From a virus, in the IMG/VR virus record IMGVR_UViG_3300027798_003516, positions 31,958 through 95,957 of that record: 64,000 nt of DNA. One strand, written 5' to 3'. Both the position numbers and the translations under genes were made by a program. This document shows positions 1 to 64,000 of the stretch, piece after piece. Numbering within the stretch: position 1 is the stretch's first letter; each line of letters opens with the position of its first letter. The notes under the pieces are model-generated. The model saw nothing but the letters and a program-made list of their open reading frames with translations, ran no database searches and had not been told where the DNA came from.

Positions 1-163
1 CTGGATCAAAGGTTTGAAATTTTACCAACAAGCCTAAACCGATTCCAGAATCTGCCATCCAACTAAGTTTAAAATTTTGAACTTCTGGATGCAACTGCAA
101 TAATTCGTTTAACTTTTCAATTTGTTCCCTAGTTAACACAATTGAATCTCTTAGATTACTCAT
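1..163 (-). CDS. Hypothetical protein, runs off the window edge
   Basis: ATG overlaps the stop of 160..384 (ATGA); frame stays open to position 1. Confidence 0.55.
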   Translation of the reverse strand, partial: MSNLRDSIVLTREQIEKLNELLQLHPEVQNFKLSWMADSGIGLGLLVKFQTFDP

Positions 164-384
164 GCTATCTCCTCATTGTTATCTTCTTTTGCGGCCTCTA
201 GCAATCGTATAAGCGAGTTTACGCCGGCTTCTGACATGGTTAATGTGGTATATCCTATTCGCAAGGTGATAGAACCATCAAGTGTTTTACCAACTTGGTA
301 TACTGGGCCTTCGTCGGCCTTGGGCACTTCAACTGGCTTGATCTCTGGCATGATATATTCTGGCTTTTTAAAAAAATCAAACAT
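160..384 (-). CDS. Hypothetical phage protein
   Basis: Part of the packed minus-strand gene run. Confidence 0.6.
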   Translation of the reverse strand: MFDFFKKPEYIMPEIKPVEVPKADEGPVYQVGKTLDGSITLRIGYTTLTMSEAGVNSLIRLLEAAKEDNNEEIA

Positions 385-388
385 TGAA

Positions 389-634
389 TTAGTATCCCTG
401 TAACTTGTTTAGTATAACAGTTTCTTTGTGTTCTTGCAACCAGGCATCTTCACCATAAAACTCGGGGCACTTGTTTAGCTGTCGCTGTGCTTCCCAAAAT
501 ATCTCGTACAGTTTTTGTTTCTGACCCCATTGGTAATATCCATCCATGTGTGGGTCAGTGCAGTTATATCCAAGTTTCTGAATATCCCAAACTATGTCAT
601 TAAGGCTTACTTCTGAAGACATTTTTAATTGCAT
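389..634 (-). CDS. Hypothetical phage protein
   Basis: Part of the packed minus-strand gene run. Confidence 0.6.
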   Translation of the reverse strand: MQLKMSSEVSLNDIVWDIQKLGYNCTDPHMDGYYQWGQKQKLYEIFWEAQRQLNKCPEFYGEDAWLQEHKETVILNKLQGY

Positions 635-782
635 TAAAAAGATTGAGGAACCTGGCCTTGTAAGGATCGTTTATAATTTGATCTGCTAGACTAGGGTGAT
701 GGGGACAGCGTCCTTGCCGCCAATTGCATTGCGGCGAATATATGTCACCGCATGTTGTACAACGAGTAGTTTTAGTATCCAT
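600..782 (-). CDS. Small Cys/His protein, possible Zn finger
   Basis: CTTC...C...CPHH; sigma70-like promoter directly upstream. Confidence 0.55.
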   Translation of the reverse strand: MDTKTTRCTTCGDIYSPQCNWRQGRCPHHPSLADQIINDPYKARFLNLFNAIKNVFRSKP

Positions 783-788
783 GTTAAT

Positions 789-818
789 AGTATAACACGA
801 ATACTAAACAAATGTCAA
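789..818 (-). promoter_or_regulatory. Sigma70-like promoter
   Basis: TTGACA-N18-TATACT. Confidence 0.55.
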
Positions 819-820
819 CT

Positions 821-1195
821 TTAATTTGCGCCGAAATCTTCTGCGCGGTGCATGGTTGGGCTAGTGTCAATGCCCACACCAACAAAGTCATCCATTGGAT
901 CAACGTCTGACACAGCCAGCACTTCTTTGTTATCTAAATGAACCAATTTCATTGTTTCACCGTTGTGCTCACATTCGAACTGTCGGCTCCAACGGCCATG
1001 TGACACCAATACATATTGGCCTGGAGTGACCCAATCAATGCCTTCACCCACTAAACGAACTCGGGCCCAGCGAGGACGGATGCCTCGGTCCTTGCCATTT
1101 TCACCTTGAATAATAATGCCACTGGCAGTTACTCGTTGTTCTAATCCCAGCAACTCGGCCAAGATGCGTTCTTTCAATGGTCTAATAGTTTTCAT
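821..1195 (-). CDS. groES: Co-chaperonin GroES-like protein
   Basis: IRPLKERIL...TASGIII...VGEG, Cpn10 pattern. Confidence 0.85.
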   Translation of the reverse strand: MKTIRPLKERILAELLGLEQRVTASGIIIQGENGKDRGIRPRWARVRLVGEGIDWVTPGQYVLVSHGRWSRQFECEHNGETMKLVHLDNKEVLAVSDVDPMDDFVGVGIDTSPTMHRAEDFGAN

Positions 1196-1593
1196 TATAG
1201 GCTCGTTGGAGTTGGTTGTGCTTTTGGAGCGACTTGTATACTGCCGTCACTGTATTCGGTTTCAATGGATTCAAATCCGTCAATTGATGTAATATTTCTA
1301 GTGGCAACTACTGTTGGCGTATAGTCGGCTGTCACTGGCGAATTCCTAACCGGATTGATGGTGTCATCTGCTTTTAGGCTGACTTGTTTTTCTTGGTTAT
1401 TTTGTAAGTTTGATACTGCTCTTGAAATACTCTGGCTTGGTATTTTTATATTGCCTCTGGCGTCGACAACATCACCTCGTCCATTTAAATTACCGTTGCC
1501 AACTGCTGGAGTATCACCGTGCTTGTCTGCAAAAGCACTCATGTTAAACTCTCGACCCTTGTGGGTCTTGTATCTTGGCGTGTGTTGACTCAT
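1195..1593 (-). CDS. Hypothetical phage protein
   Basis: 132 aa; translationally coupled to both neighbours. Confidence 0.7.
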   Translation of the reverse strand: MSQHTPRYKTHKGREFNMSAFADKHGDTPAVGNGNLNGRGDVVDARGNIKIPSQSISRAVSNLQNNQEKQVSLKADDTINPVRNSPVTADYTPTVVATRNITSIDGFESIETEYSDGSIQVAPKAQPTPTSL

Positions 1594-2096
1594 CTAATAA
1601 ACTCCTTAATATCTAAATTGTACTTAATTGGATTGATCTGGTGCAGTTCGACCAAGTACAACAAGAACGAACTAACGGAACTGCCTCGGCCTACTCCCCA
1701 AATAATGTTATTCTCTTTCATTATTCGAACCAGGTAAATCATAAAACGAAGCATAGGTTCTAAACCACGACTTCTAAATAATTCTAATTCTTCTACTACC
1801 CTATGGGCTTCTTCAATTGTACTAATCTTTTCAGCAAAGTATATATCTAAATCCAAACTGGCGATATCACCAGGAAGATTCCAATTTTTTAATGCTTCTT
1901 CTACTGTCATTGGCAATGGTTGAGAATAAAATGATGGTGCTTGTCCAAGATCGTTACATCCGTTTATGTAGCGATCGAGTATGCTGGAATTTACAGTCAA
2001 CTGTCCAGCCTTGTCTTGGTACAGTAATTCTACCAAGTCTTGTTCATTGATGGTTGTAGTTGGCATGTCAAGCAATGCTGTCTTTGAATTGATCAT
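1590..2096 (-). CDS. Stand-alone fragment of DNA polymerase III alpha (DnaE) family
   Basis: RV.EEL...IIWGVGRGSSVSSFLLYL...INPIKYNL matches the DnaE GRGS motif region; only 168 aa. Confidence 0.8.
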   Translation of the reverse strand: MINSKTALLDMPTTTINEQDLVELLYQDKAGQLTVNSSILDRYINGCNDLGQAPSFYSQPLPMTVEEALKNWNLPGDIASLDLDIYFAEKISTIEEAHRVVEELELFRSRGLEPMLRFMIYLVRIMKENNIIWGVGRGSSVSSFLLYLVELHQINPIKYNLDIKEFIR

Positions 2097-2277
2097 TGTC
2101 TTTGTTTTCGCTGGCCGCGTAGCTTTGTTTGTAACCCATTTCCCAGATTGCTTGTTTGATTGCTTCCATGTGACCCAATAATTGCGATAGCACTTCTTGA
2201 CTTGCTCCGCCCTGCCATGCGGCGTTGTATTTTTTACTAATCAGGGTTTGTTGAACCATAAGCTCTTCAAATTTCAT
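2068..2277 (-). CDS. Hypothetical protein
   Basis: Probable start MKFEEL. Confidence 0.5.
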   Translation of the reverse strand: MKFEELMVQQTLISKKYNAAWQGGASQEVLSQLLGHMEAIKQAIWEMGYKQSYAASENKDNDQFKDSIA

Positions 2278-2302
2278 AGAATAGTATTTGGAATACATGC
2301 TA

Positions 2303-2641
2303 TTAACCTGGATTGAAACTGCTACCGCAACCACAAGTGGATTGAGCACCTGGATTATCAATTACAAAACTTGAACCAGCAAGATCTTCTTTGTAGTTGA
2401 TGGTGGCCCCAGTGAGATATGAAATACTCATTGAATCAATGACCACTTTGACACCATTCTTTTCAAAATGGAAATCATCTTCGTTTTTCTCTTCGTCAAA
2501 TGTGAATCCATATTGCATTCCACTACAACCACCACCTTGTACAAATACTCGCAATGCCACATTGTCACTGATATCTGCTGTTTCTAGCATGATGTCCTTG
2601 ATCTTTGCATAAGCATCATCTGTAATATTAACTTGTTCCAT
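2303..2641 (-). CDS. erpA: A-type Fe-S carrier, ErpA/IscA (HesB family)
   Basis: [17 protein letters not shown] and [14 protein letters not shown]. Confidence 0.93.
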
Positions 2642-2642
2642 A

Positions 2643-2852
2643 TTATGACCTCACAATGATTTCGATTAGCTCTTCCTTCTTCTTCCTAGAATTGATGGAA
2701 ATATTATGCTTTTGAGCATAAGCTACGACTTGTCTTTTAGTTAGCTGATCTAGCTCTTCCCTGCGATGCCGTGCAGACACAATCAATGGTTCGCTGATCA
2801 ACGATGCGTTTTCATCCACTTGCTTGCCTAAAAATGATTTAATTGTACTCAT
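2643..2852 (-). CDS. Small protein with Rho-N/HeH-like nucleic-acid-binding motif
   Basis: [18 protein letters not shown]...[10 protein letters not shown]. Confidence 0.45.
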
Positions 2853-3129
2853 TGCTGACATTTTCTCCGACATGTATTTTTGCAAATAAAGCATCTTCCT
2901 TGTCCTCAAATAGTAAAAAGGCCCGTTCTCGGCCAATTATTCCAAATCCCCAACCACACCAATAATTTGATAACTCTACCATTTTACTCAATACATCATG
3001 AGGAATGCCTTGTACTGCTTCCAACTGTCCATCTTCTCTTAGCACTGGTATAGCCCAAAACTGTTCAGGTTTTTCGTCCTGAATATGGCTGTAAACTTGA
3101 TGAAGATCAGCATGTGTTAGTAACCGCAT
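2839..3129 (-). CDS. Hypothetical protein
   Basis: Directly downstream of iscS. Confidence 0.55.
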   Translation of the reverse strand: MRLLTHADLHQVYSHIQDEKPEQFWAIPVLREDGQLEAVQGIPHDVLSKMVELSNYWCGWGFGIIGRERAFLLFEDKEDALFAKIHVGENVSNEYN

Positions 3130-3130
3130 G

Positions 3131-4351
3131 TTAATGGCTTGCCCACTGTATGGCGTCCAAATCAACACCGTCTTTGTACATTTCCCAAAGTGGACTTAGT
3201 TCTCTCAGTCCAGCGATCTTGCGCTGAATCAGTTCAATTGCAAAGTCTATTTCTTGTTCGGTGGTGTATCGGCCCAGTGTAAACCTTATACTGCTGTGTG
3301 CCAGTTCGTCATTACGGCCCAAGGCTCTTAGCACATAACTGGGTTCAAGACTGGCACTTGTACAGGCCGAACCTGAACTTACTGCCAATTGTTTCAAGGC
3401 CATGATCATGCTTTCACCTTCCACATAGTTGAAACTGATGTTGAGATTGTGTGGCACACGCTGAGTCATGTCTCCGTTGATGAACACTTGCTCAATGGTT
3501 TCTAGACCTGCCAGCAGTCGATCACGCAGGATTCTCACTCGGGCAGTTTCTTCCTGTAAATGTATCTTGGCCAGTCTAAATGCTTCGCCCATGCCCACAA
3601 TTTGATGTGTGGCCAGGGTGCCTGATCGCATGCCTCGTTCATGGCCGCCACCGTGTATCTGTGCTTCAATTCTCATTCTGGGCTTGCGGCGCACATACAA
3701 GGCACCAATGCCTTTGGGACCGTAAGTCTTATGGGCACTAAAACTCATTAGGTCAACTTTTAACAGTTGTAGGTCAATCTCTACCTTGCCCGTGGCCTGC
3801 GCCGCATCCACATGGAATGCAATACCTTTTGATCTGGCTAATTCACCAATCTGTTCAATATCCTGTATTACACCAATTTCGTTGTTGACATAGATCACGC
3901 TGATCAAGGTAGTGTCAGGCTGTATGGCCGCAGTCAACTGAGCCACATCAATCAGGCCATTGGGTAGTACATCAAGATAGGTCACAGTCCAACCATCTCG
4001 TTCCAGTTCACGACAAGCATCTAAGGTGGCCTTGTGTTCAGTCTTTACTGTGATGATGTGTTGCCCTTGGCCTTTTCTAAACTTGGCCGCACCTTTGATG
4101 GCAAGATTAATGCTTTCGGTGGCACCACTAGTCCAGACAATTTCTCTAGGATCTGCGCCCACTAGGTCAGCCACATGTTGTCGGGCCTGTTCTACTGCGG
4201 CTTCTGCTGACCAGCCGTAGGCATGACTGCGTGATGCAGGATTACCAAACTGCTCACGCATGTAGGGAATCATGGCATCTACCACTAGTGGATCCATGGG
4301 AGTGGTTGAACTATAGTCCAGGTAAACTGGAAATTCTGTGTAGTCTATCAC
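3131..4351 (-). CDS. iscS: Cysteine desulfurase IscS
   Basis: [26 protein letters not shown] (PLP Lys), [17 protein letters not shown] (catalytic Cys). Confidence 0.97.
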
Positions 4352-4359
4352 AGCTATCC

Positions 4360-4566
4360 TTAAACTGTTCTGAAATGTTTTTGTAACACTTCTAGCTTGT
4401 CTTCATACTCTGCAATGTGTGCTATCTCTTTTTCCACAGCCGCCATCCAATCAGTGTGATCGTGTATGGCCATAGGATTGTTCAGCATGATCTCCACATT
4501 CATCTTGTGCTTCAGAATGTTGGCTGAAAAGTTTGCTGTCAATGCATCTATTAATTTTATTTTCAT
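4360..4566 (-). CDS. Hypothetical phage protein
   Basis: 68 aa ORF in the gene run. Confidence 0.6.
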
Positions 4567-4587
4567 TTTAGATATTCTCTATTCAAT

Positions 4588-5433
4588 TTATTGCTGATAA
4601 GTTTGAATGCCGGCCAATAACCAACCACCAGAGGATTTTGACTTGGTCATGTTCCAAACTTCTTCAAATGCCTCAGCTTCTGCTCCCACTGTGTCTTGTA
4701 TTGTGCCGGCAAATTCCACACTGGCTATGTAATTGACATCAGTTTCTTCTATGCCCAACATTTTCACTGTCAATGATATCACTGCTGTTCTATATACCTG
4801 GGTAGCATCGCGAGATGCAATTTGTTGTTGTATCTCTGTCAACATGGTGTCTGTCATCATACTGCCTAGGGTGGTGATATCTGCCCGGTCCCATGCGCCT
4901 TGTAACAACACGAAGTTTTGTTTGGCGGCAGATTCGAAACCTGCTACATCAAACCCTGCAGGAATGGTCCAAGTGGGGGCCACTGCAACTCCAATCATTG
5001 AACCACCTGAGAACCGTGTGGGTTGATCAATTACAGCATTGGTTCCAGCGCCTTGATAAGCAAGGTCAGGTGAACTGGCCATCATACGCCGACGCATGAA
5101 CCAACCTATTGCTCCTAACACCACAGCACCAATCAACAGTGCCATCATAATATTGCCAAATGCCTCACCCATGCCCAGACTACTGGCCAACCAAGCCAGA
5201 CCCAAGCCTGCCGCAAGTCCTCCTAGCATAGCACCCCATGGTCGACTGGGTGCAGGTGCAGGTGCCGCGGTTGGTGGTGTGGCTTGTGCCGGAGGTGTGG
5301 CCTGTTTTTTAGTCACATTAGAACTTTGTTGTCCTACGCTTTTGCCACTACCCATGCGTTTATTACCGGCTTCGGCAATCACACTGGCAAAAGCCATTAC
5401 GCTTATTAATAAAATTGCAATAAACTTTTTCAT
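4588..5433 (-). CDS. Tim44-like domain membrane protein
   Basis: Signal peptide, KRMGSGKSVG, Gly-rich TM segments, F..AAKQNFVLLQGAWD...FEEVW...WLLAGIQ. Confidence 0.88.
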   Translation of the reverse strand: MKKFIAILLISVMAFASVIAEAGNKRMGSGKSVGQQSSNVTKKQATPPAQATPPTAAPAPAPSRPWGAMLGGLAAGLGLAWLASSLGMGEAFGNIMMALLIGAVVLGAIGWFMRRRMMASSPDLAYQGAGTNAVIDQPTRFSGGSMIGVAVAPTWTIPAGFDVAGFESAAKQNFVLLQGAWDRADITTLGSMMTDTMLTEIQQQIASRDATQVYRTAVISLTVKMLGIEETDVNYIASVEFAGTIQDTVGAEAEAFEEVWNMTKSKSSGGWLLAGIQTYQQ

Positions 5434-5434
5434 A

Positions 5435-6082
5435 TTATCTCCTTGATGCAAGTACTATCTTGCAAATATGCTCCAATCGCTCTATGTGTTCATAGGCTCT
5501 CCATGGACTTGTGTCAATGGCAACTACTCCATGTCCCTTTATGCCCACAATATCAAAAGCAATATTGCCAGCCGTATCCAATTGCAACTGCCGATGACAT
5601 TGATCCGCAAGCTCTTGACTGATGGGAGGCACATCGCCTACATTGGGTGCTACCCGAGTATATCTATTTAATTCTGGAAAGTCTGCACTCACTGTGCTTA
5701 GATCAATGCCGGCGTGCATGGCCGCAATACAGTAAGTGGGGTGAACATGTACAACCACACGAACCTCTCCGGTGTGTTGACCCATTTCTTTTTGCAATCC
5801 AAAATGCAATGGCAGTTCTCCACTGGGCTTGAGGTTGGCACTGATATCAGTATATGTCAACTCAGTGCTGGCATGATACAGCCTAGGAGGTTGGTCATAA
5901 TAACCCTTCTCAATGCCAATCTTCTTAAACTGATCTGGCTGTAGAGTTTGTTTACGGACACCACTGGGAGTGATATAGAAGTGGTCACGGTCGTGATGTC
6001 GTATGCTGACATTGCCATCACGACTGGTAATCCAATTACGCTTGTAAGCGTCTTCTAGCACTTCACAAATGGTTTCTAACAT
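5435..6082 (-). CDS. Class II aldolase/adducin-family protein
   Basis: DGNVS, ITPSG, KPSGELPLH, VVHVHP, KGHGVV. Confidence 0.9.
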   Translation of the reverse strand: MLETICEVLEDAYKRNWITSRDGNVSIRHHDRDHFYITPSGVRKQTLQPDQFKKIGIEKGYYDQPPRLYHASTELTYTDISANLKPSGELPLHFGLQKEMGQHTGEVRVVVHVHPTYCIAAMHAGIDLSTVSADFPELNRYTRVAPNVGDVPPISQELADQCHRQLQLDTAGNIAFDIVGIKGHGVVAIDTSPWRAYEHIERLEHICKIVLASRR

Positions 6083-6279
6083 TATTCATGACCTTTATGA
6101 ATCAGCTGATTAACAATATTAAGATCAAACTCTAATTTAGAAATTCGATCGCGCATCTGTTGATATTCTTCACTGTGTACATCGCCGTTGGCAACCACAA
6201 TATCTAAATACATCTCTGCGGCTCGGTCATGTGCAATTTTAAGCTCGTGTTCTATTAGTACTCTTCTGTCTTTTAACAT
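6082..6279 (-). CDS. Hypothetical protein
   Basis: Coupled between queD and the aldolase. Confidence 0.6.
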   Translation of the reverse strand: MLKDRRVLIEHELKIAHDRAAEMYLDIVVANGDVHSEEYQQMRDRISKLEFDLNIVNQLIHKGHE

Positions 6280-6788
6280 TATGCAAACAAGTCCTCATTC
6301 CATTCACGGTGTCCTTCACGGAACGCCATGTTACTTTGTGTTTCACGAACTTCTACACGATAGCACCAAAGTCGTTGTGCTTCACCGTGTCCTAGGTAAT
6401 CAGGAATGTAAACACCATTGACATACTTGTAAAGCTGATCTGCTAGACCTTCGCAACCCAATTTGGGCAGGATTGTCAGTTTGGCCAACTTGCGCTGTTC
6501 CATCTCTTTGTAAAAGGCCAGTTCAGGATCGTCCTCTGCTACCAGTAGGGTGTGATCAAATTGACTTTCCAATACACCTTTGAGTTCTTTGAGGCCACCA
6601 TAATCGGCCGCCCAGTTGCGAGCATCCAGATAGTCTGTACCAAAGTAAAACTTCATACTAAAACTGTATCCATGAATTAAATTGCAGTGACTATCGGCCC
6701 TCCACTGTCTGTACGCACATGGAAATGCGTCATGATACTCTTTGGTGCTGGTGTACTTGTATTGTACGGGTTGTAATAAATTTGCCAT
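6279..6788 (-). CDS. queD: 6-carboxytetrahydropterin / PTPS synthase (QueD family)
   Basis: HCNLIHGY, DYGGLK, FDHTLL, VEVRET; SD AAGGAG before the ATG at 6788. Confidence 0.88.
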   Translation of the reverse strand: MANLLQPVQYKYTSTKEYHDAFPCAYRQWRADSHCNLIHGYSFSMKFYFGTDYLDARNWAADYGGLKELKGVLESQFDHTLLVAEDDPELAFYKEMEQRKLAKLTILPKLGCEGLADQLYKYVNGVYIPDYLGHGEAQRLWCYRVEVRETQSNMAFREGHREWNEDLFA

Positions 6789-6818
6789 TGTTATCTCCTT
6801 TAGATTTAGCAATGACAT

Positions 6819-6858
6819 GCAGAATATTTAAAGAGGGATGAATGCCGAAAAGTCCTCT
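6819..6858 (-). ncRNA. Candidate preQ1-I-like riboswitch aptamer in the queD leader
   Basis: AGAGG-ACUUUUCGGCAUUCAUC-CCUCU-UUAAAUAUUCUGC: 5-bp P1, C at the end of the loop, A-rich tail, tail CUG can pair with loop CGG. Confidence 0.45.
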
Positions 6859-6877
6859 AGCTATACTTATCAAAGCG

Positions 6878-7462
6878 TTATCGTGTTTTCAACTCTTTAA
6901 TACCTAGTTTGGAAAAGGATCGTTGTACTCCAATGAGTTGACTCCAACAATCCCATAATGCATGGTGTGCCGCACCTTGTGGTCTCTCTAGTCCAGGCAC
7001 CAATGCATATAGTGTACGAGCGTCACGGGCTTGCCAGTAACTCCAGGCCACTCCTCGCTTGAGTTCGCGACTAAAGTGTTCAAGTATGTTTAGGTCAAAG
7101 CCTGTACCGTTGGCCCATATTGCGTCGACACCACCACACCACTTGTGGAAGTCTCGTAGCACATCACGAATGTCATGCCTGTCATCTTCTGCAAATGCTT
7201 CCGCACGAACTTCTTCGTTTTGTTTGCCCCACCATTCCAGCGTGGCATCATCAACAATATGATCAAGCCCTTCAAAGCTTTCTAGGCTAACACGACGATA
7301 AAATGTGTCCATTTTTTCCATTGGGTTGTTGACATCATCTGCCCAAGGATTGAATCGTATTGCACCAATAGTAAGCATTAGGCTATTTGGTTTGGTGCCA
7401 AGTGTCTCAAGGTCAACCATAATATGGTTTCCAGGAGTGTTATAGTTAAATGCTGTTACCAT
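6878..7462 (-). CDS. DEDD 3'-5' exonuclease (RNase AS / Exo VIII-like)
   Basis: MVDLETLG, WANGTGFD, RDART, HHALWD. Confidence 0.85.
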   Translation of the reverse strand: MVTAFNYNTPGNHIMVDLETLGTKPNSLMLTIGAIRFNPWADDVNNPMEKMDTFYRRVSLESFEGLDHIVDDATLEWWGKQNEEVRAEAFAEDDRHDIRDVLRDFHKWCGGVDAIWANGTGFDLNILEHFSRELKRGVAWSYWQARDARTLYALVPGLERPQGAAHHALWDCWSQLIGVQRSFSKLGIKELKTR

Positions 7463-7628
7463 TGGTAACTTCCTTTTTCTTTAAAATCCAAGAACCGTCT
7501 TTGTTGTCGTGCCACTCAAGTGTGTCACCTTCTTTCCAACCAGCCTGCGCCAATAGATCCTCAGGGAACTGCAAAATACATTCACCTGTAGCAGGATCTT
7601 CTTCAACTGTGAGTGTCCAAGATGCCAT
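7446..7628 (-). CDS. AbrB/MazE-like small DNA-binding protein
   Basis: ILQFPEDLLAQAGWKEGDTLEW. Confidence 0.6.
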   Translation of the reverse strand: MASWTLTVEEDPATGECILQFPEDLLAQAGWKEGDTLEWHDNKDGSWILKKKEVTNGNSI

Positions 7629-7870
7629 TATACTAAACTCAATAGTTGTGCAGAGAGAGATTTAACATCTTTATCTGACAAGAAGAAGTTGTAAGTGCTG
7701 GTGTCTGCTACTGTGCCGTCAGCCCGCAATGATTCATTGATAAACTCGATTGAGTTGATGTCCTTAGGCGACACTGGCTTCCAACTTCGAATACGCAAAC
7801 GATAACCAGTGTTTTCTTTTGCAACAAATTCTTTGACATCGAGGTCAGGGTGTAGAGTGGTGGTAGTCAT
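7628..7870 (-). CDS. Hypothetical protein
   Basis: Coupled ORF. Confidence 0.6.
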   Translation of the reverse strand: MTTTTLHPDLDVKEFVAKENTGYRLRIRSWKPVSPKDINSIEFINESLRADGTVADTSTYNFFLSDKDVKSLSAQLLSLV

Positions 7871-8088
7871 TTTATTTTGTTTCCGTTAAAATCTTTAGTT
7901 GAAAGTTGATCTGGTGCTTTTTGTGCCAATCGCTCAAAGTCAGATGCGTTTGGATAATGGCGCATGATCCAACGAGCCCGTTCCCTAATAGGCCCAGGTA
8001 CCCTTGGTGTCACCTGCGGTATCAAAAGGTCTTCAATAAGACGCATGCCTTCGACCAGGGCACGGTATCTCTCATCAGGCATTGTCAT
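7867..8088 (-). CDS. BPSL0761-like hypothetical protein
   Basis: MTMPDERYRA...RERARWIMRHYP. Confidence 0.55.
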   Translation of the reverse strand: MTMPDERYRALVEGMRLIEDLLIPQVTPRVPGPIRERARWIMRHYPNASDFERLAQKAPDQLSTKDFNGNKIK

Positions 8089-8142
8089 AATTTTGTTCCA
8101 TATTCAAATTTTAACATCTATTAGAAGTAAATGCAACCACCA

Positions 8143-8976
8143 TTATGTCCAAAGTGATTGCCGAATCTTAATAAGACGGATCATCATTGCTTCATCTTCT
8201 TTTTCGTATGCGGCTTCAATTTTTTGCAACAGCTTGTGAGCTTTGTCACTCTGCTTTTTCATTTCGGGTGTTTTGTCAGCACTGAAACTTAGTTTACCAC
8301 CATTGGCTATTCTGCTGGCTTCACAATAATCTGTCCAACCGCTGGCATCGTATGCATCAGGCCGAGCACGATAGGTAACAGTCCACCATGTGTAAAGTTC
8401 TTTCATTTCCTTGGCGGCCAGCGCCTGGCCAGTTGGTACTGCTTCGCCCTTCTTACCTTCTTCTAACCATTCTTCATTGGTAAGGGTCATGGCCCAATCA
8501 AGGTGATCCAGTCCTGCTTGTGGACAGCGCCACACACGCCAGCGCCACCAACCACTAGCCCAGAATGGAGGATTGTATTTGGCACGGTCTTCTTTCTCAC
8601 CCCAGGCAATGTGGCTCCATGCTGTTTCTATCTCAACAAAATCCACCAGTTCATTGAATAGGCAAGGTAAAAAGCGGTTGCCCACATCCTGCCACTGGCC
8701 TGGCTTGATGTCCTGGGCATGGGCAGTAAGACTATGAGTGCGAGTAACCCAGCGGTTGTTGATGTAGTACTTGACAGAATAAATTTGATCAGGAATAAAA
8801 TAGACAGTTTTTTGTAAGTAATCTAATCCTTCTTCTGCTAACCAGTAGCGGAAGTTGTGTTTCATTTGAGCGCGAGTTGTCCACTCATCCCATTCTTCAC
8901 TGGTACCAGCACCAAGCTTGGCAGTTCCTCGAATCCAATCGGCAAATTTGCTACATGTCCAATAGTGACTTCTCAT
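8143..8976 (-). CDS. Trp-rich hypothetical phage protein
   Basis: 277 aa ORF. Confidence 0.75.
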   Translation of the reverse strand: MRSHYWTCSKFADWIRGTAKLGAGTSEEWDEWTTRAQMKHNFRYWLAEEGLDYLQKTVYFIPDQIYSVKYYINNRWVTRTHSLTAHAQDIKPGQWQDVGNRFLPCLFNELVDFVEIETAWSHIAWGEKEDRAKYNPPFWASGWWRWRVWRCPQAGLDHLDWAMTLTNEEWLEEGKKGEAVPTGQALAAKEMKELYTWWTVTYRARPDAYDASGWTDYCEASRIANGGKLSFSADKTPEMKKQSDKAHKLLQKIEAAYEKEDEAMMIRLIKIRQSLWT

Positions 8977-9133
8977 TTGTTAACTCCAGTTAATGGTTTG
9001 AATGGGGTTGTGGGTCTGTTGATACAATACTCGCAGGTTGGATCAGTACACTTGTCTTCCGTCCATTCATTGGTTTTTTCATTGTAATAAGCATCGTATT
9101 TTTCAGAATACACAAGGTCTTGACTATCGTTGT

Positions 9134-9652
9134 TCATTCTTCTACTTGGTTTACAATTACACCAGCCTGCTTTAGGAAATCTGTTCCTGTTGTATTTCTA
9201 TAGTTATCACGATAAAACACTTGTTTGATACCACTTTGGAATACTAATTTGGCACACTCAATACACGGAGCATGAGTAATAAAAATTACAGCACCTTCTG
9301 AACTTTCCGGACTGCGAGCCACTTTGGCAATGGCATTGGCTTCTGCGTGAAGTACTTCGGGTTTGGTTTTCAACCGATAACGACCTTGTATTTCATTACC
9401 ATCGGTGTCCCTATACGATCCTTCATATGGCCAACCAGCTGTAATCTCTTCTGGGTCGAGCCATCCACCACCAGTGCACCACTCGGCCTCTTCGCAGTTG
9501 TTGTCCCAGCCGCTGGGCATCCCATTGTAGCCAATTGAGATGATGCGGTCTTCTTTGACAATGAGCGCACCCACTTGCAGTCTACGAGCCGTACTTAACT
9601 TGGCATAGATCTCTGCCACCCGCATGTGGGCCTTAATATACTTTGGTTTCAT
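9134..9652 (-). CDS. dCMP deaminase
   Basis: IGYNG, HAEANAI, PCIEC. Confidence 0.92.
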   Translation of the reverse strand: MKPKYIKAHMRVAEIYAKLSTARRLQVGALIVKEDRIISIGYNGMPSGWDNNCEEAEWCTGGGWLDPEEITAGWPYEGSYRDTDGNEIQGRYRLKTKPEVLHAEANAIAKVARSPESSEGAVIFITHAPCIECAKLVFQSGIKQVFYRDNYRNTTGTDFLKQAGVIVNQVEE

Positions 9653-9658
9653 ACGATA

Positions 9659-9687
9659 AGTATAACATAATGATTAACAAGTGTCAA
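9659..9687 (-). promoter_or_regulatory. Sigma70-like promoter
   Basis: TTGACA-N17-TATACT. Confidence 0.7.
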
Positions 9688-9697
9688 TAGGAAAATT

Positions 9698-10288
9698 ATG
9701 ATAATTTATATTCACGGTGCCAGTGCCACCGGTGAAAGTTTTACTCACATCAGAGAGCATGTTGGAGGTCCTGACCGAGTCCTGGAATATTCCAGTGCCA
9801 ACGGATTTGCCAACAACCTGGAAATGATGATGGAAGCACTTGAGTCAGTGGACCGGTTATTTTTTGTGGCTCACAGTTTGGGTGGCATCTATGCCTTACA
9901 CTTGGCAGAACATTATCGACATCGAGTGCAGGGAGGAGTAACTCTTAGTACACCATACGGCGGGTGCGTTCAAGCTGACTATGCCAAATACTTCTTACCA
10001 TTCAGTAGACTCATGCGTGATGTTGGTACAATGAGCAAGCCAATGATTGATGCGGCAAAAATACCAGCACCACGGAACTGGACCAATGTAGTTACTACAG
10101 TGGGTGACAGTCCCTGGATTCACGAACCAAACGATGGCGTGGTCACAATTGAAAGTATGCGTTCAAAAACAGACATGGAACTGATTGAAATTGACCTAAA
10201 CCATTACGAAGTTGTTATTAGCAACCGTGTGGTTGACCTTATCAAAGAACGAACTAAACAATTATCGCCTTTTCCTTCGCGTATTTAA
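9698..10288 (+). CDS. Alpha/beta hydrolase
   Basis: YIHG, AHSLGG nucleophile elbow, STPYGG, NDGVV, NH. Confidence 0.85.
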   Translation: MIIYIHGASATGESFTHIREHVGGPDRVLEYSSANGFANNLEMMMEALESVDRLFFVAHSLGGIYALHLAEHYRHRVQGGVTLSTPYGGCVQADYAKYFLPFSRLMRDVGTMSKPMIDAAKIPAPRNWTNVVTTVGDSPWIHEPNDGVVTIESMRSKTDMELIEIDLNHYEVVISNRVVDLIKERTKQLSPFPSRI

Positions 10289-10583
10289 AAAGACTGGTTC
10301 CCCGCTCTCTAACCGAGTCAGCAACCACTTGCGGTGAATCCTCCCACATCTTTCTCATTTCTTCGTATTCATAATCTTCAACAGTATCATATGCCCATAC
10401 TTCTGGAAAGCGTTGGTGGTTGGCCTGTGCTCGTATCACCATCAGGCTGACACGCTGGCCAACACGATCCTTTGGCTTTTTACCAGACAGCACAGTCAAC
10501 ATATCTTCTCCCCTGAGGTCATCCCAAGGTAATAGTGTGTCAACGCCCAATGTATCAAATAAGACTACCCATTGTTTGGCCAT
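10254..10583 (-). CDS. Hypothetical protein
   Basis: Gene run. Confidence 0.6.
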   Translation of the reverse strand: MAKQWVVLFDTLGVDTLLPWDDLRGEDMLTVLSGKKPKDRVGQRVSLMVIRAQANHQRFPEVWAYDTVEDYEYEEMRKMWEDSPQVVADSVRERGTSLFKYAKEKAIIV

Positions 10584-10784
10584 TTAAAAATCTCCTGTGC
10601 GTTGATCTTTTAAAATACCAATTGCCCGCTCAAGGTTTTCCAGTGTTGGATCAGTCATACGCATCAAAGTATTTCCAGTATGCTCGTTGTAGATTGCAAG
10701 ACCAAAACTGCCGTCGGCCTGTGTGATCAACAGCAATTGTTTATCGTTATGCGCTAGTACTTTATATACAGTATAACTGGTCAT
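10584..10784 (-). CDS. Hypothetical protein
   Basis: Gene run. Confidence 0.55.
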   Translation of the reverse strand: MTSYTVYKVLAHNDKQLLLITQADGSFGLAIYNEHTGNTLMRMTDPTLENLERAIGILKDQRTGDF

Positions 10785-11074
10785 GCTACATTCTCCTCAT
10801 CTGGTTTGACTATGATACCTTTGCAATTTGGGAAACGAATTCCAAACTGCTGATTCAATTCATCCATGTCCTTGCCTTGACAAATGAATTCTTCATTGAC
10901 AGCATTGTAAGCAAAGAGCTTGTCACTGTGCGTTTCAATTTTCATAAAAACAACTTTAGACAACAACTGCTGTACATCTTTATGCACTTCGTTGATCTCC
11001 CTTGACACTTTTCTACTCCATAGCCACACCACAAATAGCAGGGCAACACCAACTATCAAGTAGATATCTTCCAT
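10781..11074 (-). CDS. Hypothetical protein with N-terminal TM helix
   Basis: IYLIVGVALLFVVWLW. Confidence 0.6.
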   Translation of the reverse strand: MEDIYLIVGVALLFVVWLWSRKVSREINEVHKDVQQLLSKVVFMKIETHSDKLFAYNAVNEEFICQGKDMDELNQQFGIRFPNCKGIIVKPDEENVA

Positions 11075-11075
11075 A

Positions 11076-11393
11076 TCAATTTCCGTTCAATGGTACTATG
11101 CTGATGACATTCTCAACACGGAAACTACGCCACTCATGCTTGTCTGTGCAAAACACACTCATGACAGTGGGATTGAATTTTTTAACTTTGGGAAAGTCAA
11201 CTGGATTATCTGTATTGGTAAAGTGTGGAGCAGGAATAGGATCGGGTATAAACTCGGCCTTGAGTGTGCAAGGCATAGTGCGTAAGGTACCATCAACCTT
11301 GGTGAAGGTAACTTCTGCAATACCTTTGCCCAAGGCCTCAGTCAGCATATCTCGGCGTTGCTGTAGATTTTCTTTGTCAAATTCAATCATCAT
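11076..11393 (-). CDS. WYL_2 / SH3-like barrel protein of T4-like phages
   Basis: VTFTKVDGTLRTMPCTL...WRSFRVENV. Confidence 0.7.
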   Translation of the reverse strand: MMIEFDKENLQQRRDMLTEALGKGIAEVTFTKVDGTLRTMPCTLKAEFIPDPIPAPHFTNTDNPVDFPKVKKFNPTVMSVFCTDKHEWRSFRVENVISIVPLNGN

Positions 11394-11941
11394 TGTTCCT
11401 TTAATTTAAAATAGTCAAAGTGGTCTTGTAATGTCCATGTAGTTGGATCAATTGCTTGTCCATCGTGCGTGGCAATTGCATCTGTAAAAATATTGTAGCG
11501 TTCAAAGAATATCCACAAGTTTGACGTTGAACTTACCCTGCCACTTTTGTTAAGCGCCAAGTCTTGTTTTTTAGAAACAAAACAAGTGGGCATATTAATT
11601 ACCTGTTCTGCTGTCAATATGCCTTGCAACAACAGGTCCCGAGTCTTGCTGGCTGGAATCACATGCTCAAAGATTTTGGCCTTTGAACTGGCACTTTCCT
11701 TGGTGGCATAATGGCTACCAATGCTACCACGAATTGCATAACCATGGTACCTGCGTAACCAATGATCAATGGCATCGCGGATCAAACGCAGTCGTTGAGC
11801 ACCAGTGGTTGTCCGATACAAATTGACAAGGCGGTTCAATTCAACCACAGTAATCTCAATGGACTCTGTGTAACTGTCTGGGCCTCGCCGAACTTTTGTG
11901 TACGGCGTGGCCACATAGTTGGCAATGGTTTCTTTTAGCAT
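11390..11941 (-). CDS. Hypothetical protein with EHVIP motif (possible HNH-like)
   Basis: IFEHVIPA; has its own promoter. Confidence 0.5.
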   Translation of the reverse strand: MLKETIANYVATPYTKVRRGPDSYTESIEITVVELNRLVNLYRTTTGAQRLRLIRDAIDHWLRRYHGYAIRGSIGSHYATKESASSKAKIFEHVIPASKTRDLLLQGILTAEQVINMPTCFVSKKQDLALNKSGRVSSTSNLWIFFERYNIFTDAIATHDGQAIDPTTWTLQDHFDYFKLKEQ

Positions 11942-11947
11942 AATCTA

Positions 11948-11976
11948 ATTATACTACAAAATGGTCAAAGTGTCAA
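11948..11976 (-). promoter_or_regulatory. Sigma70 consensus promoter
   Basis: TTGACA-N17-TATAAT. Confidence 0.75.
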
Positions 11977-12725
11977 ACAGGTTGTTGCGGAAATACTACA
12001 AATTCTCTAGGCCAGTTTCGATAGGTATGAAACTGTGGTGTGTGGTAAAGTTCACCATCTCCGGACCCTTTCATTTGCAAACTAAAAATCTTTTGATCCT
12101 TTGAACCTACACACCATATGTTGTAGTTGTGGCCAATTCTACTACGACTCATGGTCCAACGACAGTTGGCAGTGATCCAAACCACATACTGATTCACATC
12201 TACAATTTCAATGTAGTTGGTTCTCTTGTTGCGCCATATAAGATAGTCTACAGTATGCCGGTCATTCAACGATTGCAACAACAACTTTGGCAGGACCCCC
12301 GACACGGTAACTTCATTCAACCAAGACAAAACTTCATCCCATGCTGGAATATGATGACTACCAAACCGCTGTCTGCGTTGTTCGCTGTTGGCATGCAGAT
12401 CAATTCCAATGGCCCATGTATTGAACTTGGTCAGATCCGATGTGCCAAACCAGCGTTCTAATTTTTCTATCACAGTTGCAGGCGCATTTAAAGTGCTACA
12501 CATGGCTTTGTGCGTTGTGCCGTGGACCTGTGTATTTCCCCCACTGGCATTTTTTATACTGAAGTAAGTTGGATTGTCAAGTGCATCATATCCTGTCAGG
12601 TCCACCTTTGTACCGGTACTTCCTCCCACTGCAAAAGTTTCTACATTGAAAATGTTTTTTAGTAAAACTTGCAATTGTGCATCGCTTTCATAATTGCGAC
12701 CTTCGTAATATTGTTGACTGGACAT
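11973..12725 (-). CDS. PD-(D/E)xK restriction-endonuclease-like protein
   Basis: GRNYE...TKVDL...FSIKN...TQVH...SLQMKG, reminiscent of HinP1I/MspI-type enzymes. Confidence 0.5.
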   Translation of the reverse strand: MSSQQYYEGRNYESDAQLQVLLKNIFNVETFAVGGSTGTKVDLTGYDALDNPTYFSIKNASGGNTQVHGTTHKAMCSTLNAPATVIEKLERWFGTSDLTKFNTWAIGIDLHANSEQRRQRFGSHHIPAWDEVLSWLNEVTVSGVLPKLLLQSLNDRHTVDYLIWRNKRTNYIEIVDVNQYVVWITANCRWTMSRSRIGHNYNIWCVGSKDQKIFSLQMKGSGDGELYHTPQFHTYRNWPREFVVFPQQPV

Positions 12726-12953
12726 GGTTTATATAACCATGCACCAGTCTCATGTTATGCCATAATAATATTACGAATTTACAGTTTCAAATGGGCTGTA
12801 TTGCTCGCCACCAAGTCGGGTGTCCAACACCCAATTGTTCAGGATGCGTTGCAACGACTCAAACTTGTAATCAACTGCCTTGGGGCGAATTGCTTCAGCT
12901 TGTTTACGATCAAATTCCAAATTCAGTTCGCGGTTGGTTTTCATTGTAGTTCC

Positions 12954-13145
12954 TTAAAGTGATTTAATGTGATTGATAACTTGATTTGCTTCTTTGTAGC
13001 CCGACTCTTCCAATTGAAGATTGTCCATTGCTTCGGCCATCATCTTTTGTGCAATTAATTCAAAATCAATTTTAGTCAGCTTGGGTGAATAAGGTTGTGT
13101 CCACCTAACTGAATATATTGAATGAACTTTCTTTTTATCGTTCAT
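12954..13145 (-). CDS. Hypothetical protein
   Basis: Gene run. Confidence 0.5.
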   Translation of the reverse strand: MNDKKKVHSIYSVRWTQPYSPKLTKIDFELIAQKMMAEAMDNLQLEESGYKEANQVINHIKSL

Positions 13146-13588
13146 GCCGCTACCTTGAGTCCTTCACTGACCAAGCGAAGTTCGTTGTTGCGGCATGTGC
13201 TGTAATACCATACACCGTCTTGCATGACATAAAAGAACTCGCAACCACTACCTTCAAAGTAATCGATGAATGATTTGTAGTCATCAAATACCTTCCAACC
13301 GCAATCTTTTTCTTCACGATCGCGGCCATAAAAGGTTGTCATATCTCCGTAGAGCGATTCGTATTCCTCTTTGGACATGTTAGAATCATATTGACTAAAG
13401 TGGTGCTTGATGCCAATCTCTTTGCCCAATGAACTAATTTGTCCCAGTGCCACTAGATTGTTGGCCCGGCCGCTGTCATAGTGCTGTTGTAAAATAGCAC
13501 CATTGTGTTCGAGGTAGCCGTCCCAATGACAGTATACTGCCTTGATCACACCACCGTGCATGACTGCAATTGCTGAACGAGTTGCCAT
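13142..13588 (-). CDS. Conserved phage hypothetical (YCHWDGY family)
   Basis: MATRSAIA...VYCHWDGY. Confidence 0.75.
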   Translation of the reverse strand: MATRSAIAVMHGGVIKAVYCHWDGYLEHNGAILQQHYDSGRANNLVALGQISSLGKEIGIKHHFSQYDSNMSKEEYESLYGDMTTFYGRDREEKDCGWKVFDDYKSFIDYFEGSGCEFFYVMQDGVWYYSTCRNNELRLVSEGLKVAA

Positions 13589-13590
13589 GA

Positions 13591-13815
13591 TTAATCCTTG
13601 GTAGAGATAGAAAGTTTAAAAAAGATATTGACCAGTACCAACAGTCCCCAGGCCTGTAGCCAGGTAATTTCATTGACACCTGTGATTGCAGAAACCAAAC
13701 AACCATTCCACAACCACATGACTGGCAAGCTCATTATTAGGCCAAACAGCACACCAACAACAACTAAGCCGCCAAAGAATCCTGCTGTCTGTGCTTTACT
13801 ATTCAGTGTGAACAT
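13591..13815 (-). CDS. Small membrane protein
   Basis: Two TM segments, MWLWN...ITWLQAWGL. Confidence 0.65.
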   Translation of the reverse strand: MFTLNSKAQTAGFFGGLVVVGVLFGLIMSLPVMWLWNGCLVSAITGVNEITWLQAWGLLVLVNIFFKLSISTKD

Positions 13816-14087
13816 TATGCATTCTCCAACATTGAAGCTGGTACATTGTAACGACCTTGTGGTGTGTTTACCAGCACAAATTTAATTTTGATTTTGTCAA
13901 CTGTGCCTGTGTAAGTCATACCATTGCGGTTGCTGGTAAACTTGACCTTAGAACCAATTGTGAGTTGGCGTTTGGTTTGGCGAACCAAATTGGCCCGAGC
14001 AAATCGAATTGCATCGCCAATGCTGGTCAGTTGATCATTTGTAAAAGAGCCAGACATGATGGCTGAGTTGATTTCTTGTATAGTCAT
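13815..14087 (-). CDS. Hypothetical protein with SH3/KOW-like C-terminus
   Basis: LTIGSKVKF...GTVDKI...YNVPASML. Confidence 0.6.
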   Translation of the reverse strand: MTIQEINSAIMSGSFTNDQLTSIGDAIRFARANLVRQTKRQLTIGSKVKFTSNRNGMTYTGTVDKIKIKFVLVNTPQGRYNVPASMLENA

Positions 14088-14254
14088 ACCGTTACTCCTG
14101 TTGTATCTTCTGCCACATTTTGGTCTTCCAACCAATCGTATACTATGCCCAAAGGACAGTCCAAAAGTCGAGCAATCTTTGTAGGGTGACACCCTTCAAT
14201 GTACAATTGCTCAATGTCGTATGCCAGTTCTGCCATTTTGCTCATTTGTGGTCC

Positions 14255-14482
14255 TTAGATATAAAAGGTGGTTTTAAAATTACAACGACTGTAAACAATT
14301 TCGCGAACTTCTGTGTCCATTGCTTCGCCAAATTTGTCTTCGTTGCTCAGTGCATCAAGGGCCGTGTAAGTCTCAGGCCAAGTCCAGCGTTTGGCGTGGG
14401 CTCGCTTGACAATGGTTGCCACTCGCTTGTTGCCTGCAACAGTAAACATACCAAAATCTTTGGAAAAATCTGTCTCAAACAT
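14255..14482 (-). CDS. Hypothetical early protein
   Basis: Promoter plus SD AAGGAG before MFETDF. Confidence 0.65.
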   Translation of the reverse strand: MFETDFSKDFGMFTVAGNKRVATIVKRAHAKRWTWPETYTALDALSNEDKFGEAMDTEVREIVYSRCNFKTTFYI

Positions 14483-14512
14483 CGCCAACTCCTTTTTACT
14501 TACTATGCCACA

Positions 14513-14575
14513 ATTATAACGCAGAACCAATACCCTGTCAACCACTCGGGTTATTGGTGTTGTTTATCTGCAACC
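14513..14575 (-). promoter_or_regulatory. Early promoter cassette with degenerate palindrome
   Basis: TTGACA-N17-TATAAT (14541-14513); TGTTGT-TTATCT-GCAACC (14558-14575). Confidence 0.7.
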
Positions 14576-14827
14576 TTGGAAAACATACACACCGTGATGA
14601 TTCATCTGGTACACAGGTGTTGAATACCCTGGGCAAACATGACCTAGGTTACGAGTTGGGCCGCCGGTGTGTCCGTAGTGTGGCACAGGTTGTGCATACA
14701 CCACTCGAGGTTGGGCCAACGAGTAACCAATCACGCCACCCAGCAGGGCCGAGCCCACTGGATTATAGGCACAGCCACTGGTGGCCAAGCTGGCTGTGAC
14801 AACAAGGGCAAGGGCAAGTTTTTTCAT
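14564..14827 (-). CDS. Small lipoprotein with glycine zipper
   Basis: MKK + hydrophobic stretch + LATSGC lipobox; GSALLGGVIG. Confidence 0.65.
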   Translation of the reverse strand: MKKLALALVVTASLATSGCAYNPVGSALLGGVIGYSLAQPRVVYAQPVPHYGHTGGPTRNLGHVCPGYSTPVYQMNHHGVYVFQGCR

Positions 14828-14841
14828 GTCAATCTCCTGGA

Positions 14842-15081
14842 TTAGGCAGAAACTCGAGCATCCATCATTTCGCCAAGGATGAATTTTGCAATGTTCATCT
14901 GCTTGCGAACATATTCAACCGAACGAGGACCTGTGCCCATTGACATCATTTCTTGGCAATCGCTCAGGATGCCCATGGCCACCATTTCAAGTCCAGAGAA
15001 CTTGGCAGTGATGCCATTCATGTATTGTTCACGGATGGCTTGCTCGGACATACCGTAGCAGTTCTTTTCAAATTCTGTCAT
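14842..15081 (-). CDS. Hypothetical early protein
   Basis: Promoter plus SD upstream. Confidence 0.7.
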   Translation of the reverse strand: MTEFEKNCYGMSEQAIREQYMNGITAKFSGLEMVAMGILSDCQEMMSMGTGPRSVEYVRKQMNIAKFILGEMMDARVSA

Positions 15082-15111
15082 CTTTAACTCCTTTTCGTTT
15101 ACTGTACATAC

Positions 15112-15212
15112 AGTATAAGCGATCTAGGCCCAAAGGTCAACCGTTATTTTGAGCCGCTAAGTTGTTGATTTCTAAGGAGATTTTGGGCTATTTCTGTTGT
15201 ATTTTTGCAACA
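15112..15212 (-). promoter_or_regulatory. Early promoter cassette with palindrome
   Basis: TTGACC-N17-TATACT (15140-15112); TGTTGT-ATTTTT-GCAACA (15195-15212). Confidence 0.75.
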
Positions 15213-15216
15213 CCGT

Positions 15217-15492
15217 TTAATTTTGAGCTTTTTTTAGGGGTTTTATATCTTTGATTTTTAGCACAGGTTTAGCTTTTGCAGACTTTTCAAATTCTTTGGC
15301 CAAGTAGTAGGCAATTACTTTGTTGGCAATTGAATGTACTATTGATGTGCTGTCATCATCCAAGGCCCATTGGTAAGGGCTATGTTGCCAGGACTTGGTC
15401 TTTTGAAATGTATGGAAAATATTGCGGTGCTCTGTTTTAGTTGCATCAAAAATTAAAAAAGGCCTAGCATGCAATACAAATGATCGTAACAT
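15217..15492 (-). CDS. Hypothetical protein
   Basis: TTGACA-N17-TATACT at 15551-15523 and SD AGGAG. Confidence 0.65.
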   Translation of the reverse strand: MLRSFVLHARPFLIFDATKTEHRNIFHTFQKTKSWQHSPYQWALDDDSTSIVHSIANKVIAYYLAKEFEKSAKAKPVLKIKDIKPLKKAQN

Positions 15493-15590
15493 TAAATGTC
15501 TCCTGATAGTGTTAGTTCTACTAGTATACCACAAATTTATCTAAATGTCAATTGGGCAAGATGTCCAAAAAAAATGTGATAACTAAGGAT

Positions 15591-16544
15591 ATGAAACAGT
15601 ATTTAACCCGTGAAGAACTAGCCACCTGGCCCAGTGCCGGCAAGGATGGCTGGATCAAAATGAGATTCAACAGGAATTATGAAACACCATACCTAGACAG
15701 TGACATGGATGCATACCTGGTTCCCAATGGGCCAAGTCGGCTCAGAGACATTACAACTGTCAGCAATGAAATTGCCCAAGAGTTATATGACACCTACGGC
15801 AAAATATTTGTTGGAATGAGCGGAGGAATTGACAGCGAATGGGTAGCCAAAAGTTTTCATAGGCAAGGCATTCCATTTACTCCAATCATATACGAAGCAG
15901 AAGACTTACAGGCGTCTGACACTTGGTGGGCACACAAATGGTGTGCTGACAACAATGTCAAACAGATCACATATAAAGAATACATTTCACAATACATAGT
16001 CGGTATTACCGAGCTTGGCAGTCGAGATTGTTTGCGTACTGTTGGTGGTCCATATATCAGCCGCAGGATTGCCAAATACGCAGAAGATCATGGCGGATTT
16101 TTGGTAATGGGAGCTGGATTTCCTGAAGTATTTCCAGACCCAAACATTGGGTACATTGCCGGTCGATTCTTTGACAACAAATTTGTAAATGCAGACGGCT
16201 CCTTGAAGAATGCTGGTTGGCTGTTTCACGAAGCAGACTTTACAATCAACAGGTACTGTGGGAATCATCCTTGGAATTTCCTTAGCTGGAATCCAGAAAT
16301 TGTATTATCATACATCACGCTTCGAACAGAAGGTACCACTGAGTTTAATAAAGCAAGAATCTTTGATTGTTTACCACGACCTAAAAGTACCGGTGTTCCA
16401 GATGTATTTTGGAGATCCAGGCTTCCACTCATTGACAAATGGACAAAGATTAAAAACCGTGTTGGCACAAGCGAATCAGAATTTCTTGGAACAACTGAAC
16501 AGTTGATCGCAATATTGACCACTGGAGATATACATGCAGTCTGA
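15591..16544 (+). CDS. N-type ATP pyrophosphatase (PP-loop; AsnB/QueC/ExsB superfamily)
   Basis: VGMSGGIDSE PP-loop; GATAACTA-N5-ATG. Confidence 0.7.
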   Translation: MKQYLTREELATWPSAGKDGWIKMRFNRNYETPYLDSDMDAYLVPNGPSRLRDITTVSNEIAQELYDTYGKIFVGMSGGIDSEWVAKSFHRQGIPFTPIIYEAEDLQASDTWWAHKWCADNNVKQITYKEYISQYIVGITELGSRDCLRTVGGPYISRRIAKYAEDHGGFLVMGAGFPEVFPDPNIGYIAGRFFDNKFVNADGSLKNAGWLFHEADFTINRYCGNHPWNFLSWNPEIVLSYITLRTEGTTEFNKARIFDCLPRPKSTGVPDVFWRSRLPLIDKWTKIKNRVGTSESEFLGTTEQLIAILTTGDIHAV

Positions 16545-17091
16545 GAAAATTGAGTTTACATTTAAACTTGGATTAATTAACTTGTACCACCCGGTGCCTG
16601 TGAAATTCTCACTGAATGATACAACTGTACACAATTTATCATTGGGTGCCAACAGCAATAGTATCAGTTTTATTACACAGCTAGAAGATAACCAGGCCTA
16701 TTGTCTTAAATTCCAAGTTTCGGCACTGGACAAGCCTGCTAAAATTGTTATTAACAATATTAATGTTAATTGGCCAATTGATACAGAATCGTCAAGATAT
16801 CTAAGACCCGGCTGGCGAGCAGAGAGTCCAAACGAGGTTTGGAATTATACTGATCCGGATGCAGGAAGGAGACAAGAGTTACTGGTTAAGCGAACACAAA
16901 ATATTGATTTAGATTACTTTATTGGGCCGCAGGCTAGTTATATTAAAAAGTTTGGTCGGTTTGAATCAGCCAGCGGCGAAATCACATATTTTTCTAATTT
17001 AAATAAACCATTTGCCATCACTGCTCCTGGCGCATTTAAATTAGATTTTACTTCACCTATTAGCTATTGGTTATACAGAAACTTGTTCTAA
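16534..17091 (+). CDS. Hypothetical protein
   Basis: Overlaps the upstream gene. Confidence 0.65.
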   Translation: MQSEKIEFTFKLGLINLYHPVPVKFSLNDTTVHNLSLGANSNSISFITQLEDNQAYCLKFQVSALDKPAKIVINNINVNWPIDTESSRYLRPGWRAESPNEVWNYTDPDAGRRQELLVKRTQNIDLDYFIGPQASYIKKFGRFESASGEITYFSNLNKPFAITAPGAFKLDFTSPISYWLYRNLF

Positions 17092-17949
17092 CCATTTGCG
17101 GAAATGCAATTTTTGCTCTTCTAGATTGTCTGGATGAATCTCAATGTTGGTCAATTGTTCTGCTTGATTTTTATCCTGTGCCCATGCAGTTTCCCAAACC
17201 CTAGAATTAATTTCCCAATTTTGTGCGCCATATCGAGTATCTTTATACTTGTATACATTGATTTTGGTCAGTGCATCAGAGACTGGGATGCATACAGTAA
17301 TAAACCACGCACCTGGTTGCCATTCTATCATGGTGTAAGGGAAAACTGTGGTCCATGCGGCTGAATACGGCAATGCCCTATCTGCATCCAATAGTGTGCT
17401 GTTAAATTCATTGTCCACTTCAACTCGCGGCACCAATTGAACGCTGGCATTGTCTTTGTAATGCCATTTGATATTGCTAATATTTGGTGCGCTGATTTCT
17501 TGATAAACACCGGGGTGTACAATTGGAATATGATCTACATCTAAAAACAAATCAATTACCTTTTTCCAATGAGCATTGACCGTGTCAATTCTGTTTTCAA
17601 CCAATATTAAATTACGATTATCTAAAAAATTTAGCTCGGTTAAATCTACAGCATCTGAAAATACAAAATTATTTGAAACAAACACATCCTTAGTATCCAA
17701 TGCCAAACTGTTTGGACATTTGGTGTTGCCACTGCCCAATGGCTCACCGTGTAAATCATAGCGCCAGCCGTGGAATGGACACATCCTGTCGCCTCGACCA
17801 GCATCGCCGCGTAACCTGCTTCCTTGATGCCGGCATACATTACTGACCAGCGATAATTTATGGTCGTTGTTGATTAATGCCCAATTTGGCAATTGCGGAT
17901 ACACTCGCCAATGATTGTGTTTGACGTCGGAAACATGACTTAGGAACAT
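17071..17949 (-). CDS. Rieske [2Fe-2S] ring-hydroxylating oxygenase alpha-like protein
   Basis: CRHQG...CPFHGWRY Rieske ligands; DVDHIPIVH and D Fe site. Confidence 0.9.
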   Translation of the reverse strand: MFLSHVSDVKHNHWRVYPQLPNWALINNDHKLSLVSNVCRHQGSRLRGDAGRGDRMCPFHGWRYDLHGEPLGSGNTKCPNSLALDTKDVFVSNNFVFSDAVDLTELNFLDNRNLILVENRIDTVNAHWKKVIDLFLDVDHIPIVHPGVYQEISAPNISNIKWHYKDNASVQLVPRVEVDNEFNSTLLDADRALPYSAAWTTVFPYTMIEWQPGAWFITVCIPVSDALTKINVYKYKDTRYGAQNWEINSRVWETAWAQDKNQAEQLTNIEIHPDNLEEQKLHFRKWLEQVSV

Positions 17950-17966
17950 GTAGATATTTATTGAAA

Positions 17967-17994
17967 AAAATAAGGAACCGTAGTTCCTTATTTT
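17967..17994 (-). terminator. Intrinsic terminator
   Basis: aaaataaggaac-cgta-gttccttatttt with a U-tract. Confidence 0.75.
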
Positions 17995-18010
17995 AGATTT
18001 TAACCTGGAG

Positions 18011-18307
18011 TTAAACTACGGATTCTGATGATGTAATGTTATTTGCTGAGCAATGTGCAATTCTTGCATCTTCGACTGCAACAACTACAGCCTCAGCCTG
18101 ATACTGGGCACAGGCCTCTGGAGTTGTAAAGATCAGTGTTTGTACAAATGTTAACAGATCAGCAGTAGTAGAAATGTTGTGTTCTAGTAGTGTTGGGTTG
18201 GCACCCAGATATTTTGCGTTCAATGCTTCTCTGTGTTCTTTTGGCATTCCAAAATAAAACCCAACTGATGTGTTTGGTCGAATTTGAATTTTTGTTAAAG
18301 TTGTCAT
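18011..18307 (-). CDS. Small protein, paralog of 18321..18644
   Basis: IRPNTSVGFY...CSANNIT. Confidence 0.7.
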   Translation of the reverse strand: MTTLTKIQIRPNTSVGFYFGMPKEHREALNAKYLGANPTLLEHNISTTADLLTFVQTLIFTTPEACAQYQAEAVVVAVEDARIAHCSANNITSSESVV

Positions 18308-18320
18308 TTTATATTATCCT

Positions 18321-18644
18321 TTATTCCATTGGTATTGGGTCATTATCGTCATTGATCAATTCGCCGTGGTAGTCGAGAGTAATATTGTTAGAAATACAAT
18401 ATAACAATCGAGCCTCTTTCATTACGATTGCATCTGCATCAAAAACAAATTCATCAAATGCGGCCTTTGATTTCCAAAAAGAGTAAACTGAAAGAGTTAA
18501 ACCGTCCTCTGACAATTTTGATTGTGTATTTGTTTTACCTGTTTCGGTATATCGAGTTTGATACAAGTCCCTGAATTGGTCCTCAATTGAATAAAACGGG
18601 ACAGAAGTATTTTCTCTAATAAATGTTGCTGTTGAAATTAGCAT
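18321..18644 (-). CDS. Small protein, paralog of 18011..18307 (possible ABM-like fold)
   Basis: IRENTSVPFY...SEDGLTL.VYSFWKSKAAFDEF...CISNNIT. Confidence 0.7.
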   Translation of the reverse strand: MLISTATFIRENTSVPFYSIEDQFRDLYQTRYTETGKTNTQSKLSEDGLTLSVYSFWKSKAAFDEFVFDADAIVMKEARLLYCISNNITLDYHGELINDDNDPIPME

Positions 18645-18720
18645 GTGTTCTCCAATTATCTGGCTTAAAACGCTCTTGACTATTTAGCCAAACAATATAA
18701 TGTTCTACAGTTATTTAGCA

Positions 18721-18921
18721 TCAGTTGTAATTACTGTAGTCCGGATAGTTAAAAAACTGCTCCAAATAGTTGCTGATATTGCCATAAATTATTGCTTCAA
18801 GATGTTCTTGCTGTTCAGGCGTTAAATCAGTGTCTTTCTCAATGGACTCGTGCAGAGTCAACAGCCAAGAATTTATAGTGTCCATACAAACCTGATGATG
18901 TTGCCTTTTTATATTGCTCAT
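18721..18921 (-). CDS. Hypothetical protein
   Basis: TTGACA-N17-TAAAAT upstream (18956-18928). Confidence 0.6.
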   Translation of the reverse strand: MSNIKRQHHQVCMDTINSWLLTLHESIEKDTDLTPEQQEHLEAIIYGNISNYLEQFFNYPDYSNYN

Positions 18922-18965
18922 TGTGTAATTTTACGCTATACTAGTACGAATGTCAATCTTGTTAC

Positions 18966-18973
18966 TATAAATA
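18966..18973 (+). promoter_or_regulatory. T4-like late promoter
   Basis: TATAAATA 4 nt before the ATG at 18978. Confidence 0.65.
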
Positions 18974-18977
18974 CACC

Positions 18978-19535
18978 ATGCTACTCGACAACCAATATCC
19001 TGCGCTGTTATTAAACGCAGACTTTCAACCATTTCATATCCATCCATTGAGTACGGTCAACTGGCAAGATGCAATCAAAGCCATTGTGTCGGACCGAGTT
19101 ACCATAGTTGAAGAATACGATTATGAAATACATAGTGCAAGCCGTGCCTGGCGATTGCCCAGCGTCATTGCGCTCAAAGACTATGTCAAACGAGATCAAA
19201 CCCCAACATTCAGCAGGTACAATGTTTATCTTCGCGACAACTTCACTTGCCAATATTGCGGATCAGAATTTGAGACTCGCGCATTGACATTTGACCATGT
19301 GATACCAAGGCATCACGGTGGTGTTAGTTCTTGGCAAAATGTTGTGGCCGCTTGTAGCCCATGTAATCATAAGAAAGGCAGTAAGTTACCGGCCGAAGCT
19401 AAAATGTTTCCCATGGTGAAACCCAAGGAACCAACCAGTTGGGACCTGCATGCCCGTGGAAGAAGGATTCCTCAAAAATATTTGCACGAAACTTGGAGAG
19501 ATTATCTTTACTGGGATGCTGAACTCGAAGCGTAG
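18978..19535 (+). CDS. HNH endonuclease (McrA-like)
   Basis: LLLNAD, RDNFTCQYCG, TFDHVIP, WQNVVAACSPCN. Confidence 0.92.
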   Translation: MLLDNQYPALLLNADFQPFHIHPLSTVNWQDAIKAIVSDRVTIVEEYDYEIHSASRAWRLPSVIALKDYVKRDQTPTFSRYNVYLRDNFTCQYCGSEFETRALTFDHVIPRHHGGVSSWQNVVAACSPCNHKKGSKLPAEAKMFPMVKPKEPTSWDLHARGRRIPQKYLHETWRDYLYWDAELEA

Positions 19536-20380
19536 GATTCTGTGGCCAGAGTTAAATCATGCTCAATGTTTGCTCGCCACATCAATCTAATGGCGCCTGT
19601 ATCCAGTCCTAGGTCACCTCGGCGGTGTACAAAAGGCCAGTTATCATATAAGATAATGTCATTGGGAGTCCAGTGATGCTCGTACACGCATCCTGGAACT
19701 TCGGCCATGGCTTCCATCAATTCTTCTACAATGCCTGTGCCCATGCTGATGCCATCACGCTTGGTATCTAATATCCAAGAATCTTCTACGCCGTGATAAT
19801 TACAACGGGGACTCCATCGTTGAGTTACTGGATGTTGTTTCATTGAAGGCCATTCAATTATGTCTCGACCAGGATGATGCCAATTTTGTTGCATGACGGT
19901 AATGCTTTCCCAGCGTTTTCTCAGTGCTGGATGCACTTCTGGATATGCCAATTCCATGTCTAACCAGTATGTGAAGCCAGCGTCAACATTGGGCACAGTT
20001 TTCATATAAATGCAACGATGCGGGAAATTTGTTTTACCGTCAACTCTATTGGCAATATCAGCATGCCAGGGCATTTCGTAATCTATTAGGCGCTTGCTGA
20101 TTTTATTACTCATTTGAGTAATGTACCTGATGTTGCCAGTGACTGTATCTCTAACCGGTTCCCATTTTTCTATACTTTTTTGATAATCTAATGCATTCCA
20201 CGGCTGACCCCATAAAGCTAAAAAATTCCAATATTCTAACTTGGTCCAATTTGGAGCATGAAATACCAACATTTTACGATCGTACAACAGTTTCTTAAGT
20301 TCACGAGTGTCTTGGGTTGACAGGTCGCTCATGTCTGTGAATTCTGTGCCCCAATCGTTGAATATGTTCTTTATTTCCAT
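19508..20380 (-). CDS. TauD/TfdA-family 2OG-Fe(II) dioxygenase
   Basis: WHAD, TYWLD, HPVT, HHWTPNDIILYDN..VHRR. Confidence 0.88.
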   Translation of the reverse strand: MEIKNIFNDWGTEFTDMSDLSTQDTRELKKLLYDRKMLVFHAPNWTKLEYWNFLALWGQPWNALDYQKSIEKWEPVRDTVTGNIRYITQMSNKISKRLIDYEMPWHADIANRVDGKTNFPHRCIYMKTVPNVDAGFTYWLDMELAYPEVHPALRKRWESITVMQQNWHHPGRDIIEWPSMKQHPVTQRWSPRCNYHGVEDSWILDTKRDGISMGTGIVEELMEAMAEVPGCVYEHHWTPNDIILYDNWPFVHRRGDLGLDTGAIRLMWRANIEHDLTLATESYASSSASQ

Positions 20381-20385
20381 GTCTG

Positions 20386-20393
20386 TATTTATA
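20386..20393 (-). promoter_or_regulatory. T4-like late promoter
   Basis: TATAAATA 5 nt before the ATG at 20380. Confidence 0.65.
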
Positions 20394-20395
20394 GA

Positions 20396-20689
20396 CTACC
20401 GTGACAGCTTGTTGAGCATGTGTTTTTCAGCAAAATCTTTTAAGGATTCGTCACGAGATTCTATTAGCTTGGGCAGAATACTTTGTATTAATGAAACAAC
20501 ATAGCGTTCACCTGGTTCTTTCAATTCGCTGTAACGGGGATTTGAACTGATGTAACAGTACTCTTTGTTGTTGAGCATCTCTTTTAAACTGCCCATGATC
20601 ATATTACTGACCTGTGCATCAAGTTCGATGGCTTCGATGCTTTTTGTATTACTCATATATTTCCTTTTAAACCAAGACCAAACAATCAT
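20396..20689 (-). CDS. Hypothetical protein
   Basis: Gene run. Confidence 0.6.
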   Translation of the reverse strand: MIVWSWFKRKYMSNTKSIEAIELDAQVSNMIMGSLKEMLNNKEYCYISSNPRYSELKEPGERYVVSLIQSILPKLIESRDESLKDFAEKHMLNKLSR

Positions 20690-21309
20690 TTTACTAAGAA
20701 TTCGTACAAATTATTTTCAAACTCACCAATGGTCAAATCTTGCATTCCTAAATTAATCCAATTGGCATGCCAAGGTTGCTGACCACGCAATAGAGCTCGC
20801 CCTAGTACAACAACAATTGCCCATTCTTTTCTTTCAAACCGCGGAAGGTATGGCATTTGTAATCTAGTATTTTCACTGTATTCTTTAGTCTGTTTTTGCC
20901 TACGCAATGGAATCATTGTGGTGTATTCTCCCTGCTTGGTCGGCCAATGGTCGTATACTTTGGCATCAGCTGGCACCGTTATTCCTTCCGGAATCCGGTC
21001 TTGCTCGTACCAATGTCGGTAACCTTTTTCTATCCACTCAACCATGCATTGCTTTTCCCAGACTAATCTTTTTGCTGAGTCTCGCACATGTTTGCCGTGC
21101 CATTCGTCTGTGCTGGCGCCACTGATGTAATGCACACTGGTATTGTCGCCTGCTACAATTCCAAACGGAACGTCGCCTTCTACGGCAATTCTAATTTTGT
21201 CATCGTGGTCAATTGTCACTGAATAGGCTGTCCGATCCTCACGAGTTGGATTACCGTCGGCCCATTCAAACATTTCAGCATATCCAGTTGCAGTTGTATT
21301 ATTTTTCAT
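20686..21309 (-). CDS. Stand-alone peptidase G2 / intramolecular chaperone-like domain
   Basis: YAEMFEWADGNP..EDR..YSVT, DEWHGKH.RD, YLPRFERKEWAIV..LG. Confidence 0.7.
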   Translation of the reverse strand: MKNNTTATGYAEMFEWADGNPTREDRTAYSVTIDHDDKIRIAVEGDVPFGIVAGDNTSVHYISGASTDEWHGKHVRDSAKRLVWEKQCMVEWIEKGYRHWYEQDRIPEGITVPADAKVYDHWPTKQGEYTTMIPLRRQKQTKEYSENTRLQMPYLPRFERKEWAIVVVLGRALLRGQQPWHANWINLGMQDLTIGEFENNLYEFLVK

Positions 21310-21344
21310 ACAGATATTTAATGGCCTGTGCTGGTATATGTTTG

Positions 21345-22043
21345 TCACATTGTCAATTTAACTCTGGTCAATCGGGTTTCAGCATTGCCCTCTCGGTCAG
21401 TCTGGTGTGTTTTAACCACGCCAACAATTTCAAATTCCTCAGGAGCATCGGGCCACATGTCAATCATTTTGCTACTGGTCCAAAAATACAAGTTGGTGCC
21501 GTCTGTGGCACGAACAACTGATCCTGGAAATGCTCGGCCTTCGAACTTGCTCATTACTTGTACTCGAAGACGCAGATGCTGGTCTATACTGCCTTGGTGT
21601 ATACTGGTGCCACCAACTCGTAGCAGTACTTCATCTTTGGTTTCCTTGGCCAGCTCACGCCGGTAACGAACTGCCATGCAGGCCAGATAAGCCATGCCCA
21701 TGGTGGTATCGACTTCGTCTTGAGTGATAAAGTTCATGATCTTTTGATCAAACTCATTCAGGCGATCTGACAATGCTTTGAACGCAATACCTTGAAAGTG
21801 GTCGTGCATGGCCTGGCCAAATTGACGATCCGTTTCGGTTACATTGGGACAACCCAAGGCCAGCTGAGTTTTAATAAGTTCTCGGTTAGGATGCTTTGCT
21901 ACAACGCCGGTGTCTTGATCAAACTCTGGAAACTTAATGTACATGCCTTCATTGACCCGATCAGCCATGGCTACCAGAGACCATGCCTCAGTGAGAGGAA
22001 GCTTTTTCTTTTTGATAAAGTTCTTCCGCTCTTCATTGTTCAT
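21345..22043 (-). CDS. Hypothetical protein with OB-fold-like C-terminus
   Basis: IVGVVKTH...ETRLTRVK. Confidence 0.6.
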   Translation of the reverse strand: MNNEERKNFIKKKKLPLTEAWSLVAMADRVNEGMYIKFPEFDQDTGVVAKHPNRELIKTQLALGCPNVTETDRQFGQAMHDHFQGIAFKALSDRLNEFDQKIMNFITQDEVDTTMGMAYLACMAVRYRRELAKETKDEVLLRVGGTSIHQGSIDQHLRLRVQVMSKFEGRAFPGSVVRATDGTNLYFWTSSKMIDMWPDAPEEFEIVGVVKTHQTDREGNAETRLTRVKLTM

Positions 22044-22046
22044 TTG

Positions 22047-22265
22047 TTATCCTCTATAATATTGTACAACGCCTAGTAACCACACAGTGGCCAACATGGC
22101 AAAGTTTGCGGCACTGGGCCAATCTTTACTTCGTACAGCAGTCACCAACCAAGCGGCGTTTCCTACAAATAGTAGCTCAATGCCTATAATAGGATCCAGA
22201 TTAAAACTGACTACTATAGCACCTGCAAACATGATGCCAAAACAGATCCATTTGGCCAGGTTCAT
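22047..22265 (-). CDS. Small membrane protein
   Basis: Three hydrophobic segments; similar in style to 63447..63677. Confidence 0.6.
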   Translation of the reverse strand: MNLAKWICFGIMFAGAIVVSFNLDPIIGIELLFVGNAAWLVTAVRSKDWPSAANFAMLATVWLLGVVQYYRG

Positions 22266-22373
22266 TTTTCTTTATTCTTGTGCATATCCCATAGTACTAC
22301 TCCTACCACAGTTAGCATGACTACAATAGCAACAATTTCATCAATGGTCATATTCATACTTTGTATTTATTTT

Positions 22374-22784
22374 TCAATTCCAGCGACCTTGTAGTCTTTG
22401 ATCAGCACGAGACACCGCTTCAAGCCGTTCTTGTTCAGTGAGTTCATCGCAACGGCTAGAGTGATCTAGGGCTCGCAACCACTGCACACCTTTTCGAGGT
22501 GCATAGGTGTTCTCCACTGTACGAAACACAGCCCAAGTGCCAAACACCATACTGATAACAGCAATGTGACCCAGCATGTTATAGCCAATTGTGAGCAGTT
22601 CACCTACATATAGTCCAAATGCTAAACTCCAAAAGCAACCTAACAGGATGCTGAGAAAATATTTGACATACACAGGTGCGTGACGCAGAGGATTTAGATT
22701 GGGATTCAATATGTCTTTGCTTGATTTAAAAATCAAGTATAAAAATTTCAATATACTAAACATCGTCTTTCTCTTTCTCTTCAA
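22374..22784 (-). CDS. Membrane protein
   Basis: NPLRHAP followed by TM segments. Confidence 0.6.
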   Translation of the reverse strand: MKRKRKTMFSILKFLYLIFKSSKDILNPNLNPLRHAPVYVKYFLSILLGCFWSLAFGLYVGELLTIGYNMLGHIAVISMVFGTWAVFRTVENTYAPRKGVQWLRALDHSSRCDELTEQERLEAVSRADQRLQGRWN

Positions 22785-22910
22785 TTTCTAATGTAGGGAA
22801 GCACATCTTCGTACCATCCCAACGCTGTCCGCACCAACACTCACCTTGATCGTTGATGATACAATTACCACCTCCGCAACACCTATCATCCTTGGTGTTT
22901 TCGCTCATTT

Positions 22911-23150
22911 TTAATTTTTCTCCGCGGGCCACCGATGCGGCGGAATCTTTGCAAGTTCTTCTTCCGTTGCATAGCGTGGGAGAGATGTTCCACCAAAAGG
23001 TTGCCAACTGTCTGCTGTGAATATTCTAACAGGTTTCCAGTACTTGTGCAAGATGTTGTTGATTACTGCACAGCCTGCAACAATTATAACAAACCCCAGC
23101 ATAATTAATACACTGCCTGCCAGGAATACTGCTGATTTATCTATGTCCAT
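22911..23150 (-). CDS. Small membrane protein
   Basis: N-terminal TM helix. Confidence 0.55.
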   Translation of the reverse strand: MDIDKSAVFLAGSVLIMLGFVIIVAGCAVINNILHKYWKPVRIFTADSWQPFGGTSLPRYATEEELAKIPPHRWPAEKN

Positions 23151-23365
23151 TATTTAACTCCTAATGTTGCAGGACTGTGATCCAATCTATTGCTAAACGC
23201 ATCCGAATAGAAAGTGGCGTCCTGATCTGTTATTGTAACACACAAATCACTATGAAGCAAGTCATAATCGGTGAACTCACCTGAATCTGTGTACACACGG
23301 AACTGGTACTTGTTCATGGCTGTATATATTAAATGACCTTCTACACCGTTTGCTGATAGTTTCAT
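23150..23365 (-). CDS. Hypothetical protein
   Basis: Coupled ORF. Confidence 0.6.
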   Translation of the reverse strand: MKLSANGVEGHLIYTAMNKYQFRVYTDSGEFTDYDLLHSDLCVTITDQDATFYSDAFSNRLDHSPATLGVK

Positions 23366-23941
23366 TATTCAACTCCGAAATGTAGTTTAATCTTGTCCAC
23401 AATATGTTGGCTTTGCTGGATTCTTGCTTTATTCCAGCTTTCATCCTCAGGATTGTGTACTTTCTGATCCTCTACCCACTTCTTTTGTTCTAAGGCAATC
23501 TCAGCACATTCCCTAACAATCAACTCGGCGAACTTTTCAAGTATTGGATTTCCTTGTTGATCTGTACCAGACATCCAAAGAGAGGATACACTAGCCTGTT
23601 CAGCAAGTTGTTTAATTTGTTCGTTCATTCTTTAACTCCAAAATGTTGTTTAATCTCTAGTATAGGATGCAAGTATTCTTCACCAGGTCTGCTCATTCTA
23701 ACAGTATATGGAGCAATGATATCAATACATTCCTGCACAATCAACTCGGCGAACTTTTCTTTATCAAAGTCCCAACACACTCCGTCATGTGCTGATGGGT
23801 CAATACGGGTAGTGGCCTGTTCAGCAAGTTTTTTAATTCGGTCGTTCATTCTTCAACTCCAAAATGTTTCTTATCTGCTAACTGTTGTTCCATCCATGTA
23901 ATAGACCGGGTTAACATATCTTCTGTGATTTCATTTGTCAT
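23365..23941 (-). repeat. Tandem paralogous mini-genes (23365..23628, 23625..23849, 23846..23941)
   Basis: MN..IK.LAEQA and EKFAELIV.EC shared by the first two; HFGV(E/K) C-terminus shared by all three; perfect 23-bp repeat at 23516-23538 and 23737-23759. Confidence 0.8.
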
Positions 23942-23943
23942 AG

Positions 23944-24162
23944 TTACCTTGAAAGCTTGTCAACCACTCTTTGGTGGATAAGATCCATTTCATCTTGTTC
24001 CATATAAAAGTCTGTGGTTGGGTCATAGTATGCACCTTCTGCATTGTCATAGTATAACACACGACCGCTGAAATTAAAAGGCCCCTCTAGTCCTTTTCTA
24101 GGTCCATACTTGACACGCATCTGATCCATCTGCGTCTTGTCTGCTAGAACAGCATAGCCCAT
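23944..24162 (-). CDS. Hypothetical phage protein
   Basis: YGPRKGLEGPF...YYDPTTDFY; SD AAGGAG. Confidence 0.7.
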   Translation of the reverse strand: MGYAVLADKTQMDQMRVKYGPRKGLEGPFNFSGRVLYYDNAEGAYYDPTTDFYMEQDEMDLIHQRVVDKLSR

Positions 24163-24171
24163 GTCAACTCC

Positions 24172-24312
24172 TTAAATGGTATGCAAAGGATTGCGTCTAC
24201 GCAGGTGAGCCAGGGCGGCTTCCTTTGAGTCAAAGCGACCACTGATTGGTGTCTGATGTGCGCCTCGCACAATGTACCATCCGCCCAACAAACCGTTGAA
24301 TATAACTTTCAT
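24172..24312 (-). CDS. Small basic protein (46 aa, below the ORF-track cutoff)
   Basis: MKVIFNGLLGGWYIVRGAHQTPISGRF...; SD AAGGA. Confidence 0.55.
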   Translation of the reverse strand: MKVIFNGLLGGWYIVRGAHQTPISGRFDSKEAALAHLRRRNPLHTI

Positions 24313-24321
24313 TGCAGTTCC

Positions 24322-24405
24322 TTAAATTTTAGTAAGAATCCAAACCTTGACGGCAAAGATTATTGCCACCACTGCCACTGTTACAAGAATTTCCAAATCT
24401 GACAT
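24322..24405 (-). CDS. 27-aa single-TM peptide
   Basis: MSDLEILVTVAVVAIIFAVKVWILTKI; SD AAGGAG. Confidence 0.5.
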   Translation of the reverse strand: MSDLEILVTVAVVAIIFAVKVWILTKI

Positions 24406-24414
24406 TACGACTCC

Positions 24415-24741
24415 TTAGTCTGCTCTTGAACTCATGTATGCAGTGATGCCATGTGACTTGAGGACGTCAGCGTAGGCTTGTGCGCCTGTTTCTTTGATGT
24501 CCATGCTTTGCGTGAAGCTACCACCAGGATTCCAAAGTTGAAGTCCGCCGCCATATGCAGGCTTGAAGCCCACAGTTTTCAGCGCACGGCCCAATTTGGT
24601 TGATGCCTTTTCGCTCACATGCACCCATGCAAAACCGCAGTAGCCTGGCTCACCGTGCTGAGCACGAAAGTCAGTTTCGGCTTTTTGGGCCGCCGCAGTA
24701 GCGGTGTTATGGACGGATTCGATATTGTCTAGTGCAAACAT
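24415..24741 (-). CDS. Hypothetical early phage protein (CGFAWV family)
   Basis: Promoter plus SD upstream. Confidence 0.75.
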   Translation of the reverse strand: MFALDNIESVHNTATAAAQKAETDFRAQHGEPGYCGFAWVHVSEKASTKLGRALKTVGFKPAYGGGLQLWNPGGSFTQSMDIKETGAQAYADVLKSHGITAYMSSRAD

Positions 24742-24771
24742 TCTGAGCTCCTTTTTACTGTTTATGTGTTT

Positions 24772-24806
24772 ATTATACGACCTATTGGACCAAATGTCAA
24801 CCGTTT
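24772..24806 (-). promoter_or_regulatory. Early promoter cassette
   Basis: AAACGG-TTGACA-N17-TATAAT. Confidence 0.8.
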
Positions 24807-25246
24807 AGTCTGTCTTTTAACAAGTCTCCTAGGCTCAACTGTGGGTTTTCTGCCACAGTCACGCCCTCTACGAACAAATCTACGCTCTCGCTGTAGTAGC
24901 CATTGCTTTCACCCAACCAACGCACATCCACATAACCCTTGCGGGTTGCGAACTTGTAGAAAGTATAAGAATAGCTCTCATAGTGCTCTTCGTCTGGCTC
25001 TGTGGCACCGGCCACTTCTTCGGCCATCAACAAAGGAGAGCCAACCAGGTCCTGCAAGTCACCCACAATGTCGTTGATGCGTACTGTCTCGCAACAATCC
25101 TGACAATGAGCAAACATGAACCGTTCGCCTTGTGCAGTTTCGAACAGCATCTCGTCACCATCCACAGAGCCAGTGACACGGACAAAGGTCCGACCTATCA
25201 TCTGCGCCAGGCCCTTTTGGGTGTTTACTATGTTGTCATAATTCAT
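24797..25246 (-). CDS. Conserved phage hypothetical protein
   Basis: QDCCE.V...YTFYK.AT.KGYV.VRWLGESNGYYSE. Confidence 0.75.
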   Translation of the reverse strand: MNYDNIVNTQKGLAQMIGRTFVRVTGSVDGDEMLFETAQGERFMFAHCQDCCETVRINDIVGDLQDLVGSPLLMAEEVAGATEPDEEHYESYSYTFYKFATRKGYVDVRWLGESNGYYSESVDLFVEGVTVAENPQLSLGDLLKDRLNG

Positions 25247-25278
25247 ATTGTGTTCCTTGTTTTTTGTTTCATGCCACT

Positions 25279-25334
25279 ATTGTAGCAAACTTCGGTCCAC
25301 TTGTCAACCGTTTTTGTGTTGTATTTTTACAACG
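25279..25334 (-). promoter_or_regulatory. Early promoter cassette with palindrome
   Basis: TTGACA-N17-TACAAT (25307-25279); TGTTGT-ATTTTT-ACAACG (25317-25334). Confidence 0.75.
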
Positions 25335-25369
25335 GAAAAGTAGTGCTTTTAGTTGCAATAAATAACCCT

Positions 25370-26035
25370 ATGAATCCCAGTACTTTACCCGCACTTACAG
25401 CAGAGCAAACACAGGCATTAATTTCTTGCTTTGAAAACAATCAACAATTGCAAGAATATCCAGGTAGACGATTTGCACTAGATCTTGCTCCAGCATTAGA
25501 AATTGTTGCTCCAATTATTAACAGCGTACTGGGCACAGGCACTTGGGAAGTCACAGGCGGCAACTTTTTTGAAACAGATACAGGATATCGTGTTCACGCA
25601 GACACAGGCAAGGAAGGTCCAGACAGAGTACTGCAAACTTTTGTGTTTCCTTTGAGTATTACTGCCAAGCCCGATGTTGTGCCAAACTTAGAGAGAGTTA
25701 GGTTTCTTGTACTAAATCAAACATGGGCAGGTGATGCCGCTTTCTTTTTACGAGGCAGTCCAGACGAACCAAGTGAATATAATATTGTAGTCAAAGACTA
25801 CAGAGATGTTGGTAATCGTGATGACAACTTGACCATTGATGGTGTATTAATCAATGAATGTCCGCATCTAATTCCCAGTAACTTTGTTGGACTATCAGTG
25901 GACAAAAACTTTCAATGGATACCCGGCATACCGATGACATTCCCTAGAAACAGACTGCATGTCAGTTCAGCATTTCCAAGACAAGGTGTTGCTAAAAAAC
26001 TTGGCCTAAGTATATTCACATCAAAGAAACTATGA
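25370..26035 (+). CDS. Putative 2OG-Fe(II) oxygenase-fold protein
   Basis: VHAD...RLHVS...K; AATAAATA-N5-ATG. Confidence 0.55.
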   Translation: MNPSTLPALTAEQTQALISCFENNQQLQEYPGRRFALDLAPALEIVAPIINSVLGTGTWEVTGGNFFETDTGYRVHADTGKEGPDRVLQTFVFPLSITAKPDVVPNLERVRFLVLNQTWAGDAAFFLRGSPDEPSEYNIVVKDYRDVGNRDDNLTIDGVLINECPHLIPSNFVGLSVDKNFQWIPGIPMTFPRNRLHVSSAFPRQGVAKKLGLSIFTSKKL

Positions 26036-26994
26036 AAAAAATTATTGAAATTAAGCGCACCGAAGATACAATTACCTTTTATTGGAAGCTGACAGATTAT
26101 TGCAATTATGCATGTAGCTATTGTAGTCCAACATTACACGAAGGTAAGGACTACTATGCCAATCGGTTATCAAGCGATCAACTTATTAGAGCATTTTTAG
26201 ACCGTCTGCCATCTATCAAGGGAGATAAAAAATTAATTGTTTGTTTAACAGGTGGTGAACCAACGACTCATCCTTTATTTGGTGAGATAGTTGAAAAAAT
26301 TCAAAGCATTGGTGGATATGTTGATATAATTACTAACGGTAGTCGACCAGTTGGTTGGTGGAAAAAATTGCCAAGTTTACCAACTTTCAACATTATATCT
26401 TTACATCCTGAATATTCCAACTTGGCAAAAATTAATGAGTTGGCATTGTACCTTGACAGTCAAAAAGTATCGTTGAGATTTAATTTATGTGCTGATCCTG
26501 CAAATTGGGATTGGGTCAAATCTGTCTACGACCATCTTGATCCATCCCTGCATAACGCTATAATTTGTAAAGTTCTAACAAGGCACAGGCACGAAGTTGA
26601 TCCTCAGCATATTAATGGTCAACTGTATGATTACACTAAAGAACAAATGGATTTTATTAAGGCTAGGAGTTCATATCGCAGGGCTGAACGAAATCCAGGG
26701 GATAATAGTATTGGATATTACGAAGATGGTACTTCGTTTAAAGTAAGTCCAATAATGCTAACATCAAACAATAACCATAAATTTTATGGTTGGGAATGTT
26801 CAGCTGGGCAGACTGGATTTGTAATAGCAGGCGATGGAAAAATTTATGCAGGAATTTGCGAAATGAAATGGTTAGGATACATTGATAATTTCCAACCAAT
26901 GACAGAGCCAGTTAAATGTAAAATTCTGTTTTGCAAATGTCCATCGGACATAATGCTTAATAAGAAAAAGGTTACATTGTCCCAGGGTCAGTAA
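26032..26994 (+). CDS. Radical SAM protein with C-terminal SPASM/twitch
   Basis: CNYACSYC, GGEP, TNGS; CSAG...GIC...C.C. Confidence 0.9.
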   Translation: MKKIIEIKRTEDTITFYWKLTDYCNYACSYCSPTLHEGKDYYANRLSSDQLIRAFLDRLPSIKGDKKLIVCLTGGEPTTHPLFGEIVEKIQSIGGYVDIITNGSRPVGWWKKLPSLPTFNIISLHPEYSNLAKINELALYLDSQKVSLRFNLCADPANWDWVKSVYDHLDPSLHNAIICKVLTRHRHEVDPQHINGQLYDYTKEQMDFIKARSSYRRAERNPGDNSIGYYEDGTSFKVSPIMLTSNNNHKFYGWECSAGQTGFVIAGDGKIYAGICEMKWLGYIDNFQPMTEPVKCKILFCKCPSDIMLNKKKVTLSQGQ

Positions 26995-27619
26995 AGCCCA
27001 TGTCTGCCAAAGCCCAGGCACGCTCTACACAATTGTAACATTCACCACAGCGTCCTTGAGTAAGGGCTGTGCAACTGTGTGTGATTTCAATCAGTGACCA
27101 TACATCAAACGCTTCATACAAATCTAAGGTATGACGCTTGTCTAATAAGGCAAATGGGCAGGTTGTTGTAACTATGCCAACTTTGTTGGTGTATTCAATA
27201 CGATCAGGTCTGCCCGGATATTCGCCCGGCATGGGCACAGGAGGATGTCGTTGACTACCATAGAAGATGTGTTCAATACCATGTTTAATTCTAGCATCTC
27301 GTTCACCGGTATTTGTTTGCTCACTGTGGTGAACTGTTGGATCACCAACCATGATGGGCTGGGGAATGTCTAAGCCCAACATTTCGTTTACCCGAGTAAC
27401 AATAGGACCTGCATAATCCCAAGCCCCATCTGTGCGCGGCACACACAGAGTAATTAATTCATGTTTGCTTTTTGCCAGCTTCCATTCTGTTGCCAACAGA
27501 TATAGTAAGATGGCACTATCTGCGCCACCTGATACCATTACACCAATGCGCTGATGCTGTGGTGGCAATTCAATTTTAATTTCACGCTTGTCGTCTTTGG
27601 GTCCAGCTGTTATAATCAT
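26972..27619 (-). CDS. QueC/ExsB-like ATP pyrophosphatase
   Basis: SGGADS; THSC...CGECYNCVER Zn site. Confidence 0.75.
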   Translation of the reverse strand: MIITAGPKDDKREIKIELPPQHQRIGVMVSGGADSAILLYLLATEWKLAKSKHELITLCVPRTDGAWDYAGPIVTRVNEMLGLDIPQPIMVGDPTVHHSEQTNTGERDARIKHGIEHIFYGSQRHPPVPMPGEYPGRPDRIEYTNKVGIVTTTCPFALLDKRHTLDLYEAFDVWSLIEITHSCTALTQGRCGECYNCVERAWALADMGFTDPGTM

Positions 27620-27620
27620 A

Positions 27621-28364
27621 TCAATGTCTATGTTGTAAATGTTTCAGCACCCGGTTTACATTCTCCGCTGTAAACGGTACATTAAGTATCAAGTGCCACG
27701 AATCATTGGCCCATGAAACTGTTCTGTGTGTTTTACGAGTGTTTACATAATACACACGACCCAGTTCAATGTTTAATTTTTTATCATCCTGCCACCAATC
27801 GTATTCTAATGGTCCACAGTTCTTCAAGAACGCCACCAGGCGAAAGCAAGGGCGCGGCATGCCTGGATGGTCTCTGTGTGGCACAAAATACCCGCCAATG
27901 CCCGAGTTGACAATGAATGTTCTGCCCAAAGGATTCCATTCATCTAGGAAATCTTTTAAACTATCAAGCCCAGGATGTGCTTGGTCACAGTCTTGGTACA
28001 ATTGCGTAGGAACACAAAACTCATGCTCAAATGGTACTCGTCCCAATTTGTTTGTTGCTTCTGGAATGCTGGGAGGACTGCGATGGTCCCAACCTGGGAT
28101 AGTTGTAAGTGTCATTGACCGACGATTATTTGGGCGGTCTGTTCTTGGAAGGTAATCTACCCAATCTGTGCTGTATTTTTCTGTAATTATCTTGTCAATG
28201 CTGTGTGCATCCAGGTGCCAATCTAACGGCTCAAAGTCCCCCAGTTGCAACAATGCCAGTTCTGCGGCCACTAATTCTGGACGCATAATGCCCATACCTT
28301 GTCGGCTTCCACTGACTCCGTCACCAACAACTGCGTTTGGATTATTTTGATTGAATAAGCTCAT
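27621..28364 (-). CDS. 2OG-Fe(II) oxygenase (Asp/Asn beta-hydroxylase-like)
   Basis: GYFVPHRD...VNTRKTH. Confidence 0.7.
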   Translation of the reverse strand: MSLFNQNNPNAVVGDGVSGSRQGMGIMRPELVAAELALLQLGDFEPLDWHLDAHSIDKIITEKYSTDWVDYLPRTDRPNNRRSMTLTTIPGWDHRSPPSIPEATNKLGRVPFEHEFCVPTQLYQDCDQAHPGLDSLKDFLDEWNPLGRTFIVNSGIGGYFVPHRDHPGMPRPCFRLVAFLKNCGPLEYDWWQDDKKLNIELGRVYYVNTRKTHRTVSWANDSWHLILNVPFTAENVNRVLKHLQHRH

Positions 28365-28412
28365 GCAAATAGTTATCTATTCTACACAACCATGCAAGAT
28401 CTAAATGTCTAC

Positions 28413-28420
28413 TATAAATA
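28413..28420 (+). promoter_or_regulatory. T4-like late promoter
   Basis: TATAAATA, then SD GGAGG and ATG at 28440. Confidence 0.6.
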
Positions 28421-28439
28421 CTACTGTCGGGAGGATTCT

Positions 28440-29168
28440 ATGACACGTCAGGCTTTTAATTGGTCCGCATTGGATCGCGATACATTGTACTCAATGCTTT
28501 ACAGCCTCAAACCAGAGATTGTAGACAAACGCTTGCCTATAGGTGAAATTACTCGACAGTTAAGTAAGCATATTAAAGCACACCTTCCAATCAAAGTAGT
28601 CAGTCATAGACACAAGCCCGTTAAACCAGGCGAAATTTGGATAGGTGGCGCCTATTACAGTGACGATGACAAACAAGGAAAGAAGCGATTCATTGAAGTT
28701 GAATTGGCGTTTCCTACAGACACTAAAACTATGAAAACCAGTTCATATCGTTGGGAACGCATTTGCACACTTTTTGCAGATACAATACTACACGAAATCA
28801 TACACACACGTCAATATCGTGCTAGAAATTTTAAAGATCTCCCAGGTTATGAAAGCACTGCTTATTATGCCAAGGATCGTGCATGGCAAGAGTACTATGG
28901 CCACAGAGACGAAATAGGTGCCCACTCATTTAACCTGGCGCAGGACATGATTGATAAGTTTGACTTTGATCCAAAGGCCATACGAGAATACTTAGATTCA
29001 AAAGTTCCAAAACGAGTTTGCCCCAACAGTTGGGGACGATTTATGAAATCTTTTGCATACGATCACGCTCATCCAAAAGTACACCAAATGAAGCATAAAA
29101 TTATGACTCAATTAGAAAATGCGTACCACGGCAAGCCATTCAAAACATCAAATTATTTGACTTATTAA
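28440..29168 (+). CDS. Zincin-like metallopeptidase-motif protein
   Basis: LHEIIH...YY...DEIGA. Confidence 0.6.
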   Translation: MTRQAFNWSALDRDTLYSMLYSLKPEIVDKRLPIGEITRQLSKHIKAHLPIKVVSHRHKPVKPGEIWIGGAYYSDDDKQGKKRFIEVELAFPTDTKTMKTSSYRWERICTLFADTILHEIIHTRQYRARNFKDLPGYESTAYYAKDRAWQEYYGHRDEIGAHSFNLAQDMIDKFDFDPKAIREYLDSKVPKRVCPNSWGRFMKSFAYDHAHPKVHQMKHKIMTQLENAYHGKPFKTSNYLTY

Positions 29169-29174
29169 ATAAGC

Positions 29175-30074
29175 CTATATTAATTCTAAGCCCGGAATTA
29201 CATCACCATCTATTAGCATGTCTTTGGGATGTTTTTTGCCAAAGAATTCATTTTGTGTCCAGTTGCCAGACTGTTCATCAAAATCCCACCAACAGCTAAA
29301 TCCCAACATCAAATGTATTCTAAGCTTGGGCACCTTTTGTGTTGCATACGCTCTATGTAGTACATGGGTATCCCAACTGTATGCATATCCTACTTCTAAG
29401 TGTTCGGGTGCATGTCCTTGTTGTTCTAATAGAAAAATTGGATCAGTGTACAACGGGATATTGACTCTCAAATTTTCAAACATACTTTCATCTCGGTGCC
29501 ATGTGACGCCAGCATAGTTGTCATCGCCAACTGGACCTTCTTGCTCTGCATAAATGATACGAACTGCTGACCGAACCATTGTGCGTTTGCAAGTATCTAA
29601 GAATTTTCCCAAGTGCCCATATTTGCTTGCTGGAGTACGATAGCTTAGAGCATAAGTGTCATAATGTGAATTTCTCTTAGAGAAAATTTGACTACTTTTT
29701 TTATCCAATAAACTAAATGGGTTTGTTATTCCTGTTGCAGGTTTAGGATTACCTTGCACTTGTTGGTGTATGTCAGCTTCTTTTAAATCGTTGTGAGTTG
29801 GATTATATGTTAGTCCAATGCCACCGTATCCTGCATCAAGCCGGAGTTCGTCTTCAACATTCCTGCCAAGCCTATAATTCCACTGTCCGTATATTTCCAT
29901 TGTCTTGTTGGTGTCGGCCAGTAATTGATCTAAGTCAAGACTTGGCATGGTCAATTTAATCAATGGAGATTGATTAACAGCGCAACAAGTGCTTTGTATA
30001 AAAGCAGATATCCTATTCAATGAGCTTGCAATTGGTTCATCGCTGGGTAGCGTATCACGATTCAATGTTAACAT
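29175..30074 (-). CDS. 2OG-Fe(II) oxygenase (Asp/Asn beta-hydroxylase-like)
   Basis: WHRD...LRVNIPL...WDTHVLH...RIHL. Confidence 0.75.
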   Translation of the reverse strand: MLTLNRDTLPSDEPIASSLNRISAFIQSTCCAVNQSPLIKLTMPSLDLDQLLADTNKTMEIYGQWNYRLGRNVEDELRLDAGYGGIGLTYNPTHNDLKEADIHQQVQGNPKPATGITNPFSLLDKKSSQIFSKRNSHYDTYALSYRTPASKYGHLGKFLDTCKRTMVRSAVRIIYAEQEGPVGDDNYAGVTWHRDESMFENLRVNIPLYTDPIFLLEQQGHAPEHLEVGYAYSWDTHVLHRAYATQKVPKLRIHLMLGFSCWWDFDEQSGNWTQNEFFGKKHPKDMLIDGDVIPGLELI

Positions 30075-31075
30075 TTGGGTATAAAATCCTTATACTTTTG
30101 GTAGCTGGGCTCAATGGCTTTAATCCAATCATAAACTTTGGGGCGACCTTTGATTGCCATTATAATTTTTGGTTTGGCCAAGTCGGCTCCGTGCAAAAAT
30201 GCGCCATTATTAAAAACAAAGGTGTTGGTGTCTTTGGGCAATTCAACATACATCTTCTGCTGTTGTGTGATTCGTTCTGCTTTGACTCCGTATGCACCTT
30301 TATTGCGAGTTGTGATGCTGGCTGGGTTGAACTCTGCAGTTCTTTTTGGCCATCGGCTCATCCAAAATGTTGCTTGTTCATTGGTGTCCCACAGCATGAT
30401 ACGCAGGCTATCTGGCCATGGATATATAACAGCATCTGGATCAAAGTGCGGAGCAACTTCATTGATATTTGCCCAAAGCACAATTTTTTCTATGCTGTGA
30501 AAAGGAAGGCAATTTCTAATTTGCTCAAACATCTTAGGAAAGTGCATACTCCAGTCGTCAACAACTGTATTGCTATAATTAAACATTGTTGTATTGATCG
30601 CAGGATTTAACCAACAGCACAGTCCTTTCCAGTATTGCGTTTCATTTAGGCCGCGAGTGATATCTGCATTTTTTTCATCCCATAGCTTCCAAAATAAATC
30701 CCAATCATCGGGTTCAATGCGTGGAATATCAAGTGGGATATAAGGAACTGAGGTCCATTTAGGATCTAAGGTGCTTGCTATTTCTGGCCAGGCCTGTGGG
30801 CTGATGTGTGTTAGAAAACCCAAATCCAGGTCGGCATCAACTTGCATAACCCTGGGACCAATTTTTGCATAATTACCCCAGGGTTGGCTTCCGTTCATCA
30901 ATGTAAAACCCAATGCTGGATCAAGTGCCACCCAATATTCTGTGTCACCATCATTGACATCACCGGGAGGCAATGCGTTTGGCAATGCAAATTGTGTTTT
31001 GCCAGTTAGGCGCAGAGTTTTACGGTCAGCTTCGGCCCAAAGGATTCTTCTTGTTGGAATAAGTTGCGTTGTCAT
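30068..31075 (-). CDS. 2OG-Fe(II) oxygenase-fold protein with extra N-terminal domain
   Basis: PHFD...TFVFNNGAFLHGA. Confidence 0.6.
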   Translation of the reverse strand: MTTQLIPTRRILWAEADRKTLRLTGKTQFALPNALPPGDVNDGDTEYWVALDPALGFTLMNGSQPWGNYAKIGPRVMQVDADLDLGFLTHISPQAWPEIASTLDPKWTSVPYIPLDIPRIEPDDWDLFWKLWDEKNADITRGLNETQYWKGLCCWLNPAINTTMFNYSNTVVDDWSMHFPKMFEQIRNCLPFHSIEKIVLWANINEVAPHFDPDAVIYPWPDSLRIMLWDTNEQATFWMSRWPKRTAEFNPASITTRNKGAYGVKAERITQQQKMYVELPKDTNTFVFNNGAFLHGADLAKPKIIMAIKGRPKVYDWIKAIEPSYQKYKDFIPKC

Positions 31076-31094
31076 GCTAATAGTTATGACAAAT

Positions 31095-31742
31095 TTAGAT
31101 GACTGCGTTGTTCAATGCTTGTTCTATCTCAACCCAATCGTTGAATTTCCTGACAGATATATCAGAAAAGTCCAGGTTCCACGGTTGTTTGATCATGTAT
31201 GTTGCATGCCCAGCTTGAGCACTGATTCGGGCTGTGGATTCTGTACTAGTAACGCAGACCGCATATTCGTGTTCTTTGAACAGCGGATATAAATTGGCGG
31301 TTCTGCCAACCACATACAATTCCTTGAACACACCGGGCATGATTAATTCTAAGTTTGCTCTACGCAATATTGCACGACTCATTTCATTGCTGGACTTGGT
31401 GTACCCAATGATGACCCAACCTGCCGCGGCCAATTTTGGTAGTATTTGTTCTGCACCCATCATTGGATACAATGCGCCCCATTGCCAAGTACGCTCACAG
31501 AATTCACTCATCCAAAGGTCTGCTAAATCATCTGGAATATTCAACCAGTGGCCCAGTGTTTCTCTGTTGGTAATTCGATTGCCTGCAACACCTTTGAGTC
31601 GATTTAAGCTAGCAAGCCAACGAACAAATGCTGTTAATGTGTCAAGGCAAGTATCATCTATGTCGATGATTAATTTGCGAGGTAGTTCTTCATCCTGCAA
31701 GTTCAACGCTGACCCCAAGCGGGTGACCATTGGTGCGAGCAA
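31095..31742 (-). CDS. HAD-family 5'(3')-nucleotidase-like protein (start uncertain)
   Basis: IIDIDDT, QPWN, NDW.EI. Confidence 0.7.
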   Translation of the reverse strand: MLAPMVTRLGSALNLQDEELPRKLIIDIDDTCLDTLTAFVRWLASLNRLKGVAGNRITNRETLGHWLNIPDDLADLWMSEFCERTWQWGALYPMMGAEQILPKLAAAGWVIIGYTKSSNEMSRAILRRANLELIMPGVFKELYVVGRTANLYPLFKEHEYAVCVTSTESTARISAQAGHATYMIKQPWNLDFSDISVRKFNDWVEIEQALNNAVI

Positions 31743-32001
31743 TCTGTGTAGATTCCATGGCCTTCTGTTCAGCTACTTCAAACGAATAAATTCCAGCTGT
31801 GCCTTTGCCAAGCTGATGTACCTGCAACATGATTGCAACTGCGCCTTCTTGTGAATGATGGAATATAACTTTTAACAATTCTATAACAAATTCCATTGGT
31901 GTGCTGTTGTCGTTTAAAATGACCACGCGGAATCTTTCTGGTTCTTTGACTCCAATGATGTTTTCAGTCTTGTTAATAGTTTCGGTAGCAGTATCTGACA
32001 T
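31690..32001 (-). CDS. clpS: Clp protease adaptor ClpS
   Basis: VVILNDNSTPMEFVIELL..F...MLQVH..G...EVAE.K...HPL. Confidence 0.93.
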   Translation of the reverse strand: MSDTATETINKTENIIGVKEPERFRVVILNDNSTPMEFVIELLKVIFHHSQEGAVAIMLQVHQLGKGTAGIYSFEVAEQKAMESTQIARTNGHPLGVSVELAG

Positions 32002-32032
32002 TTTTTATGTTCCGTGTTAGTCACTATATTTA

Positions 32033-32062
32033 GTGTGGGCAAGCTTTTGCACTTGCCCACAC
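32033..32062 (-). terminator. Hairpin, probable terminator after hsp20
   Basis: gtgtgggcaag-N8-cttgcccacac. Confidence 0.55.
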
Positions 32063-32070
32063 ATTCTTAG

Positions 32071-32499
32071 TTATTCCTTGATTAAAGGAATTTTCTTTGG
32101 TTTGATTTTATCAGGTACAACCTCAGTTAAATCAATTACCAACATGCCGTCTTTAAGGCTTGCAGTATTAATTTCAACTCGGTCACCAATGACAAACTCA
32201 CGCTTGAAACTGCGATTGGCAATGCCACGATGTAGATACTCTTTGGTATCGTCTTCTTGTTTGTTGCCGTTCACAGTCAAAGTGTTTTCTTGCAGGGTTA
32301 CCTCAATATCAGATTCTGAAAAGCCAGCCACTGCCATCGTAATACGATATGCATGGTCTTGTAGTTTTTCAATATTGAATGGAGGATACCCAGTATTGTT
32401 ACCATTGCTGGCTTGTAGCAAACGATCCAGTTCGTTGAACATACGATCAAAGCCAAGGCCAAAGCGTTGGTACGGGTGATGAAGTGTTAGATTAGTCAT
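32071..32499 (-). CDS. ibpA: Small heat-shock protein Hsp20 (IbpA-like)
   Basis: GFDR, YPPFNI, AVAGF, YLHRGIA.R.F, GML.I.L. Confidence 0.93.
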   Translation of the reverse strand: MTNLTLHHPYQRFGLGFDRMFNELDRLLQASNGNNTGYPPFNIEKLQDHAYRITMAVAGFSESDIEVTLQENTLTVNGNKQEDDTKEYLHRGIANRSFKREFVIGDRVEINTASLKDGMLVIDLTEVVPDKIKPKKIPLIKE

Positions 32500-32580
32500 A
32501 GTAGTCTCCTTATAGCGAGTCTAAACATTGTGAGCTCTTCATGAGCCTCACGGTGCGTTGCCAGCCCTCTTGGCACTAGC
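32500..32580 (-). promoter_or_regulatory. ROSE-like RNA thermometer candidate
   Basis: CUC(G)CU-AUA-AGGAG hairpin masks the SD, with two upstream hairpins; TTGACT-N17-TATAAT at 32617-32589. Confidence 0.5.
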
Positions 32581-32619
32581 ATAACACAATTATACTTATG
32601 TTCTAAAACGAAGTCAAGT

Positions 32620-32901
32620 TTAATATAGCCGTTTTCTGCCACCGTCTTTGGCTGGCCTGCGTCCTGCTAATTCATCTGCTTCAACTTGTTTTAGGTGTCT
32701 GCGTCGAGCCTTATTTTTTGTCTGTGTTTTAACAATGTTGGGCTTGACATATTCCATGCGGGCTTTTACTTCTTCTAACTTGCCGCTGTCTTGGATTTTC
32801 TTTTTAAATTTACGGAGAGCTTTTTCAACATTGCCGTCGTTGATGTAAACTATTGATCCATTAAATTGCGATTCTCTTTTTGGTGCGTCTCTACTCATCA
32901 T
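32620..32901 (-). CDS. rpsU: Ribosomal protein bS21
   Basis: NVEKALRKFKKK...G.LEEVKARMEYVKP...K.KARRR. Confidence 0.88.
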   Translation of the reverse strand: MMSRDAPKRESQFNGSIVYINDGNVEKALRKFKKKIQDSGKLEEVKARMEYVKPNIVKTQTKNKARRRHLKQVEADELAGRRPAKDGGRKRLY

Positions 32902-32907
32902 GTCCTT

Positions 32908-34137
32908 TTATGCTACTATTTCTAAATTTTTGTATATTTTAACAGGAGTGTGGTCCACCACACTTTGTTCAGTAATTATAACTTTACTTAATCCTTCTAG
33001 AGCCAATTCAGGTAGATTAAACTGTATATCTAGCAGAATTTGCTCAATTATACTGCGTAAGCCACGGGCACCAGTTTTCTTAGTAACGCACAAATTAGCA
33101 ATGGCACTTTTGGATTCTGGAGTAAATTCTAACTCTACTGAATCCATCATAAAAATGGACTTGTATTCTCGTTCAATGCTGTCTTCGGGCTCGGACATAA
33201 TTTTTACCAACTCGTCAATGCCTAATGGGTCCAGGCTGGCAACAATTGGTACACGACCCATAAATTCTGGAATCATTCCAAACTTGACAAAGTCTTCAGG
33301 CTCCACTGAATGTAACCAATGACCAGTGTCAGCTTCTGCTTTGTCCATGCTGGCACCAAAGCCAATCTTGGTGCCACCAGTTATTCTTTTCTTGACCTGT
33401 TCATCAAGACCAACAAAGGATCCACCCAATATAAACAGAATGTTTTTTGTGTTGATTACATTTGCGTCATGCCCGGGATGTTTGCGGCCACCGCCCACAG
33501 GCACACGACATTCGGTACCTTCAATCAGCTTGAGCAGAGCTTGTTGAACACCTTCGCCTGACACATCGCGAGTGATACTTGCACTTTCACTCTTACGACC
33601 TTTCTTATCTATTTCATCAATGTAGATAATACCTTGCTCGGCTCGTTTGATATCGCCGCCTGCGTTTTGTAAAAGTCGATGAATAACATTTTCTACATCA
33701 TCACCAACATATCCACTTTCGGTCAATGTGGTGGCATCTGCAATCGCAAATGGTACATTGATCCGTTCTGCCAACTTCTTGGCCAATAAAGTCTTGCCAC
33801 TACCAGTGGGACCTATCAACAGCACATTGCTTTTCTTAATAAGGTCGGTATCACCTTGACTCAGTCGTTTGTAGTGATTGCGTACTGCCACACTCAGCTG
33901 ACGCTTGGCTTCATGTTGTCCAATCACATACCTATCTAAATAGTTTTTAATATCTCTTGGAGTGGTAGCATCGTCAAACTCAGACTTTTCTTCTTTGACT
34001 TCTTCACTCATTGCTTCAAGACACAGGTGAATACATTCATTACAAATATATGCCTTGTCTCCTGCAATCAATGCCTTGACAGCATCTCTGTGTTTATTAC
34101 AGAAGCTACAGTTTAATGTTGGTGATTTATCCGCCAA
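32908..34137 (-). CDS. clpX: ClpX ATPase
   Basis: CSFC...CNEC Zn domain, [31 protein letters not shown]. Confidence 0.97.
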
Positions 34138-34552
34138 AAGCCGACTCCATAATTTTTATCAGTTCATCATGGTCTTCAACCCAAGGAATATCAATGGCAT
34201 TTAACAAAGCAATAAATTCATCATTGCCTGGCTTGACATAGAATATAACTGGCATGTTTTCTTTACACATGGCCAAGGCCATCCTGACTTCTTGCTCTGT
34301 GGCATGTGCCAGTTCACATATGATCATGCTACAATTGTTGGCAATGTGCCAATACCAAACCCATGTTTTAGGATCCACACTCACTGAATCATTGACATAA
34401 AAAGTCAACTGATTATCCTGGATTCCTTTTTCTAATAGCTCAATGATTGAGTCTTGCCAGGTCTTATCATTACTAATAAGACAAAAGGCAAGTCCGCCGC
34501 CGGGCATATACAATGTTGGGGGACTGACAACATACACATTTGAATCGTTCAA
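34127..34552 (-). CDS. Hypothetical protein
   Basis: Overlaps the clpX start. Confidence 0.65.
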
Positions 34553-34564
34553 GATAAACCTTTG

Positions 34565-35851
34565 TTATTTGTCATCGCGCTTGGGAAATGTTGCTTGAAA
34601 CCAACCCTTGGTGCGATGCTCTTTGGCCAGCTTTTCAGTACTGGCCTTATATATTTTATCCAAATTATCTTCTGGCTGTTGCTCGGAACTTTCTTTTAAA
34701 GGAGTGTCCCATACTTCGCCAGGTGTGCCCGGAGGCGCTTCCATCACAGGTGTCACTGCTTTGGGTTCTTCAAATGCCGGGCCCGTTTGTTCCCAGACGC
34801 CACTGTCGAGATTCTTAATGCCTTCAAACGGTGGATAGCTATCAGTTTTCTCTACCGGTTGATCCCAAACTTTTTCCTTGGCTTCTTCCTTGGCCGTTGC
34901 AAATTCAGCAATGTCTTGTTCGTTGGCAGGATATGCAGTGACAACATCTTCTGGTATATTTGCTGTTTCACCGGAGTCTAACATTGTTATGGTTGGTTCC
35001 TTCTTTTCCGGCACAACAGATTCTACAACAGGTACTGCAATGACTGCGGATTGTTCTTGCTCTTCTTGTCTGCGGAACCAAGCAAAACTGTACTGACTTG
35101 CCAACAACAGCACAACAGCCAAAGGATCAAAGATTACAACTATTAAAATAATAACCCAGCGAACTGCTTTTTCTAATGTATTGGCGTCTGGGTTGTCGTC
35201 GTACAGCAAAGCGGCAATGTATTTGATGGGTCCTACCTCAGCTTCAACCTTACGCAACTCTGCCGCAACTGGTGCCCGTTGTTCGTTGAGCTTGGCAATT
35301 TCAACCTGGGCCCGGGCAATGTCTGATTGAATCTGCGTTCTTTCTTTGGCCTGTCGAGTACGCATGGCATTTGCATTTATTGCACCTTGCTCACCTTTGC
35401 TACGGGCAATGGTTTCATCAATGGTAGCGTCCATTTGTTTGAGCGCCTTGCGCCCAGAATCAATGTTTTCTTTGGCAGTTTTAATTTTCTCATCAAAAAT
35501 TGCAACCTGTGCAACAACATTGCCTGTTGGTACTGCTTGGTCCAAGTGTGCCTTGCTAAGGTAACCAAAGATGCCCATGCTGGTAATCAGCATTAGGATT
35601 ACTACTGCAATAAACAGATACAGTCGAATCAACTTAGGAGCAATGGCCCAATTTTGTTTTAACCAAACGGTTGCAACCAGCTTACCTACTTCAAGTACCA
35701 CGCCCATGACAATAATAGGAATAACACTGGCCGCAAAGATTGCAACCAGTCCTGCCACTGAGTACCATACTGCCACTGCGGAAATACTTAACCCGCTTAA
35801 TAATGCAAACCATGCAGTTAGTTTGTCTGCAAATGTGATTGTCTTGTTCAT
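34565..35851 (-). CDS. Membrane protein with coiled coil
   Basis: Several N-terminal TM helices, GIFGYLSKAH, EVGPIKYIA, FDPLA. Confidence 0.8.
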   Translation of the reverse strand: MNKTITFADKLTAWFALLSGLSISAVAVWYSVAGLVAIFAASVIPIIVMGVVLEVGKLVATVWLKQNWAIAPKLIRLYLFIAVVILMLITSMGIFGYLSKAHLDQAVPTGNVVAQVAIFDEKIKTAKENIDSGRKALKQMDATIDETIARSKGEQGAINANAMRTRQAKERTQIQSDIARAQVEIAKLNEQRAPVAAELRKVEAEVGPIKYIAALLYDDNPDANTLEKAVRWVIILIVVIFDPLAVVLLLASQYSFAWFRRQEEQEQSAVIAVPVVESVVPEKKEPTITMLDSGETANIPEDVVTAYPANEQDIAEFATAKEEAKEKVWDQPVEKTDSYPPFEGIKNLDSGVWEQTGPAFEEPKAVTPVMEAPPGTPGEVWDTPLKESSEQQPEDNLDKIYKASTEKLAKEHRTKGWFQATFPKRDDK

Positions 35852-36615
35852 AATGAGTGTGTCCTTGCTGGAAAGCAATGTGGTAAGTCTTTGAATAAAG
35901 GCTCGTGTATTAAATTACCGTTGATGTCATAATCATAGGTTGTATTTTTATCTTGTGGATTTGGAACTCTGGCATACGGATCATAAAGGCTACACATACG
36001 AGCAAAATAGTTCTTAGGCATTATATCAATGATCAAGTGCGTTCTCCATGTGTTGCCATAGTTTACGGCACCGTGAACTATTTTGTTATTCAGTTCCCAA
36101 ACTTCCCCTTCACTGATGTGATTTCGAGTGCCACCAATTGTTAAATCATACGATTGGTAGTACAGCCAACAATCGTCATTGGTACTGATTGCAATATTGT
36201 ATCTTCTCGAGTACCGTTGATTGTACCTGGTATCTGTGTGCAGTGACGTGTTACCTGACTCTGGTTTCATTCGTGCAATGTCAGCTTGCACAATGAAAGG
36301 ATCAGCGATACCGGTGATGTTGGCCAGGTATTCGCATTGCGGTTTTAATATGTCATTCCATAATGTATTAATTTCATCTGTGTATTTTGTGGTCAGACTG
36401 GCAAAGCTGTTTTCGTCCTGCAGTTTGCGACGGCTTTGCTTATTGCGTTGGTTGTAAATGGGCAAATATATCATATGAGTACCATCAGTGCGAATGTATC
36501 TGTTGGGATCTTCTGATGGATCCCAGTCAAATGTCAGTTCCCATTGACGATACTTGTCAAATATAGCAGTGTCAAACTCTGCTATTTTTCTGGCAGTTAG
36601 TCCTGGTTCGTACAT
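35848..36615 (-). CDS. Asp/Asn beta-hydroxylase-like 2OG-Fe(II) oxygenase
   Basis: LHTD...RYNIAI.TN...GEVWELNNKIVHGAVN...RTHLIID. Confidence 0.8.
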   Translation of the reverse strand: MYEPGLTARKIAEFDTAIFDKYRQWELTFDWDPSEDPNRYIRTDGTHMIYLPIYNQRNKQSRRKLQDENSFASLTTKYTDEINTLWNDILKPQCEYLANITGIADPFIVQADIARMKPESGNTSLHTDTRYNQRYSRRYNIAISTNDDCWLYYQSYDLTIGGTRNHISEGEVWELNNKIVHGAVNYGNTWRTHLIIDIMPKNYFARMCSLYDPYARVPNPQDKNTTYDYDINGNLIHEPLFKDLPHCFPARTHSL

Positions 36616-36959
36616 TAATCATCTTCCTCTTCTTCCGGGGCTTGGAAACTGGTGGCCAAGTTTTGCTCCACTAGTGCCTCGTTGATATTTAATGTAGGTT
36701 CGCCAGTTTCGTTTGCAATGTATGCCCAACCAAGCACACGGCCCAGTTTGGCTCTTTTGGTAATGATGGGTTCTACGATGAGTCCATCCTTGCAAAGCTC
36801 TGTCAACACAATGCGTACATCGCTATCTTTGCCGCACGACGATACGCCAAACAATCTAATCTTTTGGCGTGTGTACACATTGAAACCTAGATCTAGTTCT
36901 ACTTCTAGGGTGTCAGTACCCCGTACTTCTAATAATCTAGCTGAGTATAATTTTCTCAT
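36615..36959 (-). CDS. Thermonuclease (SNase)-like protein with divergent motifs
   Basis: GTDTLEV..DLGF, IRLFGV, KLGRVLG, NINEALV. Confidence 0.7.
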
Positions 36960-37645
36960 TTTTCCTCTTTTGGTTTAGTTCTATAAAAAACATGGTTGCC
37001 AATGTGTTGGACTGAATCTTTGACTCGTTTCCAACCTGGTTGCCAGTTAATGTATGTAGCATGGAAGTGGGTGGCTCCGTTGGTCGGATCCTCCACCGCC
37101 GTTGGCGAATGAATCACCAATGCGGCAATACCTATTGCCTGTGTCCAGAGAGATCCAGCTGGGTTTGATGCTGGCCCAGTACATACCCATTCAAATTGAC
37201 ATCCGTTGGGATTGCGCTGTTTGACTACTCCACATACTGTGCGGGCATAGCCTTCATCTAGACGATTGAGTGTTACCTTGGCAACTGCAATCTGTCCTTC
37301 CAATGACTCTCCTCTACTTTCATAATAGATGTTTTCCGCAAGGCAACGCACTTGTTTGTCATTGATTGCTTTACGAATACCACCCACCTCTTCAAGTTGT
37401 GAATTCATTAGCCTGCGAACCTTGTGTTCCCAGGTTTCATTTTCATAACCATGAAGCTGACCAGATACCCAGTCAGTGATTGACGTCATACTGTTTGTGT
37501 ATGCCCGACTCTGCGCTTGCGATGGCTGAGCCATCGCAGTTGCAAAAATTACAAATATAATTAAAAGTGACAGCGTCACCTTAACTAGCAAAGATTCTAT
37601 CCTTTGCTTAGACATGCCCAATAAAAATTTATGGTTCATGTGCAT
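36956..37645 (-). CDS. Cell wall hydrolase (SleB/Hydrolase_2) with N-terminal TM
   Basis: [40 protein letters not shown]. Confidence 0.9.
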
Positions 37646-37677
37646 TTTACACCTCCTTTCATTCGGATTACCTCCAG

Positions 37678-38199
37678 TCAGGCCTTTGACGCTAAAATAG
37701 CATCTAAGACTTCACCTGGGCTCTGGTATCCATGATCAACCTGGGTGTAGGTTATATCATGCTTGGCCAAGAGCACCGCAATCCGTCGATCGATCTCCAA
37801 ACTCTGCTGGAGACTATGCACACGGCCATGATCATCGAACCACGGGCCGCGCCCTAGAAAAGCCACAACATTGTTGTAACGCTTCCAGAGTTCTACTACT
37901 ACCTGCTCCCACTCTTTGGGGTAATCCTCCGGAGCATAGATAGCACTCAATAACACTGGACTATCGGTTATTACATAATCGACATGTCCACTAAGTCTAT
38001 GTAGGCGTTGAATCTGCCTACCAAACACATACGCTTGATTACTAAGCGCAACTGTGCGGCCTTCCCAAACTAGGTCCTTGGCAACTTCCGTTACCAATTC
38101 TACATTCCACCCTCGGCGTTTGGCTTCATGATAAAGTCCTGACGCTAGAGTGCTTTTACCTGCACCTGGGCCTGCAATGACATTAATTACTTTCATCAT
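37678..38199 (-). CDS. P-loop NTPase/kinase (NadR/AAA_28-like)
   Basis: [22 protein letters not shown]; TTGACT-N17-TACAAT upstream. Confidence 0.8.
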
Positions 38200-38342
38200 G
38201 TTATTGTAGCAAAATACTTATAACAAGTCAAGAAAACAGGGCTACCAATGTGCCCTGTCTAGCGATACCGTATGTGGCGATTCTTCCGTTTTGATAATTA
38301 TATTACCAATTAAGTAGTGTGTTATTGCCCGATTATTGGTCA

Positions 38343-38370
38343 AAAAGAACGGGCCGAAGCCCATTTCTTT
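38343..38370 (-). terminator. Intrinsic terminator with UUCG loop
   Basis: gggc-ttcg-gccc followed by a U-rich run. Confidence 0.7.
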
Positions 38371-38387
38371 TAGATTAAAAAATTTAA

Positions 38388-38636
38388 TTATTGTGTTTGA
38401 TCATGAGCAACGCCATTGGCGTCCATCCAACTGCCAAAATACATTAGCCAAACTTGTTTAGCTGGATTGGAGTCTGCCATGATTGTTTTGCCATCACCTT
38501 CAACTGCCATCACAGCATCTTTGGCGGCTCTGCATTTTTCTCTGTCGTCTTCTGGCAGGTTTGCCTCGTACACTAGGAATGTAGCAAGCAACGCTTCATA
38601 AGTTGTTGCTACACCGTTTTTGGTCCATTTTGACAT
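38388..38636 (-). CDS. Hypothetical small protein
   Basis: SD AAGGA; terminator follows. Confidence 0.65.
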   Translation of the reverse strand: MSKWTKNGVATTYEALLATFLVYEANLPEDDREKCRAAKDAVMAVEGDGKTIMADSNPAKQVWLMYFGSWMDANGVAHDQTQ

Positions 38637-38647
38637 TTTATTAATCC

Positions 38648-39466
38648 TTATTTAGATGATGCGCTTGCGCCACATTTTGCCCGTTTTGCATTGGTTAACA
38701 TACCAAAATCAACCGGCCATTCTTGTCCAGGTGCAAGTTCGACTGCCCCTTTTGGGAAAGAAAAATTTACCCCTGCCGTTTGCATTATCTGTGCAATTGG
38801 CATACGATATTTAGTTAGATCGTTGCCCAAGTTAGGGTAAGGTGCAACATGGGGAAATGCCCATCCTGCTATTTGTTTAGTTTGATTATTAATAACAATT
38901 TTGTAATAACCATTTGGAACCACAACGCCTTTGCCAATGCGCTTGTCTTGGGCATTGTATACGCCACCAACATAAATTGTATATGGCTGTTTTAATTGTA
39001 CCGCCCAGCCTCGAATGCTGGTTTCCAACAGCTTCCAAATGCCACGATTCAAGCTACCAGCTTGTGGTGTCATATTGGTCATTAGAAATGATTCATACTC
39101 AACTTGCTGATCCCATGACAGATCGCCGTCTGGGCTCATATGCCCTTTATCGTAGCCGGTGGCCGCATAGTCGTCTGGGTGTGGCCCATTTTTTATGCTT
39201 TGATCTTGTACAAATGCATTTGTTCTTGCTATGCAACCCAATGCATTGTTTGGCAAAAGTTCGTATGTGACATACCGAGGTAATTTGGCGGCGGCGTCAT
39301 ACCCTACCAAATATGCTTGACGGCAAATGGTTTGCACGCCTGCGGTCTGTGGGAATCCATAAGGTGCATGTACTGCACATGCTGACAGTGGCAATGGTGG
39401 TCTCTGCTCCCAAGCATGGCTTAATGTAGAGCAAAGAAACAATGCTGATATAACAATTTTTTTCAT
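38648..39466 (-). CDS. DNA/RNA non-specific endonuclease (NucA/EndoG family) with signal peptide
   Basis: GYDKGH, ESFLMTNMTPQ...LNRG.W..LE; TATAAATA at 39495-39488. Confidence 0.92.
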   Translation of the reverse strand: MKKIVISALFLCSTLSHAWEQRPPLPLSACAVHAPYGFPQTAGVQTICRQAYLVGYDAAAKLPRYVTYELLPNNALGCIARTNAFVQDQSIKNGPHPDDYAATGYDKGHMSPDGDLSWDQQVEYESFLMTNMTPQAGSLNRGIWKLLETSIRGWAVQLKQPYTIYVGGVYNAQDKRIGKGVVVPNGYYKIVINNQTKQIAGWAFPHVAPYPNLGNDLTKYRMPIAQIMQTAGVNFSFPKGAVELAPGQEWPVDFGMLTNAKRAKCGASASSK

Positions 39467-39490
39467 TGATAGAGTTCTTTAAAGCTATAT

Positions 39491-40663
39491 TTATACTTTT
39501 GGGCCGCTTGTTATTCCTTTTTCGTATATTTTATCATGAGAACTCTTTTCCCCGCACACTTCGGCACAAAATAACATTTTACCATTTTCCACAGAATCTT
39601 TATTCCAAGCATCATCAAAGAAGTTGTTGAATTTAGGGCCAGACAGTATGTCAACCAAGCTGTGTTTTCTAAGGTCAAATTCATCTAATCCTGTTTTATC
39701 AATTTTGTCATTGAATTGATATCTTGCATAGCTGGTATTTCGTTGTCCAAAGGCGCCGCCTAAATAACAGCAGGGTAATAAATGGCCGCTGGCCGATATA
39801 AAAATTTCCTGATGTTCTGTGTATTCAAATGATTTGCATTTAATCACTGATTCTTTACCAAGTGTACTGCTATATTTTGAAAGAATAGGAATATGATTAC
39901 TGAAACGGTCGATTGAAATTTTATATTCCTTACTGTGCTTTGGAACAACTCGTTCTCCCACATGGTCATGAGGCCAAATTGCATATTCAAAGTTGCCGTC
40001 TTTGTCATGCACATTCAATGATCGTTTTATGCCCTCTTGCTCTCCAAATCCCAGCGGAGTTTTAAGAATAAAAGTAAATCCCAACGATTCAGCCAGGGCT
40101 CGAGCTTCATCAACTTGATGTTTATTGTGATCAAAAATCAAATATTCCCAAATGCCATACCCGCCGGCCTCGCTGTATGCTTTCATATTGTCCCAGACCT
40201 TGTTCCAAACAACGCCGCGTCGATAAATGTGATTGGTATCTTCTAAGCCGTCGACTCCAAACACTACTCCGCTTTTGGAGAATGGAAAGTCTGGCTTGAA
40301 ATTGGGCTTGGGCAATAGTCTGGCAATCTTGGCCCAATGCTCGGGGCCGCGCATGCCACCATTGGTTCGCACCACCTGCTTTAAATTTTTACTGCCATAA
40401 ACTTTAAAGTATAACAAGGTGTCGGGCAAATCTTTAACCAGTCCTGGATCACCCAAGTTGCCACAATAGTTTATGTGTTCTATATTTTTAATTATTTCTG
40501 GGGTAAAAAATGCCCGCATGTCGTTGGTACTTAGATCAACCTGTTCAAAATCAGTCACTACCATGCCGCCGCTGTAGTTGCGACTGCATGCAGGACAGCT
40601 GGCATTGCATCTGCTGGATAATTCTATCTGCACTCTGCGTATCTTTGTTAGGTCATATATCAT
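39491..40663 (-). CDS. Radical SAM protein with C-terminal SPASM/twitch
   Basis: CNASCPAC, GNLGDP, TNGG, LPCC...C.EVC. Confidence 0.9.
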   Translation of the reverse strand: MIYDLTKIRRVQIELSSRCNASCPACSRNYSGGMVVTDFEQVDLSTNDMRAFFTPEIIKNIEHINYCGNLGDPGLVKDLPDTLLYFKVYGSKNLKQVVRTNGGMRGPEHWAKIARLLPKPNFKPDFPFSKSGVVFGVDGLEDTNHIYRRGVVWNKVWDNMKAYSEAGGYGIWEYLIFDHNKHQVDEARALAESLGFTFILKTPLGFGEQEGIKRSLNVHDKDGNFEYAIWPHDHVGERVVPKHSKEYKISIDRFSNHIPILSKYSSTLGKESVIKCKSFEYTEHQEIFISASGHLLPCCYLGGAFGQRNTSYARYQFNDKIDKTGLDEFDLRKHSLVDILSGPKFNNFFDDAWNKDSVENGKMLFCAEVCGEKSSHDKIYEKGITSGPKV

Positions 40664-41373
40664 TTAAGTGCGGCTCTCAGGCTGTCTGCTACTATTTTAT
40701 CAAATGTAGCAGAGGGTGTGCCATGCGATATCATGTGTATCCTGGGCTCTGTGCTGTTGTTCCATACACTATGTATGTTACCAATGTCAACCAGGCAAGC
40801 ATTACCTGAATTTTTAAAAGGAACATCGCCGCAATCTTTCATTCTAAAAACACAACCGTCAGGATTGTTTAATGCCACATTGATTGGAGATAAGAAATGT
40901 TCTGTTCTATCTTGATGTGGTTCAATGTAGCCCTGCGGATCCAGCCACATGTATCGCAGTCGCTGATAATTATGGTTTGGAAATTCGTCTCTAAAGTATT
41001 GCGTAGTGACCGGACAGCGTTCTGCAATTTCTGTCCATTTATACACAATGTCATTGGCTGTCCGACCTGCATTTTCAGGATAGGCGGTGTAGTAGTCTGT
41101 TTTATTCCAAGCTTCGCCGTGTAAACAAATGCTTCGCCAGCCTGGACTGCCATAACTTCTATGTGCAATAAACAAGTCCTCTAATGCCAGTGCTTCTGCC
41201 AGCATGTCTGCATAAGGGGCACCAGGCAATTCTAATGGCAGGTATGGCCAGCCACTTTTGTGTACCAGCCACTGTACCAGTTCTCTGTCGGATTCCAATT
41301 CAGGAACTGCCTGTTCTTTAAAATTAAAAGTCCAGGGCGTGCCGGCAAAAAATTCAACAACCTGTTCATTCAT
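40660..41373 (-). CDS. Asp/Asn beta-hydroxylase-like oxygenase
   Basis: GWRS..LHG, PHQD, HSVWN.S..PRIH. Confidence 0.8.
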   Translation of the reverse strand: MNEQVVEFFAGTPWTFNFKEQAVPELESDRELVQWLVHKSGWPYLPLELPGAPYADMLAEALALEDLFIAHRSYGSPGWRSICLHGEAWNKTDYYTAYPENAGRTANDIVYKWTEIAERCPVTTQYFRDEFPNHNYQRLRYMWLDPQGYIEPHQDRTEHFLSPINVALNNPDGCVFRMKDCGDVPFKNSGNACLVDIGNIHSVWNNSTEPRIHMISHGTPSATFDKIVADSLRAALK

Positions 41374-42814
41374 ATTGTATTTTACCATGTAGCTGTGTTT
41401 GATATCCACCAGTGTGATCATTCCCAACCATTTGTACACAAACATTGTTGTCAACTACAGATTTTAGAAACTCGTCCCAATATGCTTTTAATTCACCAGG
41501 TGGAAAATTCCTAACTGTAGCCGGCGTATAAAAACTATTACTGATCCATATCATATTATTCCCTTGGTGTGATTGCATATCACATAATAAGGATTCATAA
41601 TCACTCAACAGATTTATTTTTAAATACGCATGCTCCAGTGCCTTGTACTTGTTCCAGAACTTTAACCATTGTTGTTGGCCACCAAATAAATCAAGTGTAT
41701 TTGCCCATTCCTGTGGATATTGTTGTTGACGACCAGGCATCCAAATTGGGTCAAATTCTGGAACCAGTTGATTATAGTCTGCAATGGCCTTGATATAATC
41801 TTCTCCGTCCCAGTTTTCAACTAGCCATTTTCTAAAATCCAGTGCTTGCTGACTATAATCAATGTATACAACCCTCGAAGCAGTTGAGTCGACTTGAGTC
41901 AACAATTGAAAAGGTTTAAATCCAGCGGCCACTGCATATAGTGTATTCAATTTCATTGTTGGATAAAAACCTATCTGTTCTAAGCTCATACTGTCATTGT
42001 TGAACACAAAAACAGCGTTGGGAACTCGACTAAAGTCTGTCTCTTTAAGATATTGATGTTGTGCGTATGTTGGACCAGTTGGTTCAACTGTTAGGCCAGT
42101 TTCGCCGTCCAAAATTCGCTGAAATCTGTCATCGTCGATTTCAGGGTACAGGTATGATTTCTTTCTACGGGCACTTTCCGAGAAATTCGCAATGGCCACA
42201 TTGTTTGACAACAAGGTTGCAATTAAATTCCATCCTTGTTTGACTGCACCTGTATAAGTTTGCTCATTGGATGGCACCTTGTCGGTACGAGGCCCCGTTG
42301 GCATTAACCACAGTGGAGTGTAATCGTCGTGAATATTTTCTACACTACGATTATAATCTGGAAGTTTTAGATCTTTTACATGCTCATTGTTGCCGAATTT
42401 GGGCTTTCCAATCCGAGCCCAAACATCTAAATTCAAATAAAAGCTCTGCGGATGAATTTGAAACCATGCACCTTGATTTTTAAACCATGCATTTTTATCA
42501 TAATTCTTATCTTCTAATATATGTGCCACTAAACCATACTGATTACTTTCAGCAAAGTCATGAATTTCGTACAGTAAACTATGGTCACTGGTGATATATC
42601 CAATGCTCATGACATAGATATAGTTATAACCTAGATCATATGCTTGATTTAATAGGATATCAATGCTGTCACTTTCAAACAAATTCTTGTCATTTTTATC
42701 AATTCTAACTTTTGACACTTTAATATCAAACAGAGTAATTGCACGAACATGATCTCTGTATTCTTTTGACTTGTGTCCAAGTTGATCATATAACCCAAAT
42801 GCTATTTTTTTCAT
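41366..42814 (-). CDS. Two-domain protein; C-terminal half possibly SAM-dependent transferase-like
   Basis: YAVAAGF...VVYIDYS..AL...WISN. Confidence 0.45.
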   Translation of the reverse strand: MKKIAFGLYDQLGHKSKEYRDHVRAITLFDIKVSKVRIDKNDKNLFESDSIDILLNQAYDLGYNYIYVMSIGYITSDHSLLYEIHDFAESNQYGLVAHILEDKNYDKNAWFKNQGAWFQIHPQSFYLNLDVWARIGKPKFGNNEHVKDLKLPDYNRSVENIHDDYTPLWLMPTGPRTDKVPSNEQTYTGAVKQGWNLIATLLSNNVAIANFSESARRKKSYLYPEIDDDRFQRILDGETGLTVEPTGPTYAQHQYLKETDFSRVPNAVFVFNNDSMSLEQIGFYPTMKLNTLYAVAAGFKPFQLLTQVDSTASRVVYIDYSQQALDFRKWLVENWDGEDYIKAIADYNQLVPEFDPIWMPGRQQQYPQEWANTLDLFGGQQQWLKFWNKYKALEHAYLKINLLSDYESLLCDMQSHQGNNMIWISNSFYTPATVRNFPPGELKAYWDEFLKSVVDNNVCVQMVGNDHTGGYQTQLHGKIQYE

Positions 42815-43737
42815 TGAACTTTCCATAATGTAACATTATCTAATACGATAGAACTAATTGTGCTTTTCATTAAACTTGACCAATTGACTGTGTTAACTAT
42901 CTTGCCCAAGGGCCAGCGATTCAGTTTCTTGTCACTGGCTTGATAATCAGCCATGAACTCTGGATTGTCAATTATGCTGGCATATATCATGTGAGGATCA
43001 AACATGACATTTGGAGTCATAAAGCTGTTGCCCCACACATCCGTTTCCAATAGGTTGTCTTCGTCTAGCCAGGCCTTCATGTGATCTTTGCCCTGTATGT
43101 CTTCATTGATCCATACATCATAATGATATTCTTCAGTGACCGGGTCAAATGAGTCAGTGATACCTTCTGCATGGCCACTGACCCATAATGCATTACTGCC
43201 TTCTAATGCTCGAGCATCTGCACAAAATGCGCTGTATTGCAACCGATTGTCAAGGGCGGCCCGGCGGCTCAGCGCCGGATATGTGACAAACTCCAGGTCA
43301 TGTACATTTTGATTGATGGCGTGAATTGAATGAAACAGTTGATCAACACTGACCCCATTGGGCATTGCTATTTTGCCACTGTAGTATTCGGTGGCCACAG
43401 TGGTAAAATGGCGGTGCCAAGTGTTGAGTTGCACTTGCGTCAGCTTGTAAGGGTCGTTTAATAACAGTGATAGGTCTGCAATTTCTTTATTAAAATTCAA
43501 CCCAAGATGCTGTTGTAAAAATACAAAGCTGTTGTGCAATTGATTCAGAGGCGGCAATGGATCTGCTTGATACTGCTTGGACATACCATGACTGCTGAAG
43601 TTCCATAATATGGCTGGCAATCTAGCGGCAGTACGAGTCAGGTATTGTCGCCATTCATTTACAAATTTATTATCTAATAATTCAACTTGAACTTGCTGTT
43701 GTTCATTGTCCAGAGTTGTATAATTGTATACCAGCAT
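42811..43737 (-). CDS. Hypothetical protein in the radical SAM operon
   Basis: HRHF...IH.IN..VH.LE, GKD. Confidence 0.7.
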   Translation of the reverse strand: MLVYNYTTLDNEQQQVQVELLDNKFVNEWRQYLTRTAARLPAILWNFSSHGMSKQYQADPLPPLNQLHNSFVFLQQHLGLNFNKEIADLSLLLNDPYKLTQVQLNTWHRHFTTVATEYYSGKIAMPNGVSVDQLFHSIHAINQNVHDLEFVTYPALSRRAALDNRLQYSAFCADARALEGSNALWVSGHAEGITDSFDPVTEEYHYDVWINEDIQGKDHMKAWLDEDNLLETDVWGNSFMTPNVMFDPHMIYASIIDNPEFMADYQASDKKLNRWPLGKIVNTVNWSSLMKSTISSIVLDNVTLWKVQ

Positions 43738-44990
43738 TAGACCAATCCTATAAATTGTGCAAAATTAACAGGTTTATTTCTGCGCTGTGTGTATTGCTCA
43801 AAGAATACATCACTGTCTTGCCGCAGAGCTGGTTGATTATCTTTGATTAAACCTGCATCTAACATTTTAATCAGTCGCTCAGTGTACTCTACTTCAAATG
43901 GAAGTAAATCATTTTGAATACTGGCATAGAAAGCCGTGTATTTTTTGATATAAAAGTCTCTGTCTGCTCTGCTTAGACAACCAAAGCCCTGGAAGTCTGG
44001 TTTGTCTACCATATTAATAGTGACGGCTGGTTTAATACGAGTGCGCTCGCGCATGGCAATGATGTCAATATACATTTTATCCAAGGCTTGCAGGCTAATT
44101 GCGCTACAGGTTGTGCTGACTGTGGCCACACTGACATTGCTATTACATAATAATTCCATGTTATGCAACCATTCATCGTAGACCATGCCTTCACGAATAA
44201 ACTCAGCCACTGCGCCTGCGCTTTCATTGCTGACATTGACACGCAGGTTGTTTAATCGTTTGGCTTTTTCTAAGAATCGTTCAATTACCACGGGCTTTTG
44301 GCAAAGGTTAGTGTGTATTACACATTCAACATTGGGATTGATCTCTATCATCCGGTCAAACAGTTTGAATACTTCTTCGTGCATGAGTGGTTCGCCACCA
44401 CTGACACGAATACTTTCTAGTCCTGGAGCAACTGTTTCAAACCACTGCCAGAACAATGTCATATCTGGGGGTGCGATCATTTCATCCAGTTCGTTCAGAT
44501 CCTTTTGATAGTGCTTGCGGTCGTCTGTGATGATTCCAGTGTATACACCGCGAGTTCGAATGTCATTGATCCAGCTGGTGCTGAACTGTGGACTACAATA
44601 GCTACAGGCCAGGTTGCAGGTGTTTTGAAATGCCAACTCCAATGCTTTTGGTTTAAAGTTGTAAGCAGGATCAAAATATTCCTCTGCTGTCAAATGATCC
44701 GTAAATGCCAGGCTTTTGCGAGTACGATCACTGGTCAAGCCAAGATTCTCAAAATGCCAGCAACTGTTGCAAGCAGGTGGTTGTTCGCCAGCCAGCATGC
44801 TTTGTTGGTGACTGCGCTTGTCTGGGGGATTGTAGAATGTGTCAACAGTGGTGCCAACCTGCAGGAATGGCGTATAATGACAGCTGGCTATCTTGCCCGA
44901 GTACACCCAAATGCTTGCTTCGTGAAACTTGGCCAAACAAAATGTTGGACTTGTTGCCTGACGAATTTTAAACAGTTTTTGCTCATTCAT
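43737..44990 (-). CDS. Radical SAM protein with N-terminal twitch domain
   Basis: FCLAKF..SCH..CNSC; CNLACSYC; GGEP. Confidence 0.92.
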   Translation of the reverse strand: MNEQKLFKIRQATSPTFCLAKFHEASIWVYSGKIASCHYTPFLQVGTTVDTFYNPPDKRSHQQSMLAGEQPPACNSCWHFENLGLTSDRTRKSLAFTDHLTAEEYFDPAYNFKPKALELAFQNTCNLACSYCSPQFSTSWINDIRTRGVYTGIITDDRKHYQKDLNELDEMIAPPDMTLFWQWFETVAPGLESIRVSGGEPLMHEEVFKLFDRMIEINPNVECVIHTNLCQKPVVIERFLEKAKRLNNLRVNVSNESAGAVAEFIREGMVYDEWLHNMELLCNSNVSVATVSTTCSAISLQALDKMYIDIIAMRERTRIKPAVTINMVDKPDFQGFGCLSRADRDFYIKKYTAFYASIQNDLLPFEVEYTERLIKMLDAGLIKDNQPALRQDSDVFFEQYTQRRNKPVNFAQFIGLV

Positions 44991-46309
44991 TAGTAATCAA
45001 ATTCGTCGTGTAGATCATGTTGGGTCATGTAGTCTCGAATATCAGCATGCTCTGGGAATGTGATCCAGAAGTCTTCTCCGCGAATTGTATCCAGCTTCTT
45101 GGTAATGCGACTAAAGTTCTTCAAACTGTCATGCAAGCTGGTGATCTTATAAGTTTCAAGTGAGCGTACTTGCCACATGAACCCAATGGCTGTTTCGTAC
45201 ATAAACAGAGTTTGTTTATTGCATCCTCGTTCCTGTAGCCAAGCCATGTGTTCTCTAAAAAGCTTTTCAATTTGATGCTTCTTCCAGTCTGGAATATTTT
45301 TCAATGAGTAATAGCTTGGCCCATCTAAGACATTTAATAAGATGTTGTCTGGATGAATATAACCAAGTTCTACCCATTCTCTGTGGAATTCAATTAGGTT
45401 GTGAGCATTGGGCCAGCTGAGTGTGAAGCCAATGTTGAATTTAACATGTGGAGATTCAGCTCGCATACGCAATCTATTTGCTATTACATCCTTCCACACA
45501 AGTCCATGACGCCAATATTCGCCCTTGGCATGACTTCCGTCCAAGCTGGCATTGACATTTATATTTTTAAAGTTCTTCCAATATTCAACAACATCATGCT
45601 TGCCCAATGTCAGTTTACTAAAGTTTGTATTATACCTGACTTCGCATGTGGTATTGCCAAGTTCTACCAGTTTGTTTAAAACTTCGTAGTGTTCTTTTTG
45701 CATCAAAGGTTCGCCACCAGCAAAGTAAACGCTTTTCATTGTGGGCAGGTGTGGCATCATTTCCTCTAATGCTTGTTCTTCTGTTTGCCCAGGAAACTGT
45801 AGTTCATCATTGATGTCTTCTTTTACTTTTTTATTGTACAGCTTGCGACTATCCACAATCCAACTGGTGCTAAAGTGCGGGCCGCAACTGCGACAGGCCA
45901 GGTTGCATAGGTTATTAAAGCGAACATCCATGTAGATCAACTTGTGTTCATCTAGGCTACCATCAGGATTGGTTGCGGCCACAATTGAGTGGACAGCTTG
46001 ATTATTCTTAAAGAAGTCATCGTTAAATTTGTTCTTGAACTCTGCTTCTAATTCAACCCTACTGTTGCAACGGCCACAGTTGGGGTCTTCTTCTCCGTTT
46101 AGAAACTTTAAACGCATGGCTCGAGTGGCGTCATTGTTCCAAATTTCTTCCAGTGTATTTTGTTTAAGACTGCCTATTTGTTCTTTGTGTTCGTATACAC
46201 AGCAAGGCTTGACGTCTCCGGGTGGCCCAACATATTGGTGAATCCATGGAAGGATGCAAAAAGTTCTACTTTTCTTTGCTAACTCTAGCGGTTTAAATTC
46301 AGTGTTCAT
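44990..46309 (-). CDS. Radical SAM protein with N-terminal twitch domain
   Basis: FCILPW..PCC..CGRC; CNLACRSC; GGEP. Confidence 0.92.
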   Translation of the reverse strand: MNTEFKPLELAKKSRTFCILPWIHQYVGPPGDVKPCCVYEHKEQIGSLKQNTLEEIWNNDATRAMRLKFLNGEEDPNCGRCNSRVELEAEFKNKFNDDFFKNNQAVHSIVAATNPDGSLDEHKLIYMDVRFNNLCNLACRSCGPHFSTSWIVDSRKLYNKKVKEDINDELQFPGQTEEQALEEMMPHLPTMKSVYFAGGEPLMQKEHYEVLNKLVELGNTTCEVRYNTNFSKLTLGKHDVVEYWKNFKNINVNASLDGSHAKGEYWRHGLVWKDVIANRLRMRAESPHVKFNIGFTLSWPNAHNLIEFHREWVELGYIHPDNILLNVLDGPSYYSLKNIPDWKKHQIEKLFREHMAWLQERGCNKQTLFMYETAIGFMWQVRSLETYKITSLHDSLKNFSRITKKLDTIRGEDFWITFPEHADIRDYMTQHDLHDEFDY

Positions 46310-46317
46310 AATGATAT

Positions 46318-47445
46318 TTATTCAGCAGGCATGGACTGGTAGTCGTCAATCAATCTTTGTATATGTTCATTATGGTTGCGAACAGTCACTAGCTTTTTTA
46401 ATTCATTGATACCTTTACTCAAAAGGGCTGTGTCAATATTGGTTGTGAATTGTAAAGACTCTTTATATAGATCCAGAAGCCGTTGAAACTGATGGTTGGG
46501 TGCAGACTGTGGTAACAATGCCACCAGGCTGTCTCGCATGGAGCATGGAAGCAAATCAACTGCATAATGCTCTGGTCTATCAAGTTTTGTCAAATGCAAA
46601 CTATCTGTATCAATATAATTTAACAGCAACCAATTGTAATAAGGCAAAAATGAGTCAGCATTTAGCCAAGACAAAGTGAAATTAAACCCGTAATTTAGAT
46701 TGTCGTGCAACTGTGTCAACTCTCGAAAGTAATCAACATTGACTTTCATTTTGTCAAATGAGGCGCCGTAACGCAGTGAATCAAATACCTCGTCAACTCC
46801 ATCTACACTGAATTGAATCAATACTCGCTTGAAGTTTTTTAATTCGGATTCAATTACTTTTAGTGAAGTAGTACCATTTGTTGTTATAACCAGCTCGGTA
46901 ACGCTGGCATGATCGCCAGCGGCCAACCATTTGATAAATTTCAAAACCACTGGATTGATCAATGGTTCGCCACCAAAAATTTCCAGGCGTAACTTATTAA
47001 AGCTTGAGTTAGATATAGTATCTTCGATCATTGCAAGCTTGTCACTGCCCTGGTCTATCATGGTGGTAAAGTACTTCTTGGTGAGCCCGCGAGCATTGAA
47101 CTTGTCCAACTTTTCCCACTCACTTATGTGCTGGCTACTGTAATAGGGATTACAACTGATACATTTGATATTGCAGAGATTGTCAAAGCATACACCAATG
47201 ACCAGCTCATTTACATCTTTAAACAACTGTCGATGGCTCCATGTTGCGCCTGCACTTTCTTGATCAATACAATGTCGACAGCCGGTGGCAATATCAATTT
47301 CACTCAATTTACTTTGATATTCGCTGTAGGTGGTGGCGCCGACACCGGGCTTGAACCAACAGCAAGGCATGTATGGCTTGGGTTCATTTGATATGTACAG
47401 GCCATGCCGATGAGCCAGACAGTTTTTAAAAGGTGTTAAATCCAT
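46318..47445 (-). CDS. Radical SAM protein with N-terminal twitch domain
   Basis: PCC..CRHC; CNIKCISC; GGEP. Confidence 0.9.
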   Translation of the reverse strand: MDLTPFKNCLAHRHGLYISNEPKPYMPCCWFKPGVGATTYSEYQSKLSEIDIATGCRHCIDQESAGATWSHRQLFKDVNELVIGVCFDNLCNIKCISCNPYYSSQHISEWEKLDKFNARGLTKKYFTTMIDQGSDKLAMIEDTISNSSFNKLRLEIFGGEPLINPVVLKFIKWLAAGDHASVTELVITTNGTTSLKVIESELKNFKRVLIQFSVDGVDEVFDSLRYGASFDKMKVNVDYFRELTQLHDNLNYGFNFTLSWLNADSFLPYYNWLLLNYIDTDSLHLTKLDRPEHYAVDLLPCSMRDSLVALLPQSAPNHQFQRLLDLYKESLQFTTNIDTALLSKGINELKKLVTVRNHNEHIQRLIDDYQSMPAE

Positions 47446-48611
47446 TTTGCCAATTCTGGAAAGGTCTTTTCAAAACTTTCCCCTCTGATTATGTCGTGTT
47501 GTTTGGTATATTTTACAAACTTATTCCACAATGTTGGATTGTGGGCACTTGCACCCAGTCTATCTGCAAAGAAGGCCAAATCTTTATTGCCATTGATACT
47601 GCGAATAAATGCAGACCTTACATTGTCTGGTACAATTTCAATGTTATACCATTCAGGACGAGTTACTTGAACAAAGTAGCAAAGTATTGAAGTTTCATTG
47701 GCCTTGTTAATAATATCATTTATGTTTAAAAAGTTCAATATGCTGACGGTAATGCCCCAAGAAAGAGATACATTTTTTAATTTTAAATTGAACAATCGCA
47801 GATAGTTATCATACACTTGGTCCCAATCTGCTGGATGGCGCATGTAATTAAATTGTGAGCCTATTCCGTCAATGCTGTATTGTATGTCTACTTGTTTAAA
47901 ATGTTCAAACAGTTTAATTTTTTCTTCTGGATATTGTGTGCCATTGGTGTTGAAGTGTAGTACAATATTTCCTGCTACTCCCTTTTCAATGCATGTTTCT
48001 AGCATGGCCCACATTTCTTTACTGAGCCAAGGTTCGCCACCGTACACTGAAATAACACGAATGGTATCCAAGTGCTGGTACAAATCCGGCCAGAATCTGC
48101 TGGAATTGTTATGCCATGATCGAGATTCATTGATCCAAATTCCAAACTTTTTAACTTCGTTGTCGAATGCATATGGTAGTGTGTCTTTGTATACTGTATA
48201 AAACTCATCCACCCATTGGCTACTGGAATACGGCCCACATGTTCTACACTTTAAATTGCAAGTATTACCTAGATATAATTCCAATACTCCTAGATCAGTA
48301 GAGATTGAATCAATGTGCGTTGTCAGCCGTTCATTGTCACTTTGTCTTTTGCTCTTAACACCACTGTCTTCATCATCAAAGCATAGTTTGCAACCAGGAT
48401 GTCGTTGCCCTGTGTTCAGTGCAGTTCTTGCTTGGACAAATCTTGTATTGCTGGAGCATTCGTCAATGGTGTTATTTTTAACATTTAAAGTATTTGCCCA
48501 TCCACTTCCGTCATCAAATTTACAACACAAGGTTGCACTTCCGTTTGGATGAATTGCCAGACCTGTGTTGGCAGTGATACACCATGTTGCTTTATTTTGT
48601 TCTGTTAACAC
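47436..48611 (-). CDS. Radical SAM protein with N-terminal twitch domain
   Basis: LCC..CKLC; CNLKCRTC; GGEP. Confidence 0.9.
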   Translation of the reverse strand: MLTEQNKATWCITANTGLAIHPNGSATLCCKFDDGSGWANTLNVKNNTIDECSSNTRFVQARTALNTGQRHPGCKLCFDDEDSGVKSKRQSDNERLTTHIDSISTDLGVLELYLGNTCNLKCRTCGPYSSSQWVDEFYTVYKDTLPYAFDNEVKKFGIWINESRSWHNNSSRFWPDLYQHLDTIRVISVYGGEPWLSKEMWAMLETCIEKGVAGNIVLHFNTNGTQYPEEKIKLFEHFKQVDIQYSIDGIGSQFNYMRHPADWDQVYDNYLRLFNLKLKNVSLSWGITVSILNFLNINDIINKANETSILCYFVQVTRPEWYNIEIVPDNVRSAFIRSINGNKDLAFFADRLGASAHNPTLWNKFVKYTKQHDIIRGESFEKTFPELAKWI

Positions 48612-48614
48612 GGA

Positions 48615-49892
48615 TCAAATCCATCCTGCTAATTCCGGAAATGTTTCTGCAAAGTTAAGACGTCTACGCTTGTCATATTCTGCTGTGAATCGAGCAAACT
48701 GATCTCGGCGATGTGCCTGCTCAATCACATTCATTACGGTGTGTCTAGACTTCCAGAACTGATAGACCATTTCCCATGTTTCTCTTTCAATGCTGACAGT
48801 GGGATTGGTCAGCACAAAGTCATTGACAGCATCAAAGTATTGATCGCAACTGTCTGGCAAGATGCGTAGGTCAAACTGCTTGGGATCAACCAGACGACAG
48901 CAATTGAACATGATGTCGATACCGTCGGCTCGCATGTCAATGACTTTTTGCACAAAGACATTGAAGTTAAACACACTCATCAAGCCAAATGTAACCATCA
49001 CCCTAATAGGCACTCCAAATGTTGTGCTGACCTTGCGTACTGTTGCTTCCCACTTGACAATGTCAAGTCCATCACGAATGTATTCTGCTTGTGGTCCCCA
49101 TGTGTCCATGCTGGTGTAAACTTCGAGACCCTTAATAGTCTTTGCTTCAAGCAATGCTGTTGCCTTGGTAAAGAATAGATCCAAGTTCTTTTCTGGCACA
49201 CACAGGTTGGTGTTGACAACCAATGTCAGCTCAGGATTATGATTCTCTGCCACATAATCCAACAGCTTCATAAAGTTACGGGTGGCCAAGGGTTCGCCAC
49301 CAGTGATGCGTAGATAACGCAGGCCTGAATATATTTCAGGTAACCACTTCCAAAATGCATCAATGTAAGGATTATTATCCTCGGGTATCATGTCGTGCAT
49401 CTTGTCTCGATGCACAGTCGGATCTTCAATCGGATATGAACCGTACTTGCTTATTTCATGTTCCCATGTTGAGCTTTGCCCGGGACTGCAATAGCTACAG
49501 GCAAAGTTGCAGGTGTTGGCAAATGAAATTTCCAAGTGTGCTGGTCCAACAGGACGGTCTGCTGGCGCAGATAATATCTCTTGCCTGCGTTCAATGGCCC
49601 AGGTTTCATTGGTAAAACGCTTGCGGTCACTGACTGCTGTGGCATCAATGTCTTCCATGTCCCAACAATAACTGCACTCTTTGGGCCTGATGCCATTCAG
49701 CATCATTTCTCGCTGTTTGATCTTGTGCTTGCTGTTGTGCAATGCACCTGGGTTTATGTTTACATCCGCCAAGTCCCAACGATGGATTGGTGGATGGTAG
49801 CAGGAGTGATTCTCACCCATGCCAAAGTGCATGGTGACCATCAGCCACTTGGCCGCACAAAAGCTGTGTTCAATATTAATTGGTATCTGCAT
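48615..49892 (-). CDS. Radical SAM protein with N-terminal twitch domain
   Basis: FCAAKW..SCYH..CSYC; CNFACSYC; GGEP. Confidence 0.92.
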   Translation of the reverse strand: MQIPINIEHSFCAAKWLMVTMHFGMGENHSCYHPPIHRWDLADVNINPGALHNSKHKIKQREMMLNGIRPKECSYCWDMEDIDATAVSDRKRFTNETWAIERRQEILSAPADRPVGPAHLEISFANTCNFACSYCSPGQSSTWEHEISKYGSYPIEDPTVHRDKMHDMIPEDNNPYIDAFWKWLPEIYSGLRYLRITGGEPLATRNFMKLLDYVAENHNPELTLVVNTNLCVPEKNLDLFFTKATALLEAKTIKGLEVYTSMDTWGPQAEYIRDGLDIVKWEATVRKVSTTFGVPIRVMVTFGLMSVFNFNVFVQKVIDMRADGIDIMFNCCRLVDPKQFDLRILPDSCDQYFDAVNDFVLTNPTVSIERETWEMVYQFWKSRHTVMNVIEQAHRRDQFARFTAEYDKRRRLNFAETFPELAGWI

Positions 49893-51069
49893 TTATAATG
49901 TTTTCCAGTTCAGGCACATAAGTTTTATAGTTTAACTCACGACTCTTATCTAACGCTGTAACAAACTCTCTGGCTTTGACCGTCAACTCAGGAATCCAAG
50001 GCCTGTCAAGTTTGGCATACAATTCATTTCTCTTGGCATCATCAAACTTGTATTCGTACTTGGATTTCAATTGTGCTTTAAGTGCAGTTGGAACAGCCTG
50101 TAAACTTAGATAGTCTGGATACAACACATAGTTATGCGTTGTATTTTTATCAAATGAATATAGCATCCAGTCATCCAGTTTGTCTAGATTAAACACATTG
50201 AATATGCTGACAGTTTGTGTCACATGCCAGTCAACTGTGTGAATTGCGTCCAATTTCTTGATGCTGTTGACTGTGTCAACCCATACACTGGGCCAACGAA
50301 TATAATAATTTCTAGCACCATAGTCGTCAACACTACAGTTGACAGTGACTCGTTTAAAGTGTTTCCATAAGTCAGCCAGCCTGTCTGGAATATCCATCAT
50401 GTTAAGACTGTACACCAGGTGTACCTGTTGTGCTTGCCCTGAGGCTATCAGCTTTTCAAGGTAACCAAAGTGTGCTTTGATCAGCGTTGGCTCGCCACCG
50501 TTGATGTATATCTCTTCCACATCATTGCTCAATACAGCCAGCTCTTGGTAAAACTCTGGACGGTCGTGCCACTTGAAGTTTTCCATTGGTCGCAATGTAA
50601 ACCAAGGCAAGTCCTTGGCAATCTTAACTTCATCTCCGTACCACTTGCTACTGCTAAAACTGTTACAGGTTACGCAGGCATTGTTGCATACATTGCCAAG
50701 TCTTAGCTCAACATAACGATAGTTTGGTTTGGTCAATACCGCTGTTTGTTCCAGCTCTGGTACAATGTGTGCCCAGCGTTCATTTTCGTACATGCGCTTG
50801 CTGACCAGCCCTGCGGCTTCATCCTGCCAGCAACCTTCGCATTCAACGGGTTCCTTGCCATCAATCATATCTTGTCGTACACGAACAAAGTTGTCACTGT
50901 TGGCAATGGTCAAGATGTTGGTATTATCAAAGGTCTGCAATTCTGTTGTGCGCGGCTTCATTGCCCAACTGACTGCATCAGTATGATTGCTACGACAGCA
51001 TAGACTGACTCCGCCATTGGGATGGCTGGCCAGGTGCATCCAAGGCAGTACGCATCTTGTGTCTTTCAT
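49876..51069 (-). CDS. Radical SAM protein with N-terminal twitch domain
   Basis: CVLPW..LCC..CEGC; CNNACVTC; GGEP. Confidence 0.92.
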   Translation of the reverse strand: MKDTRCVLPWMHLASHPNGGVSLCCRSNHTDAVSWAMKPRTTELQTFDNTNILTIANSDNFVRVRQDMIDGKEPVECEGCWQDEAAGLVSKRMYENERWAHIVPELEQTAVLTKPNYRYVELRLGNVCNNACVTCNSFSSSKWYGDEVKIAKDLPWFTLRPMENFKWHDRPEFYQELAVLSNDVEEIYINGGEPTLIKAHFGYLEKLIASGQAQQVHLVYSLNMMDIPDRLADLWKHFKRVTVNCSVDDYGARNYYIRWPSVWVDTVNSIKKLDAIHTVDWHVTQTVSIFNVFNLDKLDDWMLYSFDKNTTHNYVLYPDYLSLQAVPTALKAQLKSKYEYKFDDAKRNELYAKLDRPWIPELTVKAREFVTALDKSRELNYKTYVPELENIINADTN

Positions 51070-52451
51070 AGACTGTTCCACCATGCCAGCAGTTCTGGAT
51101 CTGCAGAATAGATTGTGGCCATAGTTGTTTTGTCTTTGCGGATTGTTTCCAACCGCTTGACCCAATTCATTCCGTTGCGGGCCGCAGACTTGTAAGTTTC
51201 TGGAAAGGCTTCTTCATGTGTTTGTCTGGTATCACGCATGGACTCAAGTGCGCTGATCACACTCCATTGTTTTGGTCCTGCCAAGGGTCGCATGTAAGCA
51301 ACAAGTTCCTCAATGTGTCGATTTAAAATATGTCTGGGCCACGACATTGGTGTCCACATGATGTCTGCATGGAACGCAAATGTAATCTTTGTGATGATTT
51401 CAACATCTAATTCCAAGCTTAGTTCAAATAGATCTTTGAGTGCAAACATGCCTGGTGCTGTGATTGTCAAGTCCAACTTCATGCGCTCTCGGCCGCCGGG
51501 TAAGCTTACACCTTCTTTAAAGTTGGCCAGCCATTCGTTCCACTTGATGCCTGTACGAATGTATTCTACAATTTCACCTGTGCCATCTATGCTGGCACAC
51601 ATCATCCAGTCTTTGAATTGCGGCAGATAATCAAACAGATTCTTTTTTCCAAATACCACACGACTTAGATTGCTGTTGTAGCGCATGTAACAATCTTTTG
51701 CACTGCCATTACGAAGCATTTCTTCTAAGGTCCACCAATGTATATCATACATCAATGGCTCACCGCCTACCCAATACATTTCTTCAATGATGCCACGCTG
51801 TACTGCATCTCTGAATTCGGGCTCTACCACACGAGCTTGGAAGTCTTGCATGGCAGACTTTATTTCAGGAACCATGAAGGGTTGGTCTTTGGGTGTCCAA
51901 AGGTCATGTTGTTTCTTTTCAACTTCCCAACTACTGCTCAATTGTTCTCCACACATGCGGCATTTGAAATTACATAGGTTACTGAACCTATAGTCAAAGC
52001 TGACAGGTTCCATTGTGGTATGGCCTGTTTCATCTGTTGCATCAAACGCCGCTTGAATTTGTTCGCGGAATAGATTACCTGTAAACCAACCCTTGTAACT
52101 GCCTTCCATTAGTAAATTATGATTGCACACATCACATTGTGGAATTTCTTCACCAGCCATCAGCTTGACACGAATATCTTTCATGTAGTCGCTGTTCCAG
52201 TGTTCTTTTAAACTGACTGGCTGATAATCTGACAATGATGTCTTGCTTTCAGTCACTGCTCCGTAGGCCTTGTCATTGCTACTGTCAATGTATTGCTTCT
52301 GGAAGCTGTGCTCTTCTCTACTGGCACAACATAGTCTACGCTCACTTTGCGGACTGATGTAAGTATGGCGCCATGGAGCCATACAGAAGTAAGGATTGGG
52401 ATTATCCTTGGCTGGCTTACCTGGTTCCCAAATTGGTATTACTCGTTTCAT
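51066..52451 (-). CDS. Radical SAM protein with N-terminal twitch domain
   Basis: FCMAPW..LCC..CDVC; CNFKCRMC; GGEP. Confidence 0.92.
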   Translation of the reverse strand: MKRVIPIWEPGKPAKDNPNPYFCMAPWRHTYISPQSERRLCCASREEHSFQKQYIDSSNDKAYGAVTESKTSLSDYQPVSLKEHWNSDYMKDIRVKLMAGEEIPQCDVCNHNLLMEGSYKGWFTGNLFREQIQAAFDATDETGHTTMEPVSFDYRFSNLCNFKCRMCGEQLSSSWEVEKKQHDLWTPKDQPFMVPEIKSAMQDFQARVVEPEFRDAVQRGIIEEMYWVGGEPLMYDIHWWTLEEMLRNGSAKDCYMRYNSNLSRVVFGKKNLFDYLPQFKDWMMCASIDGTGEIVEYIRTGIKWNEWLANFKEGVSLPGGRERMKLDLTITAPGMFALKDLFELSLELDVEIITKITFAFHADIMWTPMSWPRHILNRHIEELVAYMRPLAGPKQWSVISALESMRDTRQTHEEAFPETYKSAARNGMNWVKRLETIRKDKTTMATIYSADPELLAWWNSL

Positions 52452-53986
52452 TGTAAGTCCGGGTTGAAAAATTCTTCTTTGCTTGGATCTTCGGGCGGAT
52501 GGTCTGGAATATGTCCAGTTTCATCGCTGTATGTTCCACTTAGGATTTCTTCTCTCGAAGGTGTTGGTGTATCAATGCTGTCATACCAGTCCACAAACTC
52601 TTGCGGAAATGTTGCGCGGAAATCCTTGCCTCTACGCACATCATATTGTGTGTAGAAGTTTTTAAAGTCCAAGTGCTGTTGGCCCATGTCCTTGACATTC
52701 TTGTGCGGCGTCTTAATGACATCAAGATAGTCAATCAGCCGTTGTGTTTGTTCACGCTCAATTGGAGTCATAATAGGCCAACCATGTGGTCCTGTGCCCA
52801 TTTGTACTCTTTCATCCTGTGCAATTATATTATCCAACCATGCTTGTAGTTTGTCGCGATACTTTTGTCTAATGCTGGTTGGCAACATGGCGCAACTTTG
52901 GAAGCTGGGAAAACGCAGAATATTCAAACTCATTGTGGGATATACAGTCTTATGCTCACGCTTGAATTGCAATATTTCATCCATAAATTCTGTGATACTG
53001 GCAAGACATAGACTATTGATGGTCATCATCATGTGTGTCTTTTTAATATTGCCTTCAGTGTGCAAGCGATGCAAATTATCTTTCCACTTGCTGTATACCA
53101 TACCATCACGAATGTATTCGCTGTGTGCGCCCACACTTTCATTGCTGGTATAAACTTCAAGATGCGGAACAAACTTGCTCAGTTCAATGAACTTGTCCAT
53201 CAAGTCATCCTTGGGCACCAGGTTACTGTTGATGGCATAACGCAATACACCGCCATCGGCGCGGTTGGTTGCTCGCTCTTGATTGTCTTTGAACCATTGC
53301 ATCAGTTTCCAAACACCCGGTGCCATCAAGGGTTCGCCACCAGTGATGCGAATCTCTTCTAAGTTGTCAGCAAGCCCTTCGTCCCACCATCGCCAGAACG
53401 CTTTGATGTAAGGATTACTTTCGTCTGCAATTGGAATGGCATGGTCAGCCGCATTGATAAAGTGACTACGAGCATCTCCATCAATGTTACGATACGGGCC
53501 AAACTTCTTGATGTCTTTGACCCAACTGGTGCTGAAGCTGGGGTTGCAATAACTGCAAGAAAAGTTACAGGTACGGTCAAACGAAATTTCCAATGTCTTT
53601 AACATTGTATCGTGTTGCCAATGCGTGGTGGCGGCCGCAATGATGTCTTTGTCCGTGAATACCGCAGTTTTGTACACACGATCACTGATGCTGTTACGGC
53701 CCAAGTCCTCAATCTTCCAGCAGTATTCACATTCCTGTGGGCGAGTACCCTCTTGCATCATCTTACGCATCAGCTTCTTATGCGGTGTGTTGTGAATGGC
53801 GCTGGGATTTTCTTCGAGTTCGGCCGCATTGATTTGATGCCCCAGTGGATGGTGGCAACTGGTTGTTTGTCCATTGCCCAACCAAATTGTGGCATTAAGC
53901 CATTTGGCCGCACAGAAGCTGTCGCTAGTGCTGTCAACCATCCGAATTTTGTATTCGGCAAAGGATTCATCATGTTTTTTTGGCAT
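52448..53986 (-). CDS. Radical SAM protein with N-terminal twitch domain
   Basis: FCAAKW..SCHH..CEYC; CNFSCSYC; GGEP. Confidence 0.92.
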   Translation of the reverse strand: MPKKHDESFAEYKIRMVDSTSDSFCAAKWLNATIWLGNGQTTSCHHPLGHQINAAELEENPSAIHNTPHKKLMRKMMQEGTRPQECEYCWKIEDLGRNSISDRVYKTAVFTDKDIIAAATTHWQHDTMLKTLEISFDRTCNFSCSYCNPSFSTSWVKDIKKFGPYRNIDGDARSHFINAADHAIPIADESNPYIKAFWRWWDEGLADNLEEIRITGGEPLMAPGVWKLMQWFKDNQERATNRADGGVLRYAINSNLVPKDDLMDKFIELSKFVPHLEVYTSNESVGAHSEYIRDGMVYSKWKDNLHRLHTEGNIKKTHMMMTINSLCLASITEFMDEILQFKREHKTVYPTMSLNILRFPSFQSCAMLPTSIRQKYRDKLQAWLDNIIAQDERVQMGTGPHGWPIMTPIEREQTQRLIDYLDVIKTPHKNVKDMGQQHLDFKNFYTQYDVRRGKDFRATFPQEFVDWYDSIDTPTPSREEILSGTYSDETGHIPDHPPEDPSKEEFFNPDLQ

Positions 53987-55628
53987 CGTCTATTCTCATT
54001 TGTAGTAACTTACATTCATTGTAGTAGGAGTTCATCTCTGGAAAAACTTCTAAGAAGGTGGTGTCTCTGCGTCTATCATACTCATTTATGTATTGATAAA
54101 ATTGTAGTCTATTTGTTTGAACAACAGCAGGATCTTTGCCTTCTTTAATTATAGCAAGATTTCTTTCAAGTTTCAAGATCTCATGTGGCTTAAAACCTTC
54201 AAATGTTTCTCTGTAATCTTCTCGCTGTGCATTGCTACGCATGAACTCCAAGCAATCTTCTATGGTTCTAATTAGCACTGGAGTGGCATTTTGTGGATCA
54301 AACCAATTGGGATATTTTAGCAACGGTATGTCTAAAAATATTCTTTGAAATTTCTTTTGGAAATACTTGGTGTGTTCAATGCCATGTTCTTTTTCGTGGT
54401 CGGTTGGTTCAGGAGCAATTTCAAATTCAGTTTGATTCTTTCCGCCAAATTCTACTCGTAAATCTAATACCATTTGCAACCAGCTTTTTAAACTTGGAAT
54501 TGATAGGATATTAAAGGTGTTGATAAAACTTACGGTGGTGTATCTTGTTTCAGTTAGGAACTTTCTAGTATTAGACATCAACCTTTCATAATCTAGCCCA
54601 GTACGCATATACTCTGCTTGCTGACCTACACCATCTAGACTAATATATAACCAGAAGTGTTTAAAGCCTTTGTCTACATACCAATAGTTGTTGCTGAATT
54701 TGTTGAAGTTTTCAGTGTCTTCATAAGTGCGTATGACTTCGATGGCCTGCACCTTGCTGATAAATTTGTCAAATAACTTTTGATCCGGAGGACACATGTT
54801 GCTGGTAATGCTTAGTTCCAATTGTCCATGTGGATTCTCATTCACATAATCCAGCACCTTAAAGGTGTTCTTATCCATCAAGGGTTCACCGCCAGTCATA
54901 CGAAATACTCGTAGTGTACGATAAATCTCTGGCCACCATTTCCAGAATGCTGTCACATAAGGATTGTCCTTGACAGCAACTTCTAGCGGCATGTATCCTG
55001 AAACTTTTAAATTGCGTAGATTGTTATGATCAACTTTGGTCGAGCCTGGCAAGTCAAAGTTATAAGGTCCATGTTCTTTGATTTCTTCTTCCCATGCTGT
55101 GCTGATGTGAGGACTACAGTACATGCATTTAAAATTACAAGCTTGATTGAAGTTTACTTCAACATATCTTGGAACAATGTTAAAATCAACATCCTTTAGC
55201 ACCACATCGCGAAAGTCAGGTGCGGCCCACGCTTCGCTGGACTTGTAATGTCTATCACTAAGATGTCCTTGCGGGCCGCCACCAGGTGCGTCTTCTACCC
55301 GCCAGCAGTAACTACAACCTTCTGGCCGTTTGCCAGTTAACATTAGTTCTCGTTCTTGTTTTTTGAACTTGGTGTTATGTAATGCGCTGTGATTTTCTTT
55401 GAGCTCTAGAAGAGGAATTGCATGCGGTGGCGGATGATAACAACTCTGTGTGGTACCATTGGCCAGATTAATACTGACTTGTAACCATTTGGCCAGACAC
55501 ATGGTTGGACTAATTTTGTCCAGGTGGTCTCGCATGTTTTCTGCCTTTTGAAAATACTCAGTGTAACCAAAGTTTTTTCTCTTGGGTGGCTCTTTTACCT
55601 GCTTGGAAATTTTGTCAAAGAAATTCAT
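53970..55628 (-). CDS. Radical SAM protein with N-terminal twitch domain
   Basis: CLAKW..SCYH..CSYC; CNFKCMYC; GGEP. Confidence 0.92.
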   Translation of the reverse strand: MNFFDKISKQVKEPPKRKNFGYTEYFQKAENMRDHLDKISPTMCLAKWLQVSINLANGTTQSCYHPPPHAIPLLELKENHSALHNTKFKKQERELMLTGKRPEGCSYCWRVEDAPGGGPQGHLSDRHYKSSEAWAAPDFRDVVLKDVDFNIVPRYVEVNFNQACNFKCMYCSPHISTAWEEEIKEHGPYNFDLPGSTKVDHNNLRNLKVSGYMPLEVAVKDNPYVTAFWKWWPEIYRTLRVFRMTGGEPLMDKNTFKVLDYVNENPHGQLELSITSNMCPPDQKLFDKFISKVQAIEVIRTYEDTENFNKFSNNYWYVDKGFKHFWLYISLDGVGQQAEYMRTGLDYERLMSNTRKFLTETRYTTVSFINTFNILSIPSLKSWLQMVLDLRVEFGGKNQTEFEIAPEPTDHEKEHGIEHTKYFQKKFQRIFLDIPLLKYPNWFDPQNATPVLIRTIEDCLEFMRSNAQREDYRETFEGFKPHEILKLERNLAIIKEGKDPAVVQTNRLQFYQYINEYDRRRDTTFLEVFPEMNSYYNECKLLQMRIDDAKKT

Positions 55629-55634
55629 TAACAG

Positions 55635-55642
55635 TACTTATA
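55635..55642 (-). promoter_or_regulatory. Late-promoter-like octamer heading the radical SAM operon
   Basis: TATAAGTA 6 nt before the ATG at 55628, just downstream of a terminator. Confidence 0.55.
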
Positions 55643-55671
55643 AAAAACAAAAGGCCACTAAAGGCCTTTTG
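55643..55671 (-). terminator. Intrinsic terminator insulating the radical SAM operon
   Basis: caaaaggcc-N6-ggccttttg plus a U-tract. Confidence 0.75.
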
Positions 55672-55686
55672 AATTGATGTAACCAA

Positions 55687-56046
55687 TTATACGGATCTTA
55701 CAAATATTGCAACAATGATTAGATATGTGGCACTATGGGCCAGTTGATCAAGACCAAACTCGGCCCAGTATCGCGAAGTGGCATTGTCTTTGTTGCCGTA
55801 CTTCATTTTTGCCCAATCAATATGATAATGAAATACAAAATCAATGATTGCTAAAAACAATGCAAACACCATGCCCGATACTGCAAATACTGCAAAGGTG
55901 CCAAGTCCGTGGTACACAGAATGTAAGACTCCGTACTTGGCTCCATAGGTGCCTTTGTCTCTCATCATTGGTTGTGTTTGCCAAACAAAATCACATAACC
56001 AATGCTTGATGAAAAGCATTAGTAATGCGGCCTCAAATAGTAACAT
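55687..56046 (-). CDS. DUF3307-family membrane protein
   Basis: H..CDF..Q, LHS.YH, HYHID..K, DQLAH. Confidence 0.8.
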   Translation of the reverse strand: MLLFEAALLMLFIKHWLCDFVWQTQPMMRDKGTYGAKYGVLHSVYHGLGTFAVFAVSGMVFALFLAIIDFVFHYHIDWAKMKYGNKDNATSRYWAEFGLDQLAHSATYLIIVAIFVRSV

Positions 56047-56204
56047 GTCAATTCTTCTCTCTGAGATCCACTATTAACACTTTGTCATAGTGACCTTCTT
56101 CTGACTCTATAATTGCGTCAGCTTCAAACTCATTGTCACACAATTCGGTCCTGGCTATCTTCATAGATCCATCAACCGTTTCTTTATAAAATTGTATTTC
56201 AACT

Positions 56205-56441
56205 TTAGGACTCATCATTATTCTCAATGTCATTGAGCCAGGCATCAACCCGCTCTTCGGCCTCTTGTTGTGTTAGGGCCGGCACATCAAACTCCATCGG
56301 ATAGCCTACAACATGACGGATATTAAACGGAACATGTCCTGCGGAAAACGGAAAACCTTTAAGGGCACGGAAAACGGTAAACTGTTGCAAGTTCTTGGCT
56401 CTCATAATTAAATTTTCAGAGATTGATTTAGCAGTTTCCAT
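56205..56441 (-). CDS. Hypothetical protein
   Basis: SD AGGA; gene run. Confidence 0.55.
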   Translation of the reverse strand: METAKSISENLIMRAKNLQQFTVFRALKGFPFSAGHVPFNIRHVVGYPMEFDVPALTQQEAEERVDAWLNDIENNDES

Positions 56442-56449
56442 AATATTCC

Positions 56450-56650
56450 TTATGCCATCTTGTCTACATTTTGTCCTGGCCGATTCATCCGTTGATTCAG
56501 TTCAATCCGCTTGCGTTCATTCTCTGCTTGGTTTTCTTTGACCCGCTGAGCTTCTAGCCTGAGCTCTTCATGCCGTTGATCTGCTTTTTTAAGTTGCATT
56601 TGATCATAGATTCTGCTGGCGTCTTGCGCGGCTCGGTTGACTGCATCCAT
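56450..56650 (-). CDS. Hypothetical coiled-coil protein
   Basis: Gene run. Confidence 0.55.
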   Translation of the reverse strand: MDAVNRAAQDASRIYDQMQLKKADQRHEELRLEAQRVKENQAENERKRIELNQRMNRPGQNVDKMA

Positions 56651-56651
56651 G

Positions 56652-57188
56652 TTATTCTCCTTGTAGGTATTTCATAACATTTTCAGGACTAGATACTCCG
56701 TATGGGTCTGCATCATCTTTGGATGATTCTGGTTCTTTAAACATCCGTTCTACCTTACCACTACTTATAATAGCCGCATAGCGGTGACTGCGTGAACCAA
56801 ACCCAATGTCACTCATGTCAACCAACATATCCATCAGTCTGGTAAATTTGCCGGCGCCATCTGGAATAACTTTTACATTTTTAATGTCAAGGCTACGAGC
56901 CCACTCGTTCATAACAAAGGCATCGTTGACACTGACACAATAAATCTCATCAATGCCTTGAGCTTTAAAGTCGTTGTATTGTTCTTCAAAGCCCGGTAAC
57001 TGATAGGTTGAACAAGTGGGTGTAAATGCACCAGGAAGACTAAAAATGATTACTCGGTTATCGCCAAACAACTCATTGGCTGTTTTGAAAACAAACTCTC
57101 CACCAATTGGGCAACCACCACCTTCGGGTGCCTCGTCGCCTTCGCGAAATGCAAAGGTCACATTGGGTATAAATTTTGTATTTTCCAT
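56652..57188 (-). CDS. Peroxiredoxin (Prx5/Redoxin family)
   Basis: LPGAFTPTCS, SVNDAFVM..W, DG.G.FT, RS.RY. Confidence 0.93.
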   Translation of the reverse strand: MENTKFIPNVTFAFREGDEAPEGGGCPIGGEFVFKTANELFGDNRVIIFSLPGAFTPTCSTYQLPGFEEQYNDFKAQGIDEIYCVSVNDAFVMNEWARSLDIKNVKVIPDGAGKFTRLMDMLVDMSDIGFGSRSHRYAAIISSGKVERMFKEPESSKDDADPYGVSSPENVMKYLQGE

Positions 57189-57189
57189 A

Positions 57190-57888
57190 TTACTCTTTCT
57201 TATCTCCAAACAATTGCAACAGATTAATGAAGATGTTGATGAAGTCCATGTACAAAGTTAATGCACCCTTTACTTCTTCATTGCCTTCATGAATCACACT
57301 GACAGCTTCTCGAATTCTTTGTGTGTCGTATGCAGTCAACCCCAAGAACACAATGATTGCTAATGCGCTGATCACCATCTGCATCACTGTACTGCCGATG
57401 AAGATATTGACTACGCTGGCAATGATGATGGCAATCAAGCCAATAAACATAAACTGGCCCATGCTCTCAAGACTTCGCTTGGTAAAGTATCCGTACAGAC
57501 TCATTGAACCAAACAGTACTGCGGCACCCATGAATGCTGTTACAATGGATCCCAGTGAATATATTGCAAAAATAAATCCAAAGCTCAGTCCCATCAGTGC
57601 GGCAAAACCATGTAACAGTAGTTGTGCGCTAGACTTAGATACTTTATCGATGAAATATCCAATTGCAAAGATTGCCGCAATAGGTGCCAGCAGTACAATC
57701 CACTTCATTACTCCAGTGAATAGGAATGCCATCAGTGCTGGACTTGAGCTAATTAAATAGCTGACCAACATGGAGTTGACTACTGCCAAGGCCATATAGT
57801 TGTAGACTCGAATCATTGAGTCATTGATTTCCTCGGCACTACGATAGGTAATATAACCTGTATCATTTATAACATCATTATTAAACAT
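57190..57888 (-). CDS. Bax inhibitor-1/YccA membrane protein
   Basis: Seven TM segments, YGYFTKR.L, TAYDTQRI, ALTLYMDFINIF. Confidence 0.9.
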   Translation of the reverse strand: MFNNDVINDTGYITYRSAEEINDSMIRVYNYMALAVVNSMLVSYLISSSPALMAFLFTGVMKWIVLLAPIAAIFAIGYFIDKVSKSSAQLLLHGFAALMGLSFGFIFAIYSLGSIVTAFMGAAVLFGSMSLYGYFTKRSLESMGQFMFIGLIAIIIASVVNIFIGSTVMQMVISALAIIVFLGLTAYDTQRIREAVSVIHEGNEEVKGALTLYMDFINIFINLLQLFGDKKE

Positions 57889-58255
57889 TTGTATTCTCCT
57901 TATTTTCAATTTGAGTGATCAGCGTTTTCCTCTGATCACTGGTCCAGTTTTTTAGATAATCGTTATCTTCTTCATGCAATCGATTGAATTCAGCTTCGTC
58001 AATTACACGATGTGACACAATTGTTTCCCCAAGATGCTCTTGTGAAAATTCAACGGTTTCATTCATAGTAACTGTATCCAAGGCCCATTCTTTTTTGCCA
58101 TGCGGTACTTCAACAACATAGCGTTCACGGAATGTAGAGATACATTCTACCAATACCAATTCTGTTTTCATATCTTCTTCTTCTTCTGCTGGGTGGTGCG
58201 GGAACGGCCAAGTGTCTTGGTCGGTAACTTCTACCAGTTTCTTCTCTGTAGCCAT
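57881..58255 (-). CDS. Hypothetical phage protein
   Basis: EFSQEHLGETI. Confidence 0.65.
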   Translation of the reverse strand: MATEKKLVEVTDQDTWPFPHHPAEEEEDMKTELVLVECISTFRERYVVEVPHGKKEWALDTVTMNETVEFSQEHLGETIVSHRVIDEAEFNRLHEEDNDYLKNWTSDQRKTLITQIENKENTNV

Positions 58256-58256
58256 T

Positions 58257-58496
58257 TTAATAAGCCTCCTGTTGTATCATCATATGCTTGCCTATTTCAA
58301 ACAGGCCTATGCCTGTTGGCAAGTCTATTACCTTGGCATGTATTTGACATTCACCATCATCACAGATACTTACCGCTACAAATTCTAAAATGTTGCCATC
58401 TTCAATTTGAGTACGCATCTCATCTAGCACTTCTAGCAAGTCATTTTTAATCTTTTGTTTTTCTTTTTCTTTTGGATCAATGCTTACTACTTTCAT
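58257..58496 (-). CDS. Hypothetical protein
   Basis: SD AGGAG. Confidence 0.6.
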   Translation of the reverse strand: MKVVSIDPKEKEKQKIKNDLLEVLDEMRTQIEDGNILEFVAVSICDDGECQIHAKVIDLPTGIGLFEIGKHMMIQQEAY

Positions 58497-58505
58497 TTCT
58501 TTCTC

Positions 58506-58709
58506 CTAATTGCTCAATTGCATGACCATGTATTCTTCTGCTGTGACATGTGCCACAGGGTTAATCCAGCCGTGGCTGATGCATTCCTGAATCAAACTAA
58601 TATAATTTTTTGGGCATCTGTTACTGATCTCAATGCCTGCACGATTGGCAACTATAAATCCATCATTGATGACAAAGTGTGGATCTTTGGGCGTGATAGC
58701 TTTAATCAT
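58506..58709 (-). CDS. Hypothetical protein
   Basis: Gene run. Confidence 0.55.
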   Translation of the reverse strand: MIKAITPKDPHFVINDGFIVANRAGIEISNRCPKNYISLIQECISHGWINPVAHVTAEEYMVMQLSN

Positions 58710-58765
58710 CTTCTAGCTCTGCTTTGGTTGGCGGCATTCCATATCCTGGAAACTTGCAGTCAAAT

Positions 58766-60085
58766 TCAAATTTTCTCGCCAACTTCGAATCCGCGGAATC
58801 GTAGGAATCGAGGAAAGCGGAGGGAGAAAGTCCCATCTTGGTTCTGTGTGATAGCATCTGCTCGCACTTCGATATATTGTCCAAGAATTTTACTCCGTGA
58901 ACCCCAAAAGCTATCGCGATCAACATCAGTAAAACCAGACCCAACATTAGTTTGGATTTTCTTTCCATCGTCGGTGCCTTCACAGACAACCGCTCCAAGC
59001 CTGCCAATGTTTTTTCCTGTGCCTTCTTCAACATCTTTTACCTCCAAGCTTACTTCAATGAAGGGTTTGAGTTTGAGCCAAGATACGCTTCGCTTACACT
59101 CATAAGGAGCATTCGGATCCTTAATCATGATACCTTCATAACCGCCAGCTATTGCATTCTTGTTTATCTCTTTAAAACGCTTCTGTCCTGCCGGAGTGTC
59201 AAGGTCAACCAACTCTTGTCCTAGAGCACGAACACTGGTCAATGTATCCTTGTGTGCTTCTACAAATTTTGTAATGTGTTCTGAACGGAAAGTTTGGTTA
59301 GCATTCCACCGGCCTGCTTTAAAGTGTACCAACGGTACACAATCAAACAAATTCAACACAGCATCTTCTGCATTTACATCACTCTTACGATGCACCTGCT
59401 TCATCAAGTCTTGAAAACTACTTGACATTATCTCGCCGTCGAACACCCAGGGCTCCAGCAAGCCAGTCGCTATTTGCTCGAATTGGCTTTTGATGTGACC
59501 AAAGTTCACCAATTCCTTGCCATTGCGGCTGTACTGGTTTACTCGACCATCCGGGTACACGATTGTCAATACTCGAACCCCATCTAACTTGACTTCGATC
59601 AGGCGTTGTCCGCATACTTTGCTTTCGTGGTTGGCACTATCATGTGCAAGCTGACATTCAAACACAGGTATCATGTAAGCAGGTTTGATTTTCTTGACCA
59701 CTTTGTTCACTGTGTTCTCACCAAACCCGGCTCGCAGGTCCTTGGTAAGGATACGCATGTACCAATCGTTCCATTCAGTTTGTTTTGCAGTCTTAAGGCA
59801 AAGCTCAATTGCATCACGAGCCGCATCTCCAGTGAGCTGACGACTGGCAAGACTGTCTGCCAATGTTTTGAATGCCGCCCATGGCAGACCTTGTCCATCT
59901 GGGCCGCCGTGTTTGGGTACTTTCTTGACACCAAATGTGATCATTGGGTCCAGTGCAAGACGCACACCAGCAAAGAACTCGTCGTTGCCTGCTTGGGCTT
60001 CGGCTTCAATAATGCCTTCTTTATTCAAGCGGCTAGGATGTGTTTCCAGTGCATGGATAATAAAAGTGTTAACTGTAGTCGACAT
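58766..60085 (-). CDS. ATP-dependent DNA ligase
   Basis: EVKLDGVR, SRNGK, FDGEI, EGIMIK, WLKLKP, SLRFPRF. Confidence 0.95.
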   Translation of the reverse strand: MSTTVNTFIIHALETHPSRLNKEGIIEAEAQAGNDEFFAGVRLALDPMITFGVKKVPKHGGPDGQGLPWAAFKTLADSLASRQLTGDAARDAIELCLKTAKQTEWNDWYMRILTKDLRAGFGENTVNKVVKKIKPAYMIPVFECQLAHDSANHESKVCGQRLIEVKLDGVRVLTIVYPDGRVNQYSRNGKELVNFGHIKSQFEQIATGLLEPWVFDGEIMSSSFQDLMKQVHRKSDVNAEDAVLNLFDCVPLVHFKAGRWNANQTFRSEHITKFVEAHKDTLTSVRALGQELVDLDTPAGQKRFKEINKNAIAGGYEGIMIKDPNAPYECKRSVSWLKLKPFIEVSLEVKDVEEGTGKNIGRLGAVVCEGTDDGKKIQTNVGSGFTDVDRDSFWGSRSKILGQYIEVRADAITQNQDGTFSLRFPRFLRFRGFEVGEKI

Positions 60086-60106
60086 GTGCATCCTTTAAAA
60101 TATGTA

Positions 60107-60134
60107 GGGGGCATTGGCCCGCCCCCAAAGGGCC
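60107..60134 (-). promoter_or_regulatory. Candidate H-type pseudoknot in the ligase leader
   Basis: GGCCC-UUU-GGGGGC-GGGCC-AAU-GCCCCC. Confidence 0.4.
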
Positions 60135-60143
60135 CAAAGTCTA

Positions 60144-60434
60144 TTAGGCGGCTTTGGAAACAGGGCCTGTCTTGATGAGGTCAGAAACCTTGCGCTTGGT
60201 ACGCTTGGCCAATTCCTCAGCAACGGCAACTCCTGCGGTGCCGTGGATGTTCTTGCTGTGCAAGAATTCCAGTGCTTCAATTTTAGTTGCTGGCTTGGCC
60301 AACTCGTAAAGTTGAATGTCAGTATGACCAGTCTTGACCAAGGTCTTGATCCGTGTCATGTCTGTTGCAAAGCGAGCCTTAACTTTGCCATCTTTGGTTG
60401 AATAACCGGCTACTGTAAAAAGTTTTTCACTCAT
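60144..60434 (-). CDS. Basic hypothetical phage protein
   Basis: TTGACT-N17-CATAAT (60536-60508); SD AGGAG. Confidence 0.7.
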   Translation of the reverse strand: MSEKLFTVAGYSTKDGKVKARFATDMTRIKTLVKTGHTDIQLYELAKPATKIEALEFLHSKNIHGTAGVAVAEELAKRTKRKVSDLIKTGPVSKAA

Positions 60435-60541
60435 AATAACTCCTGTCTGTGAGTGTGTGAACAAGAATCGCTTGTCCGACGCATATGAACTTTGTGTCCA
60501 TATTCTTATTATGCACGAAATGGCTTGGGAAGTCAACCATT

Positions 60542-60814
60542 TTATGCAAATTTAACCTGACCCAGTTTGGCCAAAAGCAACTGGCCCTGAAAGTCATCTG
60601 GCAGTACTGATGCAGTAGATCCATCACCAATGTATCGATACCCCTTGTCGCGCTTGGACCGCTCAACCTTGGTAACTTCATAAGCCGAATGATATACTTT
60701 GAATGCCATGGTACCGCGACTCCTGCCCCAAAAACTTATAGCACCATCATCAGTTTTGGTCCAGCCCCAGATCTTGTCTGAGGTACCTTCTTTAAAATGG
60801 TATAGCGAAATCAT
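60542..60814 (-). CDS. WGR-domain-like protein
   Basis: EGTSDKIW...FWGR...K..KGY. Confidence 0.65.
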   Translation of the reverse strand: MISLYHFKEGTSDKIWGWTKTDDGAISFWGRSRGTMAFKVYHSAYEVTKVERSKRDKGYRYIGDGSTASVLPDDFQGQLLLAKLGQVKFA

Positions 60815-60976
60815 TGTTGCACCGGTGTCAGTAATGTTTGGTCATAAATTTCAAGCAGGTCCACATCGCTGATGCTGGCAAGGTCCTGTTCATTGACTTG
60901 AAATTTTTGCATCAATTCTTCTTCGTCGAATGCAAACAGAATATATTCTGACATGAGTTCACGCAATGACAGCATT

Positions 60977-61357
60977 TCATTTCCCCAATGTAGTTAGAGC
61001 TAAAATATGTGCAAGTGCGGTTGGCAAGTCTTCGTCTGGTGTAATGATATGCAACGAAGTAAGATTGCGATCTTTGACACGATCATAATGACGAACTTGT
61101 ACAATGCGACCGCCTGCGGCATTGACCACTTCAAAGCGAATGGAGTTTTCATCCTGCACAAAATTAGGCGCATCGTCTATGCCAACCACCATGTCTGGGC
61201 TGTCGTTTTCTTCAAACAACCAGTTTCTAAATCTTTGTCTAAATGAAATTCGCATTTTAGTTGGATTCCTGATCTTGGTTAAGTTTGAAGTTGTTTGAAC
61301 TAGCCCTCGACCATTCGCCATATTCCTTTTCGAAGCATATCCACCGCTCATAATCAA
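60977..61357 (-). CDS. Hypothetical protein (start uncertain)
   Basis: Gene run. Confidence 0.55.
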   Translation of the reverse strand: MIMSGGYASKRNMANGRGLVQTTSNLTKIRNPTKMRISFRQRFRNWLFEENDSPDMVVGIDDAPNFVQDENSIRFEVVNAAGGRIVQVRHYDRVKDRNLTSLHIITPDEDLPTALAHILALTTLGK

Positions 61358-61581
61358 TCCTTACATCTACTGAATAATGTGTTAAATTAGATCCTACCAA
61401 ACGAATCAACTGTTGATTCATTTTGGTCACGGCATACAATGCTGGAAATTCCAGTTGATAAGACATCAGTTGTTTTTAACTAAAAAGAAAATTCCAACTG
61501 CAACCAGTGCCGCCCAAAAAATTGTATCCATCCATAACCATATGCTGTTATTATACAACCAAATTTTAATTTTGTCAATCA

Positions 61582-61908
61582 TTATGCTGTCTCCAGTTCT
61601 TTAACATGTTTGCAAGCACCACGGAATGTGAATCCAGGGCAGGTGCAAGAGTTTGCCTCAGGATCAATTTCGTAAACTGCACCCTTACTACCCTGCACCT
61701 TTATTGTGGTTGAGGTAACTTCAGCATTGAATGGGTTGGGTTTAATTTCTACAAACTTGCGACCACGCTTGTCAAATCCTTTGATGGGATTCTTAAAGTA
61801 AAATGGAACTGTATCACCTGTCTTGATGTAGGCAACCAAGTTGTTGCTGTCCAACAAGTAGATGTGGGCTGGAAACAACCCGCCAGTGGTTTCTTTAAAG
61901 GCTTGCAT
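61582..61908 (-). CDS. SWIM zinc-finger protein
   Basis: VQGSKG..Y...SCTCPGFTFRGACKH. Confidence 0.8.
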   Translation of the reverse strand: MQAFKETTGGLFPAHIYLLDSNNLVAYIKTGDTVPFYFKNPIKGFDKRGRKFVEIKPNPFNAEVTSTTIKVQGSKGAVYEIDPEANSCTCPGFTFRGACKHVKELETA

Positions 61909-62282
61909 TATTTGGTCTGGATGTAAGGCTTGTCCCATGCGCCAACTTGAAGGTGCATGTAGTAAGCGGTGTGGAAGTAATCAGTCTGTGCGTCTGATTC
62001 ATCAAACCAACGACGGCCACCGGGTATGGTGCTGGGTGCAATTTTGATAATGCGAATGATCTGTTCAAAGAAAGATTTGTGTTCGCCGTAATTGCCCAAA
62101 TGGTAGTGATTGATCTGACCGTGATTTTGTAACACATCACTGAAGTCAGCAGGGCCAGCTTTGATGGTAACATCAACTGACAAACTGCCAGAACCTTTAC
62201 GCACACCAAATTTGAATTTTGGAAATTGTGCTTTAAGTTCATCGCGGATTGCTTTAACTTCGTTTGCGCCAATGTATGCCAT
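61908..62282 (-). CDS. Early protein, LPD (polyvalent-protein-associated)-like
   Basis: AIR.ELK..FP..KF.VR...DESDAQTDYF. Confidence 0.55.
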   Translation of the reverse strand: MAYIGANEVKAIRDELKAQFPKFKFGVRKGSGSLSVDVTIKAGPADFSDVLQNHGQINHYHLGNYGEHKSFFEQIIRIIKIAPSTIPGGRRWFDESDAQTDYFHTAYYMHLQVGAWDKPYIQTK

Positions 62283-62315
62283 TTAGAACTCCTGTTTGTT
62301 GCTGTCTATGTATGT

Positions 62316-62388
62316 ATTATACCGGATTCTGCCTGTTTGGTCAACCGTTTTTTGGTTTATTTTGAGTCTGTTTTTGTTGTATTTTTAC
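62316..62388 (-). promoter_or_regulatory. Early promoter cassette with broken palindrome
   Basis: TTGACC-N17-TATAAT (62344-62316); TGTTGTATTTTTAC (62375-62388). Confidence 0.75.
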
Positions 62389-62610
62389 CTCATCTGCTGG
62401 GTGCATGGCGCCTGGTGCTCGATTGGTATAAAATTCATTGTCTGGGATGGCAATGACCATTACTTCGTCCATGGTATTGCAGTATGGATCAGTTGGGTTG
62501 GCATACTTGACAATGGCGCAGGCAGTTTGGTCGCCCTGTTCAAGACGTTCTAACTTACTCAGCAAAGTAAGTAGATTGCGTTTGGACAGGTAAATTTTAT
62601 TTTGTTTCAC
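62341..62610 (-). CDS. Hypothetical protein whose 3' end reads through the promoter cassette
   Basis: GTG start after SD GAGG. Confidence 0.5.
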   Translation of the reverse strand: MKQNKIYLSKRNLLTLLSKLERLEQGDQTACAIVKYANPTDPYCNTMDEVMVIAIPDNEFYTNRAPGAMHPADEVKIQQKQTQNKPKNG

Positions 62611-62734
62611 GATTTAACCTCTGGTCAAGTCAGGCATGAAACATAGTAGCACAACAAATGCCACAAAGGCCACGCAGGTAATTATTTCATTAATCTTTTG
62701 TTCACGATCAAGTTGATTCCACATATTATTTTCC

Positions 62735-63040
62735 TTAGTCCCAATTTTTCTTGTCGCCACTGTCTTCGTTGTAGGAGTAGCCGGCACCATAGTCTAGTTG
62801 TTCCTGCAGACTCATTTCGTTGCGTTCGATGCGTGGACCGCTGGTGCCACCTACTCCACCCTTGTGTGGGTTTCGTTGACGACTGTAGTAACTGTCTGAC
62901 ATGCCGCGATCAAATGGATCGCCATGTTCAACTTCGTATGTGCGACCGTTGAACTCTGCCTTGTAACCTGTAATCATACTGTCTCCTTGACTTGAAAGTA
63001 GCGATATGGGAGGCCGTTGCAGAAGCAAAAATATTCCCAA
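62735..63040 (-). CDS. Hypothetical phage protein (true start probably MITGY)
   Basis: HGDPFDRG..DSYY.R. Confidence 0.65.
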   Translation of the reverse strand: MGIFLLLQRPPISLLSSQGDSMITGYKAEFNGRTYEVEHGDPFDRGMSDSYYSRQRNPHKGGVGGTSGPRIERNEMSLQEQLDYGAGYSYNEDSGDKKNWD

Positions 63041-63357
63041 TCACCATTGGCATCGCTGGCTTCCATGATCCAACGAAGTGCAACTTCGCGGGTACCAGCA
63101 CCCATACAAATGGTGTTGGTCACATGCTGTTCAAACTTGGTAACAGCTTCAGCTTCGGAGGCCTTGCGAGCGATTTCTTCGCGGTCAATTGCTTCGCCAA
63201 GAACTTTGAACTCAGCTTCAAAATCAGCTTCAGTCCAAGCGGATGTATCGATGCCACGGGGGCGAACGCCATATGCATCCTTGTGCATATCCCAATACTG
63301 ACAAGCATACTGCTCTACAGTAGTCATCTCTTCCCAGCTTTTAAATTCGTTGCTCAT
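62974..63357 (-). CDS. Hypothetical early phage protein
   Basis: DMHKDAYGVRPR; promoter plus SD. Confidence 0.75.
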   Translation of the reverse strand: MSNEFKSWEEMTTVEQYACQYWDMHKDAYGVRPRGIDTSAWTEADFEAEFKVLGEAIDREEIARKASEAEAVTKFEQHVTNTICMGAGTREVALRWIMEASDANGDWEYFCFCNGLPYRYFQVKETV

Positions 63358-63387
63358 CTTGCTCTCCTTGTTCCTTACTATGTTCAT

Positions 63388-63454
63388 AGTATAAGCGATT
63401 TAGGCCCAACTGTCAACCGTTTTCTGAGTCTATTTTTGTTGTATTTTTACAACA
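63388..63454 (-). promoter_or_regulatory. Early promoter cassette with perfect-arm palindrome
   Basis: TTGACA-N17-TATACT (63416-63388); TGTTGTA-TTTT-TACAACA (63437-63454). Confidence 0.8.
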
Positions 63455-63677
63455 ACTTTAGTAACCCTACAATCCCAATGGCTATTGACACAAAATTGAC
63501 TGCCATTTGTGGCCGATTTCCTGCACGAATGGCCCAGGTTAAAAATGCCACTGTGCCCACGGCAAAGACCACAATATTGTAAGGATACATGGAAGGGCCG
63601 ATGGCATTCAATGTGTGACCGGCAATGATTAATACTGCGCCGGCCCACTGTAGCACTTCGTCAAAATCAAACTTCAT
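63447..63677 (-). CDS. Small membrane protein
   Basis: Three TM segments, YPYNI. Confidence 0.65.
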   Translation of the reverse strand: MKFDFDEVLQWAGAVLIIAGHTLNAIGPSMYPYNIVVFAVGTVAFLTWAIRAGNRPQMAVNFVSIAIGIVGLLKLL

Positions 63678-63934
63678 TATGCAAATTCGTAAAATTTAAC
63701 AGAAGGGTCCAACTTTTGCAATTCCTTGGCCGCCGCTGTCAATTCCTTGTAGCGTTTCTGCACAAGACTACGGGGCAATTCACCATCACAAGATAAATTC
63801 TCAGGACTCAAATCGCTATCAATTGAATCAGCAATCTTTTGACGGTCAGTGGCATTGTTCAGGGTAAGTTCTTTGGCACCAAAGATTGTACCATAAGCGT
63901 TTTTACGGACCAAGTATGTGTTTAATGCTGACAT
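63677..63934 (-). CDS. Hypothetical early phage protein
   Basis: LSPENLSCDGEL; promoter plus SD. Confidence 0.75.
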   Translation of the reverse strand: MSALNTYLVRKNAYGTIFGAKELTLNNATDRQKIADSIDSDLSPENLSCDGELPRSLVQKRYKELTAAAKELQKLDPSVKFYEFA

Positions 63935-63964
63935 GGTTAACTCCTTTTTGCTGTTTAAGTGTTT

Positions 63965-63999
63965 ATTATACTGCACTTTGAGCCTGTGGTCAACCGTTT
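63965..63999 (-). promoter_or_regulatory. Early promoter cassette
   Basis: AAACGG-TTGACC-N17-TATAAT. Confidence 0.8.
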
Positions 64000-64000
64000 T

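Follow-up and report, generated by a model that had tools for sequence, protein, structure and literature searches.

A 13-gene operon in a T4-like jumbo phage

The window analysed here is a 64,000-nucleotide stretch of an IMG/VR virus fragment. Thirteen translationally coupled genes on its minus strand run from position 55628 to position 39491 (roughly 16 kb), with open reading frames exactly where a preliminary description of this DNA had placed them. Nine consecutive radical SAM genes (T1–T9, 43737–55628) are followed, in the order already described, by two proteins then called unknown (U308 and U486), an oxygenase and a further radical SAM/SPASM gene (SPASM390). The features, in the direction of transcription, are as follows.

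55648..55671, minus strand: terminator-like hairpin 3′ of the upstream DUF3307 gene (9-bp stem with five GC pairs, 6-nt loop, then TTTTTT)
55635..55642, minus strand: TATAAGTA octamer, one mismatch relative to the T4 late promoter TATAAATA, with the T1 ATG 6 nt further on
53970..55628, minus strand: T1, N-terminal-twitch radical SAM protein, 552 aa, subfamily A (NF033640 287 bits; orthologue group support 100; dN/dS 0.049)
52448..53986, minus strand: T2, N-twitch radical SAM, 512 aa, subfamily A (299 bits; dN/dS 0.027)
51066..52451, minus strand: T3, N-twitch radical SAM, 461 aa, subfamily B (298 bits; dN/dS 0.047)
49876..51165, minus strand: T4, N-twitch radical SAM, 429 aa from TTG, subfamily B (324 bits; dN/dS 0.051)
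48615..49892, minus strand: T5, N-twitch radical SAM, 425 aa, subfamily A (282 bits; dN/dS 0.048)
47436..48611, minus strand: T6, N-twitch radical SAM, 391 aa, GTG start, subfamily B (298 bits)
46318..47445, minus strand: T7, divergent N-twitch radical SAM, 375 aa (149 bits; dN/dS 0.106)
44990..46309, minus strand: T8, N-twitch radical SAM, 439 aa, subfamily B (358 bits; dN/dS 0.041)
43737..44990, minus strand: T9, N-twitch radical SAM, 417 aa, subfamily A (242 bits; dN/dS 0.053)
42811..43737, minus strand: U308, orphan protein (49 representative clusters only, among 1.84 billion proteins)
41366..42826, minus strand: U486, two-domain protein (AF2 pLDDT 89.9; no Pfam match)
40660..41454, minus strand: Asp/Asn beta-hydroxylase-type 2OG/Fe(II) oxygenase (PF05118, 45.9 bits against a cut-off of 22.6)
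39491..40663, minus strand: SPASM390, canonical-order radical SAM (N-terminal CxxxCxxC, C-terminal SPASM-like Cys cluster)
39488..39495, minus strand: TATAAATA, overlapping the SPASM390 stop, with the next gene (an endonuclease) starting 22 nt on

Adjacent T genes overlap by 1–17 nt or are separated by 3–8 nt. Two starts probably lie internal to the frames listed: ATG at 51084 for T4, which would give 402 aa (the length of its orthologue in L001), and ATG at 41373 for the oxygenase. Both upstream elements of the preliminary description, an insulating terminator and a late-type octamer, have counterparts at the head of the unit, where the hairpin, a predicted terminator, forms the upstream boundary; the next TATAAATA marks the downstream boundary. 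TATAARTA is absent between 39496 and 55634, and five of its seven sites in the window sit 4–22 nt upstream of a same-strand start codon. We infer that the TATAAGTA octamer acts as a promoter and that the operon is expressed late as a single transcript. The window also encodes IscS-like and A-type carrier genes.

The array recurs in 16 viral loci and is thus not a chance pattern. That the operon belongs to a phage, as first proposed, agrees with the virus record and with relatives that carry a collinear array and encode T4-type gp23. The phage is an uncultured T4-like jumbo phage of about 350 kb, 27% of whose genome is covered by the available sequence.

Nine ancient paralogues with a permuted twitch domain

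All nine T proteins match the NCBIfam family NF033640 (N_Twi_rSAM; 398 profile positions, curated cut-off 170 bits). Eight exceed the cut-off, scoring 242–358 bits over nearly the full profile, whereas T7 falls below it, its alignment beginning at profile position 63; T7 nevertheless retains all four auxiliary cysteines and forms a separate clade in the tree. The motifs noted earlier in every copy are invariant across the nine-protein alignment, namely the N-terminal cluster C44, C63, C105 and C108, the CxxxCxxC motif C164/C168/C171, and GGEP (T1 numbering). The D..R...F..FPE-like tail, previously seen in most copies, is clear in six (T1, T2, T4, T5, T6 and T8).

In Pfam terms, a SPASM domain at the N terminus precedes Radical_SAM in the T proteins. 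The sole PDB match for the N-terminal 110 residues of T8 is the twitch domain of BtrN (E = 0.003), the butirosin 2-deoxy-scyllo-inosamine dehydrogenase and archetypal twitch radical SAM enzyme. The four auxiliary-cluster Cys positions of the two proteins align, and the T proteins have a single auxiliary cluster that is apparently fully Cys-ligated. In BtrN, however, the twitch is C-terminal, so that the auxiliary Fe-S domain of the T proteins, correctly placed at the N terminus by the preliminary description, is circularly permuted. Identity to BtrN is low, the T proteins are extended at the C terminus by about 120 aa that carry the D..R...F..FPE motif, and an aminocyclitol pathway is not evident around the T genes.

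The preliminary description would have been refuted by membership in one characterised housekeeping family. The T proteins do fall into one catalogued family, sharing its order of N-terminal twitch, radical SAM core and C-terminal region, but NF033640 is neither characterised nor housekeeping: it is a catalogue entry whose members have no known substrate. The bacterial members found here are mostly single-copy, in contrast to the nine distinct paralogues in this operon and up to 14 in relatives.

With mutual identities of 19–36%, the T copies are ancient. Seven (T1, T2, T3, T4, T5, T8 and T9) each form a well-supported orthologue group, and the comparison with related large phages suggested at the outset finds these groups collinear in L002–L010, T4-like jumbo phages, at 60–76% identity (T2, 72–76% in L002–L007; T3, 71–75%; T5, 72–74%; T9, 71–74%). 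A complete 352-kb relative holds 13–14 copies in a single array. Subfamily A (T1, T2, T5 and T9) carries the motif SC[YH]H and subfamily B (T3, T4, T6 and T8) the motif CC; T8 is the copy nearest to the family profile and, in the tree, to the bacterial single-copy members. T6 behaves as a cassette, with a long branch, no orthologue in the 93%-identical relative L001, and a GC3 of 0.34 compared with 0.42–0.49 in neighbouring T5 and T7.

As first described, the paralogues are divergent yet intact, and their dN/dS values (0.027–0.106) indicate purifying selection. A ratio near 1 had been named as grounds for refutation, an objection that falls away because the values lie at 0.03–0.11. That seven paralogues each have their own conserved orthologue group also fits the multi-step tailoring pathway proposed at first.

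Radical SAM cassettes have been mentioned before in T4-like marine phages. One environmental genome has 12 radical SAM genes together with an A-type Fe-S carrier (Nishimura 2017, PMC5332604), a carrier type also present in our window, and in pelagimyophages such cassettes lie among glycosyltransferases in a hypervariable host-recognition cluster (Zaragoza-Solas 2020, PMC7029224), which favours a sugar substrate. Both mentions are made in passing, without family assignment, paralogue analysis or function, and we liken the cassettes to this array by description only. To call the array the best candidate for an undescribed system was only partly justified: NF033640 is uncharacterised, but the cassettes had been noticed.

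The accessory module and possible protein substrates

U308, U486 and the oxygenase constitute one module, as natural fusions demonstrate: in P0245, U308, PF05118 and U486 are joined in a single protein of 1012 aa, and in P0136 and P0177 U486 is joined to PF05118. U308 has no match in Pfam or PHROG searches; its model (AF2 pLDDT 93) is a beta-barrel with an inserted four-helix bundle bearing conserved H108, H146 and E149, for which fold matches are generic and none is clear. The U486 model comprises a GT-A (nucleotide-sugar transferase)-like domain (residues 1–230; VIA-align Z 9–11.2 to GT-A enzymes), a fold common to nucleotidyltransferases, which head the Foldseek list, and a class I SAM-methyltransferase-like domain (residues 262–483; Z 8.5–10.9 to methyltransferases). 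AAGFKP is conserved and D323 invariant in U486, although the DxD signature of the GT-A-like domain is ambiguous. In the oxygenase, H-Q-D plus a later His are visible. The label 'unknown' therefore still suits U308, whereas U486 can be assigned folds, and both proteins are partners of the oxygenase.

Among the best fold matches of U486 are collagen LH3/ColGalT1 (Z 10.7) and Mimivirus R699 (Z 11.2), systems that physically link a 2OG/Fe(II) hydroxylase to GT-A-type domains, as the natural U486–oxygenase fusions do. The oxygenase differs in belonging to the AspH family (PF05118) rather than the PLOD family, and U486 adds a methyltransferase-like domain; the sequences share about 10% identity.

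This collagen-like logic, together with the fact that PF05118 is a protein beta-hydroxylase family, would fit T enzymes that act as RiPP/SPASM-like maturases. They would introduce cross-links, epimerisations or other radical changes at different residues of a virion protein, or of a ribosomal peptide whose gene lies elsewhere in the genome, while PF05118 hydroxylated Asp/Asn of the same protein and U486 then glycosylated and methylated it. The closest solved structure by profile is 8vpo (E = 1.6e-9), a RiPP cyclopropyl synthase-type RS-SPASM enzyme (PMC10878394), followed by SkfB, and weak NCBIfam side-matches include PapB, SkfB, CteB-like and mycofactocin maturases. These maturases (TvgB-type 8vpo, SkfB, PapB, CteB) give the best profile matches over the T radical SAM core, and by sequence that core is about equally close to 8vpo, SkfB and PapB as to sugar enzymes. 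However, the T proteins have only a four-Cys twitch, without a second auxiliary cluster and at the opposite end from the seven-Cys SPASM typical of peptide maturases; no RRE/PqqD-type domain is found in any of them at E ≤ 0.01; and no small Cys-rich or repetitive ORF that could be a precursor peptide lies beside the array, in the 27% of the genome covered. Accessory genes of related arrays encode small-molecule or sugar enzymes (carbamoyltransferase, DegT, SDR, UDP-glucose dehydrogenase) and not proteases, transporters or leader-binding proteins. We consider protein or peptide maturation rather unlikely.

Gene context and a candidate sugar substrate

Genes inside related arrays are mostly sugar-handling, yet most accessory ORFs near arrays have no Pfam match. 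Some arrays in relatives hold a carbamoyltransferase, an SDR and a weak GDSL/SGNH-like match, in keeping with a sugar substrate, as are the GT-A-like and methyltransferase-like folds of U486; others hold a DegT aminotransferase, a B12-rSAM, a 2OG oxygenase and a weak ADI-like (amidinotransferase-superfamily) match. UDP-glucose dehydrogenase, APS kinase and a weak match resembling a cytidylyltransferase also occur near arrays. In the complete relative, about 20 kb separate the array from genes for an NDP-sugar epimerase/dehydratase, DegT and two radical SAM proteins. In bacteria, NF033640 members are found fused with an FkbM methyltransferase domain, and also with a GT2 domain that is matched only weakly. 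Against a sugar, no gene of the window can be recognised as one for nucleotide-sugar synthesis, these phage genomes give no match to standard GT2 and sugar-nucleotidyltransferase profiles, and PF05118 enzymes classically hydroxylate proteins or lipid A. A conserved neighbourhood was not found for the single-copy bacterial members, so their context gives no independent confirmation.

Some phages use radical SAM enzymes for thymidine hypermodification, and T4-like phages classically glycosylate DNA. The array might accordingly make or tailor a hypermodified base or a DNA-attached sugar that protects phage DNA from host restriction. Indeed, the window holds PTPS/QueD-like and QueC-like genes and one further radical SAM gene, so this phage probably modifies guanine. 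We nonetheless judge a nucleic-acid role for the array very unlikely: the 7-deazaguanine-type genes lie 10–35 kb away in other units, the operon has no DNA-binding, base-flipping, transglycosylase or kinase gene, TATAA(A/G)TA late-type control would be late for DNA modification, and 7–14 distinct radical SAM steps far exceed the needs of any known base pathway.

Quite unlikely, too, is a free natural product of the aminoglycoside or aminocyclitol type, or remodelling of host lipid A/LPS against superinfection. The twitch domain has its only structural match in BtrN, which is an aminoglycoside enzyme; near related arrays, DegT, the weak ADI-like match, B12-rSAM and carbamoyltransferase make up a set of genes like that for an aminoglycoside; and PF05118 includes LpxO. 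A similar trio was termed 'antibiotic synthesis genes' in a cyanophage paper (PMC12801897), and the pelagimyophage authors proposed O-chain modification for neighbouring glycosyltransferases (PMC7029224). Against this, a scaffold-forming enzyme such as 2-deoxy-scyllo-inosose synthase is not seen, nor is an exporter or a resistance gene, and we find no lipid-handling domain. This alternative overlaps with sugar tailoring, as the substrate would again be a sugar and only the destination differs.

The preliminary description listed virion proteins or glycans, a hypermodified base and a metabolite as substrates. Context favours a glycan or sugar among these four types, none of which is proven, and we put the probability that the operon is a late-expressed glycan or sugar tailoring pathway at roughly one half; both the sugar substrate and the kind of chemistry are deduced indirectly.

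In such a pathway, each T enzyme would generate a 5′-deoxyadenosyl radical from SAM bound at its CxxxCxxC [4Fe-4S] cluster, and this radical would take hydrogen from one particular substrate C–H, with the N-terminal twitch cluster, fully Cys-ligated, serving as an electron conduit by analogy with BtrN. The outcomes to be expected are oxidation to a ketone, epimerisation, dehydration/deoxygenation, or C–C/C–X coupling. The core would consist of the diverged N-twitch enzymes and one canonical SPASM-type radical SAM on a single transcript; SPASM390 is the conserved last array member, with orthologues directly 3′ of T9 in L003–L009 (48–55% identity). Lineage-specific accessory modules would supply the remaining decorations. 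In this phage, U308, U486 and the PF05118 hydroxylase may provide hydroxylation, then glycosyl transfer and methylation, as collagen LH3 and the Mimivirus enzymes suggest; in sister phages the module is instead a carbamoyltransferase, an SGNH protein and a short-chain dehydrogenase. The distinct conserved paralogues would serve different positions or steps on one complex substrate. Most likely this substrate bears sugar, as a nucleotide-sugar, an oligosaccharide or a glycan attached to a surface component of the phage or its host would.

Domain architecture of the array enzymes

All nine proteins encoded by the tandem minus-strand genes T1-T9 (43737-55628) match the NCBIfam family NF033640 (N_Twi_rSAM, 'twitch domain-containing radical SAM protein'). 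Relative to the curated cut-off of 170 bits, which applies to the whole-protein score, eight of the proteins lie above it (T1 287, T2 299, T3 298, T4 324, T5 282, T6 298, T8 358 and T9 242 bits), and T7 alone, whose poor fit to the profile at the N-terminus lowers its score to 149 bits, falls below it. Pfam places a SPASM domain at residues about 10-110 with Radical_SAM behind it, and PF04055 is matched in 9 of 9 proteins, in several slightly below the gathering score. When the nine sequences are aligned, the CxxxCxxC triad (C164/C168/C171), the SAM-binding GGEP motif (G246-G247-E248-P249) and four N-terminal cysteines are invariant, along with a few other columns.

The sole PDB match for the N-terminal 110 residues of T8 is the C-terminal twitch domain of BtrN, the butirosin 2-deoxy-scyllo-inosamine dehydrogenase and archetypal twitch radical SAM enzyme, with which all four cysteine positions align. 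The NF033640 family profile yields the same BtrN match. Whereas BtrN carries its twitch domain at the C-terminus, T1-T9 carry it N-terminal to the radical SAM core, and thus the T proteins are circular permutations of the BtrN-type layout. Judged from sequence, each appears to hold a single, fully cysteine-ligated auxiliary cluster, which by analogy with BtrN would serve electron transfer.

These features bear on the possibility that the array matures a protein or peptide, a reading that we regard as unlikely. Profile searches of the PDB found no overall close structure for the T proteins, and the best structure, 8vpo, which is a RiPP cyclopropyl synthase-type enzyme (PMC10878394), is matched over the radical SAM core only. 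In contrast to RiPP radical SAM/SPASM maturases, which typically have a seven-cysteine SPASM domain and two auxiliary clusters, T1-T9 have just four conserved auxiliary cysteines. Moreover, no PqqD/RRE family was detected in the T proteins at E <= 0.01 (Pfam), and a search for RiPP precursors found no Cys-rich or repeat-bearing small ORF flanking the array, although a precursor could be encoded remotely.

The NF033640 family is catalogued yet uncharacterised, and no functional study of it emerged from literature searches. Megablast of the 16-kb operon against cultured phages returned zero matches. At the protein level, cultured phages provide distant matches of 23-27% identity to unannotated genes of Vibrio and Ralstonia jumbo phages.

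Operon boundaries and the source phage

Downstream of T9 lie U308 (42811-43737), U486 (41366-42826), a PF05118 oxygenase gene (40660-41454) and SPASM390 (39491-40663), which encodes a radical SAM protein of canonical domain order. The thirteen minus-strand genes run from 55628 to 39491, successive genes either overlapping by 1-17 nt or lying 3-8 nt apart. Long TTG-started overlaps at the gene T4 and at the oxygenase gene vanish if translation starts at internal ATGs (51084 and 41373, respectively); the T4 orthologue in L001, the locus of a close relative, encodes 402 amino acids. A terminator-like hairpin lies ahead of the operon:

55671-55648, minus strand, terminator-like hairpin, 3′ of the upstream DUF3307 gene

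The sequence TATAAGTA is placed 6 nt ahead of the T1 ATG (55635-55642, minus strand), and a perfect TATAAATA overlaps the last stop codon of the operon (39488-39495, minus strand), ahead of the next gene. No TATAARTA occurs inside the thirteen-gene block. Five of the seven sites in the window are located 4-22 nt upstream of a start codon on the same strand:

18966-18973, plus strand, TATAA(A/G)TA octamer near a start
20386-20393, minus strand, TATAA(A/G)TA octamer near a start
38215-38222, minus strand, TATAA(A/G)TA octamer near a start
39488-39495, minus strand, TATAA(A/G)TA octamer near a start
55635-55642, minus strand, TATAA(A/G)TA octamer near a start

Neither TATAARTA (7 sites in the window versus 4.3 expected) nor ATAAGTA (6 versus 7.2) is more frequent than chance would allow, and for both motifs only the position relative to start codons counts as suggestive. 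A scan for sigma-70 promoters was likewise at background (57 versus 48). Three of the octamers stand just 4-6 nt before the start codon; if these octamers act as late promoters of the T4 type, transcription from them would yield almost leaderless RNAs. Because related phages carry a T4-type capsid gene, a T4-like late promoter ahead of the operon is a reasonable prediction.

The IMG/VR record comprises 95,957 bp, of which the window is the 3′ two-thirds, and its CheckV completeness of 27% implies a genome of roughly 350 kb. No match to gp23, the T4-type major capsid protein, was found within the 96-kb fragment, but gp23 is matched at E values of about 1e-100 in three related records that carry a collinear array (G001, G002 and G004). 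The source phage is therefore assigned to the T4-like (gp23-type) myoviruses by kinship only. Several auxiliary genes that flank the operon resemble the set found in marine T4-like phages:

32908-34137, minus strand, ClpX-like ATPase
56652-57209, minus strand, peroxiredoxin
57190-57909, minus strand, Bax-inhibitor-1-family membrane protein
58766-60091, minus strand, ATP-dependent DNA ligase

Two genes of the window plausibly supply clusters to the at least 11 radical SAM proteins of the fragment:

2303-2641, minus strand, A-type Fe-S carrier (PF01521)
3131-4351, minus strand, IscS-like cysteine desulfurase (PF00266)

The presence of an A-type carrier together with radical SAM genes parallels a published T4-like marine viral genome that has 12 radical SAM genes and such a carrier (PMC5332604).

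A conserved core with exchangeable cassettes

The T paralogues share only 19-36% identity with one another. A search of viral contigs recovered 16 related loci, in which genes were called simply as longest ORFs. Loci L002-L010 hold orthologues of T1, T2, T3, T4, T5, T8, T9 and the final SPASM-type gene in identical order, at 48-76% identity (SPASM-type gene included), with additional paralogues interspersed among them. Furthermore, G001, a 352-kb record rated 100% complete that also has the T4-type gp23 gene, contains a single array of 13-14 family members, located at 56-77 kb.

In a FastTree phylogeny of 133 family members, which includes several long branches, T1, T2, T3, T4, T5, T8 and T9 each define an orthologue group with local support of 99-100. 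Subfamily A (T1, T2, T5 and T9; motif SC[YH]H) is restricted in this tree to viral loci and array-bearing MAG contigs, and subfamily B (motif CC) unites T3, T4, T6 and T8 with bacterial single-copy genes, which are nearest to T8. T7 belongs to a divergent clade apart from both. Two contigs binned as bacterial, L017 (MAG 'Legionellales SP228', 42.7 kb) and L028 (MAG 'Betaproteobacteria TMED41', 17.7 kb), encode 5-6 tandem members, which the tree places in the phage T1, T2, T3, T6 and T8-like groups. Both contigs probably represent fragments of marine phages that were binned wrongly, not bacterial sequence.

Comparison with L001, which is 93% identical as measured on the T8 orthologues, gives dN/dS values of 0.027-0.106 for the T genes. 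T6 (47436-48611), whose GC3 is low (0.34), has no counterpart in L001 (L001:8865-8874). Conversely, L001 has a 187-aa ORF without a Pfam match in the interval between T9 and U308 (L001:12570-13133) that is absent from the window. Thus, single cassettes have been gained or lost around a stable core, and the T6 cassette gained relative to this 93% relative is specific to the locus.

Also specific to the locus is the U308/U486/oxygenase module inserted in the array, together with its fused forms. The oxygenase is a member of the PF05118 Asp/Asn beta-hydroxylase family (45.9 bits versus a gathering cut-off of 22.6), and its translation contains H-Q-D and a downstream His that make up an HxD...H iron triad. 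U486 has no Pfam match and, by profile search, no PDB sequence match. A structural model built with 30 homologues (pLDDT 89.9) gives residues 1-230 a GT-A Rossmann-like fold (Z 9-11.2, 140-185 residues aligned, rmsd about 3 A) that matches Mimivirus R699, hyaluronan synthases, TarP/TarS, the LH3/ColGalT1 complex and the PBCV-1 capsid glycosyltransferase. Candidate DxD motifs are the partly conserved strand-end E105-D106 and H166-D167-D168, which is kept in 26-28 of 30 sequences. In the Foldseek ranking, sugar-nucleotide pyrophosphorylases come out on top, and nucleotidyltransferases share the GT-A fold. Given this ranking and the ambiguous GT-A catalytic motif, the safe statement is that the model predicts a nucleotide-sugar-handling fold. 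Residues 262-483 are modelled with the Rossmann fold of class I methyltransferases and resemble INMT, CheR and the methyltransferase domain of OvoA at Z 8.5-10.9. Their glycine motif, AAGFKP, includes the invariant G302, and D323 is likewise invariant. In fold and motifs, this domain is a putative class I SAM-dependent methyltransferase.

U308 belongs to a tiny family, with 49 representative clusters among 1.84 billion proteins. In its model (pLDDT 93), a four-helix bundle bearing conserved His/His/Glu residues is inserted into a beta-barrel. The ESM Atlas returned nothing and Foldseek no match at E <= 0.001; structure alignment with VIA-align produced generic matches only (four-helix bundle, Z 9.7; cyclophilin-like barrel, Z about 8). 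Homologues of these proteins occur naturally as fusions:

P0136 (696 aa), fusion of U486 and PF05118
P0177 (712 aa), fusion of PF05118 and U486
P0245 (1012 aa), fusion of U308, PF05118 and U486 in one protein

The existence of such fusions argues that U308, the oxygenase and U486 form one functional unit. The fusions, which differ in domain order, provide a Rosetta-stone link between the three genes, which are separate in the window. The trio of U486, oxygenase and radical SAM recurs in a distant phage lineage (L013-L015). Sister phages (L003-L009) lack the module, such that T9 directly adjoins the SPASM-type gene. Beyond the latter come an unknown gene, a weak GDSL/SGNH-like match, one further T paralogue, a second unknown gene and a carbamoyltransferase gene.

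Gene context and the proposed substrate

The identifiable genes in or beside the arrays encode mostly sugar or small-molecule tailoring enzymes. In relatives, these include a carbamoyltransferase, a weak GDSL/SGNH-like match and an SDR; other arrays have a DegT aminotransferase, a 2OG oxygenase and a B12-radical SAM protein, together with a weak ADI-like (amidinotransferase-superfamily) match. A UDP-glucose dehydrogenase and an APS kinase also occur, as does a weak cytidylyltransferase-like match, and the MAG-contig arrays are adjoined by carbamoyltransferase, DegT, GDSL and GT1 genes. Among bacterial family members there are fusions to an FkbM-type methyltransferase and, by a weaker match, to a GT2 domain. 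The complete relative G001 has a cluster about 20 kb downstream of its array (G001:C1:96356-99917), in which two short radical SAM genes accompany genes for a DegT aminotransferase and an NDP-sugar epimerase/dehydratase. GT2 and NTP_transferase profiles found nothing in five related phage records, the neighbourhoods of bacterial single-copy homologues revealed no conserved partner and no functional lead, and many accessory ORFs near the arrays are without annotation. Pelagimyophages are reported to carry radical-SAM cassettes among glycosyltransferases in a hypervariable cluster behind the tail fibres (PMC7029224). These gene sets and that of the marine T4-like genome (PMC5332604) are passing mentions, and the comparison with T1-T9 is made at the level of radical SAM genes.

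Taken together, the array gene context, the bacterial fusions, the G001 cluster, the lack of an RRE or precursor and the pelagimyophage cassettes favour radical tailoring of a sugar-bearing substrate, to which we assign a probability of roughly one half. Each conserved T paralogue would attack a different position of the substrate, and further decorations would come from the hydroxylase/GT-A/methyltransferase module, which might hydroxylate an acceptor and glycosylate it in the manner of LH3. That the substrate is instead a free metabolite or an envelope lipid seems improbable.

Hypermodification of nucleic acid is the least probable of these readings. The window does include genes that suggest a 7-deazaguanine-type pathway, separate from the operon:

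6279-6818, minus strand, PTPS/QueD-like gene
26032-26994, plus strand, further radical SAM gene (320 aa)
26972-27619, minus strand, QueC-like fragment

Several neighbouring ORFs, which the preliminary description had termed oxygenases, have no Pfam match at E <= 0.001. Oxygenase-type genes recognized elsewhere outside the operon are:

17071-17949, minus strand, Rieske/ring-hydroxylating alpha-subunit-like protein
19508-20380, minus strand, TauD-family dioxygenase
35848-36615, minus strand, second PF05118 member

A more specific and speculative version of the sugar-tailoring reading, which we consider doubtful, is a combinatorial line for radical glycan editing in which every array enzyme would alter a C-H position of its own on a saccharide made by the phage. 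Here, 7-14 dedicated radical SAM enzymes would carry out epimerisation, deoxygenation, keto-formation and C-C bridging, and swappable end modules would append carbamoyl or acyl groups in sister phages and hydroxyl, glycosyl or methyl groups in this phage. The product could be a carbohydrate on the virion or a secreted aminoglycoside-like compound. If this version is true, the product chemistry would be without described counterpart, and NF033640 would represent a new and large class of radical enzymes that act on carbohydrates.

Radical SAM enzymes perform some of the hardest reactions in biology, and this virus and its relatives keep 9-14 different ones in a single operon, under strong purifying selection and with candidate Fe-S supply genes of their own. 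The family numbers in the thousands in aquatic metagenomes, with 3033 matches for one paralogue. The question can be tested in distantly related cultured phages that have small clusters (Vibrio jumbo phages and Ralstonia RsoM2USA), and the fused hydroxylase/U308/GT-A-methyltransferase module offers a second, smaller experimental entry point. If a single substrate were solved, a large block of viral dark matter would gain an annotation, and new carbohydrate or natural-product chemistry would probably come to light.
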